Assembly (NCBI GenBank): GCA_907165135.1
Contig: OU015567.1
Coordinates: forward strand, 14,074,001-14,138,000
Direction of reading: 5' to 3'
Length of the DNA: 64,000 bases
Source: Oikopleura dioica
Taxonomy: Eukaryota; Animalia; Chordata
Shown: positions 1-64,000 of the stretch, piece after piece
Layout of the letters: each line of letters starts with the position of its first letter
How positions within the stretch are numbered: position 1 is the stretch's first letter
Notes under the pieces: generated by a model
Told to the model about the DNA's origin: nothing
What the model saw: only the letters and a program-made list of their open reading frames with translations
The model's database searches: none
Position numbers and translations under genes: made by a program

Positions 1-60
1 TTGGAACTTTGTACAGGCTTTTTTGAATTTCGACTATTGTAGATACTTTTGTACAGTAAA

Positions 61-2511
61 TTACTCCATGAATGTCAACAGCTCTTTCTGAAGCTGATCT
101 ATTCTGTTGACGACGGACTGATCTTTCTTGTCCACTTTTCGTTGCTTTTCTAATTTTTCAATTTCGTCCACAATCTTCAGCGACTTCTGCGTGACAATGG
201 TCGACATGCTCGCGCCGGCCGAGACGATCTTTTCTCGCAATTTTGAAACGTTGGTTATTGTTGCTTCACTCATGGATTTCACCGTGTCATCCGCTTCCGA
301 GTTTTCTGGACTCGAGCTTTTCAAACTTTCGGAGTTGATTTCGGACAGAGTGACGACGGAGATTGTGTGGTCTGCACCGATCGTGGTCGTGTCCTCGGGC
401 TTGACTGACGTATCCACCTGTGCTGGTTCTAAACAGGATCGCGGTTAGTCAAAATAATAGAAGTTACATGACAAAAGGTCAAACCGCATTGATTAATTCC
501 TCAAAAAATCTACTGAAGCTCCAGAAAATATATAGTTTTTAACAATGGTTACCTAGTGGCACTGGTGGAGCAGGACGTTTGTTTGACTCGGTCGAAATAA
601 ATTTCGTCTTTGTCAAAACTGGCGAAGCTTCATTTTTGAAAACAGGTAAGTGACTCTTCCTTGATTCCGAAGAAATAGTCTTCGCTAAAATTTCACGGGC
701 TTCTCCAGAAGCTCGGATCGGGACAGTTCGTTGATTTGGATCGGGACAGTATGATGGTGGATCATCATCGTAGTCAGGCAACTCGTAGGTTTTCATCGAG
801 TTACAGCGGCTTTGGCAAGAGATGTGAGTTAGCGTTTCGAAGTTTTGAGACTTTTGAGCTCTGAGCTGCGCTGCCTGTTGTTTCGATCGTTTGAGATTCT
901 CCAGTGCTAAGGCTGCTTCGTTGTCGATCTTTCTTGAGCGGCATCGAAGACAACAATGGACGGTGCAGCCGCAGCAGATAAGAATAATAACTCCAGCGAT
1001 CAGGCCAATAATGAGGACAATCTTCATCGGATCTGCAGCAGCAACGCCGAGGAGATCGACAAGGCCGGAATATGCATCAAAGAGATCTTCGCCAAGGAAT
1101 TTTTTGACCGCTACAGTGTTGGAGGCATCGTTGACCTCGCCAAGCTCGGCTCGAAAGATTTGCTCAACTGAAAATAGAATAATATTGATATAATGTTATA
1201 ACTTTTATGAGGAATCATAAAAATCAATAAGCGCTCGGTTGATTCTAAACCTTTAGGGTCAACGTAGGGCTGCTCTCCATCGGAAATGCCAAGAGTCATA
1301 AAACTTGGTCTCCTAACCGCATTCGCCGACCACATCTCTTTGAAACCCAAGTCAGTCGATTTGTCATCATCACCGGTCCATTCAGGCTCCTCCCGACCGC
1401 CAAAGGGCAGCCAGGCTTTTTGCTCTGGCTCGGCGTCGAGAACGTTTTCGGAACCGCCAAAAAGGAAGGAACCCATTCCTGCGGGTGGTTCGGGTGTTCC
1501 TAGAGGTCTCTAAAAATAACGTTAACTTCGGTTCTTCAGCTTGGAATCTTGAAATAAAAATTTGAATAAGAACCGATTGAATTCTCTTTGGCCGTCGTTT
1601 TCGTTGAACTTCTTGCTGCTTAGGCACAACACCACGGCTAGAAACAACATATCCTCCATATTCTCGCTGGCCATAGTCGTATTCATAATCATTGATGGCG
1701 AAGGGATTGTCGTACTGGGGTGGAGGATCGAGGTACTCCACGTCAGGATTTCTACCCATTCCAAATTGAGGTTGTTGAGCAATAAGACCAGGTTGAGCTA
1801 TTTGACCGTATTGAGGGATAACTTGAGCTGGTTGAGCCTGAATGTTTTGAATCGGAAATCTTTGTTGAGAACCGTATCCAAATATCTCAGGATAGAGCAT
1901 TGCCATATTTTGCTGCTGAAGCTGAGTTGGGTCGATTTTCGGCTTGAGAGTGTACGTGTCTGCGACTGCTTTGAAGGTGAAAGCATAACCCTTCGAGTAG
2001 AAGCCAACTGGAGTGTCGGTGGAATTGAAACGGACGATGATCTTGTTGCTGTCGGATAAAAATGATGGAGGTGTATCTGTTCCGCAGTAGTAACCAGTGT
2101 CCCGCTTGGTTTTTTCGTCGATGATGTTGAGACGATGATAGGTGCACTCTGGATCACCCTCGCCCTCTGAAAATTTTCGCTTTGAACAAATTCCTTTTGA
2201 AAGGTAATTTACCCTCTGGATTTTGTTTTCCAATAAGCAGAATTTCCTGAAACTCGATGAGAATCTTCTTCGTATTATCAGGACTTATGATTGAATAGTC
2301 GCAGGCCCAAACAGTCCCGAATCCTGATGGCCAGGATCGAGAAACGACTTGCTTGGATCGCGTGGTTTCTGCTATTATCGCTAGAAATTCGTGATAAACC
2401 AAAAAAAAGCGAATTCAGCTTACGTTGGAAAGGGCAATCTGAGATGTCCCATCTGGAAACGGTGGCCATCGCAAATTGAGACAGAGAAAAAAGGAAAAAG
2501 AAAAGAATCAT
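61..2511 (-). CDS. Type I membrane protein with N-terminal CUB domain (multi-exon)
   Basis: Signal peptide MILFFFLFSLSQFAMA; CUB motifs (CDYSIISP, KILIEF, ECTYHRL, YCGTDTP, SNKIIVRF, GYAFTF); TM helix IVLIIGLIAGVIILICC. ORFs join through introns 2167-2212, 1510-1573, 1168-1232 (GC-AG), 429-552 and one near 2381-2424. Confidence 0.8.
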
Positions 2512-3181
2512 CTTCGTTGATTTCAGCGGGAGAAAGTTTTAACAAGTATCTTTTTGAATAATTGGTTGTTTAAATTTATCTGGTTGAAAGAACATTTGTG
2601 AGGTATCCTCTAAACGCTCTTGTTCATAGTTTTGTCTTCGCGATATCTCCGGGTGATAAAAAATATATATAAATATGTTTTTCGGCTATCGTGGAATTCA
2701 ACTTTTGTTGTTTGTGTTTAAAATAGTAGAGACGTGAAAAATAATTAAATGGGCTGGTTGTTGCTTTTTTCGCTCGACACCGACTGGTGGCGTTGTGGTG
2801 CGAGGGGGAAAAGGTCGCCCAACCGCGCAAAAAGGCCTCCCTTTAGTAGGATCTTGGAAAAGCGGGCTTCTTCATCTTGTCCAGGAGATCTCAAAATTTT
2901 GTTGAGTTAACCAGCGGACGCGACGGTCGTCGAAAAATTGGCGGTTGTTTGTTTGAAGCAGCGTTTTTATATACAAAATGGCAAGTGTAGGTTTCGTTCG
3001 TTAGTAGAGGAATAATGTTACAAATATTCCAATTTACAGCTTTACAAATTTAAAATTTAAAATTGTTGAATGTTTTCAAGGGGGACTGCATTTGGGGTGT
3101 TAGGGTGATCGCATCGCATATCGGGAATTATGTGAAAAACGAGTCACGAAAGGAAATTAGTAATTAGGAAAATTGAGGGAG

Positions 3182-6100
3182 TTAGAATTCTTCTGACTGC
3201 TCGGCATCGATGAGGAATTCTCCAAGCTCGGAAATGTACAGGCAATTTTTGCCAGATACTTCGATGTTGCTTCCAACAGTGTAAAATCCCTTAATAATTG
3301 TTTGGATATCGAAAATTATGTATATTTATCTTACATTGAGTTTGATAGGAAGCTCGTTTGTAGAAATCTGTCCAATAACTTCTCCAGATTCACCGACTTT
3401 CAACAAGCTTTTCATGATGCCAGTCATGTTATTGCTCGAGTTGATCAGGTTGATCGTCAATTCTTGACCCCAAACCAGCTCAAATTTGACCCCATCATCA
3501 AGAAGCACAACCACTCGGTCTTTCATAACGTAACCCCGGCCGTTTCCGATTTGGAACTCATCTCCAGGAGCGAAATTGAAACCAACGGGGCCATTTCGAT
3601 CAACTTCAAAGATTGTCTGATTTCCGATCATAATCTTTGCTGACTGAAGTTTTTCTTCGACAGAAACTTTGAGGGCCAGTCCTTTCTCTCGGAGAAGCGC
3701 CAACTCTTTCTCGTTTTCAAGTCCGAAGCAGAAATCAGTCTTTTGTCCCTTGACCACCACCATGTTATCGGACAACGTAACAAGCGATTTCTCTTCTTGG
3801 AGCGAAGCAGTTGGAACAATCACGTGATTCTTGGTTGGTCGACGAAGCTGTCGGAACTTGAATTTTAGCTCTTTGATTCCAGAGTCTGACGATCGTCGAT
3901 CTCGGCCGGGTTTGCTGATCTGGAGCGATGTGACGGGAGTCAAAAGATTTGCTAAAATAATGAATTAGTTATCTGAGACAAATAGTCTATCTTACAGGCA
4001 ACAGAAAATTTGCCGGCGATTTCGGTCAGTTGTGTGTGCTCGTAATCGTCAAATGCATTTTCACGGGCGATCAGAAGATTGTGCATCTTAACAGCATTGA
4101 AGTACTCTTTGCCGTTGACTTGGGTGAAAGTGGTGGTATCGAAGTCGAGGAGGCCTTCTTCTGTGGTCATTTGAGTTTGGAGCTCGGATTCGAAGGAGCT
4201 TGATGCGATAACTCCACCAATAATGATCTTAAAAAGTGTTTAAATTTGAAAGAGATTTTTGATTCTTACCTCTCTCGATGGAGAAATATTTGAATCGTCG
4301 ATTGAAAGCTCTGTCGCTCCTGATCTTCCGTATTCGTTGATGACTCGTACGTCAGTAGATTTGATGCCGTGTCGTTTCTGAGCTTGGACCAAAGATTCAA
4401 GGAAGAAGTCCTGCATCATGTACTGAGCATCTGCGCGAGAGGGAACTCGGAGGACCATTCCCTGCGAACGAGCGCTAAGAGAGGTCAGGAAGTCTTTCAT
4501 TTTCGTGTCGTTCGCTTCTTCTCCAAATGCGATTGTGTTCAAAACTAAACGATATAATTACTTTTTCAGAAAAGAAAAATGAATTGCTCACCGATTTCGC
4601 TCTTATGGGCGATGAAATCAACCATGTCAAGAATCGAGGTCAAATCTGTGACTCCTGAAGTTGGAGCACCATCGGTCAGGAGGTAAATGATATTTTCTTG
4701 GTTTGAATCTCGCTTGTTCTGAAAATAATTGTTTGCGCGAGTTTTACGTAAAAATAACCACCTGTGAAAGAAGAAGAGTAGCCTTGACAAGAGCAGCGTA
4801 GACATCAGTTCCACCTCCTGCTTTCATTTGATCCATAAATTTCAGCGCTGCGAATGTGCTTCTGTCATTTACTGGCACCATTCGGTTATCCGAAAAGACC
4901 TTGTTGACCGACTCAAAGCTGACGATATTGAAAGTGTCTCCAGGCTTGAGTGCTTCGATCATGAATTTAAAAGCTTCTCGTGTTTGCTCAATTCTTTCGC
5001 CCATCATCGACCCGGAAGAATCAATCAAAAAGATAGCGTTGATTCCAAATGAACTTCTCAATCGAGCTGGGAAAAGATCAACTGGGCGGCATCGCTGGAC
5101 AAAGTACTGAGAGTCCGTGAACAAGCTGCATCCAGTTTGCTCGACGTCGAATTCGATTCCGAACCAGTATCGAGAGCTTTTGTAATCGATAGAGGGGGAA
5201 AAGTCGACAATGGCTCGGTGGTAGTCATCAAAGAACTGCTTGTTGGTTTCTGATCGAACGGAGCTTGATTGACGAGGCATTGGCTGGAGGAACTTGATTC
5301 TGTTCTCGTCCTCCACCATGATTCGCACCTGGAGGTTTTCAGAAGGAAATTCAGGGTCGAAATGAACTCCGAATCTGTAGCTTCCTCTTGTGCGCTCAAG
5401 GACTTCAACATATTCCATCACGTAAGTCAAGTTGGAGAAAGGCTCGACAGATGCCCGAACCATCAAATGTTGTCCAGCCTGTTTGATTTGAACGACTCGC
5501 GACTCGCCATTTTGAGTTGATTCAACGACAAGAGCTTCTTGCATTTTCTGATTGTGGTGGAGTGGAACAGCTGATTCAACTCCAAGAGCGCTTTTCAGTT
5601 GAACCTGTGGTTGTTCGAATGCTTCGACGATTTTCGATCTATAAACGCGCCCCTCAGCGGTGATGATGGAGAAGGAAGTAAGGAAGGACTTGGCGGGGAT
5701 GATGGTACGGAAAGGAGCATCAGCCATGGAAGGCTGGGAATTGACCGCGACTGCTTTGAAGACAGTCTTCGCAAAGCGGTTCTCAATCTTTGTTGTGACG
5801 GTTTTGGAAGCGATACGGGGCGGGAGCTGGTCGGTGACTTCGGAAAAGAAAGAAGTTGAACCGACGATCATCTCTCCATTGGACGCGGCAAGGGTCATCT
5901 GACCACTAGCTCCAGGCTTGGTATGGCGAGGAACTGTAATTGAAACTTCCAGATCAGTTACGGAAGAAAGATTATCAGCAATTTCGGGAGAGATTGAGAT
6001 CTGCCACTGCGGGTTGGTAGAAGAAGCGGAGAACTGAAGAGCTTCGCCTTCGTTTTCAATTCTGAAGAAAAAGACATTTGTTCGGCCGGCAATCACTTCG

Positions 6101-6801
6101 TTAGTTCGGGAAACGGAGGTAAAAATTGGCTTTGTTGTTCTTCGAATCCGATGGAAATGCGCTTGAGGAAGAGAAACAGCAAGTTTCATTTCTCCAACTG
6201 GCTCTCCATTTCCAGCGGCGTTGTTTGAAATGAAGTTGGCGCCGTCGCTGTTGCTAACTCGTCGCGAACCGATAGTAAATTCGTGTCCGCCGTCTTTGTG
6301 AATCGTATGCGACATGATGTCTTTTTGAGAAGTTACGGAGTACTCAAAGTTGACCTTCGCAAAAGCAGAGACAGTGAGTTTAAAGTGATCAGCTTCGCCG
6401 AGAACTCGAAGCGACCAGTTTCCATCGGTGACGTTTTCAAATCGGAAATATTTCAAGTTCGAAAAGTCAATTTTTCTAGAAAGAACTGGCTCAAAGGAAG
6501 CGCCATCAGGAGCATCGACGATGACGGTTTCGATGTGAGTGCCAGAGACTTCGACATGGAGCTGTCTGATAGACTTGTCGACAGGGATGGAAATTGGAGT
6601 ATCGGCGGTAACATCGTCGGAGAAAATGAGCGCCTTTTCGCTGCGAGTTCCATCGCAAATGAGAGGAGAGAGTTTGTGCAGAAGAGAAGCAGGAGTTTGG
6701 TAGACAGTACCGTACGTCGATCTGAATAATAAAATGTAAAGAAAGGTGAAAAATTGTCTCTGGAAAGAGGCCAAGAAGGGATAAAGGCCCCTCGTTGGCA
6801 T
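3182..6801 (-). CDS. Inter-alpha-trypsin inhibitor heavy chain-like protein (VIT + vWA) with a VWA7/hemicentin-like N-terminal segment
   Basis: VIT (TTKIENRFAKT..FRTIIPAKSFLTSF), vWA MIDAS (IFLIDSSGSM, GGGTD, LLTDGAPT), ITIH-type LLTPVTSL after a GC-AG intron 3952-4013. Last exon ends at TAA 3182-3184. The true start is uncertain. Confidence 0.8.
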
Positions 6802-6836
6802 GAGGATATATATTTACACTCTGAGAATCAACCAGA

Positions 6837-7901
6837 ATGAAGAAAGAATCGTCTATTATCGGTAAATACTCGTAGGAAAGGTAAATTACGCGTTTAGTTA
6901 TCATGGGGACTGGGAAAAATGCACATGCATTTGCGGAAATGTGCATCAAAAAGATGCCAAACTCGTTTATTTACATCGTCGGAAGAAGACTCTCAAAAGT
7001 GAAAGCTGTTTTTACCGATCTTCAGGTCAAAAATGAGGTGAACCGAAAAGACCTTGTTTAGACATGAATTTCTTTTTAGAATTATCACCGATACCATGGA
7101 ATGAAATTCTGTGTTTTAGACCCATCAAAGCATAGTGGAGAAACAATGATTGAGGGTTTGGACCCAGTCAAAGATTTTGATGTTCACTTTGATGAAGTAC
7201 CGACGCAGATACTTTTTGGGAGGGGTCAAGATGACTATCCTTGATGAATTTCTCATAGAAAATTTAAAATAATTTACCTCAAAAGAGCGATTTGCGAAAA
7301 TGAAATTATACGACCATCGATTTTCGAAAAATTAAACGCAAAAATGATGAATCGCAACTTTGAAAAATACATGAAAAGCACGATCAACTCCATAAAACTC
7401 GCAAAAACGATTCAAAAATTATGTAACGATATTCCAACTACTGTATTGCTTGCCGATGGCGATTGCGACATGCGAAGTACAGGGAGCCGCTACGACAGCT
7501 ACTGGGTCAGTTCAAAAGCCAAAAATCATCAAAAATTGACAGCGTTAATCTTCAGGCAAACTTGGCGACTGCCAAAAGTACCGTTGAATGTGTTCTCCCG
7601 ACGATTGCATCAGATATTATGCAGGTATTACGAATGTTATCGGCTCGCTTAATTCTGCTTAAAAGGTGATAACGCTCCGAGGGCTTGTTGACCGCGACAT
7701 GATTGCAGTATTAGGTCAAGGTTAAATGTTTCTGATTAGCGAAAAAATTGCTCTTGTGATGAATCTTCGAAAAAGTCGACGAGTACGAAAATTCCGAAGA
7801 AGCAAGAGAAACTTTCGGCTTCAACCCTAGCCGAGCAATTTTACAAGGAATCGAATTTCAATGCAGTTCTCTTCCTTGATTCCAAAAATATTTTGACCTG
7901 A
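6837..7901 (+). CDS. Hypothetical multi-exon protein with an N-terminal Rossmann-like motif
   Basis: Spliced N-terminus MKKESSII-VIMGTGKNAHAFAE..IYIVGRR (GxGxxA). Further exons in ORFs 7344 and 7463 with short GT-AG introns. Exon structure only partly resolved. Confidence 0.4.
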
Positions 7902-8066
7902 AACTTGACTTGACCCGACTCGAATCTTTCATAAAAGAGTCTGCCCTTCGTCTGGGCACGCCCTCAAGGCACAATTATGCGAACGAGAGAGGGAGCTTTG
8001 AATCGTTTTGAATTGGCTCTTTTCACAATAATTGAATAGCATTTATTTCTGAGCTACTATTCCGTA

Positions 8067-8562
8067 CAGGGCTGGATATTTTGAAATCAACAAAAATTTC
8101 AAACCCCGAAAAAAACATGAATCATCATCTCATCTATTTCAAAAATGCAATCTCAGAAAATTTTCTGTCTGAGATCTCAATTTTCAATTTTGCAAAAAAA
8201 TGATATTTGAAATGTTGAGATCTCAATTATCTCAGAAAACTGCGTGAGTTGGACACGCGCGTTGCAATGAAATGAAATTGGAAATGCTGAGATCTCAAGC
8301 ATTTCAGACGCATCTGAACCAATCACAAGTCTTGCTCTAAGCCCGCGACGTTTGTCAGCGGCCCTTGCGCGGTTTGCAAAATTTTGAGATTTGAGATCTT
8401 GAGATCTCAGCAATCTCAAGAATGGAGAAAATTATGACGAGGGTGTTGCAATAATATTGAAATTTGAGATTTGTTGAAATGGTGCAAAATTTTGAAATGA
8501 AAATGAGATTTCACAAAAAAATCGATTTGAAATTTTTGCTGATTTCAAAATATCCAGCCCTG
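8067..8562. mobile_element. hAT-type MITE
   Basis: TIRs CAGGGCTGGATATTTTGAAATCA; 8-bp TSD ATTCCGTA (8059-8066 / 8563-8570); internal GAGATCTC repeats. Confidence 0.85.
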
Positions 8563-9168
8563 ATTCCGTATTTTCCCGCGGAAAATTCCAGCTGAACTCG
8601 AAAACATACCACCGATACATCAGTTGATACAGTATAAACTCGCGGGAGTGTTAGACAAATCAACAACGGAAGAAAAAAAGAGTAAATTGAAATTGGTAAA
8701 AAGGACCGACGGATGTGGCGAGTGCGATGCTAAATTGTGTATTGAGTATTTCCGGCTCGGTCAGAATAGAACACCAATTATTTGACCAACCCGGTTCTAA
8801 ATGAAAATATTCTTTGACCGCGGAGCAGAACCTTTTGCTAATAAGAACATTGCCGAGTACATTTCCTCACGAAATTATTGACTGTAATAAAAGATCACTC
8901 TTACCTCGCAACACTTCTCCAAATCGCCTGAATATCTCGCGGAATTCGTTCTGGATTGATGAGCAAAATGTTGATTTGCAGATTCTAAAAAGGGAGCATT
9001 TAGTTTCTAGACCAATTGAGTTTGTTGTCAGCAACTGCAGTTGAGCTAATCAGTTTCCAAGCGAACAAGACGGCGACAAGGCGATCCCGTCTTCGATTTT
9101 AAGCTGACTCGATAAAGGAAAAAATCGAGAAGTCTTTCAAAATTACGGACTCTAAAAATTTTGAACCC

Positions 9169-12100
9169 ATGGACATCACGGACCCCGCTCTCAGCCCGTG
9201 GATGATGATGATGAACCAGATTGGTAACATTTCTGTTTTGTAAGTCCCCCATATTTTTGATAAACAAACAAGACTGTTTAAAAGTCGCTCTTCAAAGAGC
9301 TCTAGAATAGAAACCGGTTGTTGAAAACATCAATAATTTCCAAAACATCATCGAATTAAAAAATGTCCTGGTCATTCTAGAGCATCAAATCCTCAAAAAT
9401 ATCCTAGTGTCCCCAATCTGACCTCACCCCACTTCGTCCCCGGCCGCCAATCCGGCGTAGTAGTCCACACCGAGAACGACAACTCCGGCCTCATCCGACT
9501 GAAAGAAGGAGCGCTGACTGGACTGGAAGTTCCCTTCCAGCTCGCGGAAAAAGAAGTAAGCAAAAAATCTTTCGAGATCACTAATTGTTATTTTTTCAAA
9601 GATCGCCTTGAAAAAGCGGGAGCACGTTGAATGCGACTTGGCCTGCAATCAAATGGGAATCGAAGCGATCAACATTGAAGCAAGACCTTCTAGGCACGGT
9701 GGCGGCAAAAAGGAAAAAGCCAGTCTTTAAAAAGGGCTATTGAATGCTTTTATCCACCCATAAAGCAGATTTTGCGATGCCGAATACGATCCTAAAAAGC
9801 AAAATGGGAAAATCATTCATCTTCCGGAAGAGGACAAGGCCGGTGTGATCGAGTGGAAGCACAACAATACTTGCGTTTTTGTCCGATTTAATGGCGGTGA
9901 TGTTATTGATGTTCCAGATTCAGAGTAAGTTTTATTTCCGCCAAGGAGCTTAATTTAACAAGCGGTAAACATTATTTTCAGGAAAACTCTTGGCCTGCAC
10001 GACTGGGTAGATTTCTACCGCGAGAAAGAAAAGAATGCGGCGAAAATCATCTGCCCCGCCAAGGCAAAGCGTTTCCAGGTACACTAATTTGAAATTTCCT
10101 TCGCGCGCAGTTTTCCACTTCCGATTCAGGGCGAAGTCTGTTCCGTAAAAAGCGGTTACGGGTTCATCAAACGTCTCGATGTCGAAAGCGAGACCTTCTT
10201 TCACTTCTCCCAAGTTCTTGATCTCAAGGACGAGGCGGATAATAGGTATGCTCGGAGCTGGGAAATTATAGATCGGAAACGGACGAGGAATATAACGTGT
10301 TCTAAAAACTAACAATACCTTTCGTTTAAAACTTTATCAACCAAATCATTGAACCTGGGGTCGGCAACCGGACAGGACAACAGGACATCTGTGTCCTGTC
10401 ATGTCCGGTTTTATGTCCTGTTACCGGACAGGACAGGACAGGACACCGGTTTTTGGTGTCCTGTTCCGTGTCCGGTCCACAATTCACCCTCTAAATAACC
10501 TATTTTTTCCACTACAATGTGTATCGAAACAAAATTTGTTCTTCGTAACTTCACGAAAAATATATTATATTCGAATTTTGTCGGTTTTCTGTACTTATTG
10601 ATCTCTATTAATTTACTTTTAATACATATATCTAGTACTCTTCTTAAAAACCACGTATTTTGATTAAAATTTTTGTAAAAAAAGAATCACCGGACACGAC
10701 CGGACATAACCGGACAGGACAGGACATCGCCCTCTCAAATGTCCTGCCGGACAGGACAGGACAGGACACGGCTATTTGGTGTCCGGTTGCCGACCCCAGA
10801 TTGAACGATTTTCATTCAAAAAATTTAGGGTTGAAGTTGGGGATAAAGTCGATTTCTCCCTCGGCAATCATGACAAAAAAGAAGTCGCGCTGAAAATTGC
10901 CATTCTTCCAAAATCCTTCCCGATCATTTTCGACGATGTTGAACTAGATGTCTACGGTTTCCCGATGGAATTCGAAGGAGTAATCACCAAGCCTTGCTTG
11001 AAGGTAAAATTTAATTGACCATGAAGAGGTTGAAACGATTTCAGAAGGATTTGAGCAACGACAAGGGCAAGAAGAACTACAAGATCAAATACGAGCCGGG
11101 AATCGTTTCTTTCCGAAATCACAAATATGGCGGTCGCAAAAACGAGCTCCACTACTTTGAGCGCGATCGACAGAGCTCATTCACCCTCCTTGTAAGTTCG
11201 TCCTTCAGGAATAATTATCAAAGGTCTTCTTTTTCAATTTTTGGTTATCGAATTTTAAAAACGCAAAAGAGGAAGAGTCGAGTCGCCTGATAACGCCGCG
11301 TTCTGACAGACATCCGTCCGCAGATAGCGCTGTTTCAAATGCTTACTGTATTCATAAATGGATTTACTGTAACCATTCGAGAGACCAAACGGCTACAAAC
11401 GGTATCCTCGATTTTAGGGGAGGTGTCTGGAACCGACAAAAAAATTTCGACAAATTTTGCTTGGAAATTCTCAACCAATCAGAAGCCTCGATTCGGCAAA
11501 CTGGCCAATCAGCAGCCGAGTCGCCGCCTACGCAAAATTTGTCGAAATTTTTTGTCGGTTCCAGACACCACCCCCGATTTTACCCTCGAATTTCATAAGC
11601 GACTGAGAAATGAGAGTCTTCAATCATCGTAAAATACGTAAAACTGATTGTATCAATCTAGAAACACGACCGGATCATATTCAACATTGCGACAGATCGG
11701 CGAACGAAGAGCGAGCGAGCGATCAACATCCGCCTTGTGCTAGACAAAATGGAAGGCCGGAATCGACGAGAAAAAGGTGAATCGCAAAAGGGACAATGGT
11801 TACTACTCTTCCCGCTTCCCATAAAGACTGTCCTCTGCAAATAGCTCGCCCAAAGTTCACTTGCTGGAGGACAAGTTATGAGTAGCTTTTGAAAGATCGC
11901 TTTCATCTGATTCAACGTCAAGTGGGTTAAATATTGAAAGTGAGATCTTGAATAGAGTTCAACTTTTTCTGATTCAGGAGCTGTTGCTGCTGTCAAGGAG
12001 GGCTTTGGATTTATCAAACGGGAAAAGGTAACTTCTTCACCTTCTTTTTGATTATTTAACCTTTGCGCAAAGTGCGAAACCCAATCGGGACAAAGCGCAC

Positions 12101-13421
12101 GAATAGGTTAAATTTTCTCTTAGTGACTCCCCTTTTTTAGGCTCAAAAGGGCGACTCGCGCATCTTCTTCCACTCATCGGAAGTGCTCGACTCTCAGCCC
12201 GCATCGACGAAGAAAATCAAAGTCGGCGACCAGGTGGAGTTCCTGACCCTTCGGGATCCACTTGCACGGGCAAATTACCGCGGCCGGTGCCACGCGACTA
12301 GGTTAGACTTTGGCATGTCATTTTGTTTGCAGCTACAGCTCGATTCAGAATCCGGATCATCGCGCAATCCAAGCTGCAGCTCTCGCCTGAATCCGAAGGG
12401 CGCAAACGCAAAGAGAGGAAATCCTGTTCAGATTCAAGGTTAGGCCCCGATTATTCGACAGACGGTTTTAATTGAGGATTACAGATCGATCTCCTCGCAG
12501 CACTCGGACGATTCACTCTCGGACATGTTGTACAACGGAGTCATGTTCGAAATGCCGGACGGCGAGGTCGACGGAAAGATTCAAATGGAAAAGGATATGA
12601 GCTGCGGAGAAGGTCCCGAGGAACGGTTTTTTAGAGTGATGGCGGTCTTTGATTGGCCCAAACAAGAGATACGGCCTTCTTATTGGCTAATATAGCTAGA
12701 CTACCCCATCCTATGCCCCTAAGTCTAGGGTTAGCCAAAGGATTAGGGAAGCTAGAAAGATAACCCCTTTTTAGCGGAAATTCTAGTGCTAGCTTTCATT
12801 AATCCAGATAAAAAACTGTAGTGTGAGACTTTCGTGACAGTTTCTGCAGATGAATTGACCCACGTCCGTCTGGATGTTGGAACAAAGGTGAGAACTGCGC
12901 CTCATTGATTAATCCACTGGTCTCAATTCAGGTCCGATTTATGACAAGAAAAATGGAAGAAGGGTGCTATGCCGTAAACGTGCAGCCAGCTGAGCCGCAG
13001 ATCGGCTGGATCAGACTCGTCAAAGAAAACTTTGGCTTCATCAGAATAGAAGTGAGTCTGAGCCGCAGAACCTGTGCAAACATGAAATTATGGTATTCGT
13101 TATCAGAACTTTCAGGGCGTCGATGGGGACATTTTCTTCCACTCGAGCGAGGCAGACGGCTTCGACACGCTCAAGAAGGATGATTGGGTGCAGAGCACCA
13201 TCGAGTGGAACGATCGCTCGGGACGATGGAACGCCACCAAAGGAAATGATTCCAAAACACAGACCCCAAACTGACCCAGAAAGCTTCAGCTCAAGGGCAG
13301 GGTTCACATTTGCTCCACTCAAGTTCAAACTTTGGGAATCATCGAAAAAGTCACCAAAGTCTCGAACAAGCGACTTTCTCAAGGCGATGTCGAGCACGCG
13401 CCAAACATTGCGGTCGAATAA
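9169..13421 (+). CDS. CSDE1: Cold-shock domain-containing protein E1 (Unr)-like, multi-exon
   Basis: Repeated CSD motifs GYGFIKR..FFHFSQ, GFGFIKR..IFFHSSE, NFGFIR..IFFHSSE, and HDRIIFNIATDRRTKSERAINI resembling the CSDE1 linker. Boundaries are approximate. Confidence 0.8.
10355..10799. mobile_element. hAT-like MITE in a CSDE1 intron
   Basis: TIRs CTGGGGTCGGCAACCGGACA; subterminal ACAGG repeats; flanking direct repeat ATTGAAC (7 bp). Confidence 0.85.
11417..11574. mobile_element. Palindromic MITE with GG termini (Merlin/MULE-like)
   Basis: Arms of ~44 bp (GGGGAGGTGTCTGGAACCGACAAAAAAATTTCGACAAATTTTGC); 8-bp TSD CGATTTTA (11409-11416 / 11575-11582). Confidence 0.8.
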
Positions 13422-14449
13422 ACCAACTCTGCATCCGGAGAAGGAACAAAACTAGAAGCACTTCCATTTATCAAACACTACCTCATTTACGTTTTTTTCT
13501 GAAGCTGCCCATTTATCTTCAACTTCAAAAACTTATTAACCATTCCAAAAAATAAAATAAGACTCCAAGTTTACTTCTTGCTCACCGAGCAATACTGTAA
13601 CAACTACAGTATTTGTTTAAAACATTTCAATTGAGCATACTTGAAGAGGTGCTTGAATAGTGTTATTGAAAATCTGCTGAACTCGTGCCGCCCCGCAATC
13701 ACGCGCTTTTTACAAACTACTGAGCTAATATCACAGCATTACTGGAAAATCGAAAGCAGCTTGAGTTGAGTAGGCGGAAATGGATTTTTATTACTGTAAT
13801 TGCCACGAAGTTGCAACCGTGAGAAAGAAATGGTCATTCTATTCGTCATAAATACTGTACATACTTAGATGGATGCAGTAAAAGTTCACTAAATCCAATT
13901 CTAGTGCAAATATTAATCAAAATTACATAATCTCCTTGTTTGTTTCCCTATTTAGAGAAGGGAAATTATTTCACCGATACTGTATCAGAACACGTCCATC
14001 AAAGTGAAGCTATCGCCCATATGCACGCCTCGGGGCAGGACAAGTTCTTTGGCCTTTGGAAGTTCCCGAGCGCGCCCCTCTTTAGCGCCCCTAGTCCTAT
14101 TTTTAACGCCGAGTGGGGCAGCGCGTTTCACAAAGAATAATTCTGCAACCAAAAACCATCTTCATAGCGAATTCTTACGATACAGACGCTTTCAAAGCTA
14201 AAATTCGCGAAACAACTCAATCAAAAATTCAAAGAGAAAAACTACAGTATTTTTAAATGCCACAGACAATGACAACACACAAGCCGATTATCAGATCTGC
14301 ATCAGGTAAAACCAAATTGAAATATTTTCATCGGTTGTAAGAACATTTTTTAAATAGTTCCTACGCGACTTGGATCCTCAGCCAGTTCACCCTCAGATGA
14401 CTTTATCAAGGCGCTCAGAGCATTAGGTAAGAAAAACCCTAACCCTAAC

Positions 14450-14606
14450 CTGGGCTTGAATTTTAAAAAGGATTGAGCGGTTTTTTTTGGTGAAACCGCA
14501 AAGCGGCTTCTTTTTCCAAAAAGCCGCTCCGCGGCTTTTCATCTAAGTCCTTTTTAACCGTAACCCTAACCCTGACTCAGGTTTTCTTTATGGGTTGCCG
14601 AGCCTA
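14450..14606. mobile_element. Degenerate copy of the CTGGGCTCGGC/CCTGAGTCAGG hAT-MITE family
   Basis: AAGCCGC/GCGGCTT core, CCTGACTCAGG and TTGCCGAGCC end; flanked by CCCTAA repeats. Confidence 0.55.
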
Positions 14607-15125
14607 AACCCTAACCCTAACCCTAAGTTGACCGATTTAATTTTATCAGACGAAAAAGCTAGAAAATAGCTGTGCGAGTCGAAAACTTCGAATTTTTGTT
14701 TGAATGATCTCAAAAATGAAAGCAGATAATCTCCCTGTGATCTTGATACAGTCTGTCAAGCTCATGGCTGTCCTCAACTGTCAGACCACTACTGTATCTG
14801 GCAGTTATGTCGAATACAGACATTTTAGAAGCCGATTTGTTTTAATAAAATATTTAGAAGAAGAAGATAAAGAGGAAGGAGTCTTTGACGAGGTCGACGA
14901 AATCACCAAAAAGATCCAGACCGCCGCGAAATTGACCTCGGCAATGCTCGATCGGTCGAAAAATCCGTCTTCGCGAAAGAGCTCTGGCTGTCAACCCCGA
15001 AGAGTCAGATTTTCCATCGACTTGGGAAGCGCAGTTTGAAAATCGAACTCAAAAAGAAACGAAAAAGAATCACTGACTGTGACTGATTGTTAATTTCAAT
15101 GCTCATTATCCCTAAACAGCGAACT

Positions 15126-16012
15126 CAAGAACCTTCACTCTGTACAAATTCCTGTAGTAATAAATCCTATAAAAATGAATTCGCTTGGAAAAAGATTATT
15201 TTTTGTTTTCCTTGAAAAAGTTGATCTGTTGTACCTTTGTTTGCGCTAGTGAAGCGACCCCGACGGCGGTTGATTTGTCTTTCAGCACTGGAGAGTCGAT
15301 AAAGATGAAAATCTCGCTCTTTTCTCGTGCATCAGCGATTATTTCCAGTAGCTAAACAAATCACGTCATTTTCATAGAACAACTTTTGTAATAAGAAAAG
15401 GTCAATTCTTTTCGGAAACCCTTGTAAAAACCTTAATCAGGGTCCTGAAAAGGCCGCTGCTCATTCAGAAGGCCTGTGACAGGACCCTGACTCAGGTCTC
15501 TACACAGATTGCCGAGCCAAGATTAGTATTGTTTTCGTTCTTACGTTGTCCATATCCAAGTCGGGCAATTTCGCCGATTCCGGTTGATTCTCATTCTTTC
15601 TCGTAAAAATGACGGAGTTGGGCATCATCATTTTTTCGACATTGTCGCAATGATCTTCAAGGCTTTCAGTCTTGGCAAAGCCGAACAGTCGCTGGGCATC
15701 TTCGCTTCCATCACGTGCTCTGGTGAAGATTCGTTCGACCGCGTTTTGCACCTTGTCGCTGTCTTCGCAAACGATGTTTTCGAAAGAGTCGAGAATTTTG
15801 CGGCCGATTTGGAATCGTTCGCGTTTGATTTCATCTGATCCGTCGAAGAGGGAAAGATCCGAAGAAGAATGACTTGGACGATGAAGACCTTTTTGGATGT
15901 CGTAAAGGGCTGAATGTGCGGATGATCCGTCGACAGCATCGGAGCAGAATGAGCTGATGGCGTCCAAAGGTTCGAATAAATCGTAAAGATGACTGGTTTT
16001 TTGCTCGTTCAC
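15126..16012 (-). CDS. Hypothetical multi-exon protein, possibly with a partial globin-like fold
   Basis: 170-aa ORF plus two downstream exons (15236-15351, 15126-15152); a MITE lies in the intron. Confidence 0.45.
15410..15521. mobile_element. CCTGAGTCAGG hAT-MITE family copy
   Basis: CCTGACTCAGGTCTCTACACAGATTGCCGAGCCAAG end matches the family. Confidence 0.65.
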
Positions 16013-16519
16013 TAAATTGAATATGAATATGAAGATAGCCGATTATGAATATGATTCAATAATTATTAATGACTTGTTGAATTTGAATATGTCGGTTGAA
16101 ATGAAAAAAGAGAGTAATTTCCTTCCCTTCGAAAACAAAACCGTTCATGTTTCAAATTTTCCAGTTCTTCAGGAATTTTTCAAAGTTCAAAATGAAAAAT
16201 CGTCTACTCCGGTAAAAAAAGAGATTTGCCTCTTTGAGAAAGTTCGCGTTTCAACACAATCCACTGTGTTTTCAGCACGATAAAGAGAAAAACTGCGTCT
16301 CTTCGGCCTGAACGGAAGACAAAATCGACCGCGGTTTATAATGTCAAAACAACGAAGGAACTCGCGGGCCACTTTTTTTCATAACCACTTTTGTTTTTCC
16401 AAATGTCTACGCTAGAATAAACTTGACTTTATCATATAATTTGGCCGTGGAAAGATAGAAAATGACGATGAAAGCACTTCAGCAGTTTTAGCAGAGCTCC
16501 TGAGATCTTTGCCGAATAG

Positions 16520-16614
16520 CTGAGCTCAGCAACCTGTGTAGAAGACCTGAGTCAGGGTCCTGAGAAGATTTTCAGGCCCCTGACTCAGCTTTTCGACGCA
16601 GGTCGCGGAACCCC
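16520..16614. mobile_element. CCTGAGTCAGG hAT-MITE family copy
   Basis: CTGAGCTCAGCAACCTGTGTAGAAGACCTGAGTCAGG ... CCTGACTCAG. Confidence 0.65.
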
Positions 16615-17309
16615 GCGAAAAAGACACACAATCAATAAAATCAAAAAATTCCTCCTTGAAGCCCGCGACTCCGAAATAAACAATTTTCTCCATCTCAGGT
16701 TTCTACTAGCAAGTAGCTTAACAAGCCAGTTCCAAAATCATGTTCAGCGGGCTACAACGGTTGCTGGCTCAACTGCACTACCAGCTGATGCAAAAAGCTG
16801 AAACATTGCAAGGTGAAAACATGTGTTGGACGCTGCCTATCAAATTCAGATATCCGAATGATTTTGGCGCTCCTGGATTCTATTGCGATCCTTGTCGCGG
16901 AGAAAAACGTGAGTTTAAAAATCAATCCAAGTTGAATTACTTTCCCTTTTTCTTTAGCAAAGTCTGGGCCTCCTTCAACTCATAAATTTCCCTGATCTTC
17001 AAGGTAAAACTAATTAAAAGACGCAAAAACGTAAAATTCGCCCTTGAAATGCTTAAAAATCTATTCAGAGCTGCTCCATCGGGCACTGTGCACTTCCTGC
17101 TCACCTGTGAGAGGTAAATAGAAAAACGAAAAATTGGTTCCGGAAATTTTGATCGCACTCAAAATTTTATTTCCGAAAAAGCTCTAGACAAGTGGTGTTT
17201 CGATTTTGAGAGTCGCGTTTTACATGAATTTAATCAGGTGAGGGATTACTTTTAGTTGCATCATGGAAATTCGTCGAGAAGGAAAGGTCTTTTTTTGAAC
17301 CTTCAAAGA

Positions 17310-17468
17310 ATGGACTTGGCAACCTGTGTAGAAACCTGAGTCAGGGTTCTCAAAGAGCTTTTATAAAAAGCCGCCTAGAGGGTTATTTTCTTGAAGCCGC
17401 TTTGCGGCTTTTATTGATGTTCTTTCAGGACCCTGACTCAGGTTTTCTACACAGGTTTCCGAGCACAG
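17310..17468. mobile_element. CCTGAGTCAGG hAT-MITE family copy
   Basis: Both TIRs and the AAGCCGC/GCGGCTT core are present. Confidence 0.7.
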
Positions 17469-18299
17469 CTCTAGGTGCGAGGGATCTTCTGAGGCCACTT
17501 CGGTTCGAAAGACCCCGAAGAGATCCTGGAAAACGTCTTTTCCCGCACACTCAGCGAGTTTTTTCTGGAGCAGCAACCGGACCAAACTGACAAGTGGTCC
17601 ATGGCTTATCACTTCCACCATCGAGTACTGGAGGTGACGCATACCCGAAAAACAAGCAGAACAAAAATTAGAAGCAATGAATATTCAAATATTATTCAGG
17701 CGGTCGAAGATACATCAACAAGCAGCCCTGCTTCGAGGAGAACAGTATGGAACAGCACGTTTCGTCTTTTTCCTCAAAACGCTGCTGTTTAGGATTTTGA
17801 TGAAGGGGGATCAAACGAGGAGGAGGAGGGTTCGATTCTCTTTATCAATCTTGCTCATCGGAAAAGAGGCTCTCGATAGTTCGATTACCAGACTTTTTCG
17901 CTCGTTAAAAATCTCTCTGGGCTTCCTTAAGGGGGCCCTTAATAATTACGTATTCTGTGGTAAAATTGGGGAAGTCTCTGATCAGCGCTCTCAAGTGCTA
18001 GAAACACGCGATCAAGTTCTCCTAGATGATATCCTTCGTCTCATCCCCGAGTGCTCAAGCAACCACTCTTCAGCAGCTACTCCAATCATCAAGTTCGTAG
18101 TTTGAAATTTTAAATTGATCTTGTAGAAAATCTCGATACAGGGGAATTTAGCGACGCGATTAACGGCAAAACACAGATCAGTGTTTAGTGGTTAGCGCTG
18201 CATTTTCCCGTGTACTTTTCCGACGAAGACGTATTTTTGGAATAAACTCGATTACGCTTGCGAGATATTTTTAAAAATACTCAGAATTTTAAGTACCCA

Positions 18300-18355
18300 A
18301 TTTTCGAGAAAAAAAAATTTTCGACGGGATTCGAACTCGTGACCTTTCGATCCCA
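18300..18355 (-). mobile_element. tRNA-derived SINE-like fragment (B-box)
   Basis: Minus strand AGGTCACGAGTTCGAATCCCGTCGAAAATTTTTTTTTCTC; related copy at ~20866-20910 on +. No complete cloverleaf. Confidence 0.5.
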
Positions 18356-19055
18356 AGCTTTTTTTCAAAGTCGAAAAAGAACAGCATTGCAATGAAACTT
18401 TTTAGCAATGCATCTGTGCGATCAGCGTTTCCTGGCAATTTCGATAAGGAGGAGGTAATGATTACCCAGCCGCCCGCGATCCCGTCAAAGCGTTCCCGAG
18501 AAACTTCCGCAGTTCCGGATTAGAAACATTAATAACGTGTTACCACAGCTCTTATGAAACCACTTACCGGGCTAGAATTTTAACTCAAGCTGACAAATGT
18601 CCCCCGGAGCGCTAGAATTTCTTGTTTTTCATCTGGTAAAAAAAGCGAAGACTCATTTAACTCCCTTCCGAGCTCCAGTAAACCGAGATTTGCGAGATGT
18701 GATTCGGTAATCGAAAATTTCTAAAAAGTCATCTCAAAACTGAGCCGAAATTCTAGTGCTCTCTCGCTTATGCTTGACTCTCGAAATCTCTCCAAATTGT
18801 CGGAAATGAGCGCAAGTCCAGTGCATACAAGATCGGCGCAGATCAAAGAAGCAGAAGAACCGCCCGACAGAAGTTGGCAAAAGGTACTGTATTCTAACGT
18901 GAGAATCGGCGCGTTTTAAAGTTTAAACTTCCTTCAGGAAAATGTCACGCTTGAGAGGCCACTTCCTAAAGGAACGGTAGACTAACTTTGTGAGAGATTA
19001 CAGTTTTCTTCTTTACAAATGAACTCTAAATAACAGTAATTATTTTTACTGAAAA

Positions 19056-19326
19056 CTGTGTTCGGCAGCCTGTGTAGAAAACCTGAGTCAGAGTCAGGAA
19101 GAACTTCAATCAAAAGCCACTTAGCGGCTTTTTCAAAAACGAAGCCGCATAGCGGCTTCGCAAGAATTTGATAATTGATTCAGAAGATAAGTATGCGAAG
19201 CCGCTTCGCGGCTTCTTTCTTAAAAAAGCCGCTACGCGGCTTTTAATTAGAAATTTCTGAAGTTCTTTTTAGCTAGCCTCTTTCAGGACCCTGACTCAGA
19301 TTTAAAACACGGTTTGAGGAGCCCAG
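19056..19326. mobile_element. CCTGAGTCAGG hAT-MITE family copy (near full length)
   Basis: TIRs plus four AAGCCGCnnnGCGGCTT hairpins. Confidence 0.75.
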
Positions 19327-19899
19327 ACTTTCTTATGTTTTTCTGAACATAAGATTTTGAAGAAATCTTATCTATATTTCTAAAAAATCTCTCGCAACAC
19401 GATAGTAAATCCTTCAAATCCCAATTGCATGAGCTTGCCTTCGAGATCTCATCCCTGTTGGCGATCTGGTGGACTGGCCGCGATCTGCATAAGCGTATAC
19501 AAGCTGTTCGGATTTGCATCTACCCTTTTTTACCAAAAGCCACATCTGCGCCCGTCATTTTTAGCTCACCCTCTCGGTCTTAGGATATTCTTAAAAAAAC
19601 CGAGAGGACTGAAAAGCTTTGAATTTTCGTTTTTGACTCAGAAATTCGTGAAGAGGGATATCTTGAGAAATGTGGCTAGTCTAAATGTCCGCTAAATGGG
19701 TTAATAGCAGGGCTGATTTCTAGCGCTCTCTTGGTCACGTTAAAATCCCTTTCAAGAAGCAATTTCGCGAAAAACTCTAAACAGGTGAGTCCAAACGTGC
19801 CAAAATGTTTGCTGGTAATTAGGGTTGTTTTTGCATAATTATGAATAAAGATGAGTTTAAAAACGGGGCTTAAATTAAGGCTTACATAATATCCAACTA

Positions 19900-20015
19900 C
19901 TGGGTTCAGAAACCTGTGTAGAAACCTGACTCATGTTCCTGAAATACAGTATTTCAAATACTGCTTCGCCTGAGTCAGGCCTGAGTCAGGTTTCTACACA
20001 GGTTTCCAAGCCCAG
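19900..20015. mobile_element. CCTGAGTCAGG hAT-MITE family copy (short)
   Basis: CTGGGTTCAGAAACCTGTGTAGAAACCTGACTCA ... TGAGTCAGGTTTCTACACAGGTTTCCAAGCCCAG. Confidence 0.7.
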
Positions 20016-20550
20016 ACTTAATACGAGTTTTGCAATCTAGAATTATCAGTGAAACCCTAAAAATTTGGATGTTTTCAAAACTACCAATGGTAGATTTTTT
20101 CGTGGCCTTGCGGTTTTCCTGGTATGTATTCTTGTCATCAAGGGTGGCTTGTTCTACGTATAACTGTTTGATTTTACAATAATCAAAGAAAAAAGAAGGG
20201 AAAACCGCTTGAAACTAATCTCCTGGTTGGGAAGTAAAAATGCTCTTTTCAGAGTGGATGGAATGCTTCACGAAACGATGTTGTCATTACGCGAAGAATT
20301 GGAGGATAAGCTCGGGTTTGAGCAGCTCTTGGCGCTGATCTGATTAGCTTTAGTGAATTTCAGAATCGGCCAGTTTTTCGAAGTCAACACATTTCTAGCG
20401 TTGAGCCGGATTAAGAAGAAAATCAGAAATTGGGCAAAGATCGACGAGTGCTTCTCGGAACACTTTCTCGCTTCGCAAAATTAATACCATTGAAAAGAAT
20501 GTTCGAAATAAAAATACTCGTTTACAAGAAAATTGACAAGTTGATTTTTG

Positions 20551-20736
20551 TTAAAAGGTGGGGCTCAAGATAAGGCTCTTACCTCCAGTAGCGCAGTGAA
20601 CGGCCAACAAACGGGCGTAAGCCGTCCTCACGACAGAACCAAGCGCATTTTGAACATTGCAAGATTCGTTGATTTCTTCACGGTTGGGCACAGCAGCAGC
20701 GGCCGTGCCAAGTAACAGGGCCCAAAAGGGCAGCAT
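20551..20736 (-). CDS. First coding exon of a small secreted Cys-containing protein
   Basis: Signal peptide MLPFWALLLGTAAAA; upstream TTTCAG acceptor; GTAAG donor at ~20582. Downstream exons unresolved. Confidence 0.45.
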   Translation of the reverse strand: MLPFWALLLGTAAAAVPNREEINESCNVQNALGSVVRTAYARLLAVHCATGGKSLILSPTF

Positions 20737-23000
20737 TTTTGACTGTACCAGAATCCTGAAAAAATTATAATCTGAATTAATCGGTATTTATTGACAAAAA
20801 ACGATCATTGCAAAATTCGAACTCATATTTTCTAGACTTTTTTCACAAAATCGAAGTTGTGGTGGAGAAGGTCGTGAGTTCAAATCTTGCTGAAAAACAA
20901 ATTTTTTCTAGCCAGTTTTTTTAGATGATCATATCGAGAAAACGCGAATAATATCTATTCTCCCACAAGATCTGGCTCTCGTCATTCCCTCCACAAATTC
21001 CTGGAGGCTCCTTATCTCGGCCATTCTTACCGTTTCTCGTCGAGGCGTTTTCCAACGTGCGGCGATAAAACTTCTTTCGACAAAAGTGGGAATTTACCTC
21101 AAGTATTCGTCAAAATCAAACGTCTCTCATAACGTTTAAATTCTTACCACGTGTTCTTCTCAAACACGAAAAAAGCGACTCAAATTGCAGTCAAAATGCT
21201 TCCTATTTCAAAATTTCGTAAAAATATAGAAAATATTATTATTAATGCTTCCGAATGGCTGTTTCCAAGGCTCCCATAATCCGATTTCGATTGTTGTCAA
21301 AATAAAATTACGATAGAATTCTGTTTTCAATTTTTCGTCAAAGGTCAAAATCTAAAAAGAGTTATTAGCTTGTTGAATTTGAAATAAGGAACGGCAGGAG
21401 TGGCAGAAGCGGAAGGGGCGAGGAGAGATCTAAAAAAGCAGTTTTAGTGGACGAAAAACGATTCAATTGAAATGCATAATTCTCATAATCGAGAAGTTGT
21501 TTAACCTGCTACGGCGATTATTAATCAATGTCTTGCGGTAAACCTGCGTCTTTAATGGAGCTCCTTAATCATTGTTGCAGTACACAATTCAAAATTTCAA
21601 ATGCCCCTTACTTTCTGTCTACCCTTAACCCTAACCCTAAGTTACGACTCCGAACTCTAACCCTAATTTTTGAAGTTCTGAAAAATTGATTTTGATCGAA
21701 ATGTTCGGATTGCTTCTTTTGCAATTTTTCGCTGGTTCAAGACTGGTGATGATAAGACAAGGGTGCTGGGGATAATCCGCTACTGATGCTTTTTTGATGG
21801 CGAAAGATTCTAGGACGCAATTTCGCCATAATCAGTATCAGGTTTGTTTCTGTCCGGGAGGAACTTGTCATTATGATATTGAGGCTTGGATTTTGGGCTG
21901 GACAAAAACATGAAACATGTTCATTGGAGATTGCACAATGTTGGGTTTCATTAATAATATTGGATTAAAGCAAGCTACTGACGTTGGTACCTCACGTGTT
22001 ATGTTGCGGTATAAAATATAACGAGCCGCGAAAAGGAATAGCGAAGAAAACTTATGTCGAAAAATATTTCAACCCAAGGGCCTCTTATTACCGATAAGAT
22101 AAACCGTTTACCATAAACCTATTTATCAATGACTTTAGATGAGAATTCCGAACTGGGATGCTCAAAATGCAATGAGTTATTTTTAATATTTCGGCAGAAA
22201 ACTGCCCCTAAAATCGCCAGGTCTGACTGTAATACTCTGAAAGAATTCAGGCGAATTCAGGTGTGCCCTCAACTGAAAGCGTATCGAGGAATAACTGTTC
22301 AGAAAATTGCGCTTCAGTTATAACAGCACTCAAATCTATCGACGGAGACAAAAAAGTTCAAGTTCGGAAATAGCTGTCAAAAGCAGGAAGATAATTTCCA
22401 CTGGTTTTTGTCCTTTTCACAGGGAAAAGAAAAACGCCTCCGGAAGCAGAAAACTTTCAATAGAGGTCAAATACGGAATAGAAAATCGCTGATTGAAGCA
22501 GTTCTCAAAAGGTCGATAAGAATTATGACTTCCGAAAAAAATGATCCTCTAGCAAATATTCTCGATGTTTGGATTTTGACAAGTGATATTTAGTAACTGC
22601 TTCCTAATTGATTTCGAAAAATATTAGAGGGTCAAATTCTTGAATTTCTAACGATTTTAATTTTGATCAAAAATAGGCTAATTTTGATGAAAATTTTTGA
22701 CATCAAAAAGAGTACTTTTCTTAGAGCTAATATTTGATTCGTGAAAATGGCTTAGAATAAGAATTTCTGGTGCTACCACAATCGCTTGTTACCCTTGCCA
22801 AATCAGTGTAATAAACCAGTCACGTGGGTCCAGGTGGAGCGTTGGGGTCTACCGCGATTGCCGTTGATTTTGGTCAAGAAAGACGCAGAAATTTAAGAAG
22901 CTGTCATATCATTGCCTTTTTGGATAAAGAGCTACCCCAGTGCTTACATAAGGAATGCCTCAAATTTAAGGGGGTTGACATCGATATTCGAATTTTCCGT

Positions 23001-23088
23001 CCAAGCTTTCTGTAAAAAAAACCTGAGTCAGGGCCTGAAGGATGAAAATACCCTGGCTCAGGTTTTCTACACAGGTTTTCGAGCCCAG
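23001..23088. mobile_element. CCTGAGTCAGG hAT-MITE family copy (short)
   Basis: CCTGAGTCAGG ... CAGGTTTTCTACACAGGTTTTCGAGCCCAG. Confidence 0.65.
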
Positions 23089-24851
23089 CAGAGTATTTTT
23101 AAGGGTCTCACTTTGATAACTTTTGAAGAAAAACTTCCTAAAAAAGGCGATTATTGATGTCAATCTCCTTAAAATTATTTTTGTTATTGAAAACATTGCT
23201 GAGTTTTGAAAAAAGAGATGTTCCAAATTTGAAATTTCCATTTTTGCTCGGATGTCAGGTGCTGCTCCACCTGAAGGGTCCAAAAAGTCAATCTGATGGT
23301 GTTCGCATTTGCGGTCACAACAGACAGTTCCGCAGAAGGGAAAAGATGCGTCTCCGAGCGTAAATCGCATCAACGCAACGCGGCAATTCACGAAATCAGT
23401 CTTCTTCGCAATTTTCAATTATGTCTCCGTTACATCTTATTTTCTAGTGCTCCTGCGTAGCTATTTATGCAACAAAAACATTCAAGCGTTTCTTGCTATT
23501 TTTCCCCAAAAATTTCAAATGAAATGAAATCCAATGCAATAGAAAAAGAAACAGAACTGGCTATAAAGATTCTAAACTGCTAATCAAATTAAGTAGCTGC
23601 TGATTGCCTGCTTCCTGCCGAATGTGTCACGTTTATTCAGATAGAAAATGGTCCAGCCTGACGTGCGTAAAAACCACCAGCGCTAGATTTTTTCCCAGGG
23701 TCAAAATCAAGGTCATTTTAGTTATTTTTTATCAATAAAATAGAAAACCCATTTAGAGGAGCCAAATTTTAATGGATTTTTTATCGTTGAGACACCCTTA
23801 AGAAAATTTTGTCTTTGGGAAAAAAATTCTAGCGCTGATGGAATTTGACGCAACGGCGAATCAGCTGGAGTTTTTTTGAGTTGCGACTTTCTCGCGACTT
23901 CATCGTTTTTTTTCTCGTTTTTTTTTAAAGCGGGTACGTACCTAAAAAATAAAATTAGTTTACAGAAATGTAATTTGGGAAGAAGGATAATTGGTTATTC
24001 CAGAGAAGAGGAGAGGGAGGAAAGTTTTCGTAATAAACGTAAATACGTTTTTTCTTTATGAGAAAACATAGTTAAAAGAAGACGTAGAAAAGATGTTATT
24101 TATGTTTGGAAAGATCGCATTTTCCAATTTATCGAGAAAAAAATCGAAATTTTCTACTTGAATCTTATTGGCTAATGAACTCTTCTGTAGAGGGCGCTAA
24201 TGAGTTATTAATCGGAACCAATCAGATCCAAGAACATGTTTCTTATTTTCTACGAGTCCTGATTAGCCGAGAAAATCCGCTAGATGGCGTAGTTTTTGAA
24301 AATACGCCCTTTCAAAATTCCCTGAAAATCATCTTCTCTGGATCAAATCAATTATAATTTCTGGTTGATATCATGCCTATTTGATGTTTTCAAATTGTAC
24401 AGTAAGTCGATCTCTCTTCTGAAAATGATGAAGTGGCAGATGAAGAATTGTTGGAGTGCGTCGATTCCTGAAAATAAAATTACTAACTAGTAGTGTAGCA
24501 AGAAAAAATAAAGTGAAAAATTATGTTAGTGTAAAACACAGATTTGATGAAATTTATCGGCTTTGAGGTGCAATCTTGATCTGTGTATCTCAGTTTGTAA
24601 ATTTATGCAACGGGGCGAGAATAGTTTGCTGCCAAAATAATACTTTTTTTCTGGTTTTTCGATAAACATAATAAAATAAAAAAAAACCGAATGAAGCAAA
24701 AATAGGACTTTCGAAGGCACGATTATTCAAACAAAACTGAACTGTTAGTCGGAGAATTAAATTAACGAAAAATGCAGGGATTCTAGTGCAGAAAAAGAAT
24801 TCCAAAGACAGGTTTATTTTTGGGGGAATTACAAGAAGAAGAAATCAATTG

Positions 24852-24955
24852 CAGGACTCGGCAACCTGTTTTAAAAACCTGAGTCAGCTTTTGATGAACG
24901 CTCTTTTTAATCCTCACTCAGGAATTCAGAATTCTACACAGGTCGCCAAACACAG
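24852..24955. mobile_element. CCTGAGTCAGG hAT-MITE family copy (degenerate)
   Basis: CAGGACTCGGCAACCTG..ACCTGAGTCAG ... CTACACAGGTCGCC. Confidence 0.6.
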
Positions 24956-25852
24956 AATTGTATTTTCCACTTGTAGATTATAAGTTTTAGTGAGCCATTT
25001 TTTGAGAAGAATAAATAATTAAAAGGGTTGAAAAAAGATCGAAATTTAATTTTCAGAAGGTAGATTCACCTTTTGGTCGTTCCCAAAAACGCGGAATCTA
25101 AATAATTCCCGTCGAGTATTTGAAAATGCATGAGAAGCGCGAATGTATCGCATTTCGAGAAAGTACAGAATTATCACTACTGGACTAATCAATTCTAGCG
25201 CAGAGTAGCATCGATCGAACACAGAGAAAAAAAGTGCTATTATTGAGAGAGATGAATGGATGGTAGATTCAAAGAGAGTGGCGAGAAATCGCGGAAAATG
25301 CAAATCAACCCAAGATTCATGCAAATGACAACCGTCTTAAGGTGCGCCACTCAAATTTGTTCCGTTAATTATTTTTTTATTAGAGCTAATTTTTCGAAAA
25401 ACTGGTAGTTTGACTTCCGGCTCAAATATTCAAAGTTTTATTTTTTTATTCAAAAAACCCGGAATTGTTGACGGGGGGTCCTTAAATCTTTGAAAAGTCA
25501 AAAAGAAAAACACGAATTTCTTTGGATGATCCCGACCGGTTGTAAAATAAACGCGGCGGTAAGAAGTTGAGAGAAAATTTCGCGAAATTTCCGCCGCGCC
25601 AAAAAGGTTAAACTCAAAAAATGTCAGCTTGGGAAAACGTTCTGCCAAATATTTGGCGTTTCTAAAAATCATCTTCAAAGACGGCGAAGATGTGGTACCA
25701 CACCTTTTGCTTTCTACTGTGGTATTTCTGAAGTTCATTTTAAAGAGACACTTGAAGATGCTGATTTAACTATTTCAAGCAGCGGTGGGAGCATGCTTAT
25801 TAAATTAGAGTAATAGAAGCTCATAGAAAAAATTAGAAAAAGGGTTTTTTCA

Positions 25853-25924
25853 GGTTAGGGTTAGGGTTAGGGTCAGAGACTCTAACTAAGACTCTTAGTC
25901 TAAAAGTTAGGGTTTGGGTTAGGG
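25853..25924 (+). repeat. Interstitial telomere-like (TTAGGG)n tract
   Basis: GGTTAGGGTTAGGGTTAGGG and GTTAGGGTTTGGGTTAGGG; similar CCCTAA tracts at 14437-14450, 14607-14625 and 21621-21666. Confidence 0.7.
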
Positions 25925-26799
25925 CTCGAATCGTCAAAAAATTGAGACAAAAATCGAATTTTTCCGAAAATTTCTTCTGAAATCTGATTGGCCTGCAAGC
26001 AGAATCCGGACATTTGATTGGTCTAAAATTTGGCCAAAATTTTGTTAAAAAATGACGCATTCTTTTTATCGATTTATGTCACCTACCCTTTTTAGAGAGT
26101 TTTTAATAAAAAATAATTTAATCTTTTAGTTTCTTCTCATTCTCCGCCCTGGTGAACTTCTGGTACGCTTACGATCAATCCGCAGGCCTAGAAAATCGCG
26201 GTAAATACCCAATTTATCATTTATCTTGTTAACACCTCCCGTGGACGCAAAGAACTCGAATTTCTTACGTATAAATATTTCGCCACGGGAATTTTAATTT
26301 ACAATTTTACAAGCTTAGAAAGTCTTATGAACGGCCGGACCGATATTTGTTGAGAAACAGGGGGAGTCGTAGCTATTTCGCTATTTCTAGTGGAACTTCA
26401 ATAAGCGAGCGATCAAGAACACGTCCCCAATATGGCGTAACAATCAATTGAACCCTTGAAAATGTTACCAAACAAAACAAGAGAACTCTGGCCCGCCGCC
26501 AGGGCTGACCGTAATCCACCCGCTCTTCGCAGAAACACGCGTAAACCACCAACTTGATCACATTATAAAACCTTCAAAGGGGTGTTAATTCGATGAAAAT
26601 ATCAGAATTCAAAATGAAACAACTCTAAAAATACCCGAAAACAGTAAATACAATTGAATAAGAAAAGCAACGAGGAGGTCATTTTTGACCAAATCTTGGT
26701 CATTATTCGTCCGCATTTACCGCAGCAGATACCCTTAAATCCCCGGGATCCAAATCTCCATTTCCTAAAATTTACGTCTATTAACTCTTATTTCAGCCT

Positions 26800-27908
26800 A
26801 TGTTGCTGAAAAACTGCTGTCCAGGAAAAGGGTTGAGAAGATTTAAAAACGGAAGTGGATTGTTGCAAGAAAAATAAGATTTGCCATTTCCACGTCTCCT
26901 CAAAGTTACCTTGCAAAACGTTATTACGTCAGATCAAAATCGCCGCTTTATCCACGCGCAGCTAGATTTTAACCCTTTCAAAAGCCACGGGATTGATTTA
27001 CATCGACTCAGGAAGAACATAACGGAGCTGGATACAAAACTCAAGGAACAAGATGGAAGACATACGAAAGATCGCATTGAATTGAGGGCAAATGATGGTA
27101 GTTTAAAGCAAAGAATAAACAATGTGGAAGCCGATTTGCTAGAGAAGGATAGGCAACAGAATATAATTATTACAAATCTCAAATCTAACAAGGTGCGATC
27201 CAGAAAAATATAGATAGTTTTGCTCAGGTAAAATATTATTTTCAGGCGACGAAGCAAGAGTTAAAAAATGCTCTGGAAACTGCCAAAGAAACACTGCGCG
27301 CTGAAAATGTTCAGAGCAACGATGCTCTCCAAGAAACAATCGAGGAAAGGGGCTATAATCAGTGCGATAAGAGAAGTTGCTAATTGGTGCGTCTATCCTG
27401 TTCTCTGGTCTAACTGTTTCCGCGGCTCACTTTGAAATGTCATTTTGCCGCGCTCATTAGAGGTCAGCCCCTCAACCTTGTCGAGGGCGAAATCGCCACC
27501 TCGGGAACTCAGGAGAACTAACGTGATTGAGCCGCTCCACGTACCAGAACACAGTACTTGACAGATAAAATGCTGACCTGTCACAACTTGTGGTTGTTCT
27601 TGTTCCCCTCAGAATTTCTATCCTGTCAAATGTCAAACAGATGTTGAAATATCCACAGAAAATGCTTGTGTAAGAAGATATATAGCATTATTTCATGTCC
27701 CCTGTGAAAGAACAAACTTGACAAAGAAATCTACGACGTCGACCTTGACTTACGAGAACATATAGATACTTTAGTCAAAGATCTAAAAGAGCAATTGGCT
27801 AAAGAAGCGAGCAAAACTGCAGCGCTAGAAATCCAGCTTTCCAAAATTCAATCCTCATTAAACCAAACGGACAAACTGACGGTCAGGAAAAGCTGCCTAA
27901 TCCATTAG
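26800..27908 (+). CDS. Hypothetical coiled-coil protein (multi-exon)
   Basis: Heptad-rich segments (LRKNITELDTKLKEQ, LKNALETAKETL, LVKDLKEQLAKE..LEIQLSKIQSSL). Exon structure uncertain. Confidence 0.4.
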
Positions 27909-28809
27909 CTCAGTTTCATTTTTCATGATGTTATTCTATTCGAAAATCAGCGATTATGAGATAAAACAAACAACGTGACGTGAAAAGGGATTTAGACGTG
28001 GGACTCATCCCTGCCAAACTCGCCAAAACTTTCAAAAGAAAACTCGCCTCATTGTGCCTTTTTCTGCAATTTTCTTTTTAAAAATATATATATCCAGAAA
28101 ACGAAAAAACGAAAGCTGTCGTGTTGTGTGCCTTTAATCCTTCCTCCCCCACTCAAGTCGAGTTGAACAAACACAACTTGCTCAGAAGCTGACTTAATTT
28201 TTTCAACCTTCCACCGCCGCGGGAGAGATATTGATAAGGCAGCTTTATCGCTCCAGAAATGAGAGAGGAGTTGATAGAGATAGGGCCAGGGCTTACTTAA
28301 GGGACCGGGCTTTGACTGAAGGAAATGAAAATATCCTCTCAAGGAGAGATGTTATGACTGGAGATTCTCATCGGCGAATAGAAACATTTCAAAGCAGAAA
28401 AGAGGGATTAAATTTTTCTCGAAACTAGAATTCGAGAATTTTCGCTGCAGCGTTCAATATGTTCCGAGGCGGCAATTAGCCCCACAAACAGGCACTTCCA
28501 AGAAGACCATTACCCTTAATTGTTTTGGAACAGTCGTTTGGAGAGTGCCGGTAATAGAGAATCTAACGGCGCGTCCCGGCGGTGGAGGAGTCGTTGTTGG
28601 ACAAAGAGCAAAACGCCGCCGTGAATGTTTCATTACACTGGCAGCTTTAGACGCCACATCAGCTCCAGAGGTCAATGTCGTCAGTCTGATCTTGTTCTGA
28701 TCCCTTTTGAAGAGTAACGAGCCCAAAATATCAAGCGCCGGAAATGTTCAGAGGCTCAAGAACACTGCTCTTTTTCCTCTGCCAAATTTGATCTATCCTC
28801 AGTTCACAC

Positions 28810-29062
28810 CTGGGCTCGGCAGCCTGTGTAGAAAACCTGAGTCAGAGTCTGAAAGAGGTAAAATCAAAAGCCGCGTAGCGGCTTTTTTAAAAACGAAGTA
28901 TTTACCAATCAAACCAGTCAAACCAGTATTTATAAATAGATTATAGTGATTGAGTTGCGAAGCCGCTTTGCGGCTTCGTTTTTAAAAAAGCCGCTACGCG
29001 GCTTTTGATTTTACCTTTTTCAGACCCTGACTCAGGTTTTTCACACAGGTTGCCGAGCCCAG
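28810..29062. mobile_element. CCTGAGTCAGG hAT-MITE, best-preserved copy
   Basis: TIRs CTGGGCTCGGCA(G/A)CCTGTG; 8-bp TSD GTTCACAC (28802-28809 / 29063-29070). Confidence 0.9.
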
Positions 29063-29948
29063 GTTCACACGTCAAACGTTATTTCATCTTGGCATCTGAA
29101 AGGGTTGAAAATTAACCCTAATCGACCCGTGATGCAACGTTTTAGCCCCCTGTTAGGATAATTGAGCCGCACCCAGTTTTCAAACGCAAATAGAGGGATT
29201 TCCTTTCATGAATCATGATGCAGAATCCGTTGAAAAAGGTGCATCAAAGTACGTGCGCCACGCTTGCTCTCAAAACAACCGCTTTATTGTCGAAACAGCT
29301 CTCATCCGAATGGAGGAGGATGACGGACGTTGTGTATAAGACGACAGTTACTAACGCGAGCGTTTCATCCGCGCCGCCGGACTTATAATTGAGCGATGTT
29401 TTAAGGGAAGCAGTATCGAAGAGCTTCTTTTCCAGGAGACTTTTTTTTCGCTGTTTTTGCCCATTTCGAAACAGTCAAAGTCTGAAACTTTGGAAAACAT
29501 AACATCGCCGCCTTGTGAAACAATATTCTAGCCACTTATGGAACATGTTCCAACACTGGCAGGACGTGTTGTTGAAGCACTTAACCCGCTGACGCGTGGC
29601 ACTCTTCGTCCCGCGTCTGAACGGGGAGAGTTTTTTTTTCACGAAAGCTGCAGTTCGTTTGGTACAGTATCTTGCTCGTCACCTGGGAGGTAGGAATTCC
29701 TGGATTGGGGACAGCAAAGACGTGAAGGTATTATGCGGTCAGCGCGAACGGGATTCAAAATTCCAATCCGCCGTTACTGGCGACATTCACTGTTAAGGAG
29801 CCCTAGAACAGAAGCCCTGCACTGGAATAATCCTCTATACAAAATATGCATTACACGATCGTGAGAGCAAGAAACAAATCGCCATCAACAACATCGGTAC
29901 ATTTCCCTGGTACGTTTATCTCGCATATGCATGACAGGTGCTTATGGA

Positions 29949-30623
29949 TAGGGTCGACGAGCGAAAAATCAACCCCTAAAACCCCTTCAGGTAACTGCCC
30001 GAAACTTTGGGACTATATGTATTTTGGCCCATCTTAAAAATTTGTAATTGAAAATTTTTTGGTATGATCACGTGATCATGTGATACGGACCCTCGAAAAG
30101 CTAGAAAAGCTTGCCAACCTCGATCCCCTGACTGCAGGTGATCATAATGTAGCTCACATAAAAGAGCACAAAAAGTCCTTCCTATAGAATCCAAAACATT
30201 TTTGGTGGCGAGATCACATGACTCGCTAGAGGGAAATGAAGCGTCCAAAATGGCCCTTTTTGCAATGTATTTTGGCCTGAGTAACCCGTGAAACCTGGAT
30301 TTTTACCTCAATTTTAGCGAGTTTTGAGTCCTTATATAGCTTCTAGCGTGTCCTGTAAAGACGACACCAAGAATTTTTTTGACTAAACCACTAGAACAAA
30401 CCAAGACCTTTCTTTTTAGCCTAACGAGAAGATGATGCCATAAGGGGATCAAGCTCGGCAAGCTTTTCTAGCTTTTCGAAGGTCAGTAACCCGTGATCAC
30501 GTGGTCAGACCAAAAAATTTTCAATAACAATTTTTTTAGTTGGGCCCAAATACATATTGTCCCAAAGTTTCAAGTCTTTACCAAAAAGGGTTCTTGGGGT
30601 TGAATTTTTGCTCGTCGGCCCTA
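29949..30623. mobile_element. Non-autonomous hAT-type element with ~180-bp imperfect inverted arms
   Basis: TAGGGTCGACGAGC ... GCTCGTCGGCCCTA; 8-bp TSD CTTATGGA (29941-29948 / 30624-30631). Confidence 0.85.
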
Positions 30624-31579
30624 CTTATGGAATACAAATTAGCGGTTGCGAGGTGAACCGAAGAAGATGTGACGCTTTTCGCCGAACGAGAATTTCGCGC
30701 GTTCATTTCACATGCAAAAATAAGGGTCCTGGCTTCCGCTTTTTGGGCGGACGAATCCGGTGTGGCGTAAGAAATAATATACAGTCGAATCCAGGAATGC
30801 CAAGACTTAGGAACAACTTTTTAAAAGAATATCTCTCTCTCTCATTTTATTGGTCGATAAAAAATTGCGCCATCGTGCGGAAAATCGATCAAAAAGTAGA
30901 CATAAGAATTAAACAGTTCACCTGTACCATAAATTTTTAATTAAGGCTTCCCCCGAAGAGAAAACATTTCTTTGACATAACTACAAATGCCGTTAACAAA
31001 TTCTAGTATAGTATGGTTGTTTAAAAAGGGACACCGAAAACATCGCGTAATTACGACTTACGAACTAATCTGGTTGAATTGCCTTCTGTATGTTGTAAGA
31101 GAAAAGACTGTAGTTTGCTTAATGATTACTTGGAATCCTTATCACTGTCAAAGTGAGCTGGCATTCTAGATTTTACATGAGATGGGCCCTCTCAAAATGG
31201 GCCCTCATTAGCGGTACTGCTATCAAATCATCGAAGTCGGCGATTTTTCTAAACCGCTGTGCTTGAGCACCTCGGTCGGAAATCGATCTCAATTGATAGT
31301 AACTAGCAAAGACTTAATATTTTAGACTCCCGTACTTTCTGAGAAGAAAACGGGATGAAAAGCGTGCGCGCCGGATGAGGTTTCCAGGGTCGGGATTTAA
31401 ATATAGATTTGCGTTACTGCCGGATTTTCATGCGGTCACGTGATCGAAAAACAAAGCATAAGAGGATCACACAAAAAAAGAACATGGATTTTAACTCAGG
31501 ACTTGGACGTGCGCTCCGTAACCTGGAATTCAAAGATCCTACTTTTTGTAGTAAATAGTTTGTCATTCATTTTTTTAAT

Positions 31580-31772
31580 CAGAAGCCGCGTAGCAGCTTT
31601 TTTTAAACGAAGCCGCGAAGCGGCTTTTGAAGAATTAAGATTGAGATTTCAATTTTGCGAAGCCGCTACGCGGCTTTGTCTAAGAAAAAGCCGCTCCGCG
31701 GCTTTTCGTCTAGGGTTTAGTAATACTTTTAAAAGTAATCCTGACTCAGGGAGCCTGACTCAGGTTATCTAC
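31580..31772. mobile_element. Partial CCTGAGTCAGG hAT-MITE
   Basis: AAGCCGC/GCGGCTT hairpins and tandem CCTGACTCAGG. Confidence 0.6.
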
Positions 31773-32271
31773 TCTCAGTTTTAAATATTCAATAGGCTTT
31801 GATAATTTATTTCAACCCGTTTTGCCCGGTTAATAATCCCTTCCTTTATGACGAACAAGTCAAGAACTTGATCATCGGCCCTCCTGGAGTCGAATTTTAA
31901 CTCATCAATCCGGCTCAGTACGATCCACTTTCTAATCTGGCCGCTAATCCCTGCACACGTTTCCGAAACCGAATCTTAATTGATCGAACTGCGGCTCCAC
32001 CAAAAGTCGAGTCGCAATTTTCTCTCATAAAGAAAAAAAGGTTGAAACTTTATGAGGTCACGTGTCTCGAAACTATTAGCAAAAAAAAGAGAGTACCAGG
32101 AGTAATTCTAGCGGCATGCTGAGGGCTGAGAGAGAGGGGGATGAAGCATTTTTTGCGTGTCGGAAATATTCTAATCGATTTTCTTTTCGATTTTAGATGG
32201 TCGCTTATTTCGTCATTTATTACTGATAGAATTTTTAAAAAGAAAAGAAGACAATTTTATTTTGTTCATTT

Positions 32272-32668
32272 TAAGGAGGTAGATATCAAAAATCGCCATT
32301 TTCCGTCAGACTTTTCTCCCGAAGTTAAAATAGTGACACCCTTATTTTACTTTGAAAACAAAAACTTTAGACCTTTCTCTATTTCTTATGGAAGCCAAAA
32401 TTTCGAATTTCAAAAAAAATTTTTAACCAAATTTATCGTCAAACATCGCTAACTTTCCTAAAATGGTCATTTTGGCGACAATCGGAGGTGCCCGATTTGC
32501 ATTGTAGCACCTCGAAAGCTCAAGAAATCTAAATTTTTGGCTTCCATAGGAAAGAGATAATTGTCGGAAATAAATTTTGAGCAGAAAAATAAGGGGGTCA
32601 CTATGTTAAAAATTAACTTTCACTATGAAAACACTGACAGAAAATCCAATTCTTGATACCTACCCCTT
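32272..32668. mobile_element. Degenerate non-autonomous TIR element (possibly Kolobok-like)
   Basis: Nested inverted repeats AGGTAGATATCAA/TTGATACCTACC, AGTGACACCCTTATTTT/AAAATAAGGGGGTCACT and TATGGAAGCCAAAA/TTTTGGCTTCCATA; TTAA at the left end. Confidence 0.5.
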
Positions 32669-33388
32669 GCTAATTCTTTTGGAAATTCCTTAATCATTAG
32701 ATAATAAAAATTTATTTAACCAACATTTTGGTTGATGAGTTAACCAAAATAAACCGCGAATAAACCGTCATTTCCCTGCCGTCATTTTCATCCCTGCTGC
32801 CAAAATATTGCGATAAGTCGAAATTACGCGCGATAAGTTGGTCTATCGGCACCCCATGATACCATGAAAGACGACGTTGAGAATTTTTGATAACAAGAAA
32901 ATGAAACGCACAAATTGGGTCCGCCATCTCGTCAAAACGTTTTCTGGGTTAGATTCGCCGATGGTGTGAAATTTTTAACCCTACCGCCGCGATCTGGCAC
33001 GTGACGAAATACGGCTCTTTTCTACGATTGAAGCTCGGGAAAATTGATTATGATTTTCTAACCCCTAGAAATCAAATGAATGAACAGTCCTTTTTCATTT
33101 AACTATTGAATTATTGTTTCTCGCTCCGCCCTTATTTACGATGTCTAAATTTGACAGCGTAAGGGGAACAGCGACCTAATTCGGTAAAAGACAAAGTATT
33201 TGCTAATGCCTTTAGAACAGGGCAATAGGTTAAATTCTGAATTATGCTCTGAACCCAGTATTACTTAGATACCGGGGAAAACCTTGTGTTTCTTGTTTAT
33301 AATTCAAGCAAGCTTGTGTGACATTATCAACCTCTTCCCTTGGAATCAAATATTCATACATACTAAATTGAACATCTCTCCTAAAAAA

Positions 33389-33571
33389 CTAAGCTCGGTA
33401 ACCTGTGTAGAAACCCTGAGTCAGGTTCTGAAAGAGCTTAAATGAAAGTGGCTTCGCGGCTTTTTCCAAAACGAAGCCGCAATTTCAGTCGTTTCTGCGG
33501 CTTCGTTTTCAAAAAAAACGCCGCTCTTTCAGGACCTGACTCAGGTTTTCTACGTAGGTTGCAGAGTCCAG
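33389..33571. mobile_element. CCTGAGTCAGG hAT-MITE family copy
   Basis: Both TIRs and the core are present. Confidence 0.7.
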
Positions 33572-36092
33572 GAAAAATCGCTGTTATTTCATTTCTAAAT
33601 CCAATTTTTGACATGAGAAATTTAATCTGCTAAAAGTGCTTTTTTCACTGAAAAAATCTTTCTTTCCTGTCAACATTTTGTCAGGCGCACTTTTAAAAAA
33701 AGAGGAAGGAAAGACCCTCGAATCTAAAATTTGAGCTTCTCACGCTGTTCAATTTTTAACGCGAAATTCGAGCTGAAACGCGAATTAGAGGAGAGCAAAT
33801 TGCGTCGAAAATTATTTAATGAAGATTGAGCGTGATTTTTGCACGGGATAAAGAGTTTAATCGCAGGTCAAAGGCGATCACGTGGCCTTTTTCTGAGGAG
33901 AAGAATCGTTTCTTTCGAGTATCGGTTCTTGATTTTGGAACTCAGCTGTCATCTTTGGTGACAGGGCGGTACTCAAGTGCTCCTTCCTCCTTTTTTCTTT
34001 TGCGGTTCAAAACGTCATTTTTGCGCGTTCCGAGGGAAATTGAAATCCAAAGTTGAAATTTCTGTAATTTTCGGACGGCGAAGGAGCTAAGCGACGTCTG
34101 GAATGTGAGAATTATATGCTCGATGCACTCGACAATTTAATCCAACAGTTATGCCGCACTCCAACTTAGATAGAATCATGCACACCCTTTGGCCTCTTGT
34201 TATCCTCACCAGCGAACTTGAAGGGAGAATAAAACAAAGCAACTTCGTAAGAACCGATTCAAGTAACCACTGTTTCATTCAGATAGCTCAAAATATCATC
34301 GTGACACCCGTATTTTTCATCCATCAAAAGAGCAATTTTGTGAAATTTTCTCGAAGAATTAGCATTGTGACACCCTTATTTTATCTTTCCAAAATGAAGG
34401 TTTTGCTTCAAATATTCATCGTTAACAGAGGTATACCCTTATTTTGTCTACCTATATTCATGTTTTTTTTCTGCTAAAAACTGGTCTTTATCTTGTCATT
34501 TTTAGTAAAAGAAATCAGAATTTAATTCTTGTCAATTTGTTAAAAAATCAAATTGATGACGAGTATATTATTTTAGCAAATGAATCGGCGGGGTACGATG
34601 AACCTTCCAAACGACGACACTCACAAATATTAGATTTACTCGACTCTTTTTGAGTGGAAACTCTTACTAGTGCTAGTCGTGGCTTTTCGTTTTTCTGGGG
34701 ATGAGCTCCAAATAAATACGGATAAAGTAAATCAAAGATAGTGACGGTGTCTCTTCGCCAGAACAAGATTGAACACGATAAAGACGGGCTACAGGTAGCT
34801 TTAGGGGAATACAGTAAGTGCAGGAGTGTTTGGAAAACGGAGAAAGTGGGATAATCCATCGTGAAAAAAGGGCAGACAGCGAGTATAAAGCGCGGGAGGC
34901 GATAAACTAGAAATCCTGGAGCGCACGCTCTCTTATCAACAACTGCTCGAAATAGATACTGTTGCTCAAAAAACAGTTATAAGCTCAGGCAATTTATTAT
35001 TAGATTTTCATTCTTTCTGCATCTTTGTCGAAAAAAAGAGAATCAAGTGCGGCGTCTTTTTATACCGTAATTTTTCTAAAAGTAATTCTGTTTGTGCAAT
35101 TAAAAGTAACGTTAGCGAGAAAAGTAGATCGGAATAAATAAAGCGGCCCGCTAGGCAAGGAACTGGATTATGCGATACTCATTAAATCCTTCCCGTAAAA
35201 ACATAAAGGCAAAAAGTTCGCTGAAGCAACATTCTATTATTTAGAAATTAATAGGCGACGAAATATCGAATACAAAGAAGATCACTTTTTCTCTTAATTT
35301 TCAATTAAAAAAGACACCTTTTTATCGAAAAAATATTCTTATTTTCCAAAGAGTAAAATGAACGACTTAAAAACTCAAAAATTTTATTTAAAAATATTTT
35401 TTTTTAATTTTATTTTGTCAAAAAACAAAGCCCTTTTCTTTAAAAAATTCTCTCACCTTCGAAAATCTTCTCGGGAATCTTCAAAAACTCTCTTTTTGCT
35501 CTCCAAAATGAATAAAGACAGTGAAAAAAGACATTGAAACAGGTCACTTTTCAATAAAAAACATTCATAGGCTTGCAAAGTTAGTCATTTTTCTTCCTTT
35601 TTCAAAAATCGTGAAAATTCAGGCGGCGCTGCTCCCGAGCGCCATCGCGTTTTTTCCTCTTCGCGCGCGATATCGGGCTCGCTTAGAATTCTAGCGGCGC
35701 GAGAGAGCTAGAATTTTGTTTTGAATGCTTTAACAATCCCTTATCAATAGAATATTCAAATTACAACCCTTCCGAAATCTAATTACTTATTCAGAAAAAA
35801 TATTACTCGGTAAAATATTATTTTCGCAGCTTTTTCGAGCTTCAATTTCATAATCCATTTTCGGGTTGAATCAATTTTCTTTTAACGCAAACCGCCGCAG
35901 CACATGGTTCTATTGGTGGCGCTTCTTTCACCTGACTTTTGGTGCTTTTTAGAAACATTTTACCTTGAAAACATTCGTCAATGCGTTTTCACTAATGATC
36001 TTATTCAGTATGTTGACGACGACTTGCGTAAGCAAATAGTTCTTTTTTCGTTATATATTTTAGCAGTCAGGATATCGGATAAACAGGCTTTT

Positions 36093-38183
36093 TTATTGAT
36101 AGGAGTGCATTTCCAGCAGATTTTCGTCGTTTTCCTCAAGAGATTTCTTCGGATTGTTTCGTCTTCTTTTACATCCAGGTGACCATGAAACTGTCCAAAA
36201 ACAATTCATCAAAAACGCAATAATAGATAAAGGTATAACCGTACGAAGTATAATGGGTATGGGTTCATTCCAGAGTCTCTGGAACCGACCCTTATCAAAT
36301 TCATCGAAGATAGAAACAATAAGAAGTATAATAGCATGTTCAACTTGCATAAAAGTGAAATTAATAAAACCCTAGAAATTGGACTATACTAATTGTTTTG
36401 ATAAATTCACCGGAATGACATTATCAGCATTGCTATTTTCAAGGTCGTAGTAAACAATCTTTGATAAAGCCAGAATAACATCTTGTTCCTTTGCACAGCA
36501 ATCAATTACTAGCACAATAATACCATGACCAAGAAGAATGATCGGAACCACCCAGTACAAGGGGTCCATCACGACATCAGAATCCTGATCATCATACAAA
36601 AAACCAACACTGATAATCACAGTGACAACCATGAGAAAAAATCGAACGAACATTTGAAAAAGGAACTATGAAATGTTATTTTATATAATATTTGTTTGCA
36701 ATTATTTTTTGACAATTATTTATTGCTAATTATTTACCATAAAAAATATGTAGATTTTTTGACAAATCGATAATTGATCCGGATATTGAAGATCGCTTTT
36801 ACGAGAAGTAACCATTAATAACAGAGACAAGGACGATGTCGCCAGTGAAATATTTCTCATAATAACTTCATACCACTCGCCATATTCGACTTTGTCGCAG
36901 AACTCGTTGTCCGTTACATACATACATTTTAAAAATATCAAAATTTGCAGAAATAACTAAATTTTTATTAAAAATGGAAAATCTTCATCTCTTTGGATTA
37001 CCTGCGGAGCCGCTTCAGTTGTTCCTTCCAGAAGCCGCAATTTGAAAATATCAGTGTCAAGATCCGTACCTGATCGAAACGGATTCTTGAGCAGCTCCCA
37101 GAAATGCAGAAGAGGGCCAAACAGAAATATATGACACAAAATAACCGGAACCGATCTACTGCCCTTTGACTTGTATCGCGAAGATTTGAAAAGTGAATGA
37201 AATGCCACCAGCCAACCAGAAAGAACAGTTATGAGAATCGTTATGCCTCCCCAGACAACATTCTTTGTAAGGAAGTATTGGATTCCGAGAAAAATGTCAG
37301 AACTTAAGGGATCCCCCCCGTTTTCGCCATTTTCGACGGCAAACTACTTTTTTTTGGGCTTTCAATTTTACGCGTGCAATAGCGCAAATGAAAGCTCTTT
37401 TATAGCGACTAATTCTCTAGTACAGAGATAAAAATTCATAAACGCAAACCTGCCACACGGGGGCGCTGAAGTTAGTGTATTTTGAAAAAACGCCGTTTTC
37501 GGTCATTTTCAAGGGCAAACTACTTTTTTTTAGGCTTAGTTAGAATAAATCTGCGACTGGATTTAGAAAGGGTAGAGTTTAATCTTAAAACTCTAGTACA
37601 GAGAAGTCATTTGGTCAAGTAATAAAAAATTTTTCTTAAGAACAACCAAATGTACCTATTTTTGGCGTTTTTTGGTGTTTTTTCGCTCTCTAGCGCCAAC
37701 ATAAGGCTGATATTTCTTGTGCGGTTATGATTTTCTTATTCAGTACGTTCTAAGCTTTCGATAGACCCCTTATATGTCTTATTTCGATGACATTAAAAAA
37801 TCGAAAAAAAATCCGATTTTCACGCTAAGTACAATTTACATGCATTTTGGCAATTTTCGGCTAAAATTTCGGGGATAGATGTTCGTTAAGGGGTCATGTG
37901 ATACATCAAAATGATCCTAAAAACACGAGGAATCTGAAAATACCAAATATAGACCCTTATCAACCACTTGAAAAAACAGGGGGGGGATCCCTTAATTGCA
38001 AATTGTTATACCAAATATGGGTTTTGTTGTTGGTACTTATATAAATTGATCAAAGTCTATGTTATTCTTACCCTACATCAGTCACAAAGAGAGCAATTTT
38101 TAGAATGATTTTTACATATGGGAAGATTATGTTCTTGAAGAATTCGATACTCTTGGTAAGTCTTTCAGCGTTCTCTGTTTTCA
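36093..38183 (-). CDS. XK-related (scramblase family) multi-pass membrane protein, possibly decaying
   Basis: LFVTDVG-SDIFLGIQYF, HIFLFGPLLHFWE and KLRLLEGTTEAAPQ match XK-family motifs; several TM exons. Termini uncertain (stops upstream). Confidence 0.65.
37308..37991. mobile_element. Kolobok-like non-autonomous element in the XK gene intron
   Basis: TTAA TSD (37304-37307 / 37992-37995); TIR GGGATCCCCCCC; RR..YY termini are Kolobok-type, whereas piggyBac starts CC. Confidence 0.75.
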
Positions 38184-38874
38184 TTTTCTCATGTATGGTC
38201 CTTACAGTATGGAGTCAATTTTTTAATAAAGGCAAATGTTTGCTCAATGATTGCACGAAAGAAAATACCATGATTCTCACTTCTGACTGACTAGATTTTG
38301 TACCAATATTGAAGCAACATTATTCACTTTCCAGCATTCAATGTTATTTTTTTCTTCAGCTCGAAATCGAATTTTATCAACGCTTGTCCCCGTTCATTCA
38401 ACATTTAAATCATCAAATTTTCGGATTTTTGGATTTTCATGTTTTGGTGAGCTCATTATTTTTCAAAAAACGGGAGCGGATCTAAACAGCTACTTGTGGA
38501 AGTGGTGATTTGCTTCCAAAACGTGCGCCTGATCGATCCGCCTTGCTCTTGGCTTGTTTATCATGAGAAACATTGCAAAATACTTAGTGCAGGCAAATCC
38601 ATCACAAGAAAAATGGTGTTTGATTACGTCCAAAATTATCGCTCAAAATATGATCCATGAAATCTCTTCCGTCTTTTTCTTGAATCTTTGTTCTTTAAAA
38701 AAAGTCGGATTCCCGGATGAACGTGCTCTAGAAATGCTAGAAACAGCACGTGTGATTTATGCGGTTCAATTTTTCAAATCTCCGAATTTCAGGCGTCTTT
38801 CTTTTCTTCCCAGAATGAGCCACGTGATGAGATTAAATATTCCTTCACATGGAAGAATACTGAGCTAACGGACT

Positions 38875-39000
38875 CTTGGCTCGGCAACCTGAGTCAGGGT
38901 CGTATGAAAGAGCTAAAACGAAAAGGCGCGGCTCAATTTTGCGAAGCTACTAAAAATCAGGTCCTGACTCAGGTTTTTCTGCACAGTTTGCCAAACCAAA
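38875..39000. mobile_element. CCTGAGTCAGG hAT-MITE family copy (degenerate)
   Basis: CTTGGCTCGGCAACCTGAGTCAGG ... CCTGACTCAGGTTTT. Confidence 0.6.
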
Positions 39001-39949
39001 AAATGAGATATTTTCAGCACTGACATTTTCAGAGTTTTCGGGAACTGTCGACGGAGATCCATCGATTCTTCGAGCATCATTGGGATACTCAATGGATCAG
39101 TTGTTTCACCGGGCGGTTGAAGTCGTAACAGGGTGGACCCGACCCGGTCTCAATCACGATAGTCTAAGCTAGCGTCCTCATCAATTCCATTTTGAACCTG
39201 CAACCATCCTCAGCCCTCCAAAAAGACGGGATGATCTCGTTCTTTTTACCGTTATGGTGCGTGTTTTCAAGAGAAACCAATTTGTCATTTTGGGATCAAA
39301 GGAACAAACTTGATTTGCTTAGAAATTTTCTAGCGGCGTTTTTACACTTTGCCCGCGTCGTAATTCAATGATTTTAAAAATGAAATTAATCACGATTCTT
39401 GGAGCATCAGTAATTTATTTTCGGCCGGAAGAAACTTGCTTTTCATCAAAAGTAGGCTTGAACGTTAGGCTCTTAGGAGCAGAATGTGAAATTCTAGTGA
39501 CACGCACATGTTTTAGAGCTGCGTTTTTCTAGCTGAGCCGAAAATTGGCGCTTCTCGAGCTCCACCATCAATCTAACAGAAAGCTTCTATTGTGGGAAGA
39601 TTCAATTTTCTTGACCAAAACGGATTTTACAGAAATTCTTAACAAATTTTGTTAAAACTATTTAAAAAATAGTCGAAATTTTGCGTCAGATCTTTGAAAA
39701 CAGAATTTGTCATTGAAAAACACTTTGGGCGTAAAAATATCATCCCTTTTTTGAGGATGAAAGAGCAGCCGACCGAGAAAGGGAAAAACGCAAAAGTCGC
39801 GAAAGCTGGTCGCTAGTAGTTATAGTAGTGACCCGCATTCAGCCAATTTCTCTTGCTGCTCATTGGCTCGCTGTTTCGGAGCACTGTTCCCTGGCACTCA
39901 CGCTGCTCAAGGCGAATTTGTTCATCAGATTCCGTATGTACTCATAATT

Positions 39950-40075
39950 AAGCATATTCATATATTACGTAATAGTTACATAATTATGCATATAATATTC
40001 ACATATGCATATAATATTCACATATGCATATAATATGCACATATGCATATTGATTACGTAATAGTTACGTAATCG
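39950..40075. repeat. Subterminal tandem and palindromic repeats of the Polinton TIR
   Basis: 19-bp unit ATGCATATAATATTCACAT x~3, flanked by ATTACGTAATAGTTAC repeats. Confidence 0.85.
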
Positions 40076-40379
40076 AAAAAATGGCTAAAAACTAAATGCT
40101 GTTCATTTAGCTTCGTCGCCGGGCAAACTGAGCTGAATGTCGAGCTGCAGCTCGACCCCGATACCAGTGCTCCATATCGATCGGCAGAACAAACCATTCA
40201 TCAAACGGCGTCGCAGAACAAACCATTTTCCATCATGCCAACTGCCCAACAAGTCCAAAACTGTTTCGGTGCTTCATTACCCAAAGTGTACTTCCTGACT
40301 GGTACAATATCGATATTATACAACGCACTGTAATCTGTCTATTTTTAAGAAGCCCGAATGAAAATGATCAGTTGCCAAA

Positions 40380-40718
40380 ATGGCAGTCAACCCCGATGGA
40401 ATGCCAAATCCCGTACTGCTCAAAGAGATATATAATTTTAGCAGGTATATGGATCAATTTACCGTGGCAATCAACGACCGAGTACGTTACGAGCCAGACA
40501 CAGTTCATCAGCTAGGTGCTCGCATTCCTGGTTTGATAGAGCGGCTCCTAAGAATACGAGAGATTGTTTACGAAACCGTGTGGAACACCCGTCATCCTTT
40601 TCTACGGCATCAATATCGCGAAGCGCGTGAGACTTTTGTGAAAATGTTTCTCGATGTTGATCAACTACTGTACAAACATTTTCCTGACCAAATGCGCGCC
40701 ATTTCCGAATCCAAATAG
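40380..40718 (+). CDS. Polinton hypothetical protein
   Basis: 112-aa helical ORF; probable upstream exon from 40235 and intron 40302-40349 (frame not reconciled). Confidence 0.55.
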   Translation: MAVNPDGMPNPVLLKEIYNFSRYMDQFTVAINDRVRYEPDTVHQLGARIPGLIERLLRIREIVYETVWNTRHPFLRHQYREARETFVKMFLDVDQLLYKHFPDQMRAISESK

Positions 40719-40857
40719 AATCCCATCCATCAACCTTATTCAAACACAGTGCTGACCCCTTTTCCAATTTCATGCTACCTCTTTTCAAATAAAATGCGAC
40801 CAATTTTCTTCCATTCTTACCTTTTCGACCGTCCCTAGAGAATAAAACTTTTAAAAC

Positions 40858-40995
40858 GATAAAATGATGACACGAGCATGAGCCGAAAAATAATATGTTC
40901 CGTCTACACTATTCTATTCTCTCTTTGACAACTTATAAATGATAAAATGATGACACGAGCATAAGCTGAAAAAAATATATTCCGCTTACATTATT
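40858..40995. repeat. Imperfect direct repeat (period 83 bp) between convergent genes
   Basis: GATAAAATGATGACACGAGCAT at 40858 and 40941 with similar downstream sequence. Confidence 0.8.
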
Positions 40996-41133
40996 CCTGC
41001 TATAAAATGCTGCATTATCTTCTGAACCTAGAATATTGATAATTTCATCAAATGTTAAACTAAAAGTGCTTGCAACATTTCAGTAAATTTCAAACTTTTA
41101 ACAATAAAAACAAAAATATTTTACACACAATGT

Positions 41134-41832
41134 TCATTTATTCGATTTATATTTTACAGGTTTAGATTTAAAGAAATTTTGTGGAGTATTTTCAAAGTAA
41201 TAAAACATGGACATTCCATCAATAAAGTAGTGGTTATCGTCTTTAAAGGCGTTTTGTTTAACAAGCATATCAAGATATTTGGTAGTTAGTTTGCAGGTAA
41301 AACTTGGGCAGCAATCCTCGCGCAATATCTGAACGAGATCATAGCACTCTTGAAAAATTTGAACTCCGCGAGGACCATTTTGATCATAGCGAGCGCATTT
41401 ATAAGCATATTCAAATTTATTTTTATTTTCTAGCATTTGACGCGCAATTTTTTGCAGCTGGAAATCTTTTCGTTTTACAAGCAGTTTGTGTTTATCAAAG
41501 TCTGGAAAGTAACCGGCAGGTGTATTGCGCAGGCATGTATACAAAAAAAGTTGTTTAGGGTAAATTTCATTTGCAGGATCGTCACAGAGCAGTTTTAACG
41601 CAGTTTCATCAAGAAATTCGGTTTTGAACTTGCAGCAGTTTTTTGGACATCCATCGTGTCGCAGTATTTGCAGTATATCATAACCTTTTTGATTCAAAGT
41701 GCCAAAATTACTGCCAAGATCCACACCAGTTTTGATCCATTTTTCTTCATAATTGTCGTAATCATCAAGGTAGCGAGCGGCAAGCTCTTTTAAAAACTTT
41801 GTTTTACGTTTCTTGAGCTTTTGACAATACAT
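41134..41832 (-). CDS. Polinton unknown protein, two copies of the DxxQxLxxDxCx4C domain
   Basis: YDILQILRHDGCPKNCCKF and YDLVQILREDCCPSFTCKL. Confidence 0.75.
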   Translation of the reverse strand: MYCQKLKKRKTKFLKELAARYLDDYDNYEEKWIKTGVDLGSNFGTLNQKGYDILQILRHDGCPKNCCKFKTEFLDETALKLLCDDPANEIYPKQLFLYTCLRNTPAGYFPDFDKHKLLVKRKDFQLQKIARQMLENKNKFEYAYKCARYDQNGPRGVQIFQECYDLVQILREDCCPSFTCKLTTKYLDMLVKQNAFKDDNHYFIDGMSMFYYFENTPQNFFKSKPVKYKSNK

Positions 41833-41866
41833 TCTTAAATTGAAGCAAAATCAACAACGAATACAA

Positions 41867-42244
41867 TTAGTGGAATTTTCGGCCGTCCTCAAAATACACA
41901 TGTGGTGTGCACAAGCGAGCATAGTACAGTAAATGCATGTCGTTGGCTTTTTCACTTTTCAAATCGTCGAGGGTGTAGTGCTCGCCCAAGTCGGCCAGGA
42001 CGAGATTGGACAAAATGCAAATTGGGTTTGTGCAAGAGTCGCACTCGAGCACTTGAAGCAAATCCCAGCAGCGTTGAGTGATGATGTTGCGCTGCTTTGG
42101 ATCCTTTCTGATGTTTTCTTGGACTTGGCGGCATTCGTCGACAATGTCATCAAACTTGTAGTGATTTGTGTAAATGTCCATTGCAAGTTTCATGAGTTCA
42201 AAGTCATCGTGACGCTTGAGTTTCGGCTTTTCTAGATGCTCCAT
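41867..42244 (-). CDS. Polinton unknown protein, one copy of the same domain
   Basis: WDLLQVLECDSCTNPICIL. Confidence 0.75.
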   Translation of the reverse strand: MEHLEKPKLKRHDDFELMKLAMDIYTNHYKFDDIVDECRQVQENIRKDPKQRNIITQRCWDLLQVLECDSCTNPICILSNLVLADLGEHYTLDDLKSEKANDMHLLYYARLCTPHVYFEDGRKFH

Positions 42245-42289
42245 GTGTCTATAAAGTGCTAAAATTATAATCAGAAATCAAAAATGTTT

Positions 42290-42892
42290 CTAAAATTCAA
42301 ATTCTTTTCTGCCAAATCTAAAAAACTCGGCAGGAGTGGTTTCATATACATGAAACATGTACAGATCCTCGGGAAAGCGAGCGTCTTCTGGATCCATTGA
42401 TGCAATGGTTGAACAGAGACCTGCAAGGAATTTTGTTGTAAGTTTGCAGATTGAATTGGGGCAGGTGTCGCGTAACAAAATTTGAACCATGTCGAAGCCT
42501 TCTTGGGTTAGCTGTGGCATTTTATTCTTGTCGATGGTGCTGCAATCCCTCTTTACGATATTGTCCGAAAAATGGCTATCACAGAGGTGGCGGTGAGCGA
42601 TTTCTTGGAGTTTAAATTCTTGATGATGTTGAAGGAGTTTTCGGCGTTTATCTTGTCGTGTCTTGTTTGGTTTTACAAATGGGCGTTTTCTGCTTGTTGA
42701 TTCGTCTTCTTCCTCTGTGTCTGCTTCTTCGCTACTTGTTTCGCTGCAACTGGCCTTGGCGGTGTTTTCCTCTGATTCATCTTGGTCCAACTTTGATAAT
42801 AGATTAATTTAAATTTTCAATTGTATTTTTGATACCTTTTTGTCGGGGAGCTGCTCTTTCACAGTTTCTTCAGGCGCTTTGTTAGTTTCCAT
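42290..42892 (-). CDS. Polinton unknown protein: acidic N-terminus, NLS, one copy of the same domain
   Basis: ATG 42892, intron 42791-42835, FDMVQILLRDTCPNSICKL. Confidence 0.75.
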
Positions 42893-42968
42893 GTCTACAA
42901 CTATTAGTTTTATTTTCATTTATAAAAACATTTATTCTATATGCAGAAGGAATCAACAAGGAGCAAGC

Positions 42969-43601
42969 TTAAAGTTTGGGTTTTTTTCTTGGGGTAGCTT
43001 CATCATCATCATCAACGGTTTGAGTGGCAGCGTTGTGCATGACCGGCTTTGGAGGAATGAGTGGATGTTTTGGATCTAAAGCTTCTAGAACATCTTGGAC
43101 AGGCATGTACGAGTATCGAACGCATTCTGGAGCAGATTTTTCTTCATACTCCATTTTGTCTACGTTGTACTGGCCGTCATCGTCGTCGTCACTAAAAAAA
43201 TCAGATTCTTGAGCGCGCATTTCTGCTGTTTCCCTTAGCTCTCTGCGCATTATCATGAGGTGAGGATCGTCATTTGGCGTCGAGCCGCTGTAAACAAAGT
43301 CGCGTTTGTTGATGAAAATTGGTGCAGCATCATAGTCGGCACCAAGTTGAATTTTTCTCATTAGCTTGTTGCTATATTTGAGTTTCTTTCGCTTGATTAT
43401 TGCTAAAAGAGTGGTCGCGGGGATTTGGAATTCCTCTTCGTCACCCTCGACTGTCCATAGTCGATTGTGAAGCGCAGGACGCAACCTAGGCATTTGTTCA
43501 CCTATTTTATTTTCGCATTTGGCTATAAATTCATCATGGGACAAAACAGGAGTTAGTTCGGTGAGAATATAATCGCCGTTTGCGGAAATATTGCTGGTCA
43601 T
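42969..43601 (-). CDS. Polinton hypothetical protein with C-terminal NLS-like motif
   Basis: 210-aa ORF ending PRKKPKL. Confidence 0.65.
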   Translation of the reverse strand: MTSNISANGDYILTELTPVLSHDEFIAKCENKIGEQMPRLRPALHNRLWTVEGDEEEFQIPATTLLAIIKRKKLKYSNKLMRKIQLGADYDAAPIFINKRDFVYSGSTPNDDPHLMIMRRELRETAEMRAQESDFFSDDDDDGQYNVDKMEYEEKSAPECVRYSYMPVQDVLEALDPKHPLIPPKPVMHNAATQTVDDDDEATPRKKPKL

Positions 43602-43859
43602 TTATGCTTGTCGGACTGTTGCGCGACTGTTTTATGAAAAATGCTGCAGTGCTCGAGTTTTTATCTGTTGTTTTCAGCCTTGGTGCGGAATGGTGGCGTA
43701 TTTCGCAAATTACGAAAATCTCTCGAATCTAAAATTCTAGAGAAAAATAACAAATTCTCGGAAAAATTTTTTTCTAGAACAGTCGTTGTTGTCGTCACTT
43801 TTTCCAAATTTTTGTCAGTTCGCCTTTTTCTGCAGTGGAGTGAAGACGAAAAAACGCAA

Positions 43860-44754
43860 ATGACTGTAAGTTTTATTTATAAGCTGGGGTTTTTTATAAT
43901 TTTGTTTGCGTAGCGAACACGGAGTACTACTCGGGCTACTACCCTGGCGCGAGCCATTGCCGATGCCGAGCAATTTCTTCGCAAGGCAAAACACTCGCTC
44001 AACACTGTAGTTGAGTGTTCTACTCTGCTCTCCGCCCCCGCCGCCGCCGCTGCAGCCACCACCAACGATCTTTCCTCTTCGTCTTCTTTTGATGAAGCGG
44101 TTTCCTCAGGTTCGGCTACTTCTGTATCCGATTCGGCGGTTTCCGCCGAGTCAATCGAACTCCCCCGAACCAACTTGCTCAAAAGCGGGACGAAAAAGTT
44201 GTCCACGCTTATTCGACCGTCGACTCGACGCACTCCAGCGAATGGCGATCGAACCGAGCCCCGACATCGCTCCCCTCTATGGCCGATATGTCCGATCGAC
44301 CACGAATCCCAACTCCACCACCAATCGAGCCCGAAGACGAAGGCATGGATTTGCGGGTGCCCCAGCCTAGAAACCCGGCTTTCCGACAGCCTCTTCGGGT
44401 TGAGCTCGCCGCGGAACCTGCTCCTGGAACCTGTAAGTTTTGCATCACTTTTTTTAGCGTCAATTGAAATTTTATTTAGCTCGCCAGATTCCCCTCCAGG
44501 ATTTCGAGCCGGTCTACTCGAAAAACCACAAGGACGAGATGACCGTGCAGATGGTACTTTCCATATTGGGGTACGATCTCCGCGGCTTGGAGCGCGAAGA
44601 GCTGGAAAGGCGAATCTTTGCGCTGGAGCAAGCGTTCGCCCGGCGTTATGGGCGATTTTGGTCCGATATCGTGAACGGTCGGCTCAAACTCGAGCTGCTT
44701 ACGGCTAACAACCGTAAAATGATCATCCCCGGCTTTGGTTGGAAGAAGCAATAA
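43860..44754 (+). CDS. Polinton hypothetical protein(s); frame ambiguous
   Basis: ATG 43860, introns 43866-43913 and 44433-44479. The globular-looking C-terminus (RQIPLQDFEP..GWKKQ) is in frame with ATG 44279. Confidence 0.5.
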
Positions 44755-44896
44755 AAAGGCAAACTTGTCTGCGCTATTTTTAGCTGCAAATAAAAACTTT
44801 TACTGTATTATCTGTGTATTGTGTTTTTTTTCAAGCGGTCTAAAGTGAAGTTAAATTAATAAGAGCATGCAAATTCGAGGATAGGTAGTGAGTGAT

Positions 44897-45279
44897 CTAA
44901 AATTCGTGACTTTCTATAGAGGCTTCAATGTGATGTCGGAATTTTTTGTAGCACATGTCTTCAAATTTGTCGAGAACTTGAAGAGTGCATTTTTTGAGTG
45001 GGGCAAGTTCGTGAGAATCGTCAAGTGAGGCCCAAAACGGCTTTTTAAGGATTTCGCGCATATCCTCCATTCGATGCAAAAGCTTAAAAGCGTTGTTAAT
45101 TTTATTAATAAAAGTTAATTTACCCCGGGTACTCGAACGCCGATCGGATTCAGGAATTCTACCCCTTCGTGATTACATGTATCGATTACGAGCGCTGCAA
45201 ATTGTCTAGTGTCTTTTATGTATTTGTTGATTGTGTCCAGTTCCGAGTCTGACGGGAATTCGAGCTCCTGATTTTCCAT
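44897..45279 (-). CDS. Polinton small hypothetical protein
   Basis: MENQELEFP.. joined through intron 45083-45123 to LLHRMEDMRE. Confidence 0.6.
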
Positions 45280-45534
45280 TTTGACCTAAAAAAGTGAAAT
45301 AATGGCGGCTCGCGAGCATTTATATAGCCCATTTTGATTAATCGCGAAAGTTTTTAATAATGAGCAATTGCGCGCACGTTTCTATGCCCGCATAAACAAA
45401 CTGTTCTAGAACAGTTTTAATTTTTTTAAAAAATGATTTTCGTTGATTGGGTTAGCGAGTTGCCAGCGACGGCGCTAGCGATCAATTCATTTTTACTTTT
45501 TTTTCAGAGTAAGCGAAAAATAACGCGCCCAGTT

Positions 45535-46689
45535 ATGATGCTAATTCGAGAATACAAGTACTATTTTGACAGTGTCAACGCATTTCCAGTATTTTTTACT
45601 AAAAACGATGAGAAAAATTGCCGACAAGAGTTGCTTCAGACGCTCAAGGGACAAGCGAGCTTCCGAAGAATACAAGTGATTCGCATATACATTGAATCAG
45701 TTTTTAATAGAAAAACCAATAAAATTGAGCAAAAAGTTGTCACTCGGTCGTGGCAGGAAATTGGTAAGATTAATCTACAGATTAATATTCATCTTTTCTT
45801 TAGTGGATTTTGGGCCATTTAATGCTTACCATTCGCTTGGAATCAATGCTGCTGATTGCATTTGGCCGTATTTGAATGAACCGTATTTTGGAGTTACTGG
45901 TTTCCGAGTAAGCTCGTTGAATGTTGGCTTGCGAAAAATTACCAACAAGTGCCATTTGATCCTTGAGTGCGTTCACGAATGCTTTAGCGGAAAAGCGCCA
46001 GTTAACACGATGAAAATTACTTTTCCTAATTTGAAAAAGTTTTTTAATCGTATAAATCCTGGCAATCTGGCAAAATTCCCCTTCCGCATCGTCTTTATCC
46101 TGTATATGCGCCTATGGGCAAAAGAAGTCTTCCAGAGGGATCGCCGATTTATCAACGCTGCGAGTGGTCAAGTCGATAACGAGGGCATTGATCGATATAT
46201 AATGGAAATCTTACGATCAACTGGGATCCCACATCATGAAATCGATATAACTTTAGCTCCTCGCAACAAGTTTTTGTACTACTTGACGACTTGCCGTACG
46301 ATTTACATTGGATATTTCTATCATCATCCATTTCGCCACTACCGAAAACTGCCGTTCTATGACATGTTCTTTTTTGGCAACACTGACGCTCTAAGAGAAC
46401 ACATTCGGGAGCTTGAAAAGGTTGCGCTTAGTCGCAATTACGATCTGGTAAGCGCTCCTTTGCAAATTTTTTTACTTGTTTTTAGTTTATGCCGTTTTTT
46501 ATCGAGGTAGAGCAAAAAGAAGAGCCAAAAGTGGTTGTATTCGATTACACTGTAAAAGGAGCCAAGGACGCGAACGTTGCTTTCGATCCACTGGTTGAAA
46601 TCGAAAAATACGATCTCTCTCTTTCGTCACCTAGCGCCAGCGCTGTCGCCAAACGTCTTTACGAGTACAAATTTTTTGCCGACGACTGA
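45535..46689 (+). CDS. Polinton unknown protein (paralog A)
   Basis: Three exons, introns 45764-45803 and 46448-46485; shares the PNLKxFF..WAK..DxEGxD domain with the next gene. Confidence 0.7.
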
Positions 46690-46742
46690 GTCTTTCAAAT
46701 AAACTCTTTTTTATATTTTTACATTTTGCGTTGTTATTTTCA

Positions 46743-47901
46743 ATGAAAAAAATTTTTACAATCGAGAAAAATGACCATCTGCACGAGTATAAATTTCCGT
46801 TTTTCCACCCGCATAGAAACAAGTTTTCTTCGTCTCAACCTGTTGTTTCGGTTTTCCCGGCTCGAGCGTACGATCTTATCTCTTCGAAAATTGTCTTTTT
46901 TATAAAGGACAGTGTCGACGAAGCTACAGGAAAGACAGTACAATCCGTTGTGGTTAGACAAGTTGAAGAATCCAGTGAGTAGTCTTTGTTGTCTTCACGG
47001 GCATAAGGGTTTTTTAGCCGCCGAAGGGCCGCATTTGGCAATAGATGGGACGATGAATGATGAAATTCCCAGTTACATTTCCACCAAGCACACATTGCGT
47101 CGACGAATGAGGATCGATACTGGCGACGAAGCTGAAAGCAGACCGATTAATTACGGTTTCAAAAAAATGAATGGAGGTCGAGTGTTTCGCGAATTCGAGT
47201 ACGCAAACAAAAAAGTTGTTTGCAACCAACAAAAATACGTGTATCCGAATTTAAAAGAATTTTTTCTTGGCAAAACGCTAATCGAAAATTTCTATTTTTG
47301 TGAGCACGCGATTTTTCTCTCGTACATTACGTCATGGGCAAAAGGTCTTTTACAAAACGACTCGCGCTTCTTACTCGACATGAAAACTCGCGAATACGAT
47401 CAGGAAGGCGTGGATATGGCCATTTTCGATCTGCTTGAAAGAGCAGGCATCGGCAAAGACGCTCTCGTGGTTGACAAAATGGACAAGGCAACTGTAAATG
47501 GCACCCACATTGTCGTGTCTTTTATTTTCAACGAAAAAAATTGCGGCGATATCTTTGGCGGTTATCGCCATCTTTGCGCAGAGTGGATTAAGCAGCTTGA
47601 AGCGCACCGTAAGTTTTCTTTTTCGCGACCTGCTTTTTCAAATTTCAATTTTAGCTGAATTCGAAGAATCTCACCACAAATGTCTGCAGCTCAATTTGAG
47701 AAGATACGACATCGGCGGCTGGGACGGGTTCACATATTCTGGCCAATATTATAAACGAGTTTATTTTTATCCTGCGATACCTAAAACTGGCATTTATATA
47801 CGGCCCTTTTAAGTTGTTTTTGTTATCGAAAAGCTACACGATGTGGCATTCACGACGAGGTCTGCGAAGAAATTACTGAATCCAACTGTATCTTTATGTA
47901 G
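46743..47901 (+). CDS. Polinton unknown protein (paralog B)
   Basis: Introns 46975-47017 and 47609-47654. Stops at 47812 as written, or at 47901 (..CIFM) if one T is missing in the run 47807-47810. Confidence 0.7.
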
Positions 47902-47968
47902 TTTTTACTGATTTTTATTTGTTTTTTTATAATAAAAGTTTCATGTCAAAATAATAAACAGTCGTTGA

Positions 47969-48703
47969 TTATTGAGACAGGCCAAAAATCCATGGAGCTC
48001 CACCTAAACCAGCAATTTCGCCAAAGTAATTTGTCAGGACGCGAGGTTGATCGGGATGCCAAATTTCTCTGATGAGAATTATATAGTTGTAGTTGGGGAT
48101 TCGTCTTTCTTGAAATAGTTTAACAGCTGAGTTGTAAGCATCTACAAGACCACACTTGGTCGCAATTGTCTTATTAATGCCGCAGTCTGTGTTATTAGGC
48201 ATTAATACATACGATGTCATGCAGTTTCTTTAAAATAAAAATTCAAATAAATATACAATTATTTTCACGTACCTGTAGGTGATTGCTTTTTTTGATTTTT
48301 CGTAGAAATTTTGGGCCACAAAGATAAGACTTACGCCAAGGTGCCTACGGCCATATGTTAGTAAATATTCGCACACATTGTGTTCAATGCAAGCGGACCA
48401 TAAATCATCTATTACAATTAGGCTTTTGCTGTCGGATTCTATTTGAAAAGTATCGTCAACCCATTCTTGCGAAGGGAGACCCTCGAGTAAGTATAAATGT
48501 TGATTAGAGCCAGGTTTAACGTCTATGGGTTCTAGCCTCGGCATAAAGTAATAAATGTTTTTTATATCCCCTTTTATGCCGTCGCACTCTATAATATTTT
48601 TTACGAAATTTGATTTACCTGTACCAGTGCTGCCCGCAATTAACAACGAACACGGATGCACAAAACGCACATCCGGGACGAATTTAGTTAAATGTTCAAA
48701 CAT
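47969..48703 (-). CDS. A32/FtsK-like genome packaging ATPase
   Basis: Walker A GSTGTGKS, Walker B LIVIDD, RHLGVSLIFVAQ; intron 48228-48272 restores ITYRNC. Confidence 0.92.
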
Positions 48704-49080
48704 TTAACGTAGCGGACGTTGAAGTAGCCTTCTACTTTGAAGTCGTTTTTCGCTCGTTTCGAGTTAAAGTCTGGAGGCTCGTAACCGTCGACGTAGGCGA
48801 TGATGGTCTTTTCCTCCAAGTCCTTTTTCAATTGTTCGCGAAAGTACGCGCGAATTTCCGAATTTTCTTGATCCCAGCCGAGAGCGCCAGAAATGCACCG
48901 CAACCCGATTTTTTGGTGCTTTTCAATCAGTTCTCGCCCAGAAAAGTCTTTCTCACCGTGCTTGAAGTCGACACAGTCGCCACCGGAATTGTAACGATTA
49001 CTTCCGAGTAAGGTTAACCAGGTACAATTCAACTTGATTGCAGTGCACTCTTTTTCAGCTTGTTCCTTCAGTGCTTGCAT
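48688..49080 (-). CDS. Polinton hypothetical protein
   Basis: ORF from ATG 49080, downstream of a TATA box and overlapping the ATPase start. Confidence 0.6.
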   Translation of the reverse strand: MQALKEQAEKECTAIKLNCTWLTLLGSNRYNSGGDCVDFKHGEKDFSGRELIEKHQKIGLRCISGALGWDQENSEIRAYFREQLKKDLEEKTIIAYVDGYEPPDFNSKRAKNDFKVEGYFNVRYVKCLNI

Positions 49081-49112
49081 TTTTCGTTGTGCACTGTTTC
49101 TGCTAGAAATGG

Positions 49113-49174
49113 CCTTTTTATACAAGATTTTTGGGCTGGCACTTGATGGCGCCCGCGCGTTGACTATAAAAAGC
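49113..49174. promoter_or_regulatory. Bidirectional core promoter with divergent TATA boxes
   Basis: TATAAAAAG on - (49114-49122) and on + (49165-49173) around a GC-rich GGCGCCCGCGCG, between divergent gene blocks. Confidence 0.6.
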
Positions 49175-49321
49175 GGCTACTGTAGTTATTTTGCTTATTT
49201 AAAAATTATCGTTTTCGGGATAAGCAGCTTTGGAGAAAAAGTCGACTTTTAGTTGTAAGTTTTTAAATAATTATTATTATTATTCAGTTTATTTTGGACG
49301 AATGTAAATAACCTTTTAAAG

Positions 49322-50401
49322 ATGAAGTCTGTTGATAGTAACAAAGCACCTGTAAATGGCGGCTGTTATTTTTCATTGTCTCAAATGCTTAATATTTGCT
49401 CATTTTGGGAGATTAATCCCTTAACTAATAGAGTTAGAGTCCGCGCGCCGAAAACCAAAGCTGAGCCGTATCCAGATTATGACTCCGAGGAGGAGGAAAC
49501 AGCCCGCCTGGTTGCAGGATTATGCAACAGGAGCATTCCTTACAGCAAAGATGGACGAACGAGACAGGCAAGAGGAAGAGCGACAGAAGGAGATGAGAGC
49601 GGCAGCGAAAGCGGCAGTGTCATTAGCGGCGAAGGGGCGGAGGATGAAGAAGCCTCGTATGAGCGCAAACGCACATCAACAAAACGTAAACGTAAATTCA
49701 ACGACGCCTTCAACGATGAGCAAGAGTATAGAAACGATTCCGACTACGATGAAGAACAACATGGCGACAAGCGCAGACGGAAAACAGGGCGGCTCCGCGC
49801 TGAGCACGAGCGGCATTCTCGATCGATGGACAAAGAGCATTTCAAGCAAGGTAAATCAAGCTCGTGGAAAAACGCTGGAAAAATTGCGGGACGAAAACGT
49901 AAACGATCCCCCACCGACGGCTTTACTATCACCAGCGATGATTATAGAAGATTCCGGCGTTCAGTTTATGACAACTCTAATAGGCGCAAGGAATCCCGTA
50001 ACAGGCGAGCTGAAAGTCCCTCAAGAGTTGATAGTGACCAATTATCCGAGAATGCCACCGCCCACGACTCCGAAGATGATTATGACAAACAAGAATCCAT
50101 CTCTCGCACACAAGATTCAAGAGCTGCCAGACGATACTCGCGAGAGCGATCAGTTATTGTCGAGAATCCGGCGCACAAATTTAAACGAAGACGGACCGGA
50201 GATTGGGAGTCGCCCGCTGGACGTGTCACTACCGTTAGAAAGGCCGCTTCCAAGTCTGCCCAATCCAAATTCTCTGGCAAGCGGGGTCGACCTAAAAACA
50301 TTTCAAGAGCCTCAACTCCAGAGAACGTCAAGAGCGTTCACGACGAACCCGACAGCGACGACGCAGTCCTCGATTCCGCAAGCAACTTTTGGTCCCGATA
50401 A
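49322..50401 (+). CDS. Overlapping-frame basic/acidic disordered protein with an AT-hook
   Basis: 359 codons open in an alternative frame of the integrase gene; KRKRK, KRRRK, RKRKRSP and GKRGRPK. Confidence 0.55.
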   Translation: MKSVDSNKAPVNGGCYFSLSQMLNICSFWEINPLTNRVRVRAPKTKAEPYPDYDSEEEETARLVAGLCNRSIPYSKDGRTRQARGRATEGDESGSESGSVISGEGAEDEEASYERKRTSTKRKRKFNDAFNDEQEYRNDSDYDEEQHGDKRRRKTGRLRAEHERHSRSMDKEHFKQGKSSSWKNAGKIAGRKRKRSPTDGFTITSDDYRRFRRSVYDNSNRRKESRNRRAESPSRVDSDQLSENATAHDSEDDYDKQESISRTQDSRAARRYSRERSVIVENPAHKFKRRRTGDWESPAGRVTTVRKAASKSAQSKFSGKRGRPKNISRASTPENVKSVHDEPDSDDAVLDSASNFWSR

Positions 50402-51372
50402 TGCACCCCAAAAAGCGCCCTTTACATTGGATCTTTTTTACAATAATAAGCAACCGTCTTTTTATAGTGGAATGGATATGCAAAAATTTAAACGTATGAA
50501 CGAGCCAATTTCGCTTCATCGTCCTTTAAGATCTAAATTTACTCGCAATCCAATAATCGCCACTAGTCTTTATTCGTCTTTATTCGCTGATACTATTGTT
50601 GCTTATAAAAATTATGGCTCTTTAAATAATAATTACAAGTATATTTTATGTGTAATTGACGCTCTTTCTCGTCAAAGTTTTGTTAGGAAAATGGTAAATA
50701 ATGATGCCAAAGAAACAGCATCAAACTTGCGTTCTATTTTTGAAACACTTGATCTTCCGGGGCATACTTTTTTGCTCTGATCAAGGTTCTGAATTTCAAG
50801 GAGAAGTGTCTGAGCTTTTGCGTGAGTGGGGCATGACGCGCGTATTTATGACTGGTAAACACAAGGCGTCTATGGTCGAACGTTTCAAGTAAGTAAGCAA
50901 CCGGCTATTTTTTATAATTATAAATTCTAGTCGGACGTTGGAGAGCAGATTGGAAAGGGCTTTTACAAGCCAAGGAAATGTGAAAAGATGGGTACCCATT
51001 TTAGATGATATAAATAACGCAATTAACAACACTGTACACTCTTCAATTGATATGAAACCTTCTGACGTTAACCATAGTAATGATCGATTACTTTTCGAGT
51101 ATTTAGAGAGTAAGCGTTCCAAGGAAGCGCGACAACGTAAAACAAAATTTCATGTAGGAGATATTGTTAGAATTCCTAGGCAAAATATAAAACGTTTTGA
51201 GAAAGGCTCAGTTGCCAAGTGGACTAAAGAGCTTTATCAAATTAGACAAATTCATAAGGGCGCTAGGGTTTTTACGTTTTCTGTTCATAATTCTAAAGGG
51301 GTTCTTGCAGATCGTCGTTATTATGAAAATGAATTAAATTTAGTTATCCCTTTTACTGAAGTCAAGCAATAA
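49479..51372 (+). CDS. Polinton retroviral-like (rve, DDE) integrase with a long N-terminal extension
   Basis: ADT..YKYILCVIDALSR, SDQGSEF, KASMVERFNRTL (after intron 50889-50930), HSSIDMKP, KFHVGDIVRI, WTKELYQI, YYENEL. Frameshift in the T-run 50768-50773. Confidence 0.95.
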
Positions 51373-51412
51373 TAAGCATAGCTATTTATTATCTATCAAC
51401 AGGTTAATTTAG

Positions 51413-51613
51413 ATGTCAACTGGTCGGTCTTTTCTGGTTAAACCACGAATATCGCGATTAAAAACTTCTGCATTGACTGCGCGACCAAGACGTCGTCGGC
51501 GACCAGCCCGACGACGACAACGGCGGCGGCGGAGACGACGAGCACCAACAGGCGTTCGAGGGCGCAGACGACCACGACGCCGGAGACGGAGGCGTCGACG
51601 ACGAGCACTTTAA
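51413..51613 (+). CDS. Protamine-like arginine-rich protein (putative virion core protein)
   Basis: 66 aa with long poly-Arg runs encoded by mixed CGN/AGA codons; lies between integrase and MCP. Confidence 0.75.
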   Translation: MSTGRSFLVKPRISRLKTSALTARPRRRRRPARRRQRRRRRRRAPTGVRGRRRPRRRRRRRRRRAL

Positions 51614-51882
51614 GCATTGAGGCTAGACGCTGCGCGTCTATAGAATGTTTTGAAACATTTCTAAAACAGAATTTTTTAATGATTTTTTAATCATTCTTGC
51701 ATTGTGTCATTTAATTCTTGTTTCGATTATTTTTGCGCACCTTTATATTTTTTTGCAAAATGTTAGACCACTTTTTAGTTCTTTAAAACTTAACCCTTTC
51801 TTTTGGATGCGCGGTTTGGCAAATAATTGACTTTTTTGTTTTCTAAAGGTGAAATGATCAATATTTTAGCAATACTGAAATA

Positions 51883-53792
51883 ATGGAGGAAAATTACGGA
51901 AATCTTTTGTATTATAAAAAACCGGCTAAAAAAGGAGAAGATCCTTATGGGGGCTATAAGCTTGTTCATACGATGGGCCAGTTTCACCATTCTGACGGTC
52001 GAATTGAATTTCAAATGCCACCCGATAAGTTACCCATAAAGCTTGATCGGTGTATGTTGATTTTTCAAGTTCGAATGCCCTCTAATTTTGTGCCTGACAA
52101 CGGTTTCGCGACAAAACTTATTGACAAGCTCAACTTTTATATTCTGGACGATTGCATTTTCTCAACGTGGACAGACGGTCTCGAGTACTTATTTTTTAAC
52201 AATTTTATAAAAAAACTAAATTACTCGCCAACTGCTCAGGAGATTGAATTATTTCCCGAGGGCCATTACGACTCTTTTGATGCCGATGCGGACGAATTGA
52301 ACGAAATCAAATGCATAAGTAGCGGGATGACGTTGGTGGAAAACCGTCAACAATATGCAATGGCTGAATGGGTGGCGCTACCGAACGCACTTAAAATTTC
52401 AAAAAACATTGCGACAACTATTACCTGCGATGGACTATATCATCGTTATTTGGTTCGCTCTCCATTAAGTCATGGTTTAGCAAGACAGCCTCGTGTTTTA
52501 CCATCAGCTTCGAGGTTAAAATTTGAAATTTCGACAGATGCTTCGGATCCTACAGATTCGTCGATGAAATCTGCAAAAGCGATTAAACGAATGGCAATGC
52601 GCTGGAATGATTATCAAAAGTGTAGAACTTTGGAGAGCAATTTTTTTGAAGTCGACGCCGATGGTAAAATAACAAGAGAGCTATTTTCTTGGCCTTTTGT
52701 TAACGGACTTGAAACGACAACCGAATGGGTAGAACATGGAACGGAAGAAGAATGCGATTGCACTCCAGAAAAATATGTTAAAAAAGAGTATCTAGGAATT
52801 GATCAATTGGGCGGCGATTTTGTGTCAAAGTCGCAACGATCCAAATTGTATTTCAAAGGTACTCCAGGCGTCGCAGCCAAAGAGGGTGTAAAGGCTGTCG
52901 CAGCAAAACCGTCTACATGGGCGCCCCACAAGGTAAAACGAGTTATTCCCAGATACGAGCGATTTACGGATGAGAATGATGAAGACAAGACAAAATGGGT
53001 TTATTTCTGGTACAAGACTGGATTAGATTTTAAACTCTCGCAAGATAATCTTCGACATTTGCAGATTGAAAGTGTTTTTTGCACGCCAAAAAAAGATGAG
53101 CGACCATTTATTGTTGGCAAACGACAAGCAAAGATTCCTTTTTATAACCCGAGACTTACAGTTGGAGTTTGGACAAAAGGATATCAGTCGTACATTGTTG
53201 AATGTTCGCGCGGAGAATTTCCAGATATGATTATTTTTACAGGAATGAGCAGCGCTAGAAAAACTCCGAGTTTTGATCGCTGCATAACTAAGACTCAATT
53301 GTACGAGCCTGGTTTTGAAATTGAGCAGGTAGAAATTATGATAGATGGTGATCGTATTCATGGAACTCCTTGGACGTCTGGACAAGATCATTACTTGAAT
53401 TTTCTGCGCCACAACGGCAGATATGCCAACAAGTCAATAGGCGAAGGGTTAAACTTTTTCCAATTTTGCAACCATAATTGGCATGTGCCCATTTATTTGG
53501 GTGACCGTCGAGGAATGTCTGGGCTCGTTACGATTCGAGTTACATTCAAAAAGCAACTGGGCGCCGATTGGTGCCCATTTATAATGAAGTTTCACGTTGA
53601 CAACCTTATTCTTGATGCTAATAGAAATGGTAAAATTTCCTTTTGTTTTTCATTTGTTTCAAAAAGTTTTTAGAGGCGACTGTGGAAAGCAAAGCTGTTT
53701 CAGCAGTTGTTAACAAACCAGATGTTTCCGTTTCTGCCTTGGCCCAAGAAATTATTCCTCAAATTGGGGTAAAACGAAAGCTGGGACGATAA
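51883..53792 (+). CDS. Double-jelly-roll major capsid protein (Polinton PY-like)
   Basis: VPDNGFATKLIDKL, LNYS..LFPEGHYD, PLSHGLARQPRVLP, GEFPDMIIFTGM and IEQVEIMIDG resemble Polinton MCP motifs; intron 53630-53673; basic tail KRKLGR. Confidence 0.8.
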
Positions 53793-53893
53793 AGGCTGCG
53801 GTAGCAGCGCTCGAGCGACAAACGCCAGAGTGTTCTAGCGACAACTCTCTACTGACGCAATCTTACGTTTTTTATAATAAATATGTTGTTGTT

Positions 53894-56800
53894 TTGTTTG
53901 AATTTTATTTGTATTGCATGAAACGGTTCTTACCAAATAGACCTGAGGGTCTTTCTAAAAGTGATGTTGAAAAAAGGAGGCGCCGTCTTATGGCAGATCC
54001 GAGTAGTCAACGTCATTTAGAAAATAATCGGCAGGACATGAGTGATGATGAGGAGGAAATTCGGCGCAATATTTCTCGACAACGATTTGATCCATTGGCA
54101 AGTAGTAGCAGCAGCAGCAGCGAGGACGAGTGCGATGATAATGGCGCAGACAACGTTGATGATGATATTGATGGCTACACTCCCGCCGATCCGCTGGATG
54201 ATAATGAGCAAGGCACTTCAAATATATACGACACTGTTTTGATGGGAATAAATTGGTGGAATTATTTGAAAAGAATTTATCCCAAAACGCCAAAAAAGAT
54301 AGCGCCAACACTCCGGAAAGAGTTATGCAATTATAGTACTCGAGAGCTTGTCAACGAATACGGATCATTTCCTACTAGAGCTGTATTGCCAAAGCTTGAA
54401 CGACATCTAAACGTTGATATTTATGTCTTGTATGGTGGAACTTTTACACCGTTGGGAATTTCGTATCGGCCTCATAGACTTACCAACCGGGAAAACATTT
54501 CTCAGATAATAAACAGATTGGAAAGTGCTTCACCTTTCAATGCAGGGCGACCATGTGTTGTACTTCAATCAGCAAGACCTTATTTTCATCGACTTGGTAC
54601 TTTTCATGTTTTGCCAACTAGGCGGACATTTGAAGATCGGGAGCGAAATTGGGTAAGTATTTGGCAGGCGCTGGTACAAATACGATGGCCAAAATTACCA
54701 CAGCGCGAATATTTTATAAAAATTGCCGCTATAAAGAAGGAGCTGTTTGGCGATGGTCAACGTGACACTCAGTTTACTATTGCGGATGGAATTTTCAACA
54801 AGATTCGTCAACGTTACAGCGTTAATATACGATTATTTGTTGGCAAGATAATCAACGACAATGTCAATTTGAAGCAATGCGTTTATTCGACTATTGGGAC
54901 TGCGAATTGCGTCAATTTAAACATTTTGGTTGCTCCGCCTCAAGAAGACGAGTTTGCTCGAGAATTTAAAAAATTGACGAGCGTATGTTATCGTCAATTT
55001 GATAATTACCCTGGACTCTTACCTCTCTATGCAGCAAACAAGGATTATCAGCGTAGAGCGACCAAGTGCAATCGTTTTCTTGACAAGACGAAAATTGCTC
55101 AGATCTTGCGGTGGACCAAAAACGATAATCATCAATTTCACGACGCGTCTGAAACGTTTTTGGATGATGATGATGATGATAGCATCAATTCCATGGAGCA
55201 GGGACTTCACATTGCTAACGCTGCCGAGGACTGCGATGAAGATGATATTTCCTTTGTCGATTTTGATAGATTGACGGAAAATGCAAGCGAGTTTGGGAAT
55301 GCGCGCAAAAACCCTTTTATTGATGCTGAATGCAATGTCGAAGACAACAACGACGCCGAAAACGACGAACAAGCATTCGAGTATACTTTTAGCGATTGGG
55401 AGTCAAATACAGAGGCAAGAACAGTTTTGACTCAGGTTCCAGCAGCTGAGCAAAATGTTGATGACCATAGCGATGCGGGCACAGGGTCTTCTAGCGTTGA
55501 AAATAGTCTCTACGCAGAGTACAAACCAATACGAAATGTTTTAAGCATCATGCCAAATGTTTTTCTGATGCTACACTTGTCCGAGTGCTTTCGGATCGTC
55601 ATGTGCGGGCGTTACCAAAGTGCAAAACTCGACACTGTTTATTTACAAGCTCTAAAGCAAAAAAGATGAAAAAGCACGAAATGTGTTGTTCAACTGAGCC
55701 AATCGACATTATTCGACAAACGGTGCAAAGTTGGCGAGTGTTGGATCATGTAAAAGAATTGGTTAGCGAAGGTTATTTGCCCTCATTCGATTACGTCCAA
55801 GAGTATTTTATAACATACGACATCGAATGTATAATGTCACGTGGCATGTTTTCGTCGGGCGACAAGTTTCACAAGTTGGCAACCTTGTGCACGTATTCAA
55901 GCGACGGAGAGCGTAATTGCTTTACGCGTAAAGGCGAAGGGTTCGAAGCTACTCTTGTGATGCTTACCGAATTTGTCAACTATTTGATTATTCTTCAGCG
56001 CGAAATGGTTCGCGAGCTTCCCGACTGTATCAACAATGGAATTACTTTTTACGAGCAAGAAATCGAAAATGAAAACAAAAAGGAAAAATCCCGTTGTGTG
56101 CAAAAAGTGGCGTCTTTTCGAAAAAAGCTCAAATATTTGAAAGACTTTCACAAATTGAAAATTTACGCTTGGATGGGCGAAAGATACGACATGTGCATAT
56201 TATTTCCTTCTTTGGTGTCGGTGCTATATCACTTTGTTGGCGGAGATACAAAGCTCATCAATTTTATAAAACGCGCAAATGGATATATGATGGTTGAGGC
56301 AAATAATCTGAGTTTTCGCGATTTCAAAAATTATACCTGTCCAATGTCGCTAGAAAAGTTGGCTCGTTCGTGCGGACTTGACTCTAGTTTATTTGTAAAG
56401 GGTACCTTTCCATACGAATGGTACACGACAATGGATCAGTTACGAAAAGCGACACAAATGGCTGCGTATCCCTGTTTCTATTCTTCAATGACAGTTGCAT
56501 CCAATAGTTTTGTCCAAGAGATGGATGATATTGTTGCCGACAAAATAGCCGCGCAAGAGTGGCCAAACGAGAGGGACGCGCTGATATCGCGAATTATTTC
56601 CTTTCTTCACTTGCAATCTATTCATGAGGATCCTTCGGCAAAGGAGCACTTTGAGAACAAGGGCGAGAGCGAGCAAATTTCAGAAGGCATATATTCTACA
56701 CTTGACCTGTATGAAGATTGGAAATCTCAAATACGAGTTGCGCTGATCTGGTGCGACACATTAAAAGATGGCGATTCGACAAGGAAGACTACAATGCGCA

Positions 56801-59429
56801 AAAATTTTTCAAGTTTTCACCGCGAAAATAAGAGGCAAGTGTGCTTTTGTGGAAAAAGATGCGCCAAGAGTGGGAAGAAGATACTACTGGAATCGTTACT
56901 CGACCAACAATGATGAAATACCTTATCAATTACAATTATAACGACTGCATATTGTTGGAAGGGTCAATTCGCGCATTTGGTAAAAGTAATAAAGAAAAGT
57001 TTGGCCTTGGCATTCATTCAGAGTTGAGCATTTCTCAACTAGCGCAAAAGATTGCTTTTCTCAAGTATAAAGACGATTGCCCGGGCATTTATTCGACCTC
57101 GCCAAAGTTTCCATTTTATCTGCGAGATATGCGTAAAAATCTGACTGGTGGGATTGTACAAGTGATGCATCGAGCAATTTACTTGAATGGCGAAAATCCT
57201 AAAATCCCAGAGGCGGCGTGGAAAACTGAAACTGGGCGAATTTACAAAAATGTAACAACATTTGATTTCAATAGTTTATACCCGCAATCGTTTCGACAAT
57301 ATTTACCTTGTGGTCCTGGAATAATGTATCAACTACAAAAAATTGGCTACTCTTGCTCAAATTCATCGGAAGAAGAAAAACGGTTTTTTGGCATAGGAAT
57401 GTTTAACCAGCGCGAAAACACATCACTGGAGTCTGTTCGCTGGTTGGAATATCTAAATTGGTCAAATCGGCACGATTTTAATGGTGCAATAAAACATTCG
57501 TATAATTTTGAAGAAATGCAATTTGGTCCATATTTTATTGATGGCTACGCTGAAGCGATTTATCCTGAAGCTGCTGATGAGCGAAACTGGATAAAAGTGA
57601 CACCCTTTAAAAGCGTTAAAAAACGTTATCTTTTCGAGTATAGAGGCTGCTCTTTCCACCCGTGTACGCAGTGTAATCGACGACCATTTAGAGCGGCGAA
57701 AAAAGTCATCAATGGGCCCGACGGCCACCCGATTCAAGTTGACTTTACTCGCGACGAGTTGCTTGCCAAGGAAGACGCTCGCATACACGCCATCGTTGAC
57801 GATATAAGACAACGCGACGGTCTCGAGGATTGGGGCGCTCCGCCAGTTTTATTAAACGAGCTTGGAATAGCTGTCATGTGTGAAGGTCCTCAAAACTTTC
57901 CGCATACGCTCGTCATTAAGATGGCTTGCCGCTGGATAAAAGAGTGGCGCAGTTTGGAACTTGACGACGACGAAAGCGCTGCTCCGTATTCCAAAACGTA
58001 TCCGTTTCTCTTTAAAGGCGCAAAAACCCGTTCTGGAATAAAGGCCGGCAAAGAAGGCGTTACTCACGACGATTTTAAAAGAGCGTTACTCGATGAAGAT
58101 GAAAATGGGAATAGTAAATTCTTTGGATTTGCCATGGTGGATCTGTGGTCGCCCCCAGAAGTTGTCGAAAAGTATATTCATACGCCACCAATATTTGCAC
58201 GAAAGGAATTAACTTTGGAACATTTGCAAGGTGACTTGGCAAGAACGCTTTCTGAAAAACAAAAACAAAGAATGTTTCCCTGCGAGGAGAATGTCTTTTG
58301 CTTCAACGTGGAAGACTATTTTATTTCGTCAGAGTTGTTGGTCTATTATTTAAAAATGGGACTCAAATTTCGCGTCAAATACTTTGTTTCATACTACAGG
58401 GATAAACCGTTTAAAGATTTTGTAAATACGTTGGTGGCGGATCGAGTGAAGGCTGCCCAAGCAAATGATACATCGATGGCAAACTGGATTAAATTTGTTC
58501 TTAATTCGGCTGTTGGATACTTTGCAATCAACCGAGCAAAATTCATGAATACAAAAATTCTTTCATCTGGCGATTTGTATACAGCACTGCGAAATCCGCG
58601 CTTAAAAGCGCTCAACACGCTGCGCAATGAGGGTCATAATTGCGATCCGCTGCACGAGGCTCTCTTTAAGAAAAACGTGTCACCCACATAACCGCTCTAC
58701 AAGTTCAACTTTTTGTTTATCAAAATAGCAAACTCTTGTTTTTTTAATTTCGCGACGTTCTTATGAAATATATGAAAGATGGATGGACAAAGTTATGCTA
58801 CGCAGACACAGACTCGCTGATGGTGGCTATGACTGCTGACTCGTTGCGAGAATGCGTAAAACCATCTCTTGTTAAAGAGTGGGATGAGGAAATGGTGCCT
58901 AAATGGTTTGCAAAGGCCGGCGACGCAGCGTCACAAAAAGAACCAGGGCTGCTAAAAGAAGAACACCGTATCAACAAAGGGTGGATGATTGCTCTAAGCC
59001 CAAAATGCTACATCATGACAGAATGCGACAGAAACACGATTGAAGAAGAAATCTTTGATCCAAAAAATCGCCATCGCGTGTATGAACTAATTGACGAGCA
59101 TGAAAGGGCGCAACTTGGAGCGCTGGAGGTGAAACGATCAGCAAAGGGCTGCTCCCAATCTATTAAACTCAGGTAAGCAAAAACGATCATTTTAGAAATT
59201 ATGAAAATTATTAAGACACTTGGACTATTTAGCTGCGCTAGTTTCCGACGATATGGAACAGAGCGTCATCAAAAGCATTTCGCTTTTTCAATTTGATCAA
59301 ATTGCAAAGCGCATGAAAACGAAAACGCTCACAAAACGCGTCATCAATGCTGCACTAAAAAAGCGAATAATTCACGCGGATAAAATCACAACTTCTGCCC
59401 TCCAGAATGCTGACGGAACATATTTATAA
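53894..59429 (+). CDS. Protein-primed family B DNA polymerase, disrupted as assembled
   Basis: ExoI YDIEC, ExoII GERYDM, KGTFPYEW, motif A FDFNSLYP, motif B KFVLNSAVG, motif C YADTDS, KEPGLLKEE, ALSPKCY, SAKG; intron 59173-59215; three -1 frameshifts and in-frame TAA at 56829 and 58745. Confidence 0.93.
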
Positions 59430-59473
59430 ATTTTGTTTTACAAACAATCTCATGTAAATAAATTACTTTTAGA

Positions 59474-60486
59474 ATGGATAACATAAGTCTTTTAAATACA
59501 TTAAAATCTGATGCTAGCGAGGTCGAGAGTCAATCGGTTATCAATGAAAGCGGAAGCGAAATTCGCCAACTTGGACAGACAGAGTTGATGAGAAGCGTTT
59601 ACGGCGGCAATTTGTTTGAAACAGCTCGACAAATTCGCAAAAAATATCGACTGTTTTCAAATTTCCTGGACGATGAGCCGCCCTCCTCGGGCGAAAGTAT
59701 GACAGATTTTATGTCAGCATATGCGCAACAAAAGGGTCAATATGAATTAACTCCACAGCAGATTGAGTGGTTTTATCCTCAGTCAAAATCCAACGAGAAT
59801 TTTGATATTCTGGACGAAGCGCTTTCGCCCAATACGCGTGCTGAAGAAAAATTTTTGCAAGAATTGGTGCCGGAAATAATCCCACCTGACGATTATTTTG
59901 AACCCGAGGAAACGCATGCGCTTCTTGGAGGCGACAGCCCCTTGAATTACCCAATCAAGCACTACATAAGTAAGTTAAACTGCAGACAAAAACGATTTTC
60001 CGATTTTTAGATCAATCATGGCGGCGCTACCCCTTACGAGTTGGCGCTGATAGAATGGGCCGTTATTCAACTTTATGCAACAAGTATGTCATTACAGTTT
60101 TACGCGATCGCGACATAGTTCAATTGGTTCGTGATTTGGTGCACAACTTTTCTGGTCTCTTGAGAGTTAGCGTGGACGCATTTTACAGTACAAAATCCAC
60201 TGCAACTGTTTACAATTGGGAAAAAGGTCAAGTTGAAACTACAACAAAAACTGGCATTGTGTACGCAAACATGTGGGGATCTGTGAATACGACTGAATTT
60301 GTGCGAAACGAAAAAGACCTGGACGATTTATGCGCTGAGATAACTCCTGCTGGATTTGCTGATGGTGTCCTGCGAAACACGTTTCACTCAAGGGATGTGT
60401 TCTCGGAGAGCAATGTTCGTGTGCATAGAATTCTGGCGTATCAAATCCTGCTAAGACAATACCCTACTGCATGGTTGTTTAAATAA
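59474..60486 (+). CDS. Probable stand-alone terminal protein (TP)-like gene
   Basis: Intron 59970-60010 joins two ORFs. The C-terminal half (LRVSVDAFY..VYAN..VRNEKDLDDL..SESNVRVHRILAYQILL) resembles the domain normally at the N-terminus of Polinton pPolB. Confidence 0.55.
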
Positions 60487-60535
60487 AACTCGTAGATTAA
60501 AAAATTTTGTTTATTATAAAAGTACAAAAGAACAT

Positions 60536-60603
60536 AAAACAGTGAATAAGAAAAACAGTGAATAAGAAAAACAGTGAATAAGAAAAACAGTAAATATGAA
60601 AAA
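60536..60603. repeat. 17-bp tandem repeat
   Basis: AAACAGTGAATAAGAAA x3 plus a degenerate copy. Confidence 0.9.
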
Positions 60604-60709
60604 CGGCAAGTTGAACATCGCAGGAGCAGGCCAGAAGAAGAGTGGTGGTGGTGGCGGTGGAGGTCGAGCTAAAATGCGGTAAAATTTGAAAACTTTTTTG
60701 AAAATTTAC

Positions 60710-61673
60710 CTATTTTTTCAATTTTGGAGCATCATTGTCCAAGAGCGTGTCGGTGTTTCGTTTTGTAGCAGTTGGCGTTTCAGGGGGCGGATCATTGTGA
60801 TACTGCAACACGATTGCTGGATTGAGCGTCCGGTTTGGGAAGCAGTGGAGGCACGGTTGAGCTCGAATCCGAATCTTGTCCTTTGAGACCACAAAGTAAG
60901 TCTCTTGATTTAGAAACTCGAGGCTTGTCGTCAACGAGGCAGAGTATCGAGTCGAGGTCGGCGGTGGCTGTTGCTGCTGCTGCTGCACTGGAGACGTCGG
61001 CATCGGTCGAGCCTGGCGATAATAATCGTAATGAGCTGGATACTGTTGGCTGGGGAAGAACGTTGGCGGAAATCTCTGCGGTGGTTGATATGGAGCTGGA
61101 GGAGGTGGCGGGTGAGGCGCCGCTGGAAAAGCAAGAGGAGGTTGAAATTGGTTCCAGTAGTTGGTATACGGGCAGTTGCTCCATTGACCATCCTCCGAGA
61201 GTTGGCGAGGCCAAGGGGTCATTCCATTGAGATTTGCATCTATCGGCGCGGGAATCGGTGCAGGTGTCGAACATTGGGGCGGACGGGTGGGAATCGGTGT
61301 AGGCGCTTGCGAGGGATAAGACTGCATCAAAGTCGTCGCTGCCAAGGTAGTCGTCAAGGGTGAATGAAGAGTCGGAGAATTCGGCTTGCTGCATATCGGC
61401 GTGTGCTCTTTCTTGACTGTCGCTTGCAAAGACGATTGCTGGGGAACGACTTGATCGCTGCTCAATTCGGCTGTCGACGCTGACAACGAGTCCGGCGTCT
61501 GAGCTTGCGGAATACATGCGTTTTGAGAGCTTGTCGTAACCGTCTGCTCCTGCAAAGCGCTTGTTACTTCCTCGTAGTCGTCGTCGTCGCAAAGATTCAC
61601 AACTTCTGGCGGCGTCTTGACAATCGATTAATTTGTTTCGATTTTAACAAGAAAATTTTACCTGAGACTCCAT
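60710..61673 (-). CDS. Pro/Gln/Thr-rich disordered protein with a SIM-like motif and CxxC
   Basis: ATG 61673, intron 61616-61661 gives MESQTPPEVVNLCDDDD. A further intron 60669-60709 suggests an extra exon if one A is missing. Confidence 0.65.
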
Positions 61674-61764
61674 CTTGACTCTTGTTGTAGCTGGAAAATT
61701 TGTCAGCAGGAAATGAGTGAGGCAGCGGCGGCGGCGGCGAGTATTCGGATGGAAAAAAGCAAGG

Positions 61765-63998
61765 CTAAAAAGAGTAAAAAATGAAGCGCACGCGAGGGCA
61801 GTAAAAACGTACCGTAACAGCGCCATTATTTATATCTTTATCGACGTTTAGCGAGTTGTTGCTTGGCAGTACGCTCGATTGCGCAAATGTAAGTTGTTCC
61901 GGTGCGCAGCGTTTTTTCGTAGCTTCGGAGTCTATATATGTTAGATCAATAATGTCAATCATCAGTCGAGCAAAACCTGTTAAATTTGGTTGAGTAGATA
62001 ACCACTTGTTGACATCGTGTACGCCATAAATTGCAAAATCGCTTCTGCTCAAGTTGTAGCGCGTTTCCGCTCGTTTAAAGACCCGCTCCATTTGCAGACT
62101 CTTGAAATACAAATAATTTGGAGGTAAATTGTTTTCAAGTCCGTTTGTTGACCTTATTCGAGTATACGCGCTGTTTAGGCGGCTCAAGCAACGATCGCAC
62201 CGATCTTTTTCCAATTCAGCGGCAGAGGTGGCGATTCCATTGGCCAAATAAAGACAGAGTTTTTGTATTCGTTGCAAATATGCGAACATGTCGTCTTGGT
62301 CGGATAAAGTTTTGGACATGTTGGCGGACAATGTGTAACAAATCCCATGTAAGCCACCAAAAGTTTGTTAAGAAAACTCTTTATTTGACGTTGCTGATGG
62401 CAGTGCAATTGAGCGCGCGATTTCAGATGAATGGCCATAACGCGAAATCTGTTAACGCGCTGGCGGTCGCTTTCCTTTTCTCCAAGAGCATACGTTTGTA
62501 GCGTATCCATTTCATAAGAAGTGAATCGCAGGACTTGGCTCGCTCGCGCTTTCAAAATTTCAATAAATTGCTCAAAGGCCTTTCGCATTGAAAGCAACAA
62601 ATGAAAATGCGCATTGGGCACCAAATCTTTGATGCAATAAAGTCGAAAGAGATCCTGGTTAAATTGCTTGGCGAGTGAAAGATTTTCCTCGTCGAAACAG
62701 ACCTGACCAGTAGGGGCGACCGGCGGGCGAACAATATTGGTCGAATGCGGTTGAACACGGCTTTTGAGAGATTTTGCTCTTCCGCAGCGCCAATCCCCAA
62801 GCATCATTGGCGGCAGCAACTTTGCCAATTCATGGCTTGATACGCAAGTCGACTCAAGCAGCGGACATTGCAAATAATACTTGGCCGTATGAGCCACAGA
62901 TCGCCCAAGCAGAAGCAAATACGCAAACAAATCTGTTTTGTTAAACGATTCCGAATGAAGATGAAATGACGAGGCTTTGTAATTGTACGCTTTTGACTGG
63001 GTTGGAGAAAAGCGAAAATCAACTTCGCCCTCTTCAAATTTATAGCGAGGGAACAGAGGCGAATATTTTGGAGGACCTTTTGAGGCTGCTACATGCTCGT
63101 CTACTCTGTCCATAAATTCGCGATGGAGCCTTTTTCGCAACGGATTGTCAAGTTCCAGCGCTTTATCGCTATCGAAAAAAGACACTTTGTTTGTTTGTAT
63201 AAACTCTGCCGAAGTAAGCCGTATCGCTTCCTCTTCAGTTGTAGAAGGTTTACAATTTTTCCAGAGTCGATACGTAAGAGGTGTTCGAGCCGCTGCTGCA
63301 GCAGCATCTGCAGCATGTTTTTTGGCGATTATGTACGATTCGGTAGAAAATGCTGCCAGCAAGTTGCAAATTTCACGAGTAATGTCGATACCTCTATCCA
63401 TAGAAGGGGAACAACCATCTTTATAAAAGCATTGTGGCAAGGGAGCGTTTACGGGTCGCAAAAGATTTGAAACAATTGTTGTTCCGTCGCTCGCTGGAGA
63501 AAAACATGGATCCAAGAGCGCGTAATGAAATTCTAAAATTGCCAAAGCCCCGCTCGCCGTGCTCCATTTTACATTTCCAAGTAATTGATCAGGCGCCAAG
63601 TCGATACTTTTTTCCGATTGCATATTTCTCCACGCGTCAATTGTCTCGGCAGGCGTTTGATTTTGCTTAAAGAGCGCGGCGTATTGTGTTGATTCCAAAG
63701 TTTGTTGATCCGAAATCGTGAAAAATGGCGAATCTTCAAATGGGAGCAAAATTGGGCTTCCCGCGCCAGGATCGGCGGCAATTCTGTTCCGGATTTTGTT
63801 CCAATCGTCAGGAGTCGTGTCTTGAACCAACTTTTTACGCCAATCGGTATCGGCAGCACCAATGTCCGTAAATTGCATGGCGCAAGATGTAAAGAAGCCT
63901 TGTTTGTTTTTACACGCGGTGAAAATCGTTTCTTTGATTGCAGATTCAAAGGCGTAATCGTCTGTATTTGTATTGAAATCAAAGCGTCCAGTTACTAA
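61765..63998 (-). CDS. Large Polinton unknown protein, 5' end outside the window
   Basis: Frame open from the window edge through 62184; probably continues via a -1 shift near 62330-62360 into the 61765-62331 ORF. Confidence 0.65.
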
Positions 63999-64000
63999 TC

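Follow-up and report, generated by a model that had tools for sequence, protein, structure and literature searches.

The locus described here raises the question of whether the short GT-AG segments that split the genes of a virus-like element in Oikopleura dioica are spliceosomal introns and, if so, whether they were inherited from an early ancestor or inserted late into a decaying copy. The window, i.e., the whole stretch of 64,000 nucleotides that was analysed, contains the left end of the element at 39815..39834 (plus strand). This end starts with AGTAGT, which is the (AGT)2 terminal motif that PMC8097293 gives for Mavericks. No second copy of the left-end motif sequence occurs within the 64-kb window; the element extends past position 64000 and its right end lies outside. 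Four core genes were found, encoding a protein-primed DNA polymerase B, an integrase, an A32-type packaging ATPase and a double jelly-roll capsid protein. Because of these genes and the left end, the Polinton identity proposed in the first-pass annotation is borne out, and the element is a capsid-encoding member of the Polinton/Maverick type, integrated in a larvacean-type host. The word virus is used here for a capsid-encoding element known from its genes alone. Comparison with Pfam profiles placed the polymerase (PF03175, E 6.4e-16, curated cut-off) and the ATPase (PF04665 of the A32/FtsK type, E 2.9e-5, 24.1 bits vs a cut-off of 22.8) above their thresholds, but not the integrase, of which the first part only was matched (PF00665, E 0.06) and whose RVE membership follows from its homologs. 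Neither an adenovirus-like protease nor a minor capsid protein gave a Pfam match among 29 + 17 ORFs or exons of an element that exceeds the window. The nearest named relatives of the element are O. dioica gene models.

All 16 segments described in the first-pass annotation are present. Each begins with GT and ends with AG on one strand (11 on the plus, five on the minus strand), is 38-48 nt long and has an A/T content of 58-84%. GTAA donors are present in 12 of the 16, compared with 7.8% of other GT..AG segments, and T-rich acceptors in 13, compared with 18%. A join test, which demanded 25 or more open codons to either side of the splice and an unspliced frame closing within 20 codons, was passed by 15/16 segments. 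Of the remaining GT..AG stretches in that size range (38-48 nt) within the element, 224/1393 passed it too; these comparisons of signals and frames are partly circular, since the segments were originally picked on such traits. The motif count (12, vs 5.85 +/- 2.65 in 200 block shuffles with a maximum of 15) is weak when taken alone, as is the AATAAA or ATTAAA found close to nine of 11 predicted stops in A/T-rich DNA. The GT..AG ends, donor consensus and pyrimidine-rich acceptor are those of U2-type introns, as are a kept position and a drifting interior, for which five of the 16 were assessed. The candidate introns of host genes in the window are built alike, with a median length of 46 nt. Comparative support that is independent of the first selection exists for five segments, 48228-48272, 50889-50930, 53630-53673, 59173-59215 and 45083-45123.

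The ATPase gene (47969..48703, minus strand) consists of two exons, and its phase-2 intron at 48228-48272 is common to relatives. The metagenome contig L005, the sole relative compared as DNA (the others were read from protein ends), encodes an ATPase about 68% identical to that of the window; introns interrupt both its ATPase gene (2831-2874, 44 nt) and its integrase gene (237-192, 46 nt) at an identical codon and in an identical phase. In ATPase exon 2 the identity by codon position is 0.72/0.83/0.45, and 57 of 83 residues are identical, 34 of them via a different codon. The intron sequences of the window and L005 resemble each other no better than shuffled ones do, the score being reached by 143 and 514 of 1000 shuffles. 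L005 comes from a metagenome scan that covered 1 of 64 parts and returned at least two loci; the second, L006, was dropped, its match being only 19 residues long. Viral contigs searched with four queries held no close relative, the four loci found being distant or short matches, and the prokaryote genomes searched for DNA of the relatives gave nothing usable. Among 24 ATPase relatives of 51-99% identity, 16 stop on the junction codon and eight read on into unrelated tails; none continues into exon-2-like sequence. One of them, P0020, has 59 of the 60 residues before the junction identical, and its protein would imply a segment of 43 nt vs 45 nt here, i.e., a length difference that changes the frame.

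The retroviral-type integrase (50472..51372, plus strand) shares its phase-2 intron at 50889-50930 with L005. Splicing would restore the conserved ERFxRT motif, as had been claimed: among 150 homologs examined, 117 of the 118 that span the junction align across the motif without a gap, and the residue facing the junction X is most often N. A quick tree with 58 rows, made up of the window plus whichever of the best 58 matches had at least 95 aligned residues, gave a support of 88 to the group holding the split forms. In this copy the integrase frame is broken near 50750-50790 and is open upstream to 49425. An Arg/Ser/Asp-rich ORF (49322..50401, plus strand) overlaps the upstream frame, and a 66-aa arginine-rich ORF follows at 51413..51613 (plus strand), which we take to be protamine-like and a candidate DNA-condensing core protein.

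The major capsid protein (51883..53792, plus strand) was identified from a structure model (pLDDT 71.8) whose best PDB match is the mavirus major capsid (E 1.5e-11), and from a viral library in which the top matches are all major capsids. Its phase-1 intron at 53630-53673 is followed by a last exon of 38 codons with a basic cluster. At 32-42% identity, 10 of 11 capsid relatives leave the alignment at the junction site. An O. dioica gene model continues past the junction with EATIV, and the relative P0034 has a 16-codon read-through and then EATIQ; the likeness in exon 2 amounts to a few residues (pairwise E 0.015). The polymerase gene (53918..59429, plus strand) has a phase-2 intron at 59173-59215. 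Its relative P0005 ends on the junction codon, the gene model P0006 aligns across the junction, and some other relatives end at another site; gene models of O. dioica are predictions, and the DNA behind them may be split or unsplit. In the window the polymerase frame is broken near 55560-55670, 56670-56830 and 58670, with an in-frame stop near 58745. Broken as assembled in polymerase and integrase, the copy is probably inactive.

The fifth supported intron, of phase 0, lies in an accessory gene at 45083..45123 (minus strand). An unsplit 112-aa ORF at 40380..40718 (plus strand) is a paralog of this gene (score 74 vs 25.7 +/- 4.5; reached by 0/2000 shuffles) and aligns across both exons. Five introns are thus supported by relatives or a paralog in the comparison of positions that the first-pass annotation had recommended. 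The condition it had named as refuting, sibling copies devoid of the segments, did not hold for these, since diverged relatives carry them. Since these positions are shared in diverged relatives, the segments of four core genes and one accessory gene appear to be both real and old. We consider it very probable, from comparison of sequences, that those of the ATPase, integrase, capsid and polymerase are spliceosomal introns, gained early and inherited since.

Late insertion by intron-making transposons into this or other recent copies after integration, as in dinoflagellate Polinton-like proviruses, would suit the decayed state of the window copy, and secondary insertion is the main route in the available part of PMC11957031. 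The intron at 45083 is absent from the paralog and some polymerase relatives end elsewhere, which points to ongoing gains or losses. Against late insertion, the same codon and phase recur in relatives from 68% (DNA) down to 32% (protein ends) identity. The 16 introns are also mutually unlike, with a best pairwise score of 13 vs 10-16 in shuffles, and no 16-mer of theirs recurs in the 64-kb window; an origin from introners was rejected for this lack of likeness and of repeats. Late insertion is largely refuted for the five supported introns, and is very improbable as the general explanation.

A further alternative is that the segments are unspliced, being either gaps between two half-genes that are each translated on their own, or A/T-rich stretches that entered a dead element by chance. 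RNA reads were mapped from four of 24 listed runs onto 44100-64000, to the right of three of the introns; 12 partial reads in total were obtained, none of them 95% alike and none with joints, in a mapping that barely covered the element, had no host-gene control and is neutral as to splicing. The 16% of random GT..AG segments that also pass the join test agree with unspliced segments. However, the second exons lack an initiation codon at the junction and match, in register, the continuation of unsplit homologs, and GT and AG persist at the ends of segments that otherwise differ in length and interior. This reading is very improbable, but may fit two doubtful segments. Splicing of the one at 40302..40349 (plus strand) would connect no more than 22 + 27 codons, and the adjacent ORF starts with an ATG of its own (40380), in line with the start of the paralog. 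The one at 60669..60709 (minus strand) is well formed, but sits directly after the stop of a 301-codon frame and fails the join test; it is doubtful, being either a 3' untranslated intron or chance. The earlier figure of about 16 introns is therefore reduced to about 14 credible ones.

The remaining nine (42791, 43866, 44433, 45764, 46448, 46975, 47609, 59970 and 61616) are predicted from signals and frame joining only, and no homologs covering them were found. On the minus strand, a repeated domain occurs four times across the three ORFs of 41134..42920, of which the last is split by the predicted intron 42791-42835. On the plus strand, a predicted intron directly follows an ATG at 43866..43913, and another, of phase 1, lies at 44433..44479 in a small gene that ends at 44754 with AATAAA at the stop. 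The three-exon gene at 45535..46689 (plus strand; predicted introns 45764-45803 and 46448-46485) has no Pfam match. That at 46635..47812 (plus strand; predicted introns 46975-47017 and 47609-47654) has a middle exon resembling an AEP primase domain, a weak lead: the Atlas match is below the level of recognition, Pfam is silent, and a single-sequence model of 47020-47607 was useless (pLDDT 32.6). An assignment of 47020-47607 as a protease was dropped. The two-exon gene at 59474..60486 (plus strand) has a predicted intron at 59970-60010; a likeness between it and the 45535 gene is unsupported, as 1769/2000 shuffles reach its score. On the minus strand, a Pro/Gln-rich ORF at 60710..61675 has a predicted intron (61616-61661) four codons after its ATG, and an ORF of at least 604 codons (62184..64000) runs off the window.

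The first-pass annotation also set the canonical element introns apart from host genes said to use GC/GA donors. This usage was not confirmed, as 10 of 11 candidate host introns found by script, and predicted from sequence, have GT; the other has a GA donor and overlaps a GT alternative. Non-canonical introns make up 11-12% in O. dioica according to the available text of PMC8008620. The proposed contrast carries no weight, since 16 of 16 canonical introns would arise by chance at about 0.15, a hand calculation from that frequency before the bias of looking for GT-AG.

If the introns were gained early and inherited, host RNA polymerase II would transcribe the element genes in the nucleus, and the host major spliceosome would remove their introns as it does the host's own introns of 40-55 nt. 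Retention of the segments would end the integrase and the polymerase at the donor, cut 86 residues from the end of the ATPase, and deprive the capsid protein of its basic tail, which probably acts as a nuclear import signal. As the core proteins would be incomplete, spliced transcripts have probably long been the route by which related copies were replicated. The long nuclear co-evolution suggested earlier would likewise follow from old, shared introns.

Shared positions might instead come from descent of host loci, if the introns are real and the family is a domesticated relic inherited vertically at fixed loci. Copies are indeed often broken or truncated. However, the full core gene set remains clustered in one and the same order, both in the window and on L005 as well as in a run of three adjoining O. 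dioica gene models (integrase, capsid, polymerase), the end motif looks intact, one annotation names at least two element loci on different chromosomes, and many diverged variants are present in environmental data. A relic is very improbable. A wider proposal, which we hold tentatively at a little under even chances, is that a polintovirus lineage is widespread in larvaceans and still replicates, that each of its core proteins depends on the host spliceosome, that its intron sites persisted as the capsid drifted to about 32% identity, and that ORF-based surveys have missed it or called it dead. If true, splicing would mark the transcripts as host-like and add the nuclear-import tail of the capsid.

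In its available text, the Polinton survey PMC8097293 takes intron-free ORFs as a mark of intact copies; such core ORFs, a described trait of intact copies rather than a definition of the family, are absent here, the four core genes being split. PMC10120064 justifies its use of prokaryote-type gene callers by stating that endogenous viruses have no introns. Because database proteins end at the junction, surveys of this kind would truncate or discard whole lineages with inherited introns. Such introns would also argue for nuclear transcription by host machinery, not in a giant-virus factory, and would offer characters by which to date the gain of introns in a fast-evolving chordate. None of the literature searched describes introns that were inherited in the core genes of Polintons. 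The significance is tempered by the sequence-based nature of the intron reading and by the ordinary occurrence of splicing in other nuclear DNA viruses. Adenoviruses, polydnaviruses and green-algal endogenous giant viruses are nuclear DNA viruses or inserts that use host spliceosomal introns, and in adenoviruses splicing concerns shared leaders and alternative transcripts, not a single short intron within every core gene.

As far as the accessible portions of the sources go, three systems are closest. Vertebrate Mavericks/Polintons (Barreat and Katzourakis 2021, PMC8097293) have polymerase B, integrase, ATPase, major capsid, (AGT)2 and mostly decayed copies in common with the element; their protease and minor capsid were not identified in the window element. 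Nematode Mavericks (Widen et al., 10.1101/2022.07.12.499685) likewise have an animal host, the same core set and a double jelly-roll capsid, but their core genes are stated to be intronless, with introns confined to captured cargo genes. Dinoflagellate introner-bearing Polinton-like proviruses (Gozashti and Corbett-Detig 2025, PMC11957031) share spliceosomal introns and capsid genes, but carry repeated, mostly young introners acquired after integration, whereas the introns of the window show no likeness to one another and recur in diverged lineages.

The first-pass annotation assigned the right part of the window to a Polinton, and this identity holds. The left end at 39815 starts with AGTAGT, the Maverick end motif according to the available text of PMC8097293. 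The element runs past the window's end. Pfam matches mark its polymerase B as protein-primed (PF03175, E 6e-16) and its ATPase as A32-type (PF04665, E 3e-5); it also has an RVE-type integrase and a capsid-like exon of 582 residues, whose predicted model (pLDDT 71.8) matches double jelly-roll capsid proteins, that of mavirus among them (E 1.5e-11). Neither a protease nor a minor capsid gene was recognised in the window's part of the element. Among named relatives, Oikopleura dioica gene models come closest, and three of these lie consecutively in the order integrase, capsid, polymerase, the same order as in the element. An ORF of at least 604 codons (62184-64000, minus strand) is without a Pfam match. 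A 66-aa arginine-rich ORF between the integrase and capsid genes (51413-51613, plus strand) is a candidate DNA-condensing core protein. Three ORFs at 41134-42808 (minus strand) carry four copies of one domain with a D-x-C-P-x3-C-K-L-like motif (0/2000 shuffles in all 4 pairwise tests). The stretch 47020-47607 (plus strand) resembles the AEP primase domain PF23162 in Atlas (0.95, 174/256 features, recognition below threshold); a primase next to a protein-primed polymerase would be unusual. Tandem repeats of 19 nt (39985-40050) and 16 nt (60536-60599) lie inside the element, the former probably within the terminal repeat.

All 16 mini-introns proposed earlier for the element were confirmed as GT..AG segments of 38-48 nt with 58-84% A/T. 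Frame joining (at least 25 open codons per side, with the unspliced frame closing within 20 codons) was passed by 15 of the 16, versus 224 of the element's 1393 remaining GT..AG segments in this size range. Only 9 background segments have the combination of GTAA donor, T-rich acceptor and an A/T content of 65% or more; two of these are alternative ends of listed introns, and the two that pass the join test are found either on the strand antisense to the polymerase gene or amid the repeats of the left end. Since there is some circularity in the join and signal figures for the 16 segments, and the motif count by itself (12 vs 5.85 ± 2.65 in 200 shuffles, maximum 15) is weak, the case for introns rests on comparison. 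Very short first exons occur at 43830-43865 and 61662-61700, where only 2-4 codons separate the ATG from the donor; at 43860, the ATG is closely preceded by a T-rich AG, a possible trans-splice acceptor.

Sibling copies were expected to carry the segments, and metagenome contig L005, the only relative seen as DNA (ATPase about 68% identical), bears this out for the ATPase (48228-48272) and integrase (50889-50930) introns, with GT-AG segments of 44 and 46 nt at the same codon and phase. The flanking exons are conserved, with change in excess at the third codon position (ATPase exon 2 identity by codon position 0.72/0.83/0.45, 83 codons), and the intron segments resemble each other no better than shuffled sequences do. 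In 16 of 24 ATPase relatives (51-99% identity) the protein terminates at the junction codon, and in 8 it runs into an unrelated tail; none continues into exon 2, in a searched length range that included full-length forms. From one of these relatives, P0020, which shares 59 of the last 60 residues with the window, a segment of 43 nt is deduced, versus 45 in the window. The integrase junction is spanned by 118 of the 150 homologs examined, 117 of them without a gap. A quick integrase tree places the window inside a 12-row group (support 88), in which every row but one, an O. dioica gene model, is broken; most rows outside the group are unbroken.

Of 11 capsid relatives (32-42% identity), 10 stop aligning no more than a few residues from the donor of the capsid intron (53630-53673). 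Exon-2-like sequence follows in an O. dioica gene model and, after a read-through, in one relative. For the polymerase (59173-59215), one relative ends on the same junction codon and one gene model aligns across the junction. Both exons of the gene split at 45083 align with an unsplit paralog at 40380 (0/2000 shuffles), which lacks the intron. Polymerase relatives P0002, P0003, P0004 and P0193 end or diverge at or just after VYQE (window about 58730), where the window and relative P0005 read on; this may mark an additional intron in a sister lineage. Together with the 45083 intron missing from the paralog, these four endings suggest that intron turnover may continue. Judged from sequence, support is independent for five introns and rests on signals and frame logic for nine, while those at 40302 and 60669 are doubtful. 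Intron-bearing element genes are considered a real feature.

Candidate introns built in the same way (median 46 nt) occur in the host genes left of the element; O. dioica intron medians are 48-51 nt in the accessible part of PMC8008620. The GC/GA donors earlier attributed to these host genes were not confirmed within the window. The proposed contrast with an all-canonical element proved unremarkable, 16/16 having a chance of about 0.15 by hand calculation at the host rate of 11-12% non-canonical introns. Over 44100-64000, four RNA runs yielded only 12 partial reads, none with a joint, a result that in the absence of a host control is uninformative about expression. Host genes on the minus strand encode a CUB domain (1385-2284) and hemicentin-like, VIT and VWA domains (3200-6813). 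A dispersed host family of short palindromic MITE-like elements occupies 14470-33570 in about ten copies, for example with arms at 28808-28898 and 28974-29064 (95% complementary). TAACCC runs occur at 14596 and 21616.

Host polymerase II would transcribe the element as short, separately polyadenylated genes, and the major spliceosome would remove the mini-introns. AATAAA/ATTAAA occurs near 9 of 11 predicted stops. Without splicing, integrase and polymerase messages would stop at the donor, the ATPase would lose 86 residues, and the capsid protein its tail with a basic cluster. That cluster, present in the window and in relatives P0034 and P0041, is probably a nuclear import signal. Recent introner insertion would be another source of the introns, but they are mutually unlike and have no repeats within the window, which speaks against it. 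Sites common across deep divergence, and selection on both exons, argue that ancestors of these copies multiplied via spliced transcripts.

In the window copy, the reading frame of the integrase is broken near 50750-50790; that of the polymerase is broken three times and also contains an in-frame stop. The breaks fall at short runs of A or T, which makes decay and assembly error indistinguishable. Frames 49322-50401 and 49425-50780 (plus strand) overlap by ~1 kb and are both open in L005. By codon-position pattern, the 5' end fits the Arg/Ser-rich frame better, and 49750-50000 and the part after 50250 fit the integrase-upstream frame (49425-50780) better; this second frame is matched by an O. 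dioica gene model (E 7e-45). The two are possibly a true overlapping gene pair, the alternative being a by-product of composition.

Maverick and endogenous-virus core genes are stated to be without introns in the available portions of PMC8097293, Widen et al. and PMC10120064. No description of such introns appears in the accessible text of PMC12220804, 10.64898/2026.07.28.741278, PMC8502044, PMC11296320, 10.1101/2023.08.22.554363, PMC8008620, PMC13326754, 10.1101/2022.07.28.501842, PMC4856440, 10.64898/2026.10.13.758929 or PMC11244446. They may have been noticed elsewhere before in Polinton core genes. The nearest published case, from the available part of PMC11957031, is the insertion of introners into dinoflagellate proviruses.

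Follow-up and report, generated by a model that had tools for sequence, protein, structure and literature searches.

Polintons or Mavericks (Polintoviricetes; adintoviruses) are the closest described systems to the element analysed here, and Mavericks are a recorded repeat class in Oikopleura dioica. According to passages of PMC8097293, intact vertebrate Mavericks are intronless and an (AGT)2 end motif is known from them, and according to passages of 10.1101/2024.03.25.586562 adintovirus integrases carry a C-terminal chromodomain. We analysed a 64,000-nucleotide stretch of the O. dioica genome (contig OU015567.1; hereafter the window), which from position 39815 onward is a Polinton whose right end lies beyond position 64000. 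The hallmark genes, namely a type B polymerase (DNA_pol_B_2, PF03175, E = 6.4e-16 over 56832–58688), a retroviral-like integrase and a packaging ATPase, were recognised by Pfam and, for the integrase, by Foldseek. Protein-primed type B polymerase, rve integrase, A32 ATPase, AGTAGT end and presumed capsid gene are all as in described Polintons, whereas a double-coded integrase front extension of 316 residues, the lack of a chromodomain and the presence of short introns are unlike them. The last integrase exon in the window ends a few residues past the C-terminal barrel motif and gave no Pfam match to the C-terminal chromodomain that serves as a criterion in the adintovirus definition of Starrett and Buck; the integrases of two related metagenome loci (L001 and L003) and of distant relatives end similarly.

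The ATPase exon has 66% identity and the same layout in L001 and L002. The presumed capsid ORF had no Pfam match and no PDB sequence match, and viral contigs scanned with the presumed capsid gene and with alignments of the two overlapping frames described below contained no relative. A protease-like ORF of another locus (L008), which we take to be such from its motif, found no match in the window when used as a query; the element continues past the window's end. Named relatives of both overlapping frames are O. dioica gene models. RNA reads from four runs, compared at 85% likeness with 44000–53800, yielded 4, 4, 3 and 0 reads with a partial fit and none spanning a joint, a result uninformative on expression.

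An earlier note on this DNA had described two plus-strand frames open together for about 920 nt at the front of the integrase, and this was borne out. Frame A is open over 49271–50401 with a Met at 49322, and frame B, +1 relative to A, is open over 49425–50780 with its first Met at 49479 and continues into the integrase, such that 307 codons are stop-free in both (Table 1). Over 49322–50401, stops number 37 in the third plus frame and 13, 9 and 20 in the three minus frames. No other same-strand double-open stretch in the window is as long as this one of 324 codons; the second longest comprises 277 codons and the rest 140 or fewer. If B alone were coding, about 16–23 stops would be expected in A, and zero was reached in 0 of 5000 shuffles; if A alone were coding, just 2–6 would be expected in B, and their absence had P = 0.060 by codon permutation and P = 0.0056 (element codon usage) or 0.001 (uniform usage) by synonymous resampling. 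The A-only test has less force, as T is scarce at A's second codon positions (only 10%), A being poor in Leu, Ile, Val and Met. Taken by itself, the window sequence argues strongly for A and moderately for B, and decisive support for the overlap comes from relatives.

Table 1. Features of the window, in window coordinates (A, upstream gene; B, integrase frame).
Feature	Coordinates	Strand	Evidence or remarks
Probable left terminus of the Polinton, beginning AGTAGT	39815..39828	+	Sequence; only end inside the window
A32-type packaging ATPase exon	48230..48703	-	Pfam Pox_A32, E = 2.8e-5; oriented divergently to A and B
TATAAAA box upstream of A, putative promoter	49165..49171	+	Conserved in L001
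Gene A, 359 aa	49322..50401	+	9 matches in the A search including the window's own, 10 with a profile; alignments
Gene A N-terminal conserved domain, residues 10–75, opens with NGG-C word	49349..49546	+	
Dual-coding stretch of 307 codons, with the A tail in frame 0 and the integrase extension in frame +1	49479..50401	+	
Integrase start and R-rich...DY motif, then predicted long helix (residues 18–48)	49479..49523	+	
Frame-B conserved helix, residues 112–130, invariant W117 and N126	49812..49868	+	Frame A poorly conserved there
Conserved frame-A helix beneath B block 149–183	49916..49972	+	
Frame-B conserved block, residues 149–183, predicted beta-hairpin	49923..50027	+	Overlies conserved frame-A helix
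Frame-A motifs SVIVENPA and GRVTTV	50150..50242	+	Frame B mostly unconserved there
KRGRPK, AT-hook-like word in frame A	50279..50296	+	Not conserved
rve integrase core and C-terminal part	50427..51372	+	rve Pfam match in 9 of 14 rows; Foldseek, foamy-virus integrase
Protamine-like ORF, 66 aa, 50% Arg	51413..51613	+	Counterparts in L001 and L003
606-codon ORF, presumed major capsid gene	51853..53673	+	Position and relatives only; 42% identical in L001
Protein-primed type B DNA polymerase, several ORF pieces	55507..59176	+	Pfam DNA_pol_B_2

Frame B begins MTPRRRKQPAWLQDY and the integrase N-terminal motif starts at residue 317, which leaves a front extension of 316 residues. This extension, noted earlier as long and Pro/Thr-rich, does belong to the integrase (Pro and Thr make up 19.5% of B residues 1–307), and its R-rich...DY opening motif is conserved in 10 of 14 rows of the B alignment. 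Frame A encodes the highly charged protein with basic clusters that had been predicted (21% Lys + Arg, 17% Asp + Glu, net charge +16, four runs of at least four basic residues).

Relatives were collected by several routes. With B as the query there were two full-length matches, at 32–36% identity; a metagenome scan kept 80 loci, of which L001, L002 and L003 match the extension; and a profile of the extension only, run against 1.84 billion proteins, recovered 12 at E ≤ 0.001. Ten of these entered the 14-row B alignment, from which P0022 (2098 residues, with a repeat-type match in 18 stretches) and P0023 (mixed frames) were dropped, and P0005, P0011, L001 and P0033 were dropped from the A block statistics as near-duplicates. 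In all three close metagenome loci both frames are stop-free and in the same frame relation as in the window, with no sign of the free accumulation of stops in one frame that the earlier note had set against its own proposal. Because L001 and L002 are 99% alike, the long overlap is represented by three independent DNA lineages, the window included, and joint alignments gave A and B identities of 36% and 33% between the window and L001 and of 35% and 32% between the window and L003. Across the three lineages, zero stops in B compares with 1.3–3.0 expected by permutation (P = 0.059, 0.009 and 0.16) and 4.9–7.1 expected by synonymous resampling (P = 0.0013, 0.0033 and <1/3000), and zero stops in A with 11–18 expected.

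Constraint on B was assessed at its second codon base, which is the wobble position of A. Among the 14 B rows, second-base differences were 0.28 in block 112–130 and 0.27 in block 146–183, against 0.28 in the integrase core; linkers reached 0.51–0.62 and the opening 22 residues 0.44. Since the blocks were chosen from the same alignment, the comparison with the integrase core is the fair reading. Differences between the window and L001 at A codon positions 1/2/3 were 5/5/21 upstream of B's Met, 9/3/6, 11/9/3 and 11/6/6 in B-led blocks, and 4/4/9 and 2/0/5 in A-led blocks, and these counts indicate that conservation alternates, with B-led blocks lying between A-led ones. Changes at A's wobble position become fewer at B's start, affecting 21 of 45 codons before it and 6 of 28 after it (P = 0.045). 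The synonymous codon share among identical residues was not lower in the overlap, either for A (15/38 upstream vs. 44/95 in the overlap, P = 0.56) or for B (41/84 vs. 29/65 in the core, P = 0.62), and the remaining test of this kind was likewise not significant (P = 0.37). As judged from these alignments, a dual-coding overlap of about 300 codons at a Polinton integrase is real, with both frames conserved.

The structure model of B has a confident helix at residues 18–48, a low-confidence helix and hairpin over 112–171 and a long disordered linker. Its conserved block reaches a pLDDT of only about 57 and has no structural or sequence match, including no usable match in the ESM Atlas, and a Foldseek search with the B model matched the integrase core alone, with nothing at E ≤ 0.001 (best E = 0.014, foamy-virus integrase). 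Some 190 of the extension's 316 residues show no conservation and could be filler. Complex prediction of B residues 1–190 with A residues 5–230 scored 0.00, which gives no verdict either way. Five relatives found by the extension alone (P0013, P0016, P0017, P0019 and P0020) run unbroken into the rve core. The integrase frame is interrupted near 50770–50780 in the window copy, where the interrupted piece has no rve match, and is intact there in L001–L003. An integrase that lacks a chromodomain suggests that the front extension may have taken over targeting. The R-rich motif presumably resembles acidic-patch binders, and our literature search found no paper on an acidic-patch role for this motif in Polinton integrases.

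The most conserved part of A, residues 10–52 (80% pairwise identity), lies upstream of the overlap with a single-coding third-position pattern, and the first two thirds of the N-terminal domain are outside the overlap. Because A has its own domain there, the arrangement is an end-to-start overlap of two genes and not a gene lying wholly inside the integrase. The description of A as overprinted on the integrase is not supported, as each gene has an unshared conserved domain, and the same observation speaks against classical overprinting, in which an ORF is born inside an older gene and has a narrower distribution than that gene. The A tail is mostly disordered, both basic and acidic, with short conserved motifs and a terminal NFW; the structure model has a pLDDT of 47. 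Motifs at residues 53–75, 196–222, 273–287 and 298–307 and the final NFW are kept at 41–65% identity, compared with 19–23% in linkers, and the opening word xxGG-C is found in all eight rows reaching that far. The searches made gave no homology support for a function of A, and its domain had no usable match in the ESM Atlas; that A is a core or chromatin protein is a fair guess.

How B is translated bears on the strongest alternative, in which the integrase is a fusion that starts in the N-terminal domain of A and enters B by a +1 frameshift or splice near 49479, like Gag-Pol. We consider this unlikely, and the earlier note's suggestion that A is joined to the integrase in such a way is disfavoured by a conserved Met at B's start and by the lack of a shared slippery word of the −1 type. 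One named O. dioica gene model, P0023, does pass from the A N-terminal part to the B blocks with the switch at B's start, but it then returns to the A tail, which may reflect two offsetting indels or a gene-caller artefact. The window and L001 have CCAG directly 5' of B's ATG in common. At 49352 the window also has a word resembling a GT donor, which in an element with other short introns would suit a splice, but this word is missing from L001. A scan restricted to −1-type words found no slippery heptamer common to the window, L001 and L003. Both groups of relatives retain a Met at B's start, which a fusion would not require; in 6 of the 10 rows that contain the DY motif this Met precedes it by 13 residues, although database protein starts are gene-caller choices biased to the first Met. 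This single register favours an own start for B over fusion by frameshift or splicing, as do the stops that close B just upstream of its start in the window and L001, together with the absence of a shared slippery word of the type scanned. Between B residues 202 and 332 there is no Met in the window, and L001 has none at the integrase core start. Counted from A's start, three AUGs lie ahead of B's in the window and two in L001; by sequence, the three in the window are a poor setting for simple leaky scanning, and since AUGs precede B's start we infer either leaky scanning at a low level or an mRNA whose 5' end is shorter. In the region 49110–49200, which has the appearance of a divergent promoter, TATA-like words occur on either strand together with a word similar to ACGCGT, with conservation in L001.

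Less credible still is the proposal that A is an AT-hook protein which binds the AT-rich terminal repeats of the element and thereby tethers or packages it. KRGRPK is a good AT-hook-like word and rare in shuffles of A ([KR]RGRP[KR] arises in 0.05%, RGRP in 1%), KRGR-like words occur late in the A tail in 4 of 12 other rows, and AT-rich 19-base repeats lie at 39985–40050, near the left end. Against this, the RGRP core is found in 2 of 13 frame-A rows but in 3 of 14 frame-B rows, Pfam AT_hook matches 0 of 13 frame-A rows, and the word lies in a segment of 19% identity that is among A's least conserved, other A motifs being far better conserved; the earlier characterisation of A as an AT-hook protein was accordingly abandoned. 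AT-hook proteins of the HMGA type compare with A in one KRGRPK word, which in A is single, unconserved and without a Pfam match. A better AT-hook word, KRGRPRK, occurs in the integrase extension of P0012, P0015 and P0017, with one weak Pfam match (E = 0.038). Such words would be better read as basic words for DNA contact, gained and lost in one frame or the other.

That only A is translated, so that the hydrophilic codons of A would incidentally keep B open and the integrase would start near its core, is very improbable: the scarcity of T at A's second positions, the permutation results for the window (P = 0.06) and L003 (P = 0.16), the non-significant synonymous-share tests and the choice of frame A by most gene models among the named O. 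dioica copies in the A search speak for it, but B blocks match the integrase core in conservation at positions free in A, B is conserved where A is not (block 112–130), the extension is continuous with the rve core in five relatives, and L001 offers no Met at the core start.

The breadth of the arrangement was assessed by a mechanical survey of all 80 loci and reading by hand. The Lys/Ser/Glu-rich end of a short upstream gene overlaps the integrase start in the same frame relation in L004, L005, L006, L007, L009, L010, L014, L015, L028, L030 and L055, and in L013, L018 and L019 an ATPase tail does so instead of a short gene; the overlap in these distant relatives spans roughly 30–135 codons. 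Within L004, L005, L007 and L030, A-wobble changes fall from 131/213 to 37/150 at B's Met (six non-independent pairs), and Met opens B in all four. An integrase tree (FastTree, 54 sequences, second half of the integrase, midpoint root; 27 of the 80 loci left out as the match was too short) placed all 13 hand-labelled overlap loci that it contains in a group with the window (support 0.85). Throughout the window's clade the integrase is preceded by a gene whose tail is in the −1 frame. The mechanical survey also found the −1 frame open over 23–48 codons of a short extension in eight loci (L051, L058, L063, L067, L070, L071, L073 and L079), and the ones that the tree includes lie outside this clade, so that the arrangement may not be exclusive to it. 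Similarity of distant upstream genes to the A N-terminal domain is plausible by eye, with homology unsupported (hhalign probability 0.1). Integrases of L025, L036, L043, L050 and L057 have a different front domain of 90–98 codons containing HKYTGP.NP, which we take to recall parvovirus-type phospholipase A2.

Other features were observed along the window. A short GT-AG intron in the integrase (50889–50930) occurs at the same place in L001 (near 3859) and L003 (near 1239), and many relatives reaching this site terminate there as database proteins. The protamine-like ORF lies between the integrase and the capsid gene and contains 39% and 40% Arg in L001 (region 4337–4801) and L003 (region 1734–2171), where it overlaps a frame of 146–155 codons ending in a hydrophobic segment; the partner frame is interrupted in the window, where the region extends to about 51840, and the pair is likely a third overlap of the element. 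On the minus strand at 60795–61627, frames of 305 and 283 codons overlap over 277 codons with zero stops, against 8–12 expected whichever frame is real (0 of 3000 shuffles reach zero; window only). Several frames are open together for about 120 codons at 44011–44708, which is within chance by permutation (P = 0.28) and has P = 0.007 by synonymous resampling. The left arm contains three adjoining minus-strand ORFs with a common Cys-containing motif (41134–42808) and two adjoining plus-strand ORFs resembling each other (45680–47658), none with a convincing Pfam match. Outside the Polinton, 14472–33572 and a region near 38880–38990 hold a MITE-like family of short elements, whose ends are inverted and which contain palindromes.

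We consider it probable that the locus consists of two same-strand overlapping Polinton genes, both conserved, in which A's charged tail shares its DNA with a 316-residue integrase front extension that likely starts from its own AUG at 49479 and likely aids access to the nucleus and chromatin. One promoter, with the TATA box at 49165, may serve both genes, and B would be reached by leaky scanning past three AUGs or via a shorter 5' end, a mode of starting that would keep integrase output low relative to A. The R-rich...DY motif, the helix and the conserved helix-hairpin block, joined in some relatives by an AT-hook, could together act in tethering, replacing the job of the adintovirus chromodomain. 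As the weakest step, A might be a nuclear DNA-associated protein of core type, like adenovirus protein V, beside a separate protamine-like protein. The overlap likely grew as A's stop moved downstream or the integrase start moved upstream, growth being proposed because relatives range from roughly 30 to 300 codons. A wider reading, which we advance only tentatively, is that an undescribed intron-bearing Polinton lineage lost its integrase chromodomain and built a targeting arm from its neighbour's +1 frame; the overlap would have grown from about 30 to 300 codons with a de novo folded domain, and a single mRNA would set how much core protein is made per integrase. With at least two more double-coded stretches, the element would show, in a rare series of snapshots, how overlapping frames give birth to domains in an animal DNA virus.

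Annotation treats Polintons as arrays of separate ORFs, and at this locus gene callers choose one frame, so that either a gene or 300 integrase residues is missed in every copy. In the literature covered, a dual-coding overlap at a Polinton integrase is apparently undescribed: the word 'overlap' is absent from the portions searched of PMC8097293, PMC10748475 and PMC11161782, and passages of PMC8502044, PMC2836005, PMC5240408, PMC8008620 and 10.64898/2026.06.19.733378 describe no such overlap. If the reading is true, integrase targeting in this lineage is encoded in the overlap, which offers a testable route to chromatin choice without a chromodomain.

Passages of PMC7998265 describe the adenovirus core proteins V and VII as basic, nuclear and DNA-associated, with pVII cut at M/L-X-G-G. 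The xxGG-C opening of A is similar; L occupies the first position in 3 of 8 rows and M in none, such that the opening mostly does not match the adenovirus protease consensus. A is also unlike V and VII in having no sequence or fold match to them and in being nearly as acidic as basic, and a better analogue of pVII and mu is the separate Arg-rich ORF. By analogy, a protein-V-like role for A is conceivable and somewhat doubtful.

Polyomavirus ALTO/Middle T and Arnao of adabscoviruses are likewise +1 overlaps known from sequence analysis, according to passages of 10.1101/2024.03.25.586562, although theirs is a new ORF inside a replicase gene, whereas here the overlap runs end to start and each gene has an unshared domain. 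The phiX174 A/C overlap and the hepatitis B polymerase spacer with pre-S/S, as described in passages of PMC8227390, are similar in being same-strand and disorder-rich with frame-led blocks. Unlike these, the overlap here lies on the integrase of an integrating double-stranded DNA element well over 20 kb long, and its length varies about tenfold within one clade, a range in which the de novo birth of a domain could be followed step by step.
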